From Nemertoderma westbladi (Eukaryota; Animalia; Xenacoelomorpha): a DNA stretch of 64,000 nt. The notes beneath the pieces were generated by a model, which was not told where the DNA came from, did no database searches, and was given only the letters and a program-made list of their open reading frames with translations. The stretch is taken from contig JAUCBJ010006710.1 in NCBI GenBank assembly GCA_032718475.1, positions 1 to 64,000 on the forward strand. Reading direction: 5' to 3'. The position numbers and the translations under genes are program-made. Shown in pieces: positions 1-64,000 of this stretch (its first letter is position 1; the number at the start of each line of letters is the position of its first letter).

Positions 1-1300
1 CTGACTCCACTGCAACACCCACCCTGTGGAATGGCAAACCAGGAGGTGGTATTTGCCCCGAGAGCTGACTCGGCAAAAAAGCACCCCCCAACCCCCACAA
101 AGGATTACATTAGTAATGCGGAGGTCCAATCAGCGAGCGAGAGACTGAATCAAAGGCCTTTGATTCAGTTTCCCGCTCACGTATGTTCAGCATACTTTCA
201 ATATATGGGATTCCTGAGGAAATTATTGCAGCAATCAGATCAGTACAAGATGGTTCGACAACGTTTGTGTCTACTGTTGATGGTGACACAGAACCATTAT
301 TAGTATTATGGGGAGTCCTCCAAGGAGACACACTTGCGTCATTCTTGTTAATAATTGTGGTTGACTATGTTCTACGCATGTCCTTAGATCATCATAATGA
401 TGAGGGGGTGATAGTAACTCCACCTACTGGCTCCAGAAGTCGAGGAAATCCTGCCAACTACCTAACTGATCTAGACTTTGCTGATAACTTAGGAGTACTC
501 TCAGATTCGATGGAGGGAGCCCAACGGCTCCTCAGTTCATTAGAACAGGATGCTTCTAGTGTTGGTCTTTTTATTAACTCCAAAAAGACCAAAATTTTGA
601 CAGTTAACTTTGAAAGTCCTCAGGAAGTCTCTGTCCGGAAGAGCATAAGCTCAAAAGATGGTATGCTTGAGCATGTGGACAACTTCTGTTACCTGGGATC
701 ATGGATCCGAAAGTCAGGTGAGGACCTTCGAATACGTAAGGGAAAGGCATGGGCAGCCTTGAATAGGCTTTCCAGGATTTGGAAGTCACAGAGAATTAAT
801 CAGAAACTTTAGGTCCGATTATTTGAGCAGCAGTTTGTTTTTTGCTTTGAGTTACTATGGGAATCCGTGCTGGGCTCTAACTGCTGAGGACACCAAATCT
901 TTGGATGGCACATTCACAAGAATGCTACACCGGGTACATTGTGTCAAGTACAATGCACACATCTCTAACCAGACACTATGTAACTTTGGAGGTGTCTCAT
1001 TGGTTCCCCCAAGCTTGACACTAGAACAAAGTCGCCTCCGTTTTGCAGGACATTGCTTTTGCCATGAGGACCAGCCAGTGCATAATCTTGTGCTTTGGCA
1101 GCCTCATGGAGTGAATAAGCATGGTGGACAGCCCATGACTTTCTTGAGACACATCTTAAAGGACACTCGCCTTGAAGATGCAGATAATCTAGCAAATGTC
1201 ATGGGTGATAGGAAGTTATAGCGGCGCAAATTTGTCGACAAGCCGGCACAGCATTCTTAAAATGGCAGCTGCAACGCAGCATGCCGATCCTAGTAGTAGT
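1..1300 (+). mobile_element. RTE-like non-LTR retrotransposon, internally deleted and decayed (RT 183-1221)
   Basis: RT motifs GVLQGDTLAS, LTDLDFADNL, FCYLGSWI and RLRFAGHC; frameshift near 810-830; 3' end has a (TAG)n tail at about 1290-1300. Confidence 0.85.
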
Positions 1301-1419
1301 ACCTTTCGTACATTAATGAAGATTTTAAAACGCATTTGTTCATTGAAGGTAAACATCCTTCAAACCATATATTACCAAACCATATGGATGGCACAGTCAG
1401 AATATTGCTACATCAGGCT

Positions 1420-1830
1420 CACTGGGTCAAGTACAACCAGCTCCAACCAGACACTAAATAACATTGGAGGTGTATCATTGGTTCCCCAAAGCTTGCACAC
1501 AACTCCAACCAGACACTATAATATAACATTGGAGGTGTCTCATTGGTACCCCCAAACTTGACAATGCAACAAAGCCGCCTCCACTTTGCAGGACATTTTT
1601 GCCGTGAGAGAGAGCCTGTGTACAAAATTTGCTTTGAAGCCCCATAGGGAAAATAAGCATGGTGAACTGGACGTGGACAGCCCATAAATTTCGAGAGAGA
1701 GACGCCTCCTAAAGTACAATGAACTTGAAGATGCGGATAATCTCGCAAAAGTCATGAGGGATAGTGAGGGCAGTACAACATTGTTGATAGATGGCATAGC
1801 ATTCTTAATGGAAGCTGCATGGGGCTTGCC
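1420..1830 (+). mobile_element. Degenerate 3' fragment of the same RTE-like family
   Basis: Similar to about 945-1290 (aaccagacacta...cattggaggtgtctcattgg, locally duplicated). Confidence 0.7.
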
Positions 1831-2200
1831 AATTGCATATTGTATGGTGGTGAAAAAATGTTTTAGAAAAGCTGGAATAGCCTCTCAATGTGCAGTTTTC
1901 AATGTGTCAGTGTGACTACTAAAGCAGGCAGATTATAGTAGTAGTATTTCGTGTACTGTAGTGTGTTATACTTTAAATTTTTGTGAATAAGCCCATTATA
2001 ATTTTGTTACTTGTGGTTAAATAACCCTCCAAGCAATCCTTTCTCTATCTCAACAATGGGAGATTAGAATTGATGATTGATAATGGAGTGATTGTAGGTT
2101 AGATATGTAAGAATTACATCTCAGAGATTCTTCTCCATCTCACCTAAAGAAAATATCTTCATAAGTTACCAAATAACATTTATTAAATAACATTTATTAG

Positions 2201-2394
2201 GTAAAGATAGTTCTATACGACTCTGCTGGAAACGTGAACACTCGCATCACGTACGGGGGTGCTGGTAAAAACAAAGGTAACTTCTTCTCATCAGGGAATA
2301 TGATAGCTGGGGAATCCACAATTGGTGGCTATAGATGCACGGGATTGTTTGGTTCGGGATGTTTCTATTCAATCAGTGGCGATGGTGGTGAAGG
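2201..2394 (+). CDS. Host gene internal exon (VKIVLYDSAGN...FYSISGDGGEG)
   Basis: Acceptor ttattag| and donor |gtaagt; open frame; phase-2 end joins exon 7891 in frame. Confidence 0.75.
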
Positions 2395-3091
2395 GTAAGT
2401 GAAATAACATTGTTAAATAATCAACTATAAGTAGAACATTACTATAATAAAATTATAAAAAAAATTAATTTATTATCTTCTACTTGTGATTTTTTTGGGT
2501 TAGCTTGGATTTAGATTGAATTAAAGTTCTTGGTTTAATACTTTTACATGGCACACATTTCGGTGTAATGTATTTTGATTGTATTGTTGAAAGAAATTTC
2601 GAAGGGGTAATAATGAGTGTCTTTACTGTAGCAGATCTTCTGTAATGAACTCCTCTTTACTTCTCCAGCCGTGTATCAGCGTTAAAGGAGGGTGGTTTAT
2701 ACAGGTTATATAGTACCATAAAGCTCGGTGTTTGTCATGTGTTGTCTCCAGCTGATGTTTAAGGCAGCCTTTAGTAGTCATCAATTTGGTGTTGAAATGA
2801 TTTGTCAGTATCCAGTTTTCACCCCTTTATTAAAGTATTCTTCCCATTGTGGCTAAAAATAAATTACCCTTCATGTGCCTGGAGAAATCTGATTTCCAGA
2901 AGGTATCCATTTTGATAGAGCTACCCAAGCCTTTCCTTCCCTAACTTCTGTCTTTTTGCTACTCTCCATCCATGATCCAAGGTACTGGAAGTCGTCAACC
3001 TTCCTTAGATGATTATTATAAATTAAATTGTTGTCAAGTTTCCATTAAAATTAAAAGTCATGAAATCTGTCTTGGTAGCATATATACAATC

Positions 3092-3787
3092 CCTACTACT
3101 AGGATCGGCATGCTGCATTGCAGCTGCATTTTAGGAATGCTGTGCCGCCACAACTCCCTGTCACCCATGACATTTGCTAGATCATCCGCATCCTCAAGGC
3201 CAGTGTCCTTTACAATGCGTCTCAAGTAAGTCATGGGCTGTCTACCATGCTTATTCATTCCCTGAGGCTGCTAAAGCACAAGATTATGCACTGGCTTGTC
3301 CTCATGGCAAAGCGGAGGCAACTTTGTTCTAGTGTCAAGCTTGGGGAACCAATGAGACACATCCAATATTATATAGTGTCTGGCTAGAGATGTGTGCATT
3401 ATACCTGACACAATGAACCCAGCGTAGCATTCTTGTGAATGTGCCATCCAGAGATTTTGTGTCCTCAGCAGTTAGAGCCCAGCATGGACTCCCGTAGAGG
3501 AGTACTGGAACTACTGCTGCTCTAAATAATCGGACCTTAAGTTTCCAATTAATTCTCGGTGACTTCCAAATCCTGGAAAGCCTATTTAAGGCTGCCCATG
3601 CCTTTCCCTTACGTATTCGAATATCCTCACTTGACTTCTGGATCCATGATCCCAGGTAACAGAAGTTGTCCACATGCTCAAGCATACCATCCTTTGAGCT
3701 TATGCTCATCCGATCAGAGACTTGCTGAGGACTTTCAAAGTTAACTGTCAAAATTTTGATCTTTCTGGAGTTAATAAAAAGACCAAC
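3092..3787 (-). mobile_element. 5'-truncated RTE-like copy
   Basis: Close protein match to 183-1221 (MLEHVDNFCYLGSW, PVLLYGSPCW); ctactacta tail; cuts off the endonuclease ORF of the neighbouring LINE. Confidence 0.85.
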
Positions 3788-4113
3788 ACTTTTACAATAG
3801 TTACATACTTGGCTAATGTTTTCCTAATAATAAAACATAAGCCGCCAGAAGGTCTACCGGAATGTACAACATCACCTGGGTATGTCGCCGGCTGTATGAT
3901 ACACTGACAGTGAGAAAAAGCAATTTTTATCCTATAAATATTATCACGCAAAACAAAATACTCTTGCAAGCAGACAATATCGGATGCCAACATTAACGCA
4001 TTGATGAAATCAAGTCTATCTGGAGATATACCTATACTATTATAGGATGAGATAGTTAATAAATCCGAATTTAATGTTCCAACGCTGTTATTAGGACTGG
4101 TATCATTCGCCAT
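3788..4113 (-). pseudogene. N-terminus of a LINE ORF2 APE endonuclease, truncated at the RTE insertion
   Basis: ISSYNSIG, DIVCLQEYF and GRPSGGLCF are APE motifs. Confidence 0.75.
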
Positions 4114-4263
4114 GGTTGGTTATTGTTTATGAAGCCACAGGCAGAATAGACTAAAATCTACCTATCTCTTAGCTCCACCGTAAATCCACCTCCTCACACA
4201 CACTCCGGGTGGCCACGTAGATGGCTCGAGAGCTTTTTCCATGTCGTGAGACGTGAGCGTTAT

Positions 4264-5466
4264 TCAAAAGCTTGCTAATCTGGGGTCAACGGGCGACTTC
4301 CGCTGTATGGCAGCTTCTCTAACAGTGATCCCGCACAATTTCAAGTTCTCAACCAGCTCGATTGCCTTTGTATTACTATCCAATCTGAAAACGAAAATGT
4401 CAGTAGGAGCCGTGTTCAAGCCGTCACCTTGGATATTCCCTTGGCCAGTTCCTACAACAAACGAGGGAGCTGAGCGACGCGGGTGTTTCCGGTAGCTGAC
4501 TACTTTGTAGTTATCCTCATCCAGATTTCCTTCCTCTACATCGGTTCTTCTTCTCTTGACACTTCCATTGTGATTGGGAGTGTTACCTCCACTATGAGTA
4601 GGAGTATCCGCAAAATTACTCAAATGTTTGTAAGGGTTGGCACACGATTGATTAATATTACCGGGCGAACCATACACTGGCACGGACCTTAGCGAGTGTG
4701 TAGGCCGTGGGGGATCCGGTTTCACCCAGGCTGTGGCGACATTCGGTGGATGAAACTCTGCAGCCCGATTTGGAAGACTGGTAGCAGGGTAGTCAGACAT
4801 CCAATTAGATTCGCGGTCTATATTACTTGGGGGAACAGCTGTAGGCCTACTGGCCCAGGCTGATGGTAGGCCAATGGTTACCGGTACTGGTGCAGGGTCA
4901 GAAGGTTTGGAAACCGGTACCCGTACCGGTGCGGAGACTTTTTTAATCTCCACCTTCAACTTATGTTCCAAAGACTTTGTGTATTCTATAAATTGTAACT
5001 GCATACTGGATAGTTTATTGCTTAACATTAAGAACTGCGAAGCACTCTCCGCTTCCATAACGTCATCCCCGCCCTCGACCAAAGAAGGCAGAGACAGTGC
5101 ATCCAAGGCAGACACCGCAATAGTTGGCAACTTACCAGTTGTTTCGTATTCGCGCAATTTATCATAAATGTCCTGCAGATGTGCATAGGCAGCCGATCTT
5201 TCCGCCGTATCTCGTCTTCCGTTAACTTCTATCTGTATATTTGCAAACAGTAAACCTTTAGAGTGCAGAATTTCTTCTGCTGTAAACCGTTTCATACAAG
5301 CATCCAATATTACCGGCTGAGTGCTGGTAGCCATACCTTGAACCAGAACACATAGAACCCGATCCAAAATGGATGTACCATTATTATTGGCAGTGATCGA
5401 AGAAGGCCTATTAGTATAACCGGTAGTGCTGTCATCAGCAGTATCGGTCTGGCTGTCAGACATCAT
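4264..5466 (-). CDS. LINE ORF1-like protein (400 aa)
   Basis: Lies just upstream of the APE ORF; coiled/Pro-rich middle and C-terminal DIFVFRL...ASF RRM-like segment typical of LINE ORF1. Confidence 0.65.
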   Translation of the reverse strand: MMSDSQTDTADDSTTGYTNRPSSITANNNGTSILDRVLCVLVQGMATSTQPVILDACMKRFTAEEILHSKGLLFANIQIEVNGRRDTAERSAAYAHLQDIYDKLREYETTGKLPTIAVSALDALSLPSLVEGGDDVMEAESASQFLMLSNKLSSMQLQFIEYTKSLEHKLKVEIKKVSAPVRVPVSKPSDPAPVPVTIGLPSAWASRPTAVPPSNIDRESNWMSDYPATSLPNRAAEFHPPNVATAWVKPDPPRPTHSLRSVPVYGSPGNINQSCANPYKHLSNFADTPTHSGGNTPNHNGSVKRRRTDVEEGNLDEDNYKVVSYRKHPRRSAPSFVVGTGQGNIQGDGLNTAPTDIFVFRLDSNTKAIELVENLKLCGITVREAAIQRKSPVDPRLASF

Positions 5467-5711
5467 GAGTCAGACAGTGTACAGGTTTGTTTAGTAACTG
5501 ACATCCAGTAACAGAAATATTTCCTATTATCTACTATAATCTGTGATTGGCTTAATTATGTGGTATACCGGTATTAAATTATAGGCTCATTATTGTAATT
5601 GCCTTACTACATATACCGGTACTAGAATAATTTACATAAGGTCTATTAATTTTATAGGTGTATATACTGTTCCAACTAGTGCATATACTGTTACTATATC
5701 TTTAATTACAG

Positions 5712-5907
5712 TAATTAATTGCTGAATTACAAACTGTGTTTGACTTTATCGGTTTATTTTAATTATTATTGATATAACTGACTGTTTGAAACTGTGTGTG
5801 ACTCTGTTTGAACCACAGTTAATTAAACATACCATTGTGAAATTTTACTAATATCAATTGGCAGAAAACTTATAATCCTAGTATGTCTATTAGACATAAT
5901 AGTCTAA
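5712..5907. repeat. Left copy of an approximately 200-bp direct repeat flanking a LINE insertion
   Basis: Matches 6903-7109 with a few substitutions and an 11-bp indel. Confidence 0.85.
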
Positions 5908-6902
5908 TCATCTACAACTTGCCGCCTATCCTGATAGCGATTGGTTGCTGGGTTGTAATGTACGCAGATGACGTTGCTATCACCGCAAACACAATCGAAG
6001 ATATGCAGGTTGCTCTCGATGCTCTATCGGTATACTGTGATTCCAATATCCTAAATGTAAATACATCCAAAACAAAGGCGATGAAGTTCCAACGCGGTGG
6101 TCATCTGGCGAGATCTGACCAGTTGCATTATATGGGATCCAAAATAGAGTTTGTCAACACATTTAATTACCTTGGTGTCACACTCACTACAAAAAACGTA
6201 TCAAGTGGCCATTTCAAAGAAAAATACAAAAAAGGTAAAGCCTGCTGCATGATGCTATCGACAAAAGTGAAACTAACCTGCACCAACGCCACCACCGCTA
6301 GGAAGCTCTGGCCTGCTATAATTCTCCCTGCTATAACCTATGGGTGCAGCGTGTTTACATCAGACCCCTTGGAAGAACTCGACCACATCGCTAAAGTAAG
6401 GGCGTTCTACTGGAAACTGTGGTGTGGGGTGTCGAAATTTCCCTCCTCTACAGCCATTCTAAGCGCAGTTGACCACGCAACGACCACAGGTTGTAATGAG
6501 ATCAACATTATCAACCTAACGGGTCACCGCCGTCGCGCCGCTGCACGCTTTCTATCTAATGGTTTCCATCACAAATTCTGCACGAGCAAGTGTTGGCGTC
6601 CTACACCCGATTGCGTCTGCTCTCTGTGTGCCAAGCAGTGCACAGACAAACATCACTTTAACAAGTGCTGCAAAGTACCACGTCTGGACTGCGAGATCCG
6701 CTATGCTCTCTACCTAAATGACCTACCTTAATTTTTAATTAATATAAATCCTTTTATCTGGTTATGTGCCTTTCTTTCTTTTTTATCTAATACTAATACA
6801 ATACATCGTTCTCTACTTTTACTGTAAGTGCAACTAAAATTATATTCTTTAATTCTTCATAATTTTTCCATGTGGAAAATATAGGCCCCATTTGATTAAT
6901 AA
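5908..6902 (+). mobile_element. 5'-truncated LINE: RT C-terminus (YADD) and Cys/His-rich tail
   Basis: MYADDV, FNYLGV, CSLC...HHFNKC; related to 11827-12791. Confidence 0.85.
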
Positions 6903-7109
6903 TAATTAATTACTGAATTACAAACTGTGTTTGACTTTATCGGTTTATTTTAATTATTATTGATATAACTGACTGTTTGAAACTGTGTGTGACTCTGTTT
7001 GAACCACAGTTAATTAAACATACTATTGTGGATTGTTACTAATATCAATTGGCAGATTATTAGCAGAAAAGTTATAATCCTAGTATGTCTATTAGACATA
7101 ATAGTCTAA
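6903..7109. repeat. Right copy of the approximately 200-bp direct repeat
   Basis: Matches 5712-5907. Confidence 0.85.
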
Positions 7110-7890
7110 CCTAAATAAAGTCTAAACCTTGACTAACATTAATCTTAATCTTTCTGACAGCGTCTTAGACCAAACCGCTGGTGACCTCTACAATAGTGTG
7201 GACAGTAGGAAGGAGGAGCCAGTTAACTTCTCCCCCTCTATGGTAAGAAAGTCTCCTTGAACAAAGGAGATTAAGATCAAAGATCCAAGGCTGATGGAGG
7301 GCCATTGGTCAGTCATGTACTAACTAGGGCACAGGTCATTTGGACTAAACTCTGTACATGAAGCCGTTTTTGACAAATTTGGGTTAAATGTAATCAATCC
7401 TGACTCTTAGAATGCAATCAAGAAAAATTTATTGAATTAAAATCTTAATTACTAATTGCATAATTTATTGTCTAGGAAATTGTTACCGAAATATTTTTTT
7501 ATTTAACACCCTAAAGAAGATAAAAATAATTCATCGAAACCTAGTGCAATAGTAGATTCTATATTTTTTTTATCAATATAACTTTGTTGTCGATCTCGTT
7601 TATATTAAATTTTTTAACAACTCTTTACACCCCTTTACACATTATATAAATATATCTGGAGCAATTTTTGAAATCGAAATCATTATTTATTATTATTATT
7701 CATTATTATCTTAATGGGAGTTTTCCTTCTAATACACTAATTGCTTAGTGTCATTCCTCCAAATTTTGTAAAAAATAAGGAAAAGGAAAAGGACCTTGCT
7801 CGATGCGCTGGCATTGTGCATAAATACAAGGGTCATAGTCTACTTTTGATTTAATGATTAAATATTACATTTTATTTTTTTTTATTTTAG

Positions 7891-8042
7891 ACGTCACTGG
7901 TTTATTAATAAATCTTACTTTTTTTGTAACAATGACGTTGGCTTTTTTGTGGTTACCGGTTGTGGTCATACAGGATGCGGTTGGCAGAGGCGCGGATGTC
8001 CTGCTATACTATCACATAATGGAGGCGGTGGAAATTGGAATC
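7891..8042 (+). CDS. Host gene internal exon (RHWFINKSYFFCNNDVGFFVV...GNWN)
   Basis: Polypyrimidine ttttag| acceptor and |gtaagt donor; phases match both neighbouring exons. Confidence 0.75.
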
Positions 8043-8079
8043 GTAAGTTACATATAAATTTACTATGTTTATAGACATA

Positions 8080-8475
8080 GACAGTGCCTAACAGTGTCTA
8101 AGGTTGGTAGACAATAGCCTAACAGTGTCTAATGTAGGTAGACAGTGCCTAGCAGTGTCTAAGGTAGGTAGACAATAGCCTAACAGTGTCAAATGTAGGT
8201 AGATAGTGCCTAGTAGTGCCTAATGTAGGTAGACAGTGCCTAACAGTGTCTAATGTAGGTAGACAGTGCTAACAGCTCACAGCTAACTGCTAAAAGCTAA
8301 CTGCTAACAGTTACCTGCTAACAGGTAACAGCTAACTGCTTACAGCTAACAGCTAACTGCTAACAGCTAACTGCTAACACCTAACTGATAACAGCTAACT
8401 GCTAACTGTTAATAGCTAACTGCTAACAGCTAACTGCTAACAGCTAACTGCTAACAGTGTCTAACGTATGTAGAC
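8080..8475. repeat. Compound minisatellite (about 30-bp gtaggtagacagtgcctaacagtgtctaat unit plus a 7/14-bp aacagctaactgct unit)
   Basis: Tandem repetition visible directly. Confidence 0.9.
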
Positions 8476-8913
8476 GGATAGTTGGGTTAAAGAGGACAGT
8501 TACCGAAAGCTAACAAAAGCTACTGAAAGTTATGCAAAAGCTATCGAAAAGGTTAAAGTATGGGTTAAAGCTATCCATTCACTAATAGGGTGTACATTTC
8601 GCACTTTCAGGGTTTGATAGTTATTCATAAACAAAAACGATACGAGCTATAATTCAAATAATTGCCCTTTAATTCCAAATATCCCTTCGCGAAATATAAT
8701 TTCACTGACACAGTAAGGGGTAAACTGGTAAATGTACAGTGCTAGGCTTGTTCATTAGGGCTTACCTTTATTCCGTTACTTGGCCAGTAGCCAGTACAGC
8801 AGTAGCTGAGTAGGCTACTGCGGTCCCTTCTGCTACCATCAGACCAGCTACCGTCTGACTCCATGGCAGCGCATTACAGCATTGAGGATGGCCTATACAT
8901 TTCATTGATTTCA

Positions 8914-11900
8914 TTTTTATCACCAGTCACACATTATGACATCAGAGTCAGAAATAACCGAAACAACTGACAACTTAAAGTCTGAATGTTCATATTATTA
9001 ATTAACTGCTGTAATTTTAAATTGAGTAAACTATAATGGCGGAAGAGTTCATCCGATTGCAGAGAGAAGCACTAGGAATAGTACGAGAAATAAAACAAAA
9101 GAGGAGCACCTCAAACGAAGAGGAAAAACAACTTACTGACTGCCTACTGATGATGACAGCAATGAACACAATCGTTTTAGATAAACTCGCAACATCCCAC
9201 GAAGAATCCATTGTATCAAAGAATGAACTCCTGAAACGCATAACTGAAACGGAACCAGTAGCACAACCGACCCACCTCGAATCCCACTCCCACCCTCACC
9301 CTCAACCAGCTGCCGCTGCCACTGGTTCTTACGCGGGCGTGGCGGGAGGGGGGCCCGGGACCACTGCGGCCACTGGTACGGGGCAGCTTGGTTATATACA
9401 GCCGCAGCGTCTGAACCTAATACAGGAAAGGGGGGATAATAACTCTGGAGGCAACTACTGAAATCCAAATACTGGTACCGGTAGTACATCAACGCAGACA
9501 AACCACGCGATTACGCTGACTCGGGGTGATCGAGTAGGCAGCCCGCTACGCGTCGCCCAGCCACACAAAGCAACGACTACTTCGCAGAAACAAATGGCAC
9601 ATATTCATATTGGGCGACTAGATCCCAGTGTAACAGAAGAGGATATCTCGGACTTCCTAAATAGTGAAAATCAGAAATTCACAGCAGGCAGGACTCCCCA
9701 TACAGGAGCTTTCAACTTACATGCGACCAGGAGAATCGGAGTTCCCTCATGGACCCCGGTCTGTGGGAGGTCGGAATTTCAATCAGAAATTACAAACTGT
9801 GTGACGACGAGCGAGAATCTCTGGGTCTACGACGACGGTTCCCACGAACCTACGAACCGCAATCAAACGAGCCGGCTGAAACAAACACGGCCCCAGGTCA
9901 TGATTGACATGGGGCACCTGTAACTCTAAATAAACAAACTATTCTTTGTACAGGATGTAGCAAACCCTATTGATACATGACAAGTTTACGTAAACACGAG
10001 AAACATTGTTTACGCTCTCAAATTGTAAACAATCTACAACTAATGAGTGAGTTACCATTTCCCATTGACAATATGTAACGAGCTAGAGGTCCCAACATAC
10101 TTACAGTGGTGGGTTGGAATGTTGAAGGTGCCAATACTACAATGGAGACAACCATAGATGATACATTTACTTCAACGGATATTCTGTTACTAACTGAAAC
10201 TTTCAACAGCGACTTAACGATTCCGGGTTTCTCCTACGGAAATATCCCTTCTAGTAAAGGGGAGCAGGGTCGCCCATTTCGCGGTATTACTGTGGCGGTT
10301 AATATGAGACATGGAACTACGCACAACGTCATCTATAAATGTGAATCTGTACTGGCAACGCTATTCGCGGAATTTGTTTTTGTATCCAGTTACTTCAAAC
10401 CAAACACAGATGTAACAGACATACTACTAGACCTGATAAATATACCATAAACGTGATAAGATCTACAATGAACTCTCCTATTATAATGATTGGGGATTTC
10501 AACTGCCACCTCGATACTGGCGAACGTGCAAGCTTACTATGCGATGGTCTTCGATCGGCTGGGTTATATTGTATAACTGACCCGACAGTTCCAACTTACT
10601 ACAGTTGGAATGGCAGTAGCGTGATCGATCTCGTGTTTGTAGAGCAACAAGTTATAGACTCGGCTACATTAAACGTAAAACCAACATTAAACACTAAACA
10701 CCAGCGTATTATAATGGAACTCTCCATGAGTGATATTACATAACGCCGATAAAGAACTCCAGCAGTCAGACACATAGATGCCGATATACTTGGATCTATT
10801 CTCAATCCGGCTGAATTCCAAGATGTGCTTAATGATGGCGTCGACTCCGCGTGCAATTACATAACATCGCCAATCAACCAATCAGCAATGAGACCCAAAC
10901 ATCGGACAGCAAAACCCTGGTTCGACCGGGAGTGCTACCTAGCAAAGGAGGATATTACAAATAAATTTGAAACGGTTCGTATCAATTCCACTGTTGAATC
11001 AAGCGAGCTTTATACAATTAGCATACGAAATTACAAATATCTACTAATACGCAAAAAGAAGATGTACGAGGAAAGAAAGGAAATTTAACTAATTGAACGC
11101 AGTGAGGAGGATAAATCTAATTTCTGGAATATACTAAAAGGCAAACGATCAACCCGTAGCGCAACAGGTCTCTGAGGAATCCTGGTCATCCAACTTCACG
11201 AAGCTACTCGCTTCAGATACTCGTCCACAGCTGCCAACAATCCCCAAACAGCCAGTCGATGCGTTAGATAAACCAATTGACCCTGCCGAGATCACGGAGG
11301 CAGTCTACAAACAGAAACAGCATTAAGCTGCGGGCCCAGATGGTGTCGCAGGGGAATCATTAAAGCTCGGTTTCGGTCACTTACTCCCGCACCTATTAAG
11401 TATATTTAGTATATGTTTTGCCGCAGCTACGTGTCCCACTGCATGGCTCAAGTCATACTTAATACCATTGTACAAAGGGAAGGGAAGTAAGTCCTCACCT
11501 GACTGTTACCGCGGGATTGCGTTACTCTCGTGTTTACTAAAAACCTACACGTCAATCTTAGCAACAAGACTGTACAACTGGGCGGAGCGCAGCAGAGCGT
11601 TCCCTGGCACTCAATACAGGTTCAGGAAGTCGCGATCTACGATAGATGCCGTTAGATGTTTATATAACCGTATTAACATCGCTATACAACCAGCAGGCGG
11701 GCACATTTATTGCGTCTTTGTAGACTTCCGCTTTCAGCATGTTTTGACTCAATAAACCGCGAGATACTCTGCATGAAACTATCGAATGTGGGATTGAGCT
11801 GAAAGTTTATCAGCGCGATTTGGGCCTTGATCTCGATAAACTTCGTGTGCATCTGCGTAGGAGTGCATGTGTTGGAACCAATCGCTCAAACAGTTGGAGT

Positions 11901-12946
11901 AGTCCAAGGCAACAAACTCTCCCCACTATTATTTAGTCTCTTCGTGGCAGACCTTCCCGTATACATTGTATTTGCTACTATCTGGGTGATAATGTATGCC
12001 GACGACCAAGTATTTGTCGGAGACTCGATTGCAGATGTGCAATCTAGTTTGAATAAACTCACTGATTATTGTAAACTTAATTAACTCGAAGTCAATATCA
12101 CAAAGACTAAAGGCGTTAAGTTTCGCCGTGGAGGAAGATTGGCACGCACTGATGTTCTGGAATACAACGGGCAAGTATTGGAATTCCAGAACTGTTTTCA
12201 ATACTTCTATCAAGTATCTATCGAGTTTTCATATCAACCAAAAATGGGGCTTGCGGGCATTACGGTCACATGTATTCGAAAGGCATATCAAGTTGTGTAT
12301 TAATTGCTACAAAAGTTAATCTTCGTATAGTATCCCAACAATCGGCACAACGTTTATGGCAATCAATTGTCCTTCCATCGACAACATACGGGTGCAGTAT
12401 TTTCACGAGTAGCGACATTACACAACTGGACCATGTGCAACGGGTGCGAGCGTTCTACTGGAAGTTATGGTGCAGAATCACCAAGTTTGCCTCGTCTACT
12501 GCAATCCTCCACAGCATTGACCATCCAGGCGCGTCCGACATAGACGTTACTGGACTCTCCGGTTTACGCCACCGCTATGCCGCTCAGCTGATATCAAATG
12601 GATACCACCATCACATCTGCACCAATCCCAGTTGTTGGAGGCCAGCTGATTGCTGTGAATGCTGGATGTGTGGTGGCTCAGCAACCACCAAACAACATTA
12701 CCTGGAATGCCAGGCTATCCCCCTTTGCAGATCCCGCCTACGAACACCAATTTGGCTGATGACCACTGATCGACCCCAAATGCGCAGTTAATACGTCAAA
12801 TTTTAATCGTTTACGGAATATCCTTTTTTACATAAGTTACGGAACTAATTACATTTTATCTAATTATATGGTCACATTATTGTTTTAATTTAATTTTAAC
12901 TAGTATCTCAGTTGTTCCATATGTATGGATTATAAATATTAACAAT
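8914..12946 (+). mobile_element. Near full-length decayed LINE (ORF1 about 9036-9900; APE-RT ORF2 about 10050-12791 with many stops and frameshifts)
   Basis: VGWNVEG, LLTETF, IGDFN, SVIDLVF, YRGIALLS, GVVQGNKLSPLLF, YADD; flanked by 16-bp catttcattgatttca at 8898-8913 and 12947-12962 (candidate TSD). Confidence 0.85.
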
Positions 12947-13294
12947 CATTTCATTGATTTCAAACTCTTATAATAATTTTAAAGTGCTATTCGATTCCGA
13001 TACTGATAACAGCGATAGTACAACCTGCACGCCTCACCTTAACACTGCACCGTCCCTTGATTACCAGTACTCAGTTTGTACTGTAAGCCATCCTCTAGTC
13101 AATAATGCAGCAATGCACCACCCCGCGGAATGAAGGTAGCTGTCTGCCCACCAGTCAGCCAGTATGTCAGACATCCATTACTGCTTCACAAGTAGCTTAG
13201 CCTATCACTGTACTAAAACTACTATACTACAATTAATATATAATGTACATATAGTATGTAATGCAGTATTATAATGTTTTATATGTTTTATATG

Positions 13295-13613
13295 CACGAG
13301 CAAGTGTTGGCGTCCTACACCCGATTGCGTCTGCTCTCTGTGTACCAAGCAGTGCACAGACAAACATCACTTCAACAAGTGCTGCAAACTACCACGTCTC
13401 GACTGCGAGATCCGCTGTGCTCTCTACCTAAATGACCTACCTTAATTTTTAATTAATATAAATCCTTTTATCCGGTTATGTGCCTTTCTTTCTTTTTTAT
13501 CTAATACTAATACAATACATCGTTCTCTACTTTTACTGTAAGTGCAACTAAAATTATATTATTTAATTCTTCATAACTTTTCCATGTGGAAAATATACGC
13601 CCCATTTTGATTC
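13295..13613 (+). mobile_element. Short 3' fragment of the 5908-6902 LINE family
   Basis: Near-identical to about 6579-6897. Confidence 0.85.
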
Positions 13614-14554
13614 AATGTTTTATATGTACAATAAAACATATAAAACTACTGTACTGTATCAGTGAATGTATATTTTGCCAAGGTTTATTTGAAATTAAAC
13701 CGCAATTATTTGAATTAGACTCCGTATCTTTTTTGTTTAAGAATGATGTTAGACGCTGAAAGTGCGAAATGTGCCCATTATTAACGAAATGCAATATAGG
13801 TCTAGTTAGGTGTTTGCATTAAAAGCCAAATAAATTTTTTCAACTGCGCAAAAGTGTTTGTCCATGATCCCCATGAAATTCCTGACATCAAGAGCTTTTA
13901 GAATATATTTTGGTTTACTATATTCTGGAGAAAAAATTTTTTGGAAAAATTTACACCCGTTTTGGCCAATTTTAGTGAGAATGGGCCTATTGGATATAAT
14001 TTTACGTCTTATATTATAGCGCGAGGAGGGGGAGTTCTGTGCTACTTCAAACATTTTGGTTGTTTGAATTCGCATTATTTTTACTCATTATATTTATTGT
14101 TATTATTTTTGTTGTTTATATTTTTACAATTATAATTCTTACTATTACTATTTTTAGTTATATATTATACGGCAGTTTACAGACAGACCACAATTATTGC
14201 AGTTCGACAAATCAGCTAGTATGACTGTGTATGTACAATGTAGCATTAAACTATGTACATAAATTACATGGTTAAATTGCCATAATTGCACAACAAACAC
14301 AAGTGTGTTCACCACTGACAGTATTGTAGTACTTTAGTACCAGATTGTGGGAGCTCGGATTTCCGCAGCCCATCGCCAATAATGGTGAGCGCCCTCCATG
14401 GCCGTCGCCCACCTCGCAGGCATAATGAGTTCGAGAGAAGGAGCGCGAATTTAGTAGCAAAAAACCAGTTATATCATCACAAAATAATATAATAGTAGGC
14501 CTACATGTATTAATACAGTTAATTAATTATTATAACTTCAATATTTTTTTTTAG

Positions 14555-14604
14555 GTGGACCAAAACAGAGTAAATTCTTTGTGATTTACTTTGAATATAA
14601 CTGA
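14555..14604 (+). CDS. Candidate terminal exon of the host gene (RGPKQSKFFVIYFEYN*)
   Basis: T-rich ttag| acceptor; phase-1 start matches the donor after 8042; ends in TGA. Confidence 0.6.
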
Positions 14605-15149
14605 AACGGCAATAAGAACATGATTTCGGGAATTTGATATGAAATGAGACAATAATTATTTACCGCAAATCATTTCCCAAAATACTGTAATTACGTAGTA
14701 ACGAAATTTACTGTAGTAAAATTGTTAAATTAATAGTAAATATTTTTTTTTCTGCGTGCATCTATTTTAATTTATTTAAAAGAACCTATACATACACACA
14801 GTAAATATAAATTTCTTCATATATGTTATGTATACATGTAAGCTGTCTTGAATTAAAACCATTTTAAGGGAAGGATGTTACAAAATGTTACAGATCATTC
14901 TCCAAAGTAAAGTTCAGTTCGTATGACTTTACAAAACTCGGGGAAACAAATCTAATTGGCTGGATTGGTTTCTACTGCGTATAACAACAACAAACATCCA
15001 ATCAAGGATATCTATTATTTAGAAGATCAGATTGGGACTGCTGTTTCCTTAGAAATCTTAAATCGAATCGGTATAAATATAATGTAAAATTTAAAAAAGA
15101 TTCGACTTAGTAGACATATTATAGATTGGAGTTGAACTACAGTAGCTCT

Positions 15150-15620
15150 CTCTCTCGGGGCAAATACCACACCCTGGTTTGCCGTTCCACAGGGTGGGTG
15201 TCGCAGTGGAGTCAGATATGAGGCCCATCGCCCATACCTACTCTGGCGCACATGACCCACCATTGGCTGTGCAGCTCATCTGCTGGGCCATCCGTTATAC
15301 CCCTGCTGCCAGGTGCAGGTCGCAGTGAAGTGCTCTCAGAGTGGACATGAGAACACTCTACTCCTGACCAGCCATTGGTAGATTAACATCTGCCTGGACA
15401 TGCCATATACTCCTGCAGCCAAGAATATGGGTCCTTAATCCAGGACCAAGGGCGTCCTTATCCCAGAACGAAGGGGGTCCTAGTTACAGGACCAGATTTG
15501 CCCTAGTAAGAGGGTCTATACAGCCACAGGTAGCACCTCCTTTATGCTGCATGGAGGTGGCAAGTTTTCTTGATCAATGACCTAGAATACCTGACCTGAC
15601 CCGTGTTACCATAGCGACCC
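15150..15620 (-). mobile_element. Probable 5' region of the RTE-like family
   Basis: About 15152-15215 is a close reverse-complement match to 1-64; the GC-rich hairpin-forming extension is inferred and its extent is uncertain. Confidence 0.5.
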
Positions 15621-16495
15621 ATGTATCATCCGAGTTGAACAGTAACTTATTTATCTTCCTTTTGATTTCTTTGATTGGATGATTGTTGTTATAGAAACCA
15701 CTATACCCAGTCAGATTTGTTTCCGAGTTTTTCCGAGTCGTTTGACCGAGTTTGAAAAGGTAGGAGAAACAAAAAAATTACAAGACAGTCCGCTCAGGGA
15801 CACCATAATGGTATACACTTCACCGGCTTAATTGACTCCACTAAAAACATGTATAAATGAATGTATTGGTTAGTTACGTATTGTTTGTGCTGTGCATGCA
15901 TGTATCATACTTTATAATTATGGAGAAATATGGAGTTTTATTTTAGTCTGGTGCAGGATAAATAAATGTCATATGTATGTAGTCAATTTAACTTTTCCTT
16001 TTATGTGGTATTCGATTTGCAACATCAATTTTTTATTGCTATTTTTCATAGAATGTGTCAATAAATGGTGCAGTTAAAATTTATTTAACACACTACAAAA
16101 AATAGTATGTAAAAATTTGAAAGTGAGAAAGGCGATAATGAAAGTGCCGTAGAGCATATCTCAGTCAATAAAATAATATTTAAAAGAGAATAAATAGCAT
16201 CAGGCCACAAACCGCTCTAAATTCAAAAGTTTTTCGTGTTGAAGATAAACATATACTGTATAAGTTTCTGTGCCTAAAACAACTAGTAGGCCAAGTTAGG
16301 TAAGCACTTTAAATTTTTAAAATGGTAATATATTGGTTTCAACCTGTGTGTAATCTATAGATAGGCCTATTGTGTATTTTGAAGATATCTGCCGTAAAAA
16401 TATATCTTTGGTGGGTTGTTTATTTATTTTAATTACTTTATATTTTTGTGCGTAAAAATTATTATTGTCTAAGATATTGGCAAACAAGTTAATTA

Positions 16496-17378
16496 CACCA
16501 TAACCCTTAATACAACAACAATATTTAGGGGGTCGGAGCCCTCCCCCCCCCCCCCCCCCCCCCTCTATTTTTTTCAAATTTCAATAAAATGCTACGAAAT
16601 TCGGTACGATGATAGAACGACACCTTTTCTTACTGGTGGCCTGGCCGGATTTTTTAATTTATGAGCTATTTCGATACAACAAGCCGTTAAAAAACGTCTA
16701 TTTCGCAATATTTAGCCACCTCCGTCGGCTTTACTTTTCGTCTTTGGAACGAAATCTAGATATCATCATATCCGCCTTCATCTGGAGATTCTGAATCTGA
16801 AACCCGCTGTAAATTTCACCAAGAACTTCCGGAGATATTATCAAAAAACTAAGGTGTAAATTTTGTGACATAAATCGTATAATTCTAATGTGTCTTTTAC
16901 TCAATTATAGAATATTAATTATGGGTAATGAAAATACAAGATAGATGTAGAGTTTTAAACGCTGAGCTACATAATAATTAATATTCTAGAATAAAGACAA
17001 CAAAACATCAGAATTGTAGCGATTTACGTCTCTAAATTTACACATTAGTATTTTGATAATATCTTAACCGTTTTTTTTTAAACGGTTTTCAGATTCGGAA
17101 TCTCCAGACGAAGGCGCTTCGAATGATATCTAGATTACATTTCAAAGACGTAAGATAAAGTATACGGAGGTGGTTAAACATTGCTAAATAGACATTTTTT
17201 AAGGGATTGTTGTATGGAAATAACTGATAAATTGAAAAATCCGGCCTGGCCACCAGTACGAAAAGGTGTCGATCTATCATCATACCAAATTTCTTAACAT
17301 TTTCTTGAAATTTGAAAAAAATTAGGGGGGGGGGGCTTCGACCCCCTAAAAGTGGTTGTTGTATTAAGGGTTATGGTG
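16496..17378. mobile_element. Fold-back MITE with long inverted arms and TA flanks (Tc1/mariner-like)
   Basis: TA-caccataacccttaatacaacaac ... gttgttgtattaagggttatggtg-TA; mirrored ORFs at 16609(+) and 17283(-) are similar. Confidence 0.8.
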
Positions 17379-17569
17379 TAATAAATTTGGTCTAATTGTT
17401 ATACTCTATTTAATGATTCTCCGTTAAATATTCATAAAGAAGGCCCCCAATATCTCGTCCATCGTTTGAGAGAGGGGGGGGTGGGCATTATTGTCAAATA
17501 AACAGGTTGTTCAGCTTGAATAGAGAATATTGCCTGTTATATAAAACGCCGGATAAATATGAGGGTTGG

Positions 17570-18075
17570 GGTGTGTGTGGGGGTGTTTAGGTGTGTGTGT
17601 GGTTGCCCAGCTGTTTACTGGTCAACCGCACACACACACTACTGCACTAAGTGCTCCAAAGAGGCCAACCATTCATTGGTTCGATTTTGACATTTTACTA
17701 TTTTTATTAGTAGGGGGGAATTTGAAATTTGATAAAATTCTATCGACCTATTGTTGATACTGCGGTTCTGGTATTGGTTTTATATAACGAGAAATCGGAA
17801 TAACAAAAAAAAATACAGTATTAATGTAGTAGCTGCGGGGTAGACACCGGTACGAAATCTGGTACGAATGCAGTAGATTTCGATACTGCAATATAAAACC
17901 AATACCAGAACCGCATAGGTCGATGGAATTTCATTAAATTTAAAATTTCCCCATACTAATTACAATAATAAAATGTAAACTCGAATCAATGAATGGTTGG
18001 CCTCTTTGGAGCACTTAGTGCAGGGGTGTGTGTGAGTGGTTTACCAGTGAACAACTGGACAACCACACACACCCT
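17570..18075. mobile_element. Palindromic MITE-like element with arms ending in minisatellite units
   Basis: ctgcactaagtgctccaaagaggccaaccattcatt near 17642 is inverted at about 17988-18023. Confidence 0.65.
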
Positions 18076-18650
18076 AGACACCTACACAACTGGACAACCA
18101 CACACACAACTGGACAACCGCTACACACAACTGGGCAACCATACACACAACTGGACAACCACACAAACAACTGGTCAACCACTACACACAACTGGACAAC
18201 CATACACACAACTAGACAACCAAACACACAACTGAACAACCAAACACACAACTGGACAACCACACACACAAATGGACAACCAAAGACACAACTGGACAAA
18301 CACTACACACAACTGGACAACCACACACACAACTGGACAACCAAACACAATACTGGACAACCATACACACAACTGGACAACCACACACACAAATGGACCA
18401 CCATACACACAACTGGACAACCACACACACAAATGGACAACATACACACAACTGGACAACCACACAAACAAACATTAGCAACCAACACAAACAACAACTA
18501 CACATACAACTGGAGAACCACACACACACACCCCGACACCCCCCAAATGAAACATGATGTGTGTGTGTGGTTGTCTAGGTGTGTGTGTGGTTGTCTAGGT
18601 GTGTGTGGTTATCCAGGTGTGTGTGTGGTTGTCTAGGTGTATGTGTGTTG
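18052..18650. repeat. Minisatellite of about 20 bp (acaactggacaaccacacac) with an orientation switch near 18550
   Basis: Tandem repetition; explains the spurious ORFs here. Confidence 0.9.
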
Positions 18651-19475
18651 GCAAATATACCAAAGGGCTAACTTTGCAAGCTATTTTTCCGCTATTGTGC
18701 TAACTTTTCCAAAGTGCTAACTCAAAGTGCTAACTCGTGGTCCTTGCAATCTGAAACTTTGTCAAAACGTTTTTTAGACCATTTCCCACAAGTTAGCATT
18801 TTACCACTTTTGCAGTCCAGTGTGTCATGTGTATGAAAAACTTGGCCCCCCTTAGCGGCATTATGGGAACTGGTACTTTTCAAACACACTTAAACACTCA
18901 AGAGTATGGAATGGCCATAATGCTAACTTACAAACACACTTCTTACACTTACATTCCATTTGTACCAACTACCAAGTGCTAAATGATTATAAGACCGCAA
19001 ATACCCTAATACGCTAACTCGCTGAATGTTAATTGCGAATACCCCTCCGTTTCGCGAATAGCCAATTGTACACGTATAACCTAATAATAAAAGCGTTTTG
19101 CACAAAATGCGGGGGCGCGAAAGTGTTAACTTATTACTTTTAGATAGTCTTTGAAAGTACCTAACCCGATAACTGTGTATTGTCATGGAAACGTAATGGT
19201 TTCTTACCTGGACATTCATACAATGTATTTCAATTTATTGCACAGGCGACATATTATTATGTAGTGAGTGATTGCCGTGGAATGGAAATACATAGATATA
19301 TTGACAATCGTTATTTCAAAATTCATCCGGTCTAAATGTTGAGATACCCCAAATTGAGGTTCTAAATTTGTGAATATATTAGTGAAACAATTTTATGGTT
19401 AAAGAGAAAACTCTATTTGTTTTTACGTGCCTATACAGTTTTTATCCCTGAGTCAGACTACAGCCAGACAGCACA

Positions 19476-20331
19476 ATGTCCCCGCTCTTAATCTCCACAG
19501 TTTTCATCGTTCTGGGTCGTTTCGTTGTGGCAGAACCATCCGATCCGCGGGGTAACAATGCAACCCACCCAATACCCGTATTGGACTGGTTTGCGGAACA
19601 CCCTCTCGCTACCGTTTCGAACTGCCGCGCCGAATCGACGGAGATGTGGTCGACGAGTGGATTTAGCCTCTACTGCTCTCGTCGGGGAAGAAGATCTTGG
19701 GTCTCCTCTCCACGATCTAGAGGCCTAATCGCTAAACTCTGTCTTCTGTCTCTGGCTGGGGATATTGAGACCAACCCAGGACCCAGCAGGACGCGGGCCC
19801 CGAAGATCAACTGTCCCGTCTGTCAACGAGGAACAAACTCTCGGAGTAAGATCGTCCAATGCGAGAGTTGTGACACATTTGTACATTTAAAATGTTACCG
19901 TAGGAAACGCAGTAATTTATTCTCCACCAGAAACAATCTTGAACCAAGTTTTCTCTGCAATAGCTGTATTTTTACCGAACTTCCCTTTCATGATACAATT
20001 TTAGAATCAGAAACCGACGATTCATTTCTCACATCACCTCTGCAAACTCCAAGTGATGCTGAGAGTGAAACTTTTAATTTTTTTAAGAAAAAAGGTCTGC
20101 ATTTTTTGCATTTAAACGCACGATCTCTGCTTCCAAAACTTTCCGAAATTCGTATTTTAATCAATAAATCCAACCCAGCAGTTTTAACAATCTCTGAAAC
20201 TTGGCTCGATGATAGTGTTTCTGATGGAGAAATTTATATTGATAATTACGTAGTTTTACGTAAGGATAGGGACAGACACGGTGGTGGTGTCTGTACTTAC
20301 ATTCGATGTGATTTAGCTTTTAATCGTAGGA
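19476..20331 (+). pseudogene. CR1/L2-group LINE ORF: 2A-like peptide, PHD finger and APE endonuclease, truncated at the LTR of element A
   Basis: LSLAGDIETNPGP; CPVC..CESC...HLKC..CNSC; HLNARSL, ISETWL, RHGGGV. Confidence 0.85.
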
Positions 20332-21502
20332 CCGCAAGGTACCGTTATAGGTGTTTTAACGGACATAAAAGTCATTCTTCTATATACGTGCTTTGGAGGA
20401 CATGGTAAGGCAAAAAACCCGCAATGCACCAAATACCCTTGCACAGCTTAGCCTTGATGATTCAGATTACGACATCTAACAGCTGGTTGCTGACATGGAA
20501 ACGGCCATTGTACACATGGTTCTTTGTTTGCTTAACAGCCAATCAGAGCGATTTTTTCTGTCGATGTGGAGCCTTTTAGCAGATCATGCTAGGAGTGTTC
20601 AGTCTTACTGTTTTTCTTGATACTGTTGTGTTGTTTCTATCTAGGCCAGGAACACCGGCTCTAGAGTCAATTCGTTTTCATACTTTAGAAGAAACATTAG
20701 TAGGCTTAAATTATAGAGCGTATAACTGTTATCATAACATAACAATCAGTGCATAACAATCGGTGCAACTCCGTTCAGTCTTGCATTATCGGTTCAACAT
20801 ACATTGTTGTGCTGCTGTTTGCTGTTGTCATATTTTGTATCAGTTGGTTGAATATTATTTGGAGAACATCTATAAAGAACCCAAATTTCCCAATTTTCTT
20901 GATACACTACAGGTTAGAGAGACGGGTTATATATAGCGATTGCGACTTATATTATTGTGGTTTGTAGTGAATTTAATGCTATTTGATAAGCACTACATGA
21001 GTCAGTTGCTGTTCTCTTTATATATGATAAAATTCATTGACGGTCGGCAAATTAGTGAGCAGTATTGTGTGTTACCGGTAGTGTGCATGATTGTGGCTGA
21101 TAACTAAGCATTTCCTAAAGAATGCGCCTCATACGTGAATCATAAGCCTTACCGACTTACCGTTGTGATTAGTATAAGTCATATCTCTGTTTACCTAGAT
21201 AGAGCGCCACGTCCTAAAGGAACTGTTAATATTTCCCGAAAGTGAATAATATTAGTCAGAAATTATTTATTAACGATCAATCGAATAATACAGTAAGCTT
21301 ACACTGCAATAATAATCTAAGCCCTCAGAATCCAGTCTCCCGGGTATATCCAGCGGGTGAATGGACGCGCACTAGGCTGGCTTCTGCTAATGTTGTGTTT
21401 ATTGGTATTAAATATTTGTCAACTTCTAAAGTCTATTTGTAAACCAAAAGACATATAAATTTTGGCAGGTTAAACTGCTAAAGGTCTTCAAAAGCGCGTA
21501 CA
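20332..21502 (+). repeat. Element A 5' LTR, lacking its first 37 bp
   Basis: Matches 52846-54016 with one mismatch seen (20511); ends ...gcgcgtaCA. Confidence 0.92.
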
Positions 21503-21547
21503 ATAACAGTTATTGACTTTATTGCAGTAAGCAATAAAGTTGAAAGT

Positions 21548-21695
21548 ACCGGTCGACCGGTAAACTTGAACCGGTACTTCTGTAGGTCAGTAGGCCCAAC
21601 TGCCAGAACCGGTACTGCTGTAGGTCCGTAGGTCCAACTGCCAGAACCGGTACTTCTGTAGGTCTGTAGGCCCAACTGTCCTAACCGGTACTTCC
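21548..21695. repeat. Tandem repeat of about 39 bp in the element A leader
   Basis: accggtacttctgtaggtcNgtaggcccaactgccaga, 3 or more copies. Confidence 0.8.
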
Positions 21696-21829
21696 AGTAT
21701 AAGTACATTAGTATTATTCGATTTTGATTATTGTATACCGGTAGGTCTCGATATTAAATCGGGGACGCCTGGTTTTTATTGGGATCTTACTTAGGTCTAT
21801 TTCTGTCAGTTTTATTTCCTAGTAAGTTA

Positions 21830-22405
21830 ATATTGAGCTGAAGACGTGTAAGTCTGCTCAGATTGTTCAGATAACTGTAGGCCGGACTGTTGTCGGATTG
21901 TTGTTGGGTTTGGAGAGATTACGGCGTGTGTGGAGTTTGTCCGATAGAGTGCCAGTTAGTAAGTTGGGGCAGCCATAGCTGTAAGGTCAATCCCCTCTCA
22001 AAGAATAAGTCGTACTACCGTGTTAGAACGCATACTAACTAACCATTTTGGAATCTGCACATACTGTAGTTTATTTAGGCTTGACAGTATTCTGCCAGCG
22101 TTTTGGCCTGTGTTTGTTTGTGTGGTCTGTTCAGGTACCGTAATAGTTATTACTCAGATATTTTGTAGGCTGGATTGTTGTCTAGCTATTATTAGGTCTG
22201 AAGAGATTGCTGCTTGTGTAGAGTTTGTCTGATAAAGTGCCAGTTAGTAAGTTGGGGCAGCCATAGCTGTAAGGTCAATCCCCTCTTAAAGAATAAGTCG
22301 TACTACCGTGTTAGAACGCATACTAACTAACCATTTCGGAATCTGCACATACAGTAGTTTATTTAGGCTTGGTGGTAGTCTGCCAGCGTTTGGTTTGTAT
22401 TTTGT
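21830..22405. repeat. Tandem duplication with a 288-bp period in the element A leader
   Basis: gtgccagttagtaagttggggcagccatagc at 21949 and 22237; boundaries approximate. Confidence 0.8.
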
Positions 22406-23403
22406 TTGAGTATTCTGTACGGGTAGCGTAATATTTATTATTCAGAGTTTATGCGATTATTCGCAACATTTATGTCCCCAAGTTTATTCCTACAGTAATT
22501 GTGCTTGTTACACATACCGTTATAGTTAAATTAACCCCGGTACTACACGGGCTGCTTGGCGTAGGAAAAGACTGGTGACTTTGTGCACCGGTCACTCCAG
22601 CAGATGCCGTGGTTCTTTTAACTGTTCAAGTATATTTAACTACTGATTATTTGTTGTACCAGTACTTGTACCTAATTTAGGGTTTAGTGTACAGTGCTTT
22701 CCGAAAGTAATTAGTGTGTAGGCAGTATATTTGTGTTGTAAAGTGGTTAATAGGCACGTTGGATCTAGTAGTCCGCGGTAATTAACTTCTAGGTAGGAAC
22801 ACTCCGTGATACATAACGTAGTACCTATAGCGATGCGGCTATAGGTCGTCAGGCGGTGGTATTTTCCTATCTGGACAGTGCAATATATTTACTACTACTT
22901 ATTATTTACAAATACCGTAGTACCCTGTCCGTTGTAATAACCAGAATTCTAACCCTTTGTGAGGCTGGTTTGTAGACTTCCTCTAAAATTACCCTAAAAT
23001 TTCGTACGTAATATTTTGTTGTGTTTAATTAGAGATTTAATCTCACCCGTATCGTAAGTAATTTGTAGTATTAAGTAACTTAGGTAAATTAGAATTATCA
23101 GTTTTTAGTGTCCAATAAATAGCACTTCACTGAGAGTGCACAGCTTCTGTGTAGTGACTTCCCCCAGAAATAATAACATTTATTTCAAATATTGACAAAA
23201 CCCATTTTAAACGGGTATATATCTATTATAAATCATCTCAAACGATTTATAAATAGTTTACAATACTTATATATACTATAAGTGTATACCAGTATTGTAA
23301 TATACTGCAATAAATTACCGGTACTAGGCCAACGGTCATACTGAATTACTAGACTTACTTTAACTGTAACTATAGCAGTAAGCATTCAACTGTATAGCTA
23401 AAC

Positions 23404-26400
23404 ATGTCTGACACCCAGCAAAACCTGTCTGACAGTCTAATCGATACAACCATCTGTGACACAGATAGGAGTGTGGAGCGATTAAGAAAGGAGTTCAGCT
23501 CACCTCCTACTGAAAGAAAGGTCATCCTTCCAGTAGTAGTATCAGACCCTAAGCTAATCCAACACCGTAGGTCTATCATCGGCACTCGGGCCCAAGTCAA
23601 GCGGAACCAGGAAGCAGCTGTCCAGCAGCAGCAACATCCTAGTCAAGAAACTTGTTCCCAGCGATCAGATAGCTCCAGTAGTTCGGATACTGTAGAGCTG
23701 ACCCCCGAACGCGGATTGCAGATGGCGCCTACAGCCTACTCGGACCCCCTTCTCACCCTTCCTGCCGCAGTACTAACTACTATATTGATTGCGGTGGAAG
23801 AACATCAAGCCGATTGGGCGAGAAATATGAGAGCGACCCAAGATAATTATGCGGGATACGCCAGGGAAGAATTGATGTCTGTTGTCGAGTCACAATGGAA
23901 CTTTCCCAGACCCGGACTCCCGTTAGATTTGTCCGAGGCTACTTGGGAAGATATACACAGGATGGGAGTGGCTAAAGATACGATGGATCCAGCTGTTTGG
24001 AAGAGGTCGGCAGGAGGATATGTGCAGGGATTCTTCGGCTCCTTAGAGCGATTGGAAGAACAATGGTTTCGACAACCCCAAGGACCTCAAGAGCAGGAAG
24101 AGCTGCTTTATCAAGTACGTGAAAGAACCCTACGCATTAGACTAATCCTATCAGCCTTTGAGGAAACTTCCAAAAGAAGACAGGACACGTCGCTGCAGGT
24201 TGCTGTCAAAACTTGGTTCCAGCGGGTAGGTCTCAAAGTACAAGAAACGGCCCAGTGGAAATCCCAGCTGGCTGAGAGACTAACTTATGAAGAACCAACC
24301 GATGCCACCCTTTCTCAAGTGGAAAGCGAAGTGACCGCAGAGAGACCACGAACGAGAGACGCCATCGACATTTATCTGTCCGACTATCAGCGATTCTTAG
24401 GAGACGAAGAGTTGAGGAGACGGCTGTCTGGACTTTCCCCTAATAGTGAAGGAACCCAGCGTGTGTTGGACTCAATCGATGCTGAAATGTTAGCTGCAAA
24501 CCAAGCTGAATTTGATGAAAAACTTCGCCTCGCTAGAGTCCAGGAAGAAGAAGTAAAGAAAAGGCGGATAGAGGACCGAAAAGCAGCGGCAATCGCAGAA
24601 GCAGAAGCGGAAAGAAAGGAGGCAGCGGCAAAAGCAGAAGCAGAAGCACAAAGAAAGGCGGAAAAGGCAGTGGCAGAAGCAGAACGTAGAGCGTCTGAGC
24701 AGACTACCCAACTGGAGTTGGAAAATCTGCAAGAGACGCAAGACAACATAAATAAACAGTTAACTGCTAGTCGAATGCAGATGATGAGACGATCTACTCC
24801 AAAACGCCAGGGATACACATCATCGGAGGAAAGCGAAACCACCGATCCTGAAGGCGGAAGAAATAGATCTCGTTTAAGCAGGCGTAGAAAAACATCTCAC
24901 CGCCACAAATTGCCTAATTTGCCCCCGGCGGTTAGAAGACAACTAACTAGCGCAGACTTAGGCAATACAGAACCCACAGAACAAATTATTCGGGTCAAAA
25001 GACTCCCTACAATAGTTGATGAGCCTGAAATAATTAGGCCTGTCGTTCCCAAAGTCACTTCTGTGCTAGAGACCCCTGTACTTCCAGAGCTTAACTCTAA
25101 ATTCCCTTTACACAGTACTACACTGCCTGCACCCGGTAGAATAGTCCATGAGAATATCCCTGTCCTGGAAGCAGAGAGAGAAATCAAAGATTTGTCTCCT
25201 GTCGTCCAGCGTCGGCCCGCTACAATGTTGGCGACTCCCGCTTCGGCGGTCGAGTGGGTAGAGGAGGGACGGCGGGGGATGAACCTCCTGCTCGGACAGA
25301 TGCAGGAGACTGTCCACCAACTTAAGGGAACAGTAAGGGAAGGTAGGGCAGAATTGCAGGAAGTGCAGCAAAGTATCGCACTGGAACGCGACAAATTAGT
25401 CAATATACAAAAGGGCATACCAATACCCCCTGTAACATTGTGTCAACCTGTTAGGTCTGAAGTATTACATGCGCAAGGTGTGGAGCCTACACGCATCTAT
25501 ACTGCTGGTGAAGTAGAAACTCCTATAGCAAACCCTATTAAGGGTGATTATAGACCTGTTATTAATGATATTCCCTATAGACATGATAATGATCCGAGAA
25601 ATTTATATACCGATAATTCGATATTAAATAACACGATGGCCCAAGAAAGCTTTACGTGTCAGATGGCTAGAACAGAAGCCCGCCAAGCGGTCAAAGTGGG
25701 AGAGATCGTCAAATTCAATGGAGATGAGATGAAATGGTTACCTTTCAACGAATATTACAAAGACAGCATACAGAACTCTGTACTATCTAACGGAGAGAAA
25801 CTTAGGTTCCTCATCAAGTGCTTGGAAGGACCTCCCAAGTTAATGGCGTTAAAGTTTATTGGACATCCAGAAGGATTAAGACAAGTTTGGGATACATTAA
25901 ACATCAGGTATGGTAACCAGGATAACATAGCTAAGTATTTGTATGCAAAATTAGTAGCCCCCCAAAACTTCCTTAGTAGCGGGATTATAGAGTTTTCCGA
26001 TGAGATTCAGGAGATCTGTAGACAATTGGACTGGTTAGGTAAGTCTCATGAATACCAGAGTTCCATGGTTATTGGAGCAGTAGTCTCTACTTTACCAAAG
26101 GGTGGAGTATGTACACGCTGGGACAAGAAAGTGTTGTATATGAATGAGCAACAACGACGAAGCCCTACCATGGCTGACCTCATGTCCTTCTTAGATGGTG
26201 AAGTAAAACTACAACTCATCAAGCAGTCCAGAGAAAAAACATCGGAAAATAAGGTAAGTGAGAAACCCACTTCTAGGAGAAGAGTAACACCAGTGTGTTA
26301 CACTGACGACGGCGAAAGCCAAGCTTCTCAAGAAGAGGACAGCGGGAAAGACACTGATAGATCTTACTACGTTGAAAAAACCTCAAAGGACGTAAGTAAA

Positions 26401-27177
26401 TACAAGGCTCGAAACAACGATAGGAGAGAACAGGTTGCCAAGACCCCTCCTCAGTCTCCTAACAGAATGCACCGAAGAAAGCCCGAAGAAAGAACGAGAG
26501 TGCATCAGGTTACCCAAGGTAAAGTGAGTAACATAAAACCCAACTGTGCGCTGTGCGACGGGACCCACCGTTTGAGTGCGTGTGCTGAATTTCTAAAGAA
26601 ATCCCTTGTAGACAGACGTGCAGTCGTGTGGGATAAGCGGTTATGCTATAATTGCCTTAGACCAGGACACCAACGGCGAACCTGTTACTCCGACGTAAGG
26701 TGTGCAAAGTGTAGCGCGAAACATCACATCTTGTTACACAGTGAGTTCGACCGAGACAACCCGAGTCAGGTAAGTGAGCCCGAACTACATGTCCAATTCA
26801 GTGATGTAAACGACACTGATCAAGAATCTGAGATGGAAGGATTCTATACTGACGAATTCTCCGACGCCAACGAATCCTGTTATCTAATCAATACCGCAGT
26901 GTATCGAGCACTTACTTATGAAAAGGACACCAACAATGAGTTTCCCCCAACTACTTTTGCCAGACAACCATCTTGGAAAGCTCCAACTTCCAACGTAGGA
27001 ATCAGAGAATTTCCTGTAGTGCAGGTAAGAGTTCACGGTCTTAACAAAAGTTACATAGTGAACGCCCTCCTTGACTCCGGCAGCACAGGAACATTCATCG
27101 ATCAAGAACTAGCCGAAGATATCTTTGCCGGACAACCCAAATTCCGGACTAACAGCCACTGCAAACCTATGCGGTAA
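23404..27177 (+). CDS. gag: Element A Gag plus N-terminal part of the aspartic protease
   Basis: Coiled coil; FNGDEMKWLPF...EKLRFL...RYG (DUF1759-type capsid); knuckles CALC..H..C, CYNC..GH..C, CAKC...HHILLH; ALLDSGS; a deletion/frameshift removes the protease middle before YAVRTRVGW. Confidence 0.9.
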   Translation: MSDTQQNLSDSLIDTTICDTDRSVERLRKEFSSPPTERKVILPVVVSDPKLIQHRRSIIGTRAQVKRNQEAAVQQQQHPSQETCSQRSDSSSSSDTVELTPERGLQMAPTAYSDPLLTLPAAVLTTILIAVEEHQADWARNMRATQDNYAGYAREELMSVVESQWNFPRPGLPLDLSEATWEDIHRMGVAKDTMDPAVWKRSAGGYVQGFFGSLERLEEQWFRQPQGPQEQEELLYQVRERTLRIRLILSAFEETSKRRQDTSLQVAVKTWFQRVGLKVQETAQWKSQLAERLTYEEPTDATLSQVESEVTAERPRTRDAIDIYLSDYQRFLGDEELRRRLSGLSPNSEGTQRVLDSIDAEMLAANQAEFDEKLRLARVQEEEVKKRRIEDRKAAAIAEAEAERKEAAAKAEAEAQRKAEKAVAEAERRASEQTTQLELENLQETQDNINKQLTASRMQMMRRSTPKRQGYTSSEESETTDPEGGRNRSRLSRRRKTSHRHKLPNLPPAVRRQLTSADLGNTEPTEQIIRVKRLPTIVDEPEIIRPVVPKVTSVLETPVLPELNSKFPLHSTTLPAPGRIVHENIPVLEAEREIKDLSPVVQRRPATMLATPASAVEWVEEGRRGMNLLLGQMQETVHQLKGTVREGRAELQEVQQSIALERDKLVNIQKGIPIPPVTLCQPVRSEVLHAQGVEPTRIYTAGEVETPIANPIKGDYRPVINDIPYRHDNDPRNLYTDNSILNNTMAQESFTCQMARTEARQAVKVGEIVKFNGDEMKWLPFNEYYKDSIQNSVLSNGEKLRFLIKCLEGPPKLMALKFIGHPEGLRQVWDTLNIRYGNQDNIAKYLYAKLVAPQNFLSSGIIEFSDEIQEICRQLDWLGKSHEYQSSMVIGAVVSTLPKGGVCTRWDKKVLYMNEQQRRSPTMADLMSFLDGEVKLQLIKQSREKTSENKVSEKPTSRRRVTPVCYTDDGESQASQEEDSGKDTDRSYYVEKTSKDVSKYKARNNDRREQVAKTPPQSPNRMHRRKPEERTRVHQVTQGKVSNIKPNCALCDGTHRLSACAEFLKKSLVDRRAVVWDKRLCYNCLRPGHQRRTCYSDVRCAKCSAKHHILLHSEFDRDNPSQVSEPELHVQFSDVNDTDQESEMEGFYTDEFSDANESCYLINTAVYRALTYEKDTNNEFPPTTFARQPSWKAPTSNVGIREFPVVQVRVHGLNKSYIVNALLDSGSTGTFIDQELAEDIFAGQPKFRTNSHCKPMR

Positions 27178-27233
27178 GAACTAGAGTAGGTTGGTACTTT
27201 ACTGGCCCTTCCCGCAGGACTCTCGAAGAGAGA

Positions 27234-29809
27234 ATGCCACAAGAACGAATATACCAAGTAAACGATTGGGAAGTGGAGAGCAGTGAGGTGGACGAACTAA
27301 CTGAGGAAACACCATACTCTTCAGATAATGACGACATCTACCAACTCTTCGATGAAGAGAACACAATCGACCTACTCACAGAAAACCAAACTTGGAAAAA
27401 TCAGGTGAACCTATGTCAACTGATTCGCCCATCGGAACCCATCGCTTACAATGACGAACTAAACGATGAGATAGAGCGCTACAACGCTAGAACTCAGGAC
27501 GAACTAGCCGTACGATTCTTTACTCAAGAACTTGTAGAGCCCAATTCATATGATAAGGCCCTATCGATAGAAGAAGAAAGAGCCAAGCAAATCCAGGAAA
27601 CAACTACACGTTTTTTAAAGGACCAAGGTAGATATGAAATCGGCCTACCATTTCGAAAACGAGAACCTAGATTTATAAATAACAGACCCTTGGCAGAGAA
27701 AAGAATCGCTCAATTACATCGACGCCTTACGGCTAATGCTTCAGCTAAAGAAATGTACCAAACTCAGCTGAAGAAATTTATAACAAAGGGATACGCGGAG
27801 CGAGTACCGGAAGGAACACCAGTGACTGAGAGAACGTATTACTTAACACATCATTATGTTCCCAAACCCGGTAAACCCCACGAAGTACGAGTCGTATTCG
27901 ATGGCTCCGCCCTATATATGGGCCAATCCCTCAATTCTGAGTTGTTACCAGGACCCAACTTACTCCAATCTTTGTTGGGAATACTTTTAAGATTAAGACA
28001 ATATTCCATCGCGTTCGCCTCCGATATAGAAGGAATGTTCTTACAAGTCAAAGCGCTGGATAGAGATAGAGACAGCCTGAGATTTCTGTGGTGGCCGGAA
28101 GGAGACCTCAATCAGAAACCGGTAGAGTACTGGATGACCATCCAGGCTTTTGGAATCATATCAAGCCCTTCCAACGCCTGCTCCGTGGTGTGAACCACTA
28201 CGAATGACAACCGAGACTCCTTCTCAAAAGAGGTGATAGACAACATCAAACGGAATATATACATGGACGACAATTTAAGGTCCCTTCCATCAGTAGAAGA
28301 AGCCATAGATGTCGCTAAAGGAACGGTAGAGTGTTTGAAAAGAGGTGGATTTCGACTGACGAAATTCACCAGCAACTCCCGTGAGTTTCTGGAAGCGATA
28401 CCGGTAGCAGACCGAGGAGCGAAAGACCTAGACTTAATAAAGGACGATCTTCCTGAAACCAAGACGCTTGGCTTGAAGTGGGACACTGAAAGAGACATCC
28501 TGTTTTTTCAGTTAAAACAGCGAGATAATCCAGTTCGGACCAAACGGATTTGTTTAAGTATCCTGAGCACTTATTTCGACCCATTGGGATTTATTAGCCC
28601 AGTTATATTGATTGCTCGGAGTTTAGTACAACAAATGTGGCTTGAAAACCACTCATGGGACGATCCGCTTAAGGGAGAATTGTTAATGAAATGGATGAAA
28701 TGGGAAGATTATCTACCTGCCATCGAGAACTTTATAATTTCCCGTGCATATTTTGGCCATGTTCTTCCTACGTATTCTTATCAACTCCATGTGTTTGGAG
28801 ACGCCAGCGACATGGGAATAGGTATAGTAGCATATCTGCGAGTCGAAACTCCGGATGGAATCAAAGTCGCCTTGGTTACCTCTAAGGCATTGATTAACAA
28901 CAAGTTAAAGGTTCCTCGAGCGGAGTTAAAGGCGGCTTTATACGCTACAGCCATCGGCCGGAACGTAACGGAACAAATCGACTATCCACTGGAGAAAACG
29001 GTTTATTGGACCGACGCTTTACTCGTGTTGGAGTATCTAACCAATGAAGTCTGTCAGTTCAGCGTTTTTGTTACTAACAGGGTAGCTATTATTCTTAGTC
29101 GCACAAAGATAGATCAATGGAGACATTGCCCTGGTACGATTAATCCAGCCGATATCGCCTCCAGGGGAGCAACTCCACAGGAACTGATAGATACTCCAGA
29201 CTGGTTGGGTGGACCCGACTTCCTGAGCAAGGAAGAGGATGAATGGCCTCCTCACCTTACTACGGCGGAGATTAGACAAGCCAAGGGAGCGGAGACAGTC
29301 AAACCTAAAACCCGGGCGAGTAAATCGAAGCTATTTAAACCGACGATCGATCTATCTGTATTACATACTTCCGGAAATGACGCTTCGGATCCACAATCCC
29401 TCGCCACAAATAAGTCGGTTGTGGAAATTAGAGATAGAGATTGGAAATCTGGAATACCAGACATCTCGCAAGGAATCTCACCCATGCTGCAGAGAGCAAT
29501 GCATCACTACAGTTCCTGGAATCGGCTCTGTAAAGCCGTCACATATTTAAGGAGATGTTTTCATCATCACTACTCCAGGACGAAGACCATTAGTGATACC
29601 GCTCCATTGACATCTGCGCAAGTTCATGTTATTAAAATTTTACCCAAATATAAAACATCCGACCGGTTTCTAAAGGAGAAAATTAGTTACCAGGAGTATG
29701 AAGAAACCAATAAGCAGATACTGAGACTCCTGCAATGCTATGAGGATTCCGATAAGTATTTCCTGTTGTTGAGAAATCCGCAGATGCGCTTAAGGGATCG
29801 ATTCTCTAG
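27234..29809 (+). pseudogene. pol: Element A Pol (RT and RNase H), in-frame TGA at 28191, interrupted by element B
   Basis: RVVFDGS, GPNLL, SDIEGMFLQV, YMDD, LGLKW, FDPLG, LHVFGDAS, PRAEL, NPADIASRG. Confidence 0.92.
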
Positions 29810-31429
29810 TGTTGCCGTTATCCCAACACCAGGGGGGAAAAACGCCGATGCTGGAGACGTGACTTTACAGACCACTGAGCCCCGGCCAGTCACCGGATAT
29901 TGATTTTGGAGAAGGAATGATTTCTGAGATGCAGGGTTGCGGTTGAGAAAAAGCTGCATTAGTTGGATATACTCTTTAATGTAACTGAACTCTGTTGAAC
30001 CTGGTCAACAATATTGAACCCTGTTGAACCCTGTTGAACCCTGATTAAGAATAATTTTGGGCTTCCCCAAATCAATATACACCAAATATTCACAATAATT
30101 ATACACGATAATATAAATCCCTACGGTATATTATTTAATTACCCACTGTTCGCTCAGATTTTAGCCTACCTAATGTTCCCCAGATTTTCCCTTGGTCCTA
30201 GTCTTAGTGCCGTAGTGTCGGTGTCGGTCGACCCTGTCGCGTGTCCGTTCCACCCCTCACGAACCCCGAAGGGAACGATCATCGAGAACCAGCACGGCTT
30301 GGCTAAGGGTCGGTCCAGTCGGTAGACTCTGTCGCGTATCCGTACCGCCCCTCTCGAACCCCGAAGGGATCGGTCATCGAGAACCAATACGGCTTAGCTA
30401 GGAGTCTGTTGTGTCGGTGGACCCGTTCGCGTGTCCGTTCCACCCCTCACGAACCCCGAAGGGAACGATCATCGAGAACCAGAACGGCTTGGCTAGGGGT
30501 CCGTCGGTTCATCGCAGAAACCCAACCACCTAGGCTTTCCGAGTCCCTTTCAGGCTCGTAGTCGCTTCAGCAGCCGAGAAACTGCTCCGAACAGTCGGTA
30601 GGCCAGTAGAGTCTAGTCCTTTGTCTTTCGACCCCATCGCGTGTCCGTTCCACCCCTCACGAACCCCGAAGGGAACGATCATCGAGAACCAGTACGGCTT
30701 GGCTAAGGGGTCTGTCGTCGGTTCCCGTCGCAGATCCCGGTACAAGCAGTCAGCGTTCCGAGTTCTTTTCAGTCTCGTAGTAGCTGCTGTTGACCAGAGA
30801 CCGCTAAGGGCAGTCCTCGTCAAACCCGTCCTGTGGCCAGCCCTTTCACATGTCCGTCCCACCCCTCGCGAACCCCGAAGGGATCGGTCATCGAGAACCA
30901 GTACGGCTTAGCTCAGGGGGCAGTCGTTAGTTGGCCACCCGTTCGCGTGTCCGCTCCATCCCTCACGAACCCCGAAGGGTTCGATCATCGAGAACCAGAA
31001 CGGCTTGGCTACTAAGGGGCCATCGTTTCCCGTCGCAAATCCCTGACACAAGCAGTCAGCGGTCCGAGTTCTTTTCAGTCTCGTAATGGCTGCTGTTGGC
31101 CAGGGACCGCTAAGGGCAGTCCTTGTCCTTTAGGCCTGGCGCATTACCAAATCCACCCCTACAGGCAGCAGGAAGTTGGCCAGGGCCTAATAGTACTCAG
31201 GCTAACCTGAATACTGCTTGCATTTTCCATCCCCCCCTGGCCCTTATAACTATGAAATTATTCCCGTACCCTGTAAGTTGCCCCAAAGTTCGCCCATAAA
31301 TCGCCCCCAGTTTATTGAATGTGCCCAAAACCCATGGTCCCGCACCCAGTAGTAATATCGGAATAATCAATTTTAAATAAATACAAAAATATTCAACTCG
31401 CGTTATGGAAAGTTGAAATACCGCGAACA
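29810..31429 (-). repeat. Element B 3' LTR, preceded by a PPT (ggggggga on the - strand near 31430)
   Basis: Matches 42330-43949 with about 12 substitutions. Confidence 0.95.
30229..31021 (-). other. Array of six approximately 84-nt structured RNA units in the B LTR (second copy at 42749-43541)
   Basis: Conserved core with covarying closing stems, cUUCGg loop and GAUGA/GA kink-turn-like motif. Confidence 0.7.
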
Positions 31430-31633
31430 GTCCCCCCCAATGACCTTCGTGAAGTCTGTCGGTCGATTGAGTTTGCGTAGGTCATTCCCAATATAAAAAA
31501 CCCAAATTTAATATTGCATAGTTTTTAATTAATTTGGCCTAGAGTTTGTATAAAAATAAATGTTCGATAAATGTTCCTGGAATATCCCGATCCACTATTT
31601 CTTTCTCTGATACGCCTTTCGTCTCTTCGCCCG

Positions 31634-34077
31634 TCAACTCTCATCGATCGCTATGGCTGGTAGAGGAGCGTCAACATCCATTGTGAGTAACGCTTCGGCT
31701 TGTCTCCTGGCGGCTCTTCCTTTCGATGGCATAGGGATCATGTCGGTTCGTCTTTCCAACTCAGATTTGCGTGCCTCTAGGAACCACTCTCCGTCACCGA
31801 ACTCCTCTTTATACGAGTATAATCGTCTAATGACTTCAAATGGACCGAATAATCCGGCGCTCAGTAGCAGATCCACGTAATGGAAAGGTAGCGTGGCCGA
31901 CGTGTGGAGGCGTTCCGGGAAGGAGAAATACCCGCACGCCATCTCCTGCGCAATATTCCGAGTGTTTCTCCGAACCTTGGTCTTTAAGTGGCTGTTTGCG
32001 TATGTTTCAAAAATGACCATATTTCCCATAGCGGTAACGTCTTTGGTTGGACATTTGATATAGCAGCGGGGGCTAGAGGAATGTCCACGGAAACCGCACG
32101 TGGTGCAGAGGTTATATAGGATCGGACAGACGGAAACGTCGTGGCCCGAAGTCGCGCAGTATGGGCAATAGAGTATCCCGATGAGCTGGAGGCACGAATC
32201 GGTAACCCGATTCCTTCTACCGCGTGGGCACTGCTCCGAACCACAGTCGCCGCATACCTCCAACTGCATCTCTCGACCAGGAAATATCGGAATCGGGACG
32301 CCGACGTGATACTCGAGTCGTCGGTCGCTCTTCGGAATATTCGCGGTGGTCGGTAGCCCGCGGAATGCTAGGCTTTTGCGTAGTAGGTTCTCGCTCCGAT
32401 AACCTTCTTTGTGTCCCGCTGGTCTCAACTCGGATGACCGTTTCTGGCGGTGGATCCATTCAGTTTGCTCGGCGTACCAACAGGTTAGTCGCATAGGGTC
32501 CTGAGGAACGGCGGGTGTAGTAGCCACCGCTGGTCGGCGAAGAGGTGCCGGGGTTTTAGACGGAGGGATACCGAGGAGATCGTCGGGGGTCGGCGCATCG
32601 CTGGGGCCCTCCTCGACCAGTATCGCTGAGCGGGTCCGTTGGTGGCTGGTACTCGGAATCTCCGACGACCAATCTTCGCCACCCGGGAAAGGATACGGGG
32701 ATAACCGTTGGCATATGTCGCCGAAGTTGCTCAATGCAGCTGTAGTGGCTACCTCCCTCGCGGGGCTACCGGAGCCGCGTGGGGTGTAAACGCCTGCTCT
32801 CTTCATCGGTTCGGCCGAGGCAACCCGTTTGGCGGCCGGTCCATACGCGGCCTCCGGCTCGAGTTGTCGCTTCGGGGTGGAGAGTAGAACACCCTCGTTT
32901 AGCCATATCTCTTCCCCTTCCGAAGAGATCAGAGGCTCCTCCGCACTGAGAAGTTCGGTAATCGTAGGGATGTCGTAAGGCCCGCTCTCGTCCCAGGAAT
33001 CGATAACGGCGAGCGTTTTAGTCTCTCCCGGTGCGATGTTCTCGACCGCTTTGAACGCGTGGTGTATGACCTCGTTCCAGTCGTAGTCGACGAAGGAAAG
33101 GGGGACCGCCGTAATAAGGTTATCGAGAGTTTTACAGATAAACTTAGCGACGGTGTAGCACTCCATAACGACGTAAACGTAGTTCCGTCGATCGGGATTC
33201 TCCCACCTTTGGTGTATCGTCCACTTCCGATCAACGTCCTTCCATCGACCCTCTCGCTCGCTCTTTATTTCTAATCCCGGGTATCCACCATATATTTTAT
33301 TATAGTCCCGGAATTTCTGGGGTTTGAAGTCGATACCGCCGTTTAGCACAGCAAGGTAGCCGATCCCGGATTTCGTCGGTCTCACCTCTTGGAATCCTCG
33401 CATGAACTCGGCGAATCGTAACCAGGCTAGTAGCGTTTGAGTGTCGATGCAATGGCTAAGGGTGTTGAGGTCCTCTCGTCGGTTAATTCCTGCAGGAGCG
33501 TTCGCGAAGTCGTTCCGGACGTCCGCCTTGATATCTGACCCGATTTTAATGACGTCGAAGTCGAAGAGGATCTTTTGGATTTCCGCAGGTAGCAACCAGA
33601 TCGCTCCGGCTGCCTGCACTTCCTGTCTGGGTGTCGGGAATATTCGGCACACCAGTACCAAACCGTCCAGGGTTCCGAGGACGACGGCTAAGGATCGACC
33701 ATATTCTTTCGCCCCGTACTTTCCTGGTAGTCGTCTCGGTTCTGGATAATCGATACGCGTTCCTCTCGAAGCGTCGCCGTACACTCCGACAGGTTTCCCC
33801 AGTGGGTGAGGTACGTACTCTTGTCGTCGACGAAACTTTGACATCTCGCCAACGTAATCGCTTTTGAGGTGGGCGTCGCGTTTCCCTCGTTGTCGTAGAT
33901 TAAACATCGGGATCTGTAGACGCTCTGCCGGAACGTTTCCCAAAACGACGAATCGTCCCCTCCGGTTGCCTTTGCGTTCCGAGTTCTTTTCAGTCTCGTA
34001 CTAGCATCGGCTAACCGGAGGGCTCGTAGATTCTTGGAATCCGGTCCCTCTCGCCCGGTGAATTTAATGACTCGCAC
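31634..34077 (-). CDS. Element B accessory ORF: DEDDy-like exonuclease plus Zn knuckles, split by one frameshift
   Basis: LIYDNEG in ORF 33688-34077; LPAEIQKILFDFDVIKIGSDIKAD, CIDTQ, YVVME and CPYC..GH..CPIL..CTTC..GH in ORF 31634-33943. Confidence 0.75.
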
Positions 34078-34744
34078 GTTCTCATTTAGCAGGGTGCTCC
34101 AATTTGTATCAAAGTCAGGGGATCCAGGTTGCGAATATTCCAGTAGATCTATCGTGTTACGTAATTCGCCGATAATTTAGCGATTTGGGTCCATATTTAC
34201 GATTATATTCGTTACAAATTAGATCAGTTAATTATAAGTCCAGAAAGTCTGAAACTATAGCGATAGCAGAATAATTCAGTTTTTTATTTAATTCAGTTTA
34301 TTAATAACATTGCTATATAGGCATCTATCATCTTATTGCTAATACATTCAGCATTTACAGTTACTATAACTATACATTAATATCCAACCAGTTTTTTATG
34401 ACTTTTTTTGTCCTTTTCTTTTTTCCAATTCCTTTCTTTAGACTTTTTTATACCTTTTTTTTGTCTTTTTTCATTTCATTATTATTTCATCTCATTTCAT
34501 TTATTTCCACATATATTTCAACACATTTATTTCCACCATTTATTTCACATTTATTTATTTCCACATCATCATTGGGTTTATAGCCCCCCGGCTATCATCA
34601 TTTGTTATAAGCACAACACCAGGGTGCGCATCATTACATTTTCATCAGTATACGCGTCATCATTCAGGTTTATAGTAGAGTTGTCTGATCCTTTTCATCG
34701 TTTCCAACTATATTCAATCATTTTCTTTGGTTAATCTTTGTCGT

Positions 34745-35175
34745 GGAAGGGGTGTTACGCGGCAATCTGGGATCTACAGCTGGACTCGTTACACCGCCTA
34801 CGCCCCAAACTGCGCACGTAACGGACAATGAAGACGCTAGGAGTGAAGTCACGTGGATGCACCAGGGACCCACCAGAATAACACTCCCAACAACATAAAG
34901 CTCAGTCGACGAAGTCATGTGGGATGGGGTTACGCAACATTCTGGGATCTACAGCTGGACTCGTTACACCGCCTACGCCCCAAAATCCACGCAACGGTCC
35001 CACCAGAATAACGCGACTGAGAAACATAAAACCCTCTATCGTCGAAGTCATGTGGATGCACCATGGACCCACCAGAATAATGGGATAGAGGGGGTGTTGC
35101 GCGGCAATCCGGGATCTACAGCTGGACTCGTTACACCGCCTACGCCCCGAACTGCGCATGCAACGGACAACATAA
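34745..35175. repeat. Three approximately 170-bp tandem units between pol and the accessory ORF of B
   Basis: gggatctacagctggactcgttacaccgcctacgcccc x3. Confidence 0.85.
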
Positions 35176-35443
35176 CATACTGCAATGAATACAATGAATT
35201 CCACTTCAAATCTTTTCCATTTCCAATAATCCAATATCATTGGTCCCGATGACCAAAATCAGGGTAAACAATACATAAACGACCCTGCGTCAGTCGAAAC
35301 ATCTGCAGGGTGATGCTGGACTCCACATAACACACGAGGAAACACAAATACCATTGCGTGGTTACAGTTGGTTTAAGGGGGGTCCATAATTCGTTGTCGA
35401 TAAATCACAGTTAAAAAGAGTTTGTCAACATGATGAGAAGGGT

Positions 35444-38147
35444 TTAAACGCATTTGTAATTGTCACCAATGTCCACAGCAGGATCTTGAGTAGGGATCTT
35501 ATCACCTCTCGTAGAATCACCGCTATCATTGCCTTCAAGAAGGCACAGCCTCTGGATAGGGCGTTGGTAGTGGCCCGATTTCGTTCGTATCGTCACAGTC
35601 CTCGCAAGTCCGTCTTTGCTTGGGTGTATGGTCACGACCCGCGCCACAGGCCAGTGAACGCGGTCTTTGAGATCTTCTTTAACTAGTACCATGTCACCAA
35701 CTGCGACGTTCCGGTAGGTGTTGTTCCATTTCCTCCTGGTCCGGAGGGTTATGAGGTACTCCTGGGCCCAAATCTCTTTTCTCTTTCTCTCTTTCTCCTC
35801 CCACAAAGTTTGTACCATTATCGGAATACATGTGGCGGCATGTCCCATTGTTCGCCACGAACCGACGCAGAGCGTTGATGAATGCGTGTTGTGTCAGATT
35901 TACCACGATATCTAGGTAAATTGCCCTAGACCTTAGGCAGGTGAAGATGGCTCCCCAGCATTTGATGTTGGATCGTCGTTCAATAACCGTGAACGGTCCG
36001 AAACAGTCCACTCCGGTGGCGTAGAATGGTGGGGAATCCGCTTGTAGATGGGTGGCTGGTAAGTCGGCCATCTTTTGGGTGATTGGTGGCGCTAGGTAAC
36101 GTCTGCAGGTGAAGCAACGTTTCAACACTTTCCGGATCAGTGGCTGGATGTGGGTGATCCAATATCTTTGTCTTATATTAGCTATAATCCAATTCTGTCC
36201 TGCGTGGTGGTTGTCCTCGTGACATTGTAGAATTAATAGCTTAGCTAGTGTCGACGTTCCGGGCAGAAGCGCCGGGTATTTAACCTCATATTCGACCGGG
36301 GCATTTGCCATCCGGGTATTCAGTCGGATCAGTCCGTCCTCTCCCATCATTGGTCTCAGTTGGTGGACTGGGCTGTCCGGTTTCAACGTTTTGCCCGCAC
36401 TAAGTTGTTCCCATTCGTCGGGGAAACTTTCTTTCTGGACATATCTAACAATACACTTCTCCGCGATAATGAGTTCTTGTATATTCCGTTGAACTATCGG
36501 TTTGTTGTTTTTCCACCGTAGGAAGTTGCGAAGGGTTATAACGTGATGGACGAGCCGTCTCATGGATGAAGTTCGCTCGATCAACCGATGTAAAGACGCT
36601 GCTAGTTGAGTGATCGTCGCGACGTTATAGTGCCTGCCCGAGTCCTTTGCAGGCTCAGTCAGACAACTATAAATTTCCACCGCGTTGCTTCGATGGATTT
36701 TACGGATCTCTTTATCGTCCTCGGAGTATTTTCCGCTATCGAGCTCGGGGTCGAATCGGGTACTCCATGTTAATTGTGGCTGCCGTAGGAATTCCGGGCC
36801 TGTAAGCCAGAGTTTACTTTTACCGAGTTGTTTTGGGGTGGCGCCTCGGCTTGATAAGTCCGCTGGGTTTTCCTTCCCGTTCACGTGATGCCACTGTTCT
36901 CGGCCGGTACACTGTTTAATCTCCGTGGCTCGGTTTGCAACAAACGTGGTGTGACGCTGTGATGGAGAGTGGAGATAATAGAGAACTATACTCGAATCTA
37001 CCCAGAAGTGTTGAGATTCTATGGGGATCCGTAGGTTCCGCATGACCATGCGATTCTGTCTTACTGCCCAAACTGCAGCTTGTAGCTCGAGTCTCGGAAT
37101 CATTGCTACGAATTCCCCGGATACTGTCTTTGCTTTGGAGAATAAGAAGCTTGTATCGCCGTTTCCATCGTTACTTAGTCTCCGTAAGAAGGTGACTACG
37201 CCGATTCCGGTATTCGAAGCATCCGAAAAGGTATGGAGCTGGAAGATATCGGTGGGCAGTTTATCGAGGAAGAACGGTCTAGGTATCCGCATAAGATGTA
37301 GGTGTTCGAGCTGCTCCGTCCATTTTCTCCATTTGACGCTGAGGTATGGGGGGAGCTCTTCGTCCCATCCCAGTCCTTCTATCCACATTTCCTTAATCAG
37401 GTTCATTCCGGCCAAGGTTACTGGAGATATGAAATTTAGTGGGTCGAAGATGGCGCTTTTTATCGACAAACATCCCCTTTTTGTCATAGGCTTGGGTAGG
37501 GGTTTATACTTGAAGATGAATTCATCTGATTCTATGTCCCATTCAATCCCGAGTACACGATGTTCCACATCCTCCGAATACATTTTGTTATTTTCCAGCC
37601 GGATGTCCTCCGGAAACTTTTCCATAAGTGTTTTGTCGTGGGATCTGAACTTCACGAGCGGAAACCCTCCTTTCTTTAGACATTCTACCATCCCCATTGC
37701 TAGCCGATATGCCTCATCCACATTATCCGCACCGGCGCATCCGTCGTCCACGTAGAAGCATCGTCGAATGGTTTCTATGACGGTTGGAGGGAACTCGTTT
37801 TCGCACATAGTTGCCGTCCTCTTTAGCATGTCATTGCATGCTACCGGCGAGTCCTTAGCGCCGAAGATCCTGACGACCATACGCATTACGTCTACGTCCT
37901 TTATCGTGAGTTGGCTAATCTCCTGTTGAGTAAGCGTTTTATCCGTCCATAGGATACGTAGACAGTCCGAGTCTCTTGGTAACGTACGAACTTGATGAAA
38001 CATGGCCTTGATGTCACAGGTGAATGCTACCCGGTTTTCCCTGAACCTGATCAATACGCCAATGAGTGTGCTATATATGTTGGGTCCCGTGTAAAGTTGA
38101 CTGTTTAGGGATTCGCCCTGGTACATAGCGGCAGCATCATTTACCAC
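35444..38147 (-). pseudogene. pol: Element B Pol (RT, RNase H, integrase); integrase core partly deleted with a frameshift near 35790
   Basis: YVDD, LHTFSDAS, IPRLEL, NPADLSSRG, HH..CC, GVDCFGP, SDNGTNFVG; tail IWAQEYL...RPIQRLCLL is in another frame. Confidence 0.92.
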
Positions 38148-41100
38148 TCAGATTTTCCCACCTTTGCGGGCTTCTACTACATAGTGGGTTGGGAGGTAAT
38201 ATGTTCTTTTACCACCTTGCAGTTCATTCCATGGTACCATTTCTGCTAATCCATCATCGAGATATCCTTGGATTACGGTATTATATTTCTCCTTTATCTC
38301 GGGTTGGTCATTCAGCCGGCGTAGAATCCCTTTAAGTCGCCTAAGTGCCATGCTGGTGTTGTTTGCCATTGGTTTGTTTGGGTCCTTCCATAACATAGGT
38401 GAACACCAGTGTCCGTCTTTAAACGTGGCCTGGTCGAGAACGTCCATACAATATTGGTCCTCTTCGGATGGGTTTTCGTCCTTTTCCGCGAACTCCTGGG
38501 TCTCCAAATTAAAATATTTCGTCATCTCTCGTTGGGTTTTCTCGGTTTCCAGAAACAAATCCTTGTCAAAATCCGAAGCTGAGCAATAACCCACGGAGGT
38601 TGCATTCTCTTTAATCTGGCATTTGGGAAGGTAGGTATAGGTGTCTGTAGTTTCCTCCTTAATGCCGCAGAGTGTCCATCCCATTATTGTTCGTTCAGCA
38701 TAAAATCCGTCATCCTGGTTTATAGATCGGGCGATATCTCCGGTGGGGATGTGTAGTTCCGGTGTATCAAGTCCGATCAGTAGGGTGATGCGGTTTACGT
38801 CCAACTGCGGACACCTCAGGTCTACATCGTCTCGGTCCAATTGTATGAGGGGGGCGTACTCGGCTGATTGTCGGAACCGCACCCGGAGGTCTGTGTGTAC
38901 CAAGGCGTTCTTGATGGTTAACTTAGCCGTTTCGTAGCCCTTCATCACTCCTTCCATCTGGAGTTGCACCTCCCCGGACTCTACCTCTCTGTTATCGGTG
39001 ATGGTTTGTATGGGCCGTTTACAAGGTTCATATTCTAGGCCGAGTTGCTCAAGGAAATCCCGGTCGATGATGGTTCCGTCGGACCCGTTATCGAGGAACG
39101 CGAGTGTCGTCAAAGATTTGCCGACTCCTTGGATCCTTACTGGGATTACCTTTGCGAAGACCATGTAGCGGCGATTTATAAGATTGATCGTGGCCGAAAT
39201 ATTTGTTACTTGTGGTGTATCGGTGGAGATTTTAAACGGGTTGGTTTCTCTCCGTTGGGTTGTCCGGGTTCCTTTGAAGACGTGGTTTGTTTCTCCTCTT
39301 CGCCTGGCTTCGATCCGAAAGGGGAGGGTAGTAAAATCGAAGTTCGCGGGGATGTGGAGGAGCGTGTGATGGCGTTGGTCGTTACAGACAGCACAGCATG
39401 ATCTTTGGTCGCACTCCCGAACATAGTGACCTGTTCCAAGACACCGGAAGCATCCTCGGTGTTTCATTATCGCCTCGAAGCGTGGGACGAGTTCGGCGAA
39501 CTGAAACTTTCTGCAGAATTCCACTTTATGTTTCTCCCAACAGAAGAGACAGAGCAGGGAATTTGTGATGCCTTCCCTTTCGGGTGCCCAACTCGCGAGA
39601 TAACATGCCCATTCCTCGGCGGATGTCGGCTCCTCGTAGTCTTCGTCGTCGGAATCCTCGGCCATGGTGATGGCCATCGTACTCACCGGTGGGGGGCGGA
39701 ATCTCGGTTTCGGAGGGGTTATCTTACTCCTGGAGTTGCTTTCTATTCCGTCCAACTTTGCGAGACTCTGTTTTGAAAACATCAAGTCATTCATGGCTTC
39801 GGAGATATCGTCCAGGAATGCCGACATTTCAAGGAAGCTAGGATCTCGATCTGGATGTCTGCGCCGGAGATCTACACATTTATAAGCCCACTTACTTTGT
39901 AGCCATCCGGGGAACTTCCGGGCGATCCGTCGGAGGTTTAGAATGTTGTTCACCTGGTCCTCCTTATTTAAGGGTTTCAGAGTATAGTAGGCATCCTTCA
40001 TAGAGTCGGAGAATTCCTGTATGTTCTGTGGGTCCCCTAGTGATCCCGCGTCCTGTATCAGTCTCTCTAGAGTTTTATTAATTATAGTTCCGGTATTTCC
40101 GTATCTTTTATCTAGAGTTTTCCATGCGTCATAGTATGCCTCATGAGAACCTCCTTCAAAACATGCAATAATTCTGCGTGGTTTGTCACCCAGGTATTGC
40201 GATAAATATACCAATTTCTGTGCGTCGGCTATGTCCGTTGATCCGATCTGCGCAAAGAACCGTTTCTTGAATCTGAGGTAATCGACGGGATCTCCTTCGA
40301 AGGTGCGAATCTCCATCTTAGGCATGGCAAGGCGGTTCTCCAACGCCCGGATGATGCTGACGTCGTCTGAACTAGAGTGACTCGGAGGGTTATAGTTATT
40401 GGCACTCACTCCCATACTTGATGGATCAATAATAGGTGGAGTTTTAATAATGACGCGGCTACGAGTTTGTGGTGTGGATGTAAATGGGTTGTTAGATCGG
40501 GGAGTGGCGTCCCGTTCCGAGTCCCTTTCAGGCTCGTACTTGGGTACACTCGCTGTCGTGGTGTTGGATGGGAAATAAGGTTCCTCATTCTTTAGCGTAG
40601 CCGGTGGGGGATGGAACACCGGGGCTTGTGCCGATAGCGTAGACTGTTTGGTAGGCGGGATCTCGGGTTTCGGAAGTTTCACCGCTGTTGGTGTAAATGA
40701 CTTTTCTAACTCCGGTACCGGGATTGGTTCATATTCCTGATCTATATCCCTTTCCCAGTCCTCGTAGAGTTGAATATCTCGTTCTATAAGTGCGGCTTCG
40801 TATTCCGCGAGTTTTGCAATATCCGCATTCTTTTTGTGGATGAGAATTGCTTGGGCCTCGGCGTGTTGTTTACTCATTTCTGCTTCCCATTTACGTTGTT
40901 CGATCTCTCGTTCGGCCTCTCGTCCGCGTTGTTCGGCCTCCTGTTTGCGTTGTTCGGCCTGTCGTTCGTCCTCTCGTCTACGTTGTTCGATCTCTCGTTC
41001 GGCCTCTCGTCCGCGTTGTTCGGCCTCCTGTTTGCGTTGTTCGGCCTGCCGTTCGTCCTCTCGTCTATGTTGTTCGGCCTGCCGTTCGTCCTCTCGTTTA

Positions 41101-41891
41101 CGTTGTTCGGCCTGCCGTTCGTCCTCTCGTCTATGTTGTTCGGCCTCCTGTTCGCGTTGTTCGGCCTGCCGTTCGGCCTCTCGTCTATGTTGTTCGGCCT
41201 CCTGTTCACGTTGTTCGGCCTGCCGTTCGGCCGCTTGTTCGGCCTCTCGCTTTTGTGTTTCGGCGGCTAATACATCTTGCTCGGCTTGCAGTTGAATATA
41301 CTCATCTTCCATCCGAGCTTTGAGGGCTAATGCCTTCCGTTCTCGGAGTTGGTCTCGGAGTGGCGGCGCCCCTTGAGAACTGCGCGCTGATCCGGATATC
41401 TCGCTCCTAGCGCTGGAGTGCTGATTTCTAGCGGACCCCGTTCTCTTTCGATGTACTGCTGTCCTGATGCTGGAGGATCGTACCGATTCCGCATCTGTTC
41501 TTTCGGCCCTCTTGTAATACTGTTCTTCATAGCCTCTCACAAGGCTGAGGGTCCTCCGGTGTTGTTTGCGGAACCCATCTAGATGTACAACGTGTTCTTC
41601 CAACTTGGGGTAGTTTTCCTGATCAGTGGAGGGAACGAGCTCTTGGTACGCCTGTATCATTCTTTCGTACCGCTGTAGGATATTTCGGATACTTTGAAGC
41701 TGAGTTTGTACCTCATTGAGGGGGGTTTTGACTCCCTTGAGTTGTTTCTCCATCCGTTGATACGCTCGGGTTACTCCCCCTTTGAGAGCCCCTAGCCGAC
41801 GGGTCATGTTCTTGACGTTTGGTACCTCGTCGGCTTCCGAGTCTGTGTGGTGATCCATCTCGTCGGTATCGGATACGTTATTTGTCGTCAT
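38148..41891 (-). CDS. gag: Element B Gag-protease-RT start, ending at an in-frame TGA
   Basis: E/R/Q tandem coiled coil; FEGDPVDYLRF..QKLVYL..RYG; three knuckles; FLDNGS; GGKI*VVNDAA replaces the expected KIRVV. Confidence 0.92.
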   Translation of the reverse strand: MTTNNVSDTDEMDHHTDSEADEVPNVKNMTRRLGALKGGVTRAYQRMEKQLKGVKTPLNEVQTQLQSIRNILQRYERMIQAYQELVPSTDQENYPKLEEHVVHLDGFRKQHRRTLSLVRGYEEQYYKRAERTDAESVRSSSIRTAVHRKRTGSARNQHSSARSEISGSARSSQGAPPLRDQLRERKALALKARMEDEYIQLQAEQDVLAAETQKREAEQAAERQAEQREQEAEQHRREAERQAEQREQEAEQHRREDERQAEQRKREDERQAEQHRREDERQAEQRKQEAEQRGREAEREIEQRRREDERQAEQRKQEAEQRGREAEREIEQRKWEAEMSKQHAEAQAILIHKKNADIAKLAEYEAALIERDIQLYEDWERDIDQEYEPIPVPELEKSFTPTAVKLPKPEIPPTKQSTLSAQAPVFHPPPATLKNEEPYFPSNTTTASVPKYEPERDSERDATPRSNNPFTSTPQTRSRVIIKTPPIIDPSSMGVSANNYNPPSHSSSDDVSIIRALENRLAMPKMEIRTFEGDPVDYLRFKKRFFAQIGSTDIADAQKLVYLSQYLGDKPRRIIACFEGGSHEAYYDAWKTLDKRYGNTGTIINKTLERLIQDAGSLGDPQNIQEFSDSMKDAYYTLKPLNKEDQVNNILNLRRIARKFPGWLQSKWAYKCVDLRRRHPDRDPSFLEMSAFLDDISEAMNDLMFSKQSLAKLDGIESNSRSKITPPKPRFRPPPVSTMAITMAEDSDDEDYEEPTSAEEWACYLASWAPEREGITNSLLCLFCWEKHKVEFCRKFQFAELVPRFEAIMKHRGCFRCLGTGHYVRECDQRSCCAVCNDQRHHTLLHIPANFDFTTLPFRIEARRRGETNHVFKGTRTTQRRETNPFKISTDTPQVTNISATINLINRRYMVFAKVIPVRIQGVGKSLTTLAFLDNGSDGTIIDRDFLEQLGLEYEPCKRPIQTITDNREVESGEVQLQMEGVMKGYETAKLTIKNALVHTDLRVRFRQSAEYAPLIQLDRDDVDLRCPQLDVNRITLLIGLDTPELHIPTGDIARSINQDDGFYAERTIMGWTLCGIKEETTDTYTYLPKCQIKENATSVGYCSASDFDKDLFLETEKTQREMTKYFNLETQEFAEKDENPSEEDQYCMDVLDQATFKDGHWCSPMLWKDPNKPMANNTSMALRRLKGILRRLNDQPEIKEKYNTVIQGYLDDGLAEMVPWNELQGGKRTYYLPTHYVVEARKGGKI

Positions 41892-42329
41892 TGTAATGCC
41901 TCGTCGATAGCTAGATACGCGATGTCATAAAACAGTTCCTCGTAGGTATTGTACTCAGCTTGGACCACCCGAACGGTAATCCTGAATCGTCCGACGTTCG
42001 TTCCTTGTACTTCAACTTCGACGTGCCAGATTCCTGGCTCAACTTGGATTATATCAATGGGTGTGATCGATACTTCCATTCCCTGTTAACAACTCTCCAA
42101 ATATGTGATCTGCCGACTACGAGTTGGTTAGATCGAGTTTGTTGATTAATTAAACCACGACTTTGTCTCAACTCAAATACCAGAGTTTCCTCGTAGTGGG
42201 TGCTGGCAAGCACGTAGAGAGTTTTGAAGAGTATTGAAGGATTCTCAACTTCCACCAGTTGAAGTTGACCGTAATTATTCTTAATTTTGACACCCTGTCA
42301 AAATTAACCGCATTAATTATTCTTAATTT

Positions 42330-43949
42330 TGTTGCCGTTATCCCAACACCAGGGGGGAAAAACGCCGATGCTGGAGATGTGACTTTACAGACCACTGAGC
42401 CCCGGCCAGTCACCGGATATTGATTTTGGAGAAGGAATGATTTCTGAGATGCAGGGTTGCGGTTGAGAAAAAGCTGCATTAGTTGGATATACTCTTTAAT
42501 GTAACTGAACTCTGTTGAACCTGGTCAACAATATTGAACCCTGTTGAACCCTGTTGAACCCTGATTAAGAATAATTTTGGGCTTCCCCAAATCAATATAC
42601 ACCAAATATTCACAATAATTATACACGATAATATAAATCCCTACGGTATATTATTTAATTACCCACTGTTCGCTCAGATTTTAGCCTACCTAATATTCCC
42701 CAGATTTTCCCTTGGTCCTAGTCTTAGTGCCGTAGTGTCGGTGTCGGTCGACCCTGTCGCGTGTCCATTCCACCCCTCACGAACCCCGAAGGGAACGATC
42801 ATCGAGAACCAGCACGGCTTGGCTAAGGGTCGGTCCAGTCGGTAGACTCTGTCGCGTATCCGTACCGCCCCTCTCGAACCCCGAAGGGATCGGTCATCGA
42901 GAACCAATACGGCTTAGCTAGGAGTCTGTAGTGTCGGTGGACCCGTTCGCGTGTCCGTTCCACCCCTCACGAACCCCGAAGGGAACGATCATCGAGAACC
43001 AGAACGGCTTGGCTAGGGGTCCGTCGGTTCATCGCAGAAACCCAACCACCTAGGCTTTCCGAGTCCCTTTCAGGCTCGTAGTCGCTTCGGCAGCCGAGAA
43101 ACTGCTCCGAACAGTCGGTAGGCCAGTAGAGTCTAGTCCTTTGTCTTTCGACCCCATCGCGTGTCCATTCCACCCCTCACGAACCCCGAAGGGAACGATC
43201 ATCGAGAACCAGTACGGCTTGGCTAAGGGGTCTGTCGGCGGTTCCCGTCGCAGATCCCGGTACAAGCAGTCAGCGTTCCGAGTTCTTTTCAGTCTCGTAG
43301 TAGCTGCCGTTGACCAGAGACCGCTAAGGGCAGTCCTCGTCAAACCCGTCCTGTGGCCAGCCCTTTCGCATGTCCGTCCCACCCCTCGCGAACCCCGAAG
43401 GGATCGGTCATCGAGAACCAGTACGGCTTAGCTCAGGGGGCAGTCGTTAGTTGGCCACCCGTTCGCGTGTCCGCTCCACCCCTCACAAACCCCGAAGGGT
43501 TCGATCATCGAGAACCAGAACGGCTTGGCTACTAAGGGGCCGTCGTTTCCCGTCGCAAATCCCTGACACAAGCAGTCAGCGGTCCGAGTTCTTTTCAGTC
43601 TCGTAATGGCTGCTGTTGGCCAGGGACCGCTAAGGGCAGTCCTTGTCCTTTAGGCCTGGCGCATTACCAAATCCACCCCTACAGGCAGCAGGAAGTTGGC
43701 CAGGGCCTAATAGTACTCAGGCTAACCTGAATACTGCTTGCATTTTCCATCCCCCCCTGGCCCTTATAACTATGAAATTATTCCCGTACCCTGTAAGTTG
43801 CCCCAAAGTTCGCCCATAAATCGCCCCCAGTTTATTGAATGTGCCCAAAACCCATGGTCCCGCACCCAGTAGTAATATCGGAATAATCAATTTTAAATAA
43901 ATACAAAAATATTCAACTCGCGTTATGGAAAGTTGAAATACCGCGAACA
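42330..43949 (-). repeat. Element B 5' LTR
   Basis: Offset 12520 from 29810-31429. Confidence 0.95.
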
Positions 43950-43954
43950 TCTAG

Positions 43955-45290
43955 CACAATGATAGATGGGTTAATACGTGTTGGAGGAAGGCTCACCAAT
44001 GCGCCATTATCCTTTGACACTAAATTCCCCATACTCATTAGAAATCTTGAAGTACAAATCAAGATTATTGTAGATGTTCACAGCAAACTTTATCATGCTG
44101 GTAGAGAACGAGTTCTTAGGGAAATTCGAACTCGCTATTATTTTGATAAACCCCGTAGAGCTCTGAACCAAGTTCTTAGGAACTGCATACCCTGTAGGAA
44201 AGCATTTAGTAGGCCTTTAACACAGCGAGAGGCAGAATTACCTAGGGAACGAGTAAGCTTCTATGAACCACCTTTTACTAATACTGGTGTAGATTTATTT
44301 GGCCCTATTGAAGTATATCGTGCTAGGACTATAGTCAAGAGATGGTGTGTCATCTTCGTATGCATGACTTGTAGAGCCATCCATCTCGATATGGTGAACG
44401 ATCTATCTACCAACAGCTTCGTCTTAAGTTTACGCCGACAGATCGCTCGCTTCGGGACGAGTAATACCATGAGATCGGATAAGGGGACGAACTTCATTGG
44501 TGCCAACAACGAAATACAGGCTTACGTGAAGGAATGGAACCAAAGACAGGTGGACGACCAGCTAAGGATAACAGCGTCTAGCTGGACCTTCAACGCCGCC
44601 GACGCCCCTTGGTGGGGAGGAAGTTGGGAGAGATTAATTCGAAGTGTCAAAACCGCATTTCACTTTATAGTGCCATGCCGCGCGTATTTCACCGACGAAC
44701 TTTTGCGGACGTTAATGGAGGAAATAGCTGCCTACCTCAACGAGAGACCGCTTATGCCAGTCTCATCGAGTCCCGATTCCCTGGAAGCGCTAACACCTGC
44801 GCACTTCCTACTGAAGAAACCTGTAGCCATGCTCCCACGATCGGAGATTGCCGACGGAGACGAATACTGCCGTCGAACTTGGCAACTTATGCAGTTGCTA
44901 TCCCGTTGTTTCGCTGACCATTTCGAGAAACATTATCTGCCCATGCTACAACTTCGAACTAAGTGGTTTGCGCAGCAAGAAAACGTCAGCGCCGGAGATA
45001 TGGTGCTTATTGTAGATCCAGACCTCCCACGTAAACGGTGGCAGACAGGTCGTATCATCGAGACTCACATCTCGGATGATGGTTTAGTACGCTCAGTAGA
45101 ACTCGTCGTCATGCGGCGTAACTTCAAGAAGCCAGGCATAATCTTTGAGACGCAACAACTCAATCGCCCAGTTGGTCGTTTATGTTTACTGGAAAGAGAC
45201 AGAGAACTCTCTGGAAACTATGGAAGGCAAGACACTCTTCCCACGACCACCTCCCTAATTCCTCAAACATCTAGGGACTCCCCAACGTGA
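43955..45290 (+). pseudogene. pol: Element A integrase (continuation of pol after element B)
   Basis: H..HAG...CIPC, GVDLFGP, SDKGTNF, GGSWERLI, LTPAHFL, DGLVRSV, RPVGRLCLL. Confidence 0.93.
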
Positions 45291-46919
45291 TACGTCTGGA
45301 GTGGGTGTATGACTATATTATTTTATCTATTTTGCTATATTTTTATATGCGAACTTTATTATGTACTTTATTATAATCGTTTTTATTCAATTTTATTTAG
45401 TAGAATGTTATTTTAGTGATTGTTTAGTAGATTAGTGCAATGTATTAGTGTTTATTACGTACGTAATTACTTATAATATATATTTAGTGCGACGGCGAGA
45501 AAATAATTATTTTTCTCTTTCCTTACTGTCCGTATCATATTGTAAATACGTGACTACAGTAAGATGAAATGTCCGTACTTATTAAAGTACATTAAAGCCA
45601 CTACTATATTCAAGTATTATTGGTAGGCAGAGTATTAGGAATGCAAAGTTCAGATCCTCGTGTCTCGGCTAAACCAAGCTCTGGGTAGACCTTGGAAACG
45701 AGTTGCCTCTTCACACTGACATTGCTTCGTGCGATATTGCTCTTCTACCTTATATTAAATAATACATATAGTAGCGTGATGTCCCTCTAACAGTAGCGTA
45801 AAACGCAAATAAATCTGTTAAACCTTTTGACCATCTGTAATTCTAGTCGATTAAGATATCGCGGCACCCACCGATATACTTGAAAGACAAATTCTAGAAT
45901 CAGTGGTTAACGTCCCCAGACAAGTTCTGGAATAAATCGGTGCCCATCTTAAATATTAATTTAATATTTAGTAAAAATCTGTAAAATTCAGGTCCTTTGA
46001 AATTTCTAGTCAATTAAGATATCGCAGCACTTACCGATACTCTTAAAAGACAATTTTATAGAATTAAGGATCCTATGTCCCCAGACCTGCTCTGGAATCA
46101 AATTGTGTCAATTTTAACATCAAATAATAAAATTCACGGGAATCAATTCAAATTCATATTTTAAATGAATTTCATAAATTATCATTTTGTACAATTTATA
46201 ACATTCCCAAAATTCCATTAATTAATAGATCATGGGAGCGGAGATTCATCCTATTGAGTGTATTAGAGTGCGAGAATCTCCAACATATAGTCAATAGCCG
46301 ATAAAATTAATAAAATCATACATAAAGAGGATATTGACAATTAAAGAATTATTATTAAATAGCATCCCAGATCTGTATGCATGAGAATTACCCTAATTCT
46401 ACCGCTAGCATTCCATAATGTCACCATAGCAACACCCACGCTAGAATTAGAAGCAAGTTAAGAGAACAATAGAAAGCTTGTCACATTGCATAGCATAGAG
46501 AATACATAGCACACTGTTAGTATCCAAGGATACACAGTAATAACGTGACATTCTGGAAGGCACTGACTAACGGACAAATGGCCTGTATGTGTATAATTGG
46601 TGACAGTTGTGTGGAATTTGTGCGTTTATAGGTGAATGTTACTGCTAAAGTATGTTTACAGTAGCTAGTCGCAATTGTAAAAGTAGCCCAACTCTCCTAT
46701 AGAAAGAACCTAAGTGGATCCAAGCCTTTGGGACGGACAGTGGAGTGACTTGTGCCGGTTATCGTTGTCGTGCTGTTGCTACATGTTGGCGTAAACACCG
46801 CGACGACGGTACATCGGCGCTGAGAATCCCACTGTCCAGGGGCAAAGAGAAGTAGGCAGCGACGCCCGCTCGCCTAAAATATAAACTTATTTTGATATTA
46901 ATAAACTCAGATAGCAGAT

Positions 46920-49882
46920 ATGACGGAGTTGATAGAAGATGATCTTGGTATTAGGGAGCGATATACTCTACCTTTACAAGCATTTGTGGATAGCTTAATA
47001 CGCGGTGAAGCCGATCCAACCATTACGGAGGACGATGGTCGTTATATCGAACTGCCGATGTCCCAAGAGCAACTTGCGCGTGAATTGGACTATCGAAAAT
47101 TCACCACTCGCTATATGAATCGTAATGGTACGTATATGGACTTCTTAACTACCGGCCATCCTATTGATTTACATGATACGGACGATGTAGATACAGAGAG
47201 GGAAATGGTTCTATTTAAATATCATACCCAGCTGAGTCGTAACGATAAACCGAGAATAGATCACGAAAATTCTATTCGTAATAGACTGGAAAGAGAAAAC
47301 GTTGAAGAACCGGATAAACGCATCGACTTCAACGAATACCTAGAATTTTTGAGAGAAACCTATCTCAACATCGCTAGTCAGCAGAACTTAGAGACTCAAT
47401 ATCCTCAAGGTATACATCACGACCCTGTGGTAGAACTCAAACGGCTCTATTTCACTATGATGTATCTTACCGCCGATCGTCCACTACCTGTTATCCCGGA
47501 TAGTTTTGAACAAATGGAAGAATATTGCAAAACTGGAGAACGTTCACCCGCGTTTCCTCTACAGGACGTACGTCTTTGGTATTATTGTGACGAATGCCCT
47601 AGACCCAACCAACAAACTGAAAGACACAAACATCCGCGGAGACGTTGCGCTAAACACAGTTTTACGCGTTACACTTACGGGAGTTTCGAGCGAAACCTGT
47701 TCGACGTACCACCTACGATCGCTCGTCTTAAACGATCACTGAATAAACCCATGATCAGAGTTCCGGAATACTCGGTCAGGTCTCCTCATTCCCTAGTGAG
47801 ACCTCAAACTCTTGATCCTAACAGTATCACTGATCCTCCCGAACTATATTCCCTGTTCAAAGACTTAGTGTTACCCGAACAATTAATCGGTGGTGCTCCG
47901 GTAGTGGGTTCGTTAGACATTCGCCCATCCTACTTAGCCGGATTGGGACGCGGGCAACTAATATCGCCCTTTGATCCTTACAATCGTCCAGGATTAAACC
48001 CGATGCAACCCGCCACGGAAGTCGAGGAGAGCGTTATAAGAAACGCTTTAGACGCCATTCGACAGAAAATCGGAAAGGGAACACAAGATTGTTTAGAGAA
48101 ACGTAAATTACAACAACAAGTCCAATCGGTGAAGGAGTTAGCCTTGCCACAGTTCGATAGAGAAATCCAAAACCTCGAGGAAGACATCGAGCTTGGACGC
48201 ACGTATTCTCTACAAGAATTTTTAGATGAACGCTTACAGAGACAAGCGGAAGAAAATCTACTCGAAGAGAAACACACGAAACTGGAAGAGAGAGAAGAAG
48301 CCGCTTTAGCCCAACCGGAAGCTCAAATCCTCATGACGGACCTCTACTCTAAAACCGTTCGTCATCCCTCGATGATTCCACATTTCGGGGACAAGCTCTT
48401 CGCGACGATACAACCTCAACCGGTTGATATCAGTACAGGATCGCAAAATCTTATCGCTGACGCCCCTATGTTACAGCGTCCGCCGATCGAGGCCACTCGT
48501 GTTGACGGTATACTCGTTGAACCTCCGGACAATCGAGCGGATCTTGTCCGTCGTATGGTACACGATGTCAACATACGCGCTAGACCTTTACAGAACTCGT
48601 TTTATGGGATTAAAGACCACCCTTATTACGTTAATCTGACTCAATATTATATGGTAAAACCAGAAGACCCGACACATAATTTAAAGTTTCTACCACTAAT
48701 AAATCCTCTAGACATTGTCGAACTCGAACAATTGCAGAAACATCTGGATCAGTTAGTAAAGGTAAACTCATTTAGAAAACCATATAACATTTCTCGAATC
48801 GAGAAAGATATAGAACCTCCTTATAATCTCGATGGATTTATTAAAACTCGATTAGTCCATTGGAATCTAGATGTATTATTTGAAGAAGAGAAAATACAAA
48901 GATATGGAAATGTGGAGACGTATACCACTCGGCACATGAAGTATAGTGATCTCCCTGACGCTAACCAATGCGCCACCTTGTGGCATCCAGTAGGGATGAC
49001 CCTAGAGAACGCCACCAAGGAGTGGAATGAAACTCTTAATGTTATTGAGATGTATGGAGTTGTCACCTACGATAATGAAGGTAGCGTTCCGGTCGGAGAA
49101 CTAGGAACTACGCGCATGATCCACATACGCGGATTAGCTGGTTCTACCCACGTGTTTACTCGAGCGTGTTCCGACGTGATTGATTATTCTTTTGAAACTC
49201 TCACCGAAACACAAAAGAATCTCCGACATGGACAATTCGAACTCGCGCAGCGTTACGTCATTGACACCGAACGCAAACCGGCCATGGGCATCGATGGATC
49301 GATGTTACCCCAGCCCGTACTCGAGATGTTGTTCAACGAAAGAATCCTTAAAATCGGCTCAGCTGTTTATGGAGATCTCCAAAGCGACTTTCGGAATATG
49401 GAGAACATTCCATACCCTTTCGTTGATACTCAGCTGATTGCTCCCTGGGCAGAAGGTCGAGGTTTCTTCCTCACCATGTATGCTAATACGTCTAGCAACA
49501 TTACAAAGGTGCAACGAACTTCCATCGGACATCTTGCCTTTCAGGAATACGGATGGAATTTCAAAGTCGGAAATCCCACTAACTATCAACAAGTATACGG
49601 AGACCATTATTCTCGATTATACTTTGATGGACCATTGACCGCACCTGGCGCCGTGTATAGCTTCATGAGTGTTCCACTCCGTCCCTCCTTAGCTATATAC
49701 ACGATCTTTGAAAACACCGCACTTGCTGGTTGGCTAGCCGATGTGTGCAGTCGTACCATACGCGCCCATCCATTAATACTTGGGACCAAACTCGCTAAGC
49801 TAGATGAACATAATAAATTCATCCGTTTCGAATGTTTCCGGCGATTTTTAACCCCGTTCCGCAACATGGATAGCCAATTTAA
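46920..49882 (+). CDS. Element A accessory ORF, 5' part (long N-terminus plus DEDDy-like exonuclease)
   Basis: VVTYDNEG, LPQPVLEMLFNERILKIGSAVYGD, FVDTQ, SIGHLA, PLRPSLAIYTIFE. Confidence 0.78.
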
Positions 49883-51435
49883 CCCTATTAAACCCGGGGG
49901 GGGGTCAATATGACCCCCCCCCGTGGTTTTTTTATTATAATTCTGAAACAAACGCAGTTGGGAATCTGAAATTGTATGACTTTTCCTAAAAATCTATTGT
50001 CTTCCTAGTAGTGAAAACCGTTTTCAAAAATATTGGGTACTTTTCGAGTTATAGCACCATTTTTTAACCCTACTTTCGGCACTTTTTTTGAGACGTTTTT
50101 TGAAAATTACATTTCATTAAATATGAATTGTAACATCTCTATTTTTGATTTACACCGGTTTTTTGGTGTTAGAAATTTGATGGAATTCATATAAATTGAT
50201 TTAGAAATTTCAAACTTGTTTTTTTCGGTGGGTGCCAAATTTTGGTGCCAGCACCAAATTTTGAAATAAGTCAATTTTGTAAATTGATCGTTTGAAACTT
50301 GTTTTTTACGCAATTGGGGTTTTTTGGGTTTCTGGATTCGATGAAATATATACGAGTTGCACCAAGCGTATCAAACTTGTATTTTTCGGTGCTGTGTGCA
50401 AATTTTGGTGCTAGCACGAAATTTTGAAAATCCATTCAATAGATAAAATTGCTTGTGTCAATTTATTTCTTGCGTTTTAGAGGTTTATGGCTGTTCTGAA
50501 TTCAATGGAAAATATAATTATCGAACTAGACATCTCAAACTTGTATTTTTCGGATGTGGGTGCAAAATGTGGTGCTAGCACCAAATTTTGAAAACCATCA
50601 GATATATAAATTGATTGTGTCACCTTATTTCTTGCGTTATACGGGTTTGTGATGGTTCTGAATTCAATGGAATCAGTAAAAATTTCATAAGAGTTCTCAA
50701 ACTTTTATTTTTCGCCGGTGGGTGAAAATTGTTGTGCCAGCACCAAATTTTGGAAAATATGCAAATTGATAAGTAGATAGTATCACCTTGTTTCTTGCGT
50801 TATACGGGTTTATGAGGGTCCTGAATCCGATGGAATCAATAAAAACAGCACTGGACATCGCAAACTTGTACTTTTTGGTGATGGGTACGAAATTTGGTGC
50901 TAGCACCAAAATTTGCCAAATTTCGCCGAAAAATACAAGTAGCAATGATCTGGTATATTAGAAATGTATTCCATTAGAATCAGCGCCCTCGAAAACCTAA
51001 AAATGTGAATTTATAGCATCGTATATGTGAATTAAAAATTTTGTGTTCTAACTGAAAAGTGCTGGTTACTTGTTTTTTTCATTTTTTTCCTACGCAGAGA
51101 GGACTAAACAGCCATTTATAGTAATCATATCATTTTTTAATATTTTCCAATGTATTTTGCACCCCAGAAAACCTGTATTGAAAAATAATTAGCCGAAAAT
51201 GTAACTTTCAAATTTGGTGAAAATTGTGCACTACTTGTAAGTTTGGTGCTGCAATATAACCACCCCAGTACATTTTTTCGAAAATTTTTTTTTTCGGTCG
51301 GATCCAGACAAGTGATACCTACGTACAAACAAAAAATCAGACGTTTTCGTAAATATTTGTAGATTTTAGAGGGGGGGATCAATATGACCCCCTCCCGGTA
51401 TTTGTACAACATTTTATAGCCCGGTACTAATAGGG
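49883..51435. mobile_element. Non-autonomous piggyBac-like element (1553 bp)
   Basis: TTAA at 49879-49882 and 51436-51439; termini CCCTATTA...TAATAGGG; subterminal ggggtcaatatgacccc-type palindromes; internal units of about 165 bp. Confidence 0.9.
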
Positions 51436-51439
51436 TTAA

Positions 51440-52730
51440 AGACCGCGCTTTGACCAAGCTCAGCCTAAGAAACTCAGCTGCAGAGAAGTTGGATAGCGCT
51501 GGATTCGCCGTTTTCCAAGAGATTTGTATATCGAACTTGCACTCCTCTGTTATACAAAGACCTCGAATCCCCACAGGTTATTCTGTCGTGGAAATTCAGA
51601 CAATAGGTCCACCTGAAGAGACAGACGCGCCCACTTCAGCTATGCACTTGGAAGACGAACCAATATGTCTAGAATCTGAAGAGATTCAGCCTATCGCGCC
51701 CCGGAACAGCGACAACGATTACATCATAGAATGGTATCAAGGTCCACAGTGTCTCACTGCGTACGATTATCGACATGCCAACTATGTTTCTAGGCAACGT
51801 TGTCGGTTATGCGCATCGAGAGACCATGATACGCCCATGGACACCAACGTCCGCTGTTCCTATTTCCAAGAACAACCGACTATGGAAATTTATTGCGCAT
51901 ATTGCAGACTCAATAACTTGCATATCTTTGCGGTTTGCCCTCAATTTATGACTCAATGTCACCATTGTCAACTAAAGGGACATGCCAGTTTCGATTGCCC
52001 TTTTAATCACGATTTGGAAAGCGTAGATGAAATGATCACACTACGTTACATCAGAGCTTGGGAAGCGAACGCTGATTTACATTGTGATTCGCGCCATCGC
52101 TATTATCCCGGACGCGCTTACGAAGGAGTTTATGCGTTCCATCCTTATCTATTCGCTTCGGTCGAACAGAAATCACGCATATCGAGTTACGAGCTACTGA
52201 AGCGCGTCGGAGAATGTATTTCAACCAAATTCGTACGCAAATTTCTCAGGAGTGTTAATCCTAGCGACCTTCATTCCTATAACTTAATCAATTATATCCG
52301 TCAGGATCCGGACTATGGAGACTTGTTTGTTAACTCACACCCCGAGTTACAGGAAGTATATCGACGGCCTTACGAATACCGAGCCCGCGAACGCGAGTTG
52401 GAAAGAACCATTAAACCCCGGAGGTTTCTAACTGCCTATGGTCCACCCACGGCCCTCGTTCAGACCACTCGTAAAGGACCCGTAAGAGCGGCTGTCTTGA
52501 AACGAGCTCTCAAAGCCGTTAGACCCCTCTCCCCCGACGTTGATGTCAATCAACCCGGTACTTCGACTGGCGGATACACCGACCATAATCCTACACCCTC
52601 TGATGCAATCATATTGCACCCTTCACCCAGAAGTTATAGCCCTCCTTGTAAAGTGGCTCGCCCCAAGGAGAAAAGGACTCTGGCTAGCTTTAAAAAACTG
52701 CGTAAACGCCGTCCGCGCAAGAAAGACTAA
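51440..52730 (+). CDS. Element A accessory ORF, 3' part (three Zn knuckles and a basic tail)
   Basis: In frame with 46920 once the MITE is removed (1417 aa total); CRLC..H, CAYC..H..CP, CHHC..GH..C. Confidence 0.8.
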
Positions 52731-52808
52731 CTGTTTAGAGTATTTACATATATTAGAAACTGTGATTTTTGTATATTTATAAACTTGAATCCCATTTTCT
52801 GGGAGCGG

Positions 52809-54016
52809 TGTAAAAGCTTTTGCGGATATACTCAGTCCCCCTCGCCCGCAAGGTACCGTTATAGGTGTTTTAACGGACATAAAAGTCATTCTTCTATATA
52901 CGTGCTTTGGAGGACATGGTAAGGCAAAAAACCCGCAATGCACCAAATACCCTTGCACAGCTTAGCCTTGATGATTCAGATTACGACATCTAACAGCTGG
53001 TTGCTGACATGGAAACGGCCATTGGACACATGGTTCTTTGTTTGCTTAACAGCCAATCAGAGCGATTTTTTCTGTCGATGTGGAGCCTTTTAGCAGATCA
53101 TGCTAGGAGTGTTCAGTCTTACTGTTTTTCTTGATACTGTTGTGTTGTTTCTATCTAGGCCAGGAACACCGGCTCTAGAGTCAATTCGTTTTCATACTTT
53201 AGAAGAAACATTAGTAGGCTTAAATTATAGAGCGTATAACTGTTATCATAACATAACAATCAGTGCATAACAATCGGTGCAACTCCGTTCAGTCTTGCAT
53301 TATCGGTTCAACATACATTGTTGTGCTGCTGTTTGCTGTTGTCATATTTTGTATCAGTTGGTTGAATATTATTTGGAGAACATCTATAAAGAACCCAAAT
53401 TTCCCAATTTTCTTGATACACTACAGGTTAGAGAGACGGGTTATATATAGCGATTGCGACTTATATTATTGTGGTTTGTAGTGAATTTAATGCTATTTGA
53501 TAAGCACTACATGAGTCAGTTGCTGTTCTCTTTATATATGATAAAATTCATTGACGGTCGGCAAATTAGTGAGCAGTATTGTGTGTTACCGGTAGTGTGC
53601 ATGATTGTGGCTGATAACTAAGCATTTCCTAAAGAATGCGCCTCATACGTGAATCATAAGCCTTACCGACTTACCGTTGTGATTAGTATAAGTCATATCT
53701 CTGTTTACCTAGATAGAGCGCCACGTCCTAAAGGAACTGTTAATATTTCCCGAAAGTGAATAATATTAGTCAGAAATTATTTATTAACGATCAATCGAAT
53801 AATACAGTAAGCTTACACTGCAATAATAATCTAAGCCCTCAGAATCCAGTCTCCCGGGTATATCCAGCGGGTGAATGGACGCGCACTAGGCTGGCTTCTG
53901 CTAATGTTGTGTTTATTGGTATTAAATATTTGTCAACTTCTAAAGTCTATTTGTAAACCAAAAGACATATAAATTTTGGCAGGTTAAACTGCTAAAGGTC
54001 TTCAAAAGCGCGTACA
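52809..54016 (+). repeat. Element A 3' LTR (1208 bp), preceded by PPT gggagcgg
   Basis: TGTAaaagctttt ... aaaagcgcgTACA imperfect terminal inverted repeat. Confidence 0.92.
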
Positions 54017-54646
54017 AGGGAGGAGACTCAGAAGGCGAAGAGATATATAGTCAGATGGTGAGGGAGATCAGGGACGTGCAACCAAAAACAGAAAAACTAT
54101 GCGATAACCCGACGGACAAACTCCTCAGCTACAGTTCAAGTTGGTACAAGACCAAGAAGTTAGTGGCGTATTGGAGAGCCTTCGGGGATTTACAGTTGTA
54201 GAATAATATAGATATAAAGGAATAAGTATCTATTATAAGTAAAATAAATATCTAGGAATAATAGAATAATATAGCACAGTTGTAAAATAAAAATTAAATA
54301 TTAGAAATTAGAAATTAAACATATTATGGTAACAGTGAAAAAAAATATTCCAGAACATAATTAAAGTAACGGACAAAATTACGAAATTTAGTGAAAATTA
54401 GCACTTTCAGAAAATAAGATAGGTAAATTAGGCAATAACCTGACATTCAGCAAGAGATAGGCCATTATCGGACCGTACAGACCATCCTAACTTCATCACT
54501 CATCTGTATTGTGCCTTGGCAAGGCCCCACCTTATAGGTGAGCGTTCGGGAGAGTTCGAAATGGTGGAGAAACTTTTTCGAAAGAGAAAGGCGGAGTTGG
54601 GAGGAAAGGAGATACTGGTGGATTTCACCGACATCCGGAAGAGAAG

Positions 54647-57120
54647 ATGAGGGGATACTACGAGCGGTTAGAGAGGGGTCACAAAGCGCGAGCGCTGCAG
54701 GACCATTTCAGGGAGGTGCACGAACAGTGGCTGGTCGGGACCTACGGGACATCGTCGCTAGACAACGCAATCTTCGAGCATTTCCACTACGTGGTGAAGG
54801 GAGACGAGGCGAAGTTCGGGATACCGAAGTATCCAAAGGAACCACCGAGAAAGGACTGGAAGAGGCTCGAAGAGTCCGTCAGCAGGGGAGGATACATGGT
54901 CGTAGACGATGAGGGGACCGTGGAGGATGAGGAAGGTTCGAGGAGAGGGTGGGCGGGGTCAGCCAGAACCATGCTCCTACATTTGGCCACGCCAAATGGG
55001 GACATTTTCCTGTTCGACCTGGGAACGTATGGGAAGAAGAACGGGCCGAAGTTGAACCGGTTGCCAAAGTCAGTGCAAACCCTAGTAAGAGAGAAGTCGA
55101 CGATAAAGGTGGGATCGGCGATCCGCGACAATGCGGAGAGGATCATCGGTCCGGAGACCCCCAACCTCCTGGACATGCAGACGGTCTACATGGCTATGAC
55201 AGCGCCAGACGGGTTGGGACTAGTAGAGAACGCAGGCCATTGTGGAGCGGTGGCGATGGGCCAGCTAATAGGGCTTGTCTGTCACAAACCAATGGACTGG
55301 AGTAAATTCAGAGAGGAGTACGGAGTGGAGTTGGCGAACTCGCTGAAGTGGGGAGCGAGACCAGGGAAGCAAGAGGTGTATCAATTCCGGAGCGGAGCGA
55401 TAAAGGTATATCAGAAGCGATATATCCTGCAGGAGGACTGGATAATGATAGGTTTGCTAAACCTATTCATGAGCGTGGTAATCGAGAGAGAACCAACAGC
55501 ATTCCTGCTATCGGGATCACCACCGAACTACAGAGAGCCTTCAAAGTGGCTTTCGAGGGTCTGGTAGACCACCCGGGGCTGAAGGGCGAGTCGGTATACT
55601 ATAACTGCCGATATCTAGTAGACGGGGAGGTGGATACGCCATATCAGAGGTGGGAGCAGCTAGAGGCGGATAGACGAGAGGCGAAGCGATTGGAAGAAAT
55701 CGCTAGGCGAGAAAGGAGGGAGGCGGAAGAAAGGGAGGAGGAAGCTAAAAGAGAGAGCTATGGATTCGAGGAACAGGTGGCCTTAGATGAGCTGCACTGG
55801 ACATCAGGGAGTTCAGGTGAGTCTCTAGGGCGAGAACTGGGGTGGACGGTGGGATCACCGAAACAGTCGACATTGGGATTGCAGACGAAGCCCATACCAG
55901 CGGGCGCCGAGGGCGATTTCACGCAGAGGAGGCCAGGGGAACTTGAAGGATGGAGAGTCACAGGCGAGAGCCAAGGTGGGAAGGGTCATAGTGGATCCAC
56001 CGGGATACCGGGATTGGACCCACTCGCAGAGGAGGACGAGGATGACGACGAGTTCGGAGAGATGCCGCCCATCGGGAGAATCGGCCACTCGGATACGGAC
56101 TGGGTTGGCGGGAGGGTGGTGACGGCCAGCGGGGCGAGGGCCTTCTGGGATAGACCCGGCAAGCGGGCCTGGGTGCATGAGGAGCCGGCGATGGATTTCG
56201 CGGGGAGCACCATCAGGTTGGGCGTGCAACCGGGGCTGGCACCACGGGTAGTATTCGGAGAGACGATGCCCGGGCGGGGCGAGGAGATAGACGTGGACAG
56301 GGACGCTAACGTCCAGAAGTTCGCTTACCAGCGACTCCACAGACCGAGGAGAATGCTTGGGACGAAAGACGACATGGGGCGGGAGGCATTGGTACTCGGC
56401 TGCGATTACTGTGGGAGGCAGACTCACCAGGAAAGGAGCTGATTGTACCGATTCCAGAAAGGGACTAGTTGTCTCTACTGCCGCGAGTCAAGCCACAGGA
56501 TGGGGGCGTGTCCACGGTTGCACAACCGGTGTTCTAAGTGCAACTTCAGGGGGCACTACAGACGCCAGTGCGACTGGATGGACGACGAGGAAAAGTTTAG
56601 GATTTTCGAGGAGTGGGCCGATGTCGGCGCTATGACCCGACAGCAGATGAAGGCCCAGGAATTCCGGTGGGGCTTCTTTAATATCAACCAGGAGGCCCAC
56701 CTGGAAATCATTAAACGGAGACTTCCGTTTACTTATCAGGAGGTGTCAACGGCGGCGTCGTATGCCGGAGTGATAAATACGCAGAGATATCTGGACAGGT
56801 GGACGCCACAGAACCGAGGAGAGTTCAGAGATTTCTTGGCGGAGCATGTGCCGCGGGCTATGAAAGTGATCCTATGGGACGCCACTAGGGGAAAACAACA
56901 GGGCCATTCCGAGGGGCCACCCGAGAATCGATACCGGGAGCTGATAACACCAGCGCCCAAGGAGTCGACAATGGGAATCAGTAGAGAGGTGACGGCGAGG
57001 GTCAGGAATCTGAAAGGGGATAAGAGCAAGGGAGCGGCAGCGACCAGGAAACGACCGAGGGAGGAGGACGACAGAGGGAAGGAGTTGAGATGGTTCCCAA
57101 AGTTGGGTGGAACGAACTAG
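54647..57120 (+). pseudogene. Element C accessory ORF: DEDDy-like exonuclease plus Zn knuckles (frameshift near 55515, TGA at 56440)
   Basis: MVVDDEG, LHLATPNG, LPKSVQTLVREKSTIKVGSAIRD, LLDMQ, RYILQED; CLYC..H..CPRL..CSKC..GH..C; FEEWAD..WGFF. Confidence 0.78.
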
Positions 57121-57812
57121 AACTTAGGTGTGGAGATGCCTGGAAGGCACCACATGTGAAGTAATACGAACTCCTAAGTGCAAATTTAATTAAAAGTGCA
57201 ATTAGTATGTACGTATGTAGTAATCATTAGTATATAGTCACATAGCAAATACAATCAAAGTAAGTACTATAGTCATATAACCTTTTCCAATTAGCTACTG
57301 GGACTGGGGACCAATTGACTATGACAGGACGGGGCATTGGACGACTTCACACTTCTTGACTGCGACGGCACAGGAGGGGAGGGTGAGGCTCGTCAGGAGT
57401 GAGTGGGCTAGTTAGAGGTTGAGTATAGAACGGTATAGAAGGCGAGTGCAATTCAAGTGTGGGGGGGGGAGGAGTAAGAGGTAGAGTGAGGGACAAGGGG
57501 GTCCGAGAGTTAGAGTGGAGGGAAAGTTAGAGTCAGTTAGAGCGGAGTTAGAGTGGAGAGAGTAGTGGTGAGGTAAAATTGTGTGAGAAATCCACAATCG
57601 TCTCGACACGGGACGCCAGATGTCTTGGTGCAAGGTAGACGAAGTTGCACCAAGAGAGGGTAGCAATATCATGCCCATAGGGTGCGGCCTGGAAAGCCAG
57701 CTCCGAGAAAGAGAACTCCACCTCACACCCGATAGTAGATCGGGATCCAGCGGAATTGAAGCGCACTCGTGGGTGATGCTATCTTCTCACCGGGAAGATA
57801 GCATGGGGGGAG

Positions 57813-58394
57813 TGTGAGCGGATTCAATTCCGCCCACCACCCCATAAAGTTGGGAAGTGGCACCTTTTAGCAATATTGGGGATACGAGGTTAATCCCCAA
57901 TTAACCTCGTATCACACACCCAATAAACGGGGACAACAAACCCCGAAGGGCCACACACAAAGGGAGGTCAGAGGTTAAACCGCCGGGAGGGGAAAGTAAC
58001 AGCAGTGGGGGGGGAAACACTCCCACAGAGGTGGAGGCGAGAATTAGGTTATTAGCCAATCAGAGCCAGGAAACGCATCCGCTAGGTACAATGGCCATAA
58101 GTAATGTAGCTAACCAATATATATTACCGGTCAGTGCCCATCACAATTTCAGTTATCTCAGTTATTCAGGGCAGTACGGTGACACTTTATACCGTCACCG
58201 CCGTCACCAATTATTATCTATATTACCGGTCAGACACTGTGCTATCTGTTATCTGCTATCATTGTATACTATAACCATTACTGTCAGAGTTTATCAATAA
58301 TATCGGAACAACAAACTCTTTCTTTTCCATCACACGGTGCGGCCTAATGCGTAAATAAACCAAAACCCGGTCGGGATCCTCTGATCCCGTCACA
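57813..58394 (+). repeat. Probable element C 3' LTR (582 bp)
   Basis: PPT ggggggag then TGTGAgcggat ... atcccgTCACA inverted termini; AATAAA at 57922; no partner LTR in the window. Confidence 0.65.
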
Positions 58395-59217
58395 CCATAA
58401 CTATCCAACCCTTTCTTTGCTCCCCCTTTGTGTATGAACTACTGCTTTGTATAAATTGTGGTGACACTGTTTGAAATAGTATCACAAGGCCATTTGACAA
58501 GGCCACGGAAATTTGATTTTTCACTTGTTCCAATTTCGGCACTAAGCGCAGCTGCAAACAAAATTCTAACTAAAGACGGGTGAATGACAATGCTGCCATA
58601 ACCATAGAAATTATTTGAAATATAATTATAAATCAAATATTTGGTGAGGCTTCCAAGTTAAACCCCAAAACAATTATTTCGTTACATATAGTAAACAACA
58701 TTGCATGTTCTTCTTCCTCTCATAATAAAATATAATAATGAAATATATCTGATTGCTGTAACATTTCACAACCAAAATGTTTCAGTGTGATAAGTGTACC
58801 ACACGCCCGCCAAAACAGCCGCAAACGCATAGCCAACAAATTTAACAAAAGGTTACATGCATGTTGGGTTTATGACGAGTGAAAATTGATCGCGTGTAAT
58901 ATAAACTAAATTGTAAGCCCGGCTATACTCCACTTCATTACCCAATGGAAATGTTGTTGTTATAATCTAATATTGGGGTGGCTTTCACTCGTTCCAATTT
59001 CGGCACTAAGCAGCTAGGCCTACTGTCAGACATTTGGACCTGTACCATGCATATTAACGAAAGTTTATGGTATCAAATTATAATTTCAATTGTTTCAGGT
59101 TCGACTTTAGATCTACTTTGTCAGAATATCTGTACATTAACGAAAATGTACAGTGTTAATAATGTTTACTGGGCAGTGTTAATAATTTACTGGGCAGCCG
59201 CCCGGTAATGTTGATAC

Positions 59218-59867
59218 CTACTACTACTACTAGGATCGGCATGCTGCATTGCAGCTGCATTTTTAAGAATGTTGTGCCGGCTTATCGGCAAAATTGCACC
59301 GCCACAACTCCCTATCACCCGTGACATTTGCTAGATCATCCGCATCTTCAAGGCTAGTGTCCTTTAAGATGCGTCTCAAGAAAGTCATGGGCTGTCCACC
59401 ATGCTTATTCACTCCATGAGGCTGCCAAAGTACAAGATTATGCACTGGCTGGTCCTCACGGCGAAAACAATGTCCTGCAAAGCGGAGGCGATTTTGTTCT
59501 AGTGTCAAGCTTGGGGGAACCAATGAAACACCTCCAATGTTATATAGTGTCTGGTTGGAGATGTGTGCATTGTACTTGACACAATGAACCCGGCGTAGCA
59601 TTCTTGCGAATGTGCCATCCAGAGATTTGGTGTCCTCAGCAGTTATAGCCCAGCATGGACTCCCATAGAGGAGTACTGGAACTACTGCTGCTTTAAATAA
59701 TCGGACATTAAGTGTCCGATTAATTCTCGGTGACTTCCAAATCCTGGAAAGCATATTCAAGGCTGCCCATGCATTTCCCTTACGTATTCGAAGGTCCTCA
59801 CCTGACTTCCGGATCCATGATCCCAGGTAACAGAAGTCATCCACATGCTCAAGCATACCATCTTTTG
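59218..59867 (-). mobile_element. 5'-truncated RTE-like copy
   Basis: Same family as 183-1221; (CTA)n tail at about 59218-59232. Confidence 0.88.
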
Positions 59868-60566
59868 GTAACCGCTTAGTTATTTTACACCATCTGGAGA
59901 TACATGGCAACACGGGACTTCTGAGTTTGGGGTTCGTGTGGGTCTGCGGGTTCGGTTTGCAATCAGCGAAGGGCCTGAATCTTTGGACGCGGACGTGGAA
60001 TCTCACAGCAAACAAGGTTAGTTGTTCTGTTGGCACCAGTGTGTTTGTGGAAGCAGTAAAAAATTATCGGTTGTTTAACTGCGAAGCTGAACTCAATTTA
60101 TTAGTTAGGATATTTAGGTTTAGCCGGCCATGGTTTTTTGAATCGCTCAAGTTAGAGAGAGAGTTAGAGAGAGTCGCAACCCGAAGATGTAGCCACGCGC
60201 TAGTGGATACATATAATATTTGAAATTAAAAATTACGTTGATTAGAGCTATATATATATAAAATTAGAAATATTCGGGTAGCAAGTATATTTTGAATATT
60301 TTGTATTAGATTCAGAGTTATTTTGTGCTATACCGGTATTTAATACTATATAGTAGCTATATAATAATATTTTTGTTTAAATATTGTGCTAGTATTTGCT
60401 ATAACTATATACCCCATTAAATTCACAATATTGCATTGCGAATTTATTTTGACATTTTGGACCAACTGATTATTTGACAAATAATTTGACCGTATTTCGG
60501 TTAAATTATAATCATATCTCAAACTTTTGCGAGATATTTTTCCGGAAGGCAAACATTATTTAGACT

Positions 60567-63500
60567 ATGAGTGTCTCAGACAAAGAGGCACTAGAGGACA
60601 GCTACGAGACGGCGGCTGGACCGCCGACTGACGATAGCGTCAATATTACTGTTGACGACAATGCCGACTATGACGACGCAGCGAGCGACGCTGACGTAAG
60701 TGAACAGGAGGACGAGACAGTGACTAGTGAGGAAGAACAACAACCTCAAGTAATAGTATTAGGATCCCCTACCGCTACTGTAAGGAAGGACTGCACAGCA
60801 GCCCGGACAGAGGTGAGTGATAGAGAGGATAGTGTAGCAGAAGCGAGAGCCCGGAGCCCGGTTTCCAGACCTGTGGGTATGGTAAGTGCCGTGGTCCCGA
60901 CGGCTGTAAGGAGTACCCGTAGTTCCCGAAATAATCCTTCAAGTCCACCGAGTGTAAGTCAGGTAAGTGATAGAGAACTTGATATCGCGATAAAGAAGAA
61001 ACTTCGCGCGCATGCCGGACATATAACCCGGACGGAGGACAAGGTAAGAAAAATGTTGGCCGACTCAGCCAACATCGGGAGGGTAGAGTTAGCAGAGATT
61101 AGAAGAGGATATAACTCAGCGTTATTCAAGCAGACGGAGGAGCTTGCAGTCCTAGCGAAGAAGGCAGTAGAGTCTCAGTCGAGCGACGTGGCGACGAGGA
61201 TTTACGACAGGGTTTTAGCAGCCTTGTTGGAGCACCGCGAGTTATCGGAGCGATTCCGACGAGTTAGGACAGAGAACTGGCTGCTATGGGCATCACAAGC
61301 GCAGGCGACTCAGGTGAGTGACGCAGAGTTGAGAGACTTAGTGGAGCGAGAAGAGACGCAGGATAAAGAGGAGCGCCGGTATCAGAGGGAAGTTACTAGC
61401 TGGCTGATGCAGAATGGAGTGGTGGTACCAGGTCAGGTGCTACCGACGACGGAGAACATCCAACAGAGGACGTTGACTCCACCCGACGATGCATCTAGAG
61501 ACAGCGGCGATTCCCAGGTTAGTCACGCGCGAGGTAAGGTAATATGTGCTAGATCCCTTGTTTCTCACAACTCGGCGGAGGAGAGAAGACGCCGACTAGA
61601 CGAACAGCAGGCGGAAGTTTTGCGTGCACAGGAAGCACGGAAGGAAGCCGAGCGGGAACGGGAGCGCACACGTAAGTTGGACGCAGAGTTACGAGAGTTG
61701 GAAGAGATAAGTAAGCGCGAGCGAGCGGAACGCGAGCAAAGGGAACGCGAACTCCAAGCCGAGCGCGAGCGCGAGGAACTCGAACGCGAACAGAGAGAAC
61801 GCGAACTCCAACTTGAATGCGAGCGGGAAGCGAAGAAACGTGAACTCCAACTCGAACGCGAACAGAGAGAACGCGAACTCCAACTCGAACGCGAACAGGA
61901 AGCGAAGAAACGCGAACTCCAAGCCGAACGCGAGCGCAAGAAACTCGATCGTGAACAGAAGGAGCGCGAGCTTCAACTCGAACGCGGACGCAAGGAACGC
62001 GAACTCGAGATCGAGAAAAGAAGACGCGCATTGTATGAAGAAAGGTCGCGAGTAGAAGAAGAGAGCGCAGCGAGACGAGCGAGGGAAGAAGAAGAGCGTA
62101 AACTGGCGCAGTTGGAAAGTGCGAGATTAAGTTTAGAGAGCGAAGAACGGACTAGGAAGGCGAACGAAATCGCCGAGAAGGGGATGCGAATGCTCGAAGA
62201 ATGTGGGGCGAGTGTGGGGACGGAGTTGCGAGAACTGTTCGCACTGCAGAAGGCCGAACAGGAAGCGAGAACTCCGACTATACGCGAGTCAACGACGACC
62301 AGAATTCCTATACTCGGTCCAGTTATTACGAGTACACGGATCGCTAAACCATTCTCTACATATCGCACGCCAGTTGGTATTAGTGCTTCACCCATCGCTC
62401 AGGATCTACGTCATCGGAACACCGCACCACTATATATCGAACGCGAGAACGGAGAATTTAGAGAAGAAACTCCGACGGAACGAGTACTTGGCGAACCGAA
62501 CCCGCGGGTTTGGAATACGCGGACGGAGCGCCGACCCAGTTCGACGGAGAACTTCCGGGTTAAACCGGAAGAGGGATCATATGAGAGACAGCGGATTACT
62601 CAGATAGAGCCGACTATACAACAGAACCCTAGCCAGGAATTTATTACGAGGGATGAGTTAAGTGCTAGTTTAGCGCAAGCTATATCGCCGCACATCCAAC
62701 CTATAACGGACATGCTTAGCAACCTACGGTTAAAGGAAGCAGCCCAGGTAAGAAGTAATTCTAATCCCAGCAGGCCTGAGTTAGATAAAGTCCAGCCTAG
62801 TCAACGAGTACGCATATCGGAGGAGACTGACTATACCACATAGACCTCAGGTAAGGACGCCTGTCCCGAATATCCATAATCCCAATTTCGAAAATTCGGC
62901 GGAAAGATTTATTCAGGATGCTTGGGTCAGGGCCTCGGCGCGCAAACCATCGCGAGCGCTAAGGACTGACACCGAGTCAAGCGATGAAGAGGAAGAAATG
63001 AGACGTCAGAAGTCCCGAAACTATAAGGAAAGAAGGACCGACGCGGAGCAGGTAAGTTGGAACCACCGGGAAAGGACCAGACTTAACAACCCTGCGGAGC
63101 TAAACCATTTGTTAACCCGGAACGACGCAACCCTTAGGGACATAGGTAAGTTTGCTGCTAGGCAAGGACTGCCGACGCAACAACCCCAGAAGTTTATGGG
63201 CAACCACAAGCACTGGAGGACCTTTAAAACCTATGTCGACGAGCAGCTGACCAACAGCACCTTTACTCCCAACGAGAAGTTCAACTATTTGCTTCAGATG
63301 CTCCATCGAGAACCTAGAGCCATTGCTGATAATTTCGTCGGCAACGAAAGAGCATTCGAGTTAGCAATGAAGACGCTTAGCGACATCTACGGGAATAAAA
63401 CCAAGATGGCGCAGTCGATAGTAGAAGACTTGGGTAAGGGCGGAAGGATTACAACTCCGTTAGAGCTGTTGAATTTAGCGAACGCTATTTCGAACGCATT

Positions 63501-64000
63501 GGACATCTTGAGGACGGTGAATCTACCTCATCATGGTGATCACGCCGAAGTTTTAAAGAGCGTAATAAGACGTCTAAACATGCGTTACCGACAGAAATGG
63601 CGCAAATTAGAGAATAAGTTGGAGGGCCAAGGTAAAGTATTGACACTTCAGCATATTCATGACATGATAGCCACAGACGCAGTAGCAGAGATGAAATCAA
63701 ACTTCTCAGAAGAGAATATGAGGGAGTCTAAACCTGTTACCGGTAAGTCTATGGTAAGTTTTGACGATGACAGGACCACTGTGACATTTAACTCAGTAGA
63801 CAGATATAATTCGAGTACCCCAGCCTTTAGATCAGACTCGCGAGTATGGTCAGGTGAGCGGTTAGATAGACCTAGGTTAAAGCAACAGGAGTTGCTGGAT
63901 GGATTTGTAGGTTGCCAATACTGTTTACTAAAGGAGGTAAGATCTGACGACCATAAGTTAGATAGTTGCAGACGGTTCAAAGAATTAAATTCGGAACAGA
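60567..64000 (+). pseudogene. gag: Element D Bel/Pao Gag (frameshift near 62830; runs off the window)
   Basis: E/R tandem coiled coil; the shifted frame gives KFMGNHKHWRTF..EKFNYLLQML..LSDIYGN and CQYC...H...C. Confidence 0.85.

Follow-up and report, generated by a model that had tools for sequence, protein, structure and literature searches.

A predicted DEDDy-type exonuclease with three zinc knuckles encoded downstream of pol in Bel/Pao elements of Nemertoderma westbladi and related loci

According to earlier descriptions, the third genes of Bel/Pao elements are env-like and their function is unknown; these elements typically also have a tRNA primer-binding site behind the 5′ LTR (PMC8742986). 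In bdelloid rotifers, the DEDDy ORF3 of Juno/Vesta has also been found in Athena/Terminon elements, according to the available text of that study (Rodriguez et al., 2017; PMC5408684). As far as the available text on the trypanosome protein TbRND goes, it is a precedent for a single-stranded RNA trimmer that joins an exonuclease to CCHC fingers; the fingers grip the single-stranded RNA, and the authors call the combination very unusual (PMC7797062). A literature search revealed no published case of a DEDDy ORF3 in Bel/Pao. The analysis given here points to a deep Bel/Pao lineage in which a third gene, downstream of pol in the place normally held by a viral envelope gene, would code for a DEDDy exonuclease-fold domain followed by three zinc knuckles. 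The gene, its position, two-domain architecture and catalytic-type residues, its co-inheritance with pol and the purifying selection acting on it were observed directly, and we regard them as practically certain. The novelty implied by the original prediction for a DEDDy ORF3 in LTR retrotransposons does not hold, as such an ORF has been published for Juno/Vesta in the part of the rotifer paper available (PMC5408684).

The window, i.e., the whole stretch of DNA analysed, comprises positions 1–64,000 of the forward strand of contig JAUCBJ010006710.1 of N. westbladi (GCA_032718475.1). Element A lies on the plus strand. Its 5′ LTR (20332..21502) differs from the 3′ copy by one mismatch over 1172 nt, is devoid of the first 37 nt that the latter has, and adjoins a truncated PHD-endonuclease LINE fragment; the 5′ LTR being clipped, a target-site duplication is not checkable. 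The gag-protease frame (23398..27177, +) matched DUF1759 (E 5.2e-12), and an Asp_protease_2 match was below the cut-off (E 0.018). The RT-RNase H frame (27153..29809, +; Peptidase_A17, E 1.2e-35) is broken, carrying a frame change as well as an in-frame stop, and is interrupted by the insertion of element B, beyond which lies the integrase (43950..45290, +; Integrase_H2C2, E 2.7e-8; DUF5641, E 8.5e-20). The first part of the accessory gene (46920..49878, +), with a start codon at 46920, codes for an N-terminal extension of ∼680 residues without a Pfam match and then the DEDDy-type domain (∼49020–49780). It is followed by an AT-rich, non-coding, TTAA-bounded insertion of 1.56 kb (49879..51439, unstranded) with inverted ends and internal ∼163-nt repeats, which we take, from its TTAA/CCC-end features, to be a piggyBac-like MITE; it was missing from contigs crossing the A site in four of four runs. 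The second part (51440..52730, +) carries the linker, three zinc knuckles, a helical module and a basic C-terminal tail. A purine tract (52801–52808) and the 3′ LTR (TGT…ACA, starting at 52809) complete the element (52801..54016, +).

Element B lies on the minus strand between a 5′ LTR (42330..43949) and a 1620-nt 3′ LTR with internal ∼95-nt repeats (29810..31429), which is preceded by a G-rich purine tract; the LTR pair differs by 12 mismatches, and the target duplication is 5 nt (TCTAG). Its gag-pol (35444..41924, −; DUF1759, E 1.5e-14; Peptidase_A17, E 3.7e-37; Integrase_H2C2, E 1.2e-8) has a stop within the RT reading frame, and its integrase has lost an internal segment. The accessory gene of B consists of an upstream frame with ExoI (33688..34176, −) and a main frame (31634..34000, −), which runs from the second strand of the exonuclease to ExoIII (YVVME) and continues into an acidic linker, three zinc knuckles and a helical FExxA module. 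Locus C shows an exonuclease piece (54647..55567, +; start codon at 54647) with VDDEG, KVGS and YILQE, a linker with the first knuckle in a different frame, ending in a stop (55306..56442, +), and a piece with knuckles 2 and 3 and the helical module (56443..57120, +). The prediction of a single large ORF in each copy was thus incorrect: A is split by the insertion, B has ExoI in another frame from the rest, and C comprises three pieces and shows both a break of frame and an in-frame stop.

DUF1759 and Peptidase_A17 were above cut-off in both A and B and DUF5641 in A, and the C-terminus of the B integrase matches that of A. Both elements show the Gag-PR-RT-RH-IN order with Bel/Pao-specific pol domains, an LTR pair and a purine tract, and the target-site duplication is seen in B. 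Comparison of a pol profile with 1511 frames found no pol piece near C, a 60-codon stretch after the A LTR giving a weak match (E 0.38), and C has no LTR pair within the window. Hence, only A and B are shown to be Bel/Pao; the assignment of C as a third such element and its supposed placement between pol and a 3′ LTR were not confirmed. The claim of unrelated LTRs stood for A against B, which gave no blastn match. In A and B, no TGG occurs within 20 nt downstream of the 5′ LTR (related loci have TGGCGCC); lacking the tRNA primer site, the two are therefore Bel/Pao-type by pol and not formal Semotivirus members. A pol scan of viral contigs yielded no named Bel/Pao reference for an RT phylogeny. 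The sizes are ∼18.0 kb for A without its inserts and 14.1 kb for B.

The predicted motifs were all found in place: YDNEG at 49068, KIGS at 49350 and VDTQ at 49422 in A; YDNEG at 33897, KIGS at 33547 and IDTQ at 33448 in B (minus strand); VDDEG at 54902, KVGS at 55106 and LDMQ at 55169 in C; and the ExoIII-like YxxxE with the Cys/His knuckles in all three. BLASTP aligned A with B in the exonuclease (E 1e-7) and knuckles (E 4e-6) and C with B in the knuckles (E 4e-13); the exonuclease pairs A–C (E 0.19) and C–B (E 3.1) were not significant. In leave-one-out HMM tests, the third piece scored above all 2000 shuffles in six of six domain tests, and the separate ExoI piece of B was equalled by 1 of 2000. 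The three frames are homologous in both domains above chance, as had been proposed for a common accessory gene. A Pfam scan of the six window frames of this gene gave no match. A 19-residue hydropathy scan of the accessory frames detected no TM segment, the highest value (1.95, in B) falling on a stretch aligned with a predicted β strand; with a predicted exonuclease fold and no TM-like segment, the product is not env-like, in agreement with the original prediction.

At 50% identity, the family forms 43 clusters or more. With the exonuclease part alone as profile, 43 proteins were detected; 27 of these also match the knuckle profile, as do 26 of the 29 that are at least 500 aa long. The knuckles (28 rows) show 8 invariant and 4 near-invariant columns of the Cys/His/Gly ligand pattern, and they follow the Cx2Cx4Hx4C type with canonical spacing in P0001 and variant spacing in others. 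The Atlas zf-CCHC score of 0.87 is a lead only, and the sole Foldseek rows for the knuckle module were TbRND and NC (E 2–8). RNA binding through the knuckles is predicted. In P0013, a Bel/Pao gag-protease is fused to the exonuclease-knuckle protein. PF01612 was detected in 5 of the 43 proteins and exceeded the cut-off in two, including P0042, which looks like a cellular outlier. The K[KR]x[KR] nuclear motif occurs in 15 of 24 linkers against 5.3 expected, and nuclear import via this basic motif is predicted from the sequence.

Thirty related loci were found through the accessory gene itself. Same-strand gag or pol lies upstream in 25 of them (Bel/Pao pol in 23, gag only in 2 more); in the other five, less than 200 nt precede the gene in four, and L026 gave no match. 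Peptidase_A17 was present in 10 of 10 pols scanned. The window holds three decayed representatives, and intact ones occur in the related loci: an intact accessory gene adjoins uninterrupted gag-pol in L003, L012 and L014, and related intact units span ∼9–10.5 kb (L006, L010, L021). Pol proteins of gene-carrying elements are ∼30–40% identical, and pol and exonuclease distances are congruent (Mantel r 0.89, n 18). The exonuclease dN/dS was about 0.054–0.102 in the six closest sister pairs, as low as that of pol (0.07, L007/L009). These results agree with the claim of an old, selected gene linked to Bel/Pao elements. AG|GT…AG inserts occur at one codon position in nine loci; the six measured are 113–168 nt long with a GC of 0.39–0.50 against 0.58–0.66 in the flanks. 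Linker inserts in four more loci bring the intron-like inserts to 13 loci, which implies a spliced mRNA.

The family profile (44 sequences) matched EXD2 (E 6.5e-17), WRN (1.4e-5), Egalitarian (3.5e-4) and TbRND (8.4e-4). The AF2 model of the A domain (pLDDT 71.9) aligned with NrnC, among the matches listed (Z 12.7, rmsd 3.8, 163 aligned), and with WRN (VIA Z 12.2, rmsd 3.9, 167 aligned); the 50 structure matches listed are 3′–5′ exonuclease-domain proteins. At a threshold of E ≤ 0.001, Foldseek returned nothing for the fold (best match 4.2e-3). The C exonuclease piece fell in ESM Atlas PF01612 clusters (score 0.94). A DnaQ fold is thus predicted from modelling, and the DEDDy-type assignment, closest to EXD2/WRN/Nibbler, agrees with what had been foreseen. 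ExoI D and E are each kept in 41 of 44 rows (3 gaps), ExoII D in 40 and ExoIII Y in 42; the last acid is D in 31 and E in 11, the latter in the window's clade, including A, B and C. ExoI and ExoII are complete in A, ExoI of B is in the separate frame, and C is ambiguous at ExoII, with Asn in that column and Asp one residue earlier. Catalytic activity may be altered owing to the Glu in the window's clade and the Asn of C. Loss of catalytic acids of the Egalitarian/EXD1 type was not seen across the 44 rows, and metal-dependent nuclease activity is likely.

The proposed explanation is that the accessory protein, probably made from a spliced mRNA, is likely an active 3′–5′ RNase, which would likely degrade RNAs that trigger or guide host silencing and so protect the element. 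As a whole, this reading of a spliced-mRNA-made RNase shielding Bel/Pao is put at a little short of even, and splicing and the anti-silencing target, taken jointly, are somewhat less likely than not. In the available text of the rotifer study, DEDDy ORFs are common to LTR and Penelope-like elements with different replication (PMC5408684), a pattern that speaks for a benefit not bound to the chemistry of replication; the lack of a clear link between ORF3 and copy number reported there counts against protection (Rodriguez et al., 2017; PMC5408684). A more elaborate version, in which an old, widespread, complex-retrovirus-like Bel/Pao lineage deploys a spliced, nuclear, knuckle-guided RNase against small-RNA precursors or guides, is unlikely on balance; introns would stay in the genomic RNA and occasionally be lost when the spliced form is reverse-transcribed (L017). 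The sister-pair dN/dS gave no hint of an arms race, and values as low as those of pol fit a housekeeping replication role equally well. Such a replication helper, loaded by its knuckles on genomic RNA in the particle and trimming primers, RNA 3′ ends or mispaired cDNA ends (RT proofreading), is also rather unlikely. It would accord with the finding that in close pairs the gene is as constrained as RT/RNase H, with its agreement with the pol tree, with the same fold in polymerase proofreading domains (Klenow, Z 11.4) and with the resemblance of CCHC knuckles to nucleocapsid fingers. A and B exceed the 4.2–10 kb range of the ICTV profile (PMC8742986), and 3′-end processing was proposed for rotifer DEDDy ORF3s in the text available (PMC5408684), both in its favour; however, intact related units are just ∼9–10.5 kb, and the gene is separate, apparently spliced and outside Gag-Pol. 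Since its carriers include elements that have a TGG-type primer site (related loci) as well as elements that lack it (A, B), the gene is not tied to a single priming mode.

A nuclear EXD2/WRN-like nuclease processing cDNA ends or aiding integration-site repair is improbable. EXD2 and WRN act on DNA and were the top sequence matches, and NLS-like motifs are enriched in the linkers, but the Bel/Pao integrase should suffice for end processing. Moreover, three CCHC-type knuckles indicate single-stranded RNA, following the TbRND precedent as far as the available text describes it (PMC7797062). Similarly improbable is a non-catalytic adaptor that, like Egalitarian, EXD1 or retroviral Rev, would bind element RNA for export or localisation, although Egalitarian and Exd1 are among the profile and structure matches and the last catalytic Asp is replaced by Glu in the window's clade. 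Complex retroviruses do have spliced accessory proteins with an NLS that work as RNA adaptors. Retention of ExoI D/E, ExoII D and ExoIII Y in 40–42 of 44 rows at ∼20% overall identity is, however, expected only if catalysis is selected, and Egalitarian-style transport, raised in the original prediction, fits poorly with this conservation. EXD1 and Maelstrom are catalytically inactive derivatives in the available rotifer text (PMC5408684), which also counts against an adaptor. That the frames are a functionless captured host fragment or unrelated chance motifs has a negligible probability: all three window copies are broken and BLASTP gave significance to one exonuclease pair out of three, but 43 homologues of like architecture, dN/dS near 0.05–0.1 and the intact gene beside uninterrupted gag-pol in three loci refute it.

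If the anti-silencing reading is true, an animal LTR retrotransposon would encode an enzyme that acts against silencing, which bears on whether animal retrotransposons actively counter small-RNA silencing. The gene defines a Pfam-invisible protein family with a single fixed architecture, distinct from the env-like third genes of Bel/Pao. It offers an assayable enzyme for the question of why retroelements repeatedly capture DEDD exonucleases, the naturally intact copies (L003, L012, L017) making biochemistry directly testable; the intron-like inserts bear on the balance of spliced and genomic RNA in LTR elements.

Compared with Belpaoviridae, the elements share the gag-PR-RT-RH-IN order, LTRs and a third gene located after pol and before the 3′ LTR, but this gene codes for a predicted soluble nuclease and not env, and A and B are above 4.2–10 kb and lack the tRNA primer site (PMC8742986). 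EXD2, the WRN exonuclease and Nibbler (Mut-7) of PF01612 have the same ExoI–III layout, including the LP..v..lL....i.KvGs.I..D segment; these are cellular enzymes without the knuckle module, whereas the present family is mostly below Pfam detection. TbRND (PDB 7C42/7C45) similarly has a DEDD 3′–5′ exonuclease and C-terminal CCHC fingers, but is, in the available text, a cellular enzyme that trims gRNA in trypanosomes and has four fingers and a 28-residue linker in place of three knuckles and a long linker (PMC7797062). The analogy is loose owing to the long acidic linker here against the short one in TbRND, and the likeness is probably convergence since the two resemble each other weakly (E 8.4e-4, Z 10.2; E about 2 for the knuckle module). 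Juno/Vesta, as far as described in the available text, similarly carry a non-env, RNase D-like DEDDy ORF3 downstream of pol without TM (PMC5408684). Unlike Juno/Vesta, the carriers here have pol domains of the Bel/Pao type; in addition to the exonuclease, their protein has three zinc knuckles and a helical module after a long linker, and some lineages carry intron-like inserts. The motif here is DEDD or DEDE against DEED in the rotifer paper, and the gene has been inherited together with pol; for the rotifer ORF, the available text describes at least two acquisitions (PMC5408684).

The window is composed of transposons nested in one another. Element A (20332–54016) has LTR copies differing at 1 of 1172 nt, a gag-protease region (23398–27177) and an integrase region (43950–45290); its RT-RNase H region is broken. 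Element B (29810–43949, minus strand) sits in the pol of A and has 1620-nt LTRs with 12 mismatches and the target duplication TCTAG. Bel/Pao-specific Pfam domains were found in both A and B, and each contains an extra sense-strand gene between pol and the 3′ LTR. A third copy of this accessory gene, C (54647–57120), is located downstream of the 3′ LTR of A, with no pol detectable nearby and no LTR pair in the window. The original prediction had described three Bel/Pao elements; owing to the missing pol and LTR pair of C, a Bel/Pao carrier is established for A and B only. The stretch upstream of C, suggested by eye to be a pol remnant, matched the pol profile only with E 0.38, and this suggestion was set aside.

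None of the three accessory gene copies is intact. That of A is split by a TTAA-bounded insertion (49879–51439), that of B has a frame break after the ExoI motif, and that of C has one frame break and one stop. An intron was rejected as the cause of the break in B, its GC content (0.54 vs. 0.52 in the gene) not being intron-like. In the source organism, the A family is highly repetitive: 79,056 contigs of sequencing run X1 match the region, and contigs of all four runs cross the insertion site in A without the insert. Contigs of three of the four runs also join 47288 to 51650, a non-GT-AG deletion removing the exonuclease domain; hence, deleted derivatives of the A family exist. Within the A family, 11 synonymous and 6 non-synonymous differences (binomial p 0.001, tested against 0.27), taken from 17 of 40 listed rows among 1852, lend weak support to selection.

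The LTRs of the inner element B are more diverged (12/1620) than those of the outer element A (1/1172), the opposite of the expected order. This could be due to gene conversion, to renewed copying of the nested unit or to the assembly. The 1.62-kb LTR of B contains arrays of ∼95-nt repeats (30222–31127 and 42742–43647), and a 47-nt unit of these repeats shares 85% identity with the 5′ portion of the B accessory gene (33974–34020; repeat family D14). The A accessory protein has an N-terminal extension of ∼680 residues (46920–48940) that matches no Pfam family and includes a CxxC...H...C/H cluster (frame residues ∼228–251) and a coiled-coil-like stretch; the N-termini of B and C are short. No TGG tRNA primer site was found in A or B, while related loci have TGGCGCC. 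In A, the bases that immediately follow the 5′ LTR (21503–21513) can pair with a stretch of the element's own LTR at ∼20722–20732 (11 nt, offset 0), and self-complementarity of at least 11 nt arose in 9 of 5000 shuffles. In B, ∼42315–42327 is complementary to LTR position 1374 (13 nt, offset 2, four offsets having been tried). This post-LTR self-complementarity resembles self-priming of the Tf1 type. The window, in which no tRNA gene was found, is a dense graveyard of transposons. It includes a fourth Bel/Pao-type element (60564–64000) that leaves the window, with a DUF1759 match in gag (E 3.5e-10) and a change of frame near 62800, several copies of LINE RT fragments (117–1300, 3093–3790, and 59222–59867; 5841–6731 and 12153–12791), a PHD-endonuclease LINE start truncated at the 5′ end of A (19452–20331), and a 900-nt palindromic element (16485–17389).

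The resemblance first noticed among the three accessory frames is real, and larger than could be seen from the window. When each copy was scored against a profile of the other two, it exceeded all 2000 shuffles in six of six domain tests, showing that the frames are homologous. In pairwise alignment, A and B matched over both domains (BLASTP E 1e-7 and 4e-6) and C matched B over the knuckles (4e-13), whereas the exonuclease domain of C aligned significantly with neither A nor B. Pfam recognized no family in the six accessory frames of the window or in six ORF3s of related loci; the ESM Atlas placed the C domain with PF01612 clusters (score 0.94, 25/30 matches).

The DnaQ-type fold that had been proposed was supported by the 44-row exonuclease profile, which matched EXD2 (E 6.5e-17), WRN (1.4e-5), Egalitarian (3.5e-4), and Trypanosoma brucei RNase D (TbRND; 8.4e-4), and by structure comparison (VIA) of the AF2 model of the A domain (pLDDT 71.9, pTM 0.70), with Z scores of 12.7 to NrnC and 12.2 to WRN. 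Foldseek gave no match for this model at E ≤ 0.001, its top rows being Nibbler, NrnC, EXD2, and WRN. An origin from Rrp6 was rejected, as Rrp6 was absent from the 24 profile matches although the fold is common to both (Z 10.4–10.5). The Asp and Glu of ExoI are present in 41 of the 44 rows (three gaps), the Asp of ExoII in 40, and the Tyr of ExoIII in 42. The last catalytic acid is Asp in 31 rows and Glu in 11, among them all three window copies and the five best matches; this Glu in the window clade is a caveat on the predicted activity.

The Cys/His ligands of the C-terminal module are invariant (model pLDDT 76.1). No fold match was found for the knuckle-plus-helix module (best VIA Z 2.4 among 48,161 chains; Foldseek E at least 2.1, with a faint TbRND row), which falls short of demonstrating a new fold. 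Duplication of the knuckles from the element's own Gag NC was unsupported, with an hhalign probability of 25% and HMM scores of at most 5.8 bits.

Searching 1.84 billion representatives with an exonuclease-only profile identified 43 proteins at E ≤ 0.001. The knuckle profile was also matched by 27 of them, and by 26 of the 29 with at least 500 aa, indicating that the combination of the two domains characterizes the family. Protein P0042, which has the appearance of a cellular multi-repeat exonuclease, and the fusion P0013 were excluded from the alignments. Word-seeded protein searches returned nothing for the B query or the knuckle alignment and only P0001, a profile-search protein, itself for the family alignment. 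A PDB sequence search with C alone gave only de novo TIM barrels, metagenome contigs searched with the A domain gave no related locus, and viral contigs gave no match to B, the family alignment or the pol alignment.

A six-protein sub-alignment retrieved 30 loci from metagenome contigs, which belong to one clade from a few related assemblies and were found via the accessory gene itself. In 23 of the 30, the gene is immediately preceded by Bel/Pao pol in the same orientation, and 2 more have only gag, in agreement with the proposed tie to Bel/Pao; in 4, the contig extends <200 nt beyond the start of the gene, and L026 has no match. Peptidase_A17 was found in 10 of 10 pols scanned. In three loci (L003, L012, and L014), gag-pol is a continuous frame of 2139–2402 codons with a single-frame ORF3 behind it, and in five (L006, L008, L010, L011, and L021) ORF3 is followed by a purine tract and LTR. 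Intact family members include the ORF3s of L003 and L017 as well as P0001. Evidence independent of the 30 loci comes from P0013, a Bel/Pao gag-protease fused to the accessory protein. The pols of the related loci share 30–33% identity with those of A and B, which share 40% with each other. L006, L010, and L021 were assembled as circular units of 9.3–10.5 kb (111-nt terminal overlaps); in L008 and L011, ORF3, a purine tract, one LTR, a new primer site, and a long ORF follow each other as in tandem arrays.

Distances of pol correlated with those of the exonuclease (Mantel r 0.89, 18 elements) and the knuckles (0.91, 17 elements), and the main clades are common to the pol and accessory trees, which have no outgroup. 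Exonuclease dN/dS was 0.054–0.102 in the six closest sister pairs, similar to pol where comparable, in agreement with the original prediction of a selected gene. Only close pairs are quoted; distant-pair values (median 0.48, 102 exonuclease pairs; 0.65, 126 knuckle pairs) were set aside as dS was saturated. Together, these results show that the gene is conserved, under selection and linked to pol, and that it combines an exonuclease fold with knuckles.

Nine loci (L018–L025 and L028) contain an intron-like insert just before ExoI, at the same codon position, with AG|GT...AG boundaries; in the six measured, it is 113–168 nt long and has a lower GC content than its flanks. Four others have intron-like inserts in the linker (L007, L009, L010, and L002), GC...AG and 61–68 nt in three and GT...AG and 62 nt in one. 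L017 is continuous without the first insert while its relatives in the trees carry it, which suggests intron loss. The inserts imply, from sequence, a spliced ORF3 mRNA, the introns presumably being retained in genomic RNA. The motif K[KR]x[KR] occurs in 15 of 24 linkers (5.3 expected), an enrichment that suggests nuclear import of the accessory protein.

The accessory protein is predicted to be an active two-metal 3′–5′ nuclease whose knuckles would bind single-stranded RNA, as the accessible text of PMC7797062 describes for TbRND. Its target may be silencing-related RNA, which it would degrade. This is tentatively the favored role, at somewhat below even probability, since the protein seems to be made apart from Gag-Pol and is apparently nuclear, and since DEDDy genes were recruited by retroelements of differing replication chemistry, according to the accessible text of PMC5408684. 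A role in replication, by primer or end trimming or by proofreading, though by itself rather unlikely, is a close second, because the constraint on the gene equals that on RT and there is no sign of an arms race. DNA-end processing is improbable, and a non-catalytic adaptor, in place of the predicted active nuclease, slightly more so.

For Bel/Pao, no genes other than gag, pol, and env-like ones are given in the ICTV profile (PMC8742986). In their accessible text, the word "exonuclease" is absent from the Bel/Pao survey PMC3118150 and from PMC13524379 and PMC12451622, and PMC3286476 and PMC3985635 contain nothing on a Bel/Pao exonuclease. No report of such a gene was found in the open literature, a scope lying outside Repbase, GyDB, non-open papers, and supplements. 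The suggested novelty apparently stands for Bel/Pao and falls for the kind of gene: the accessible texts describe a DEDDy ORF in Terminons (PMC6431247) and a DEDDy ORF3 in the LTR retrotransposons Juno and Vesta of bdelloid rotifers (PMC5408684; restated in PMC5718144). Hence, the Bel/Pao accessory proteins apparently form an undescribed family of an already known kind, with a predicted function. As in Juno and Vesta, a DEDDy ORF3 is carried by an LTR element, but the carriers here are Bel/Pao.
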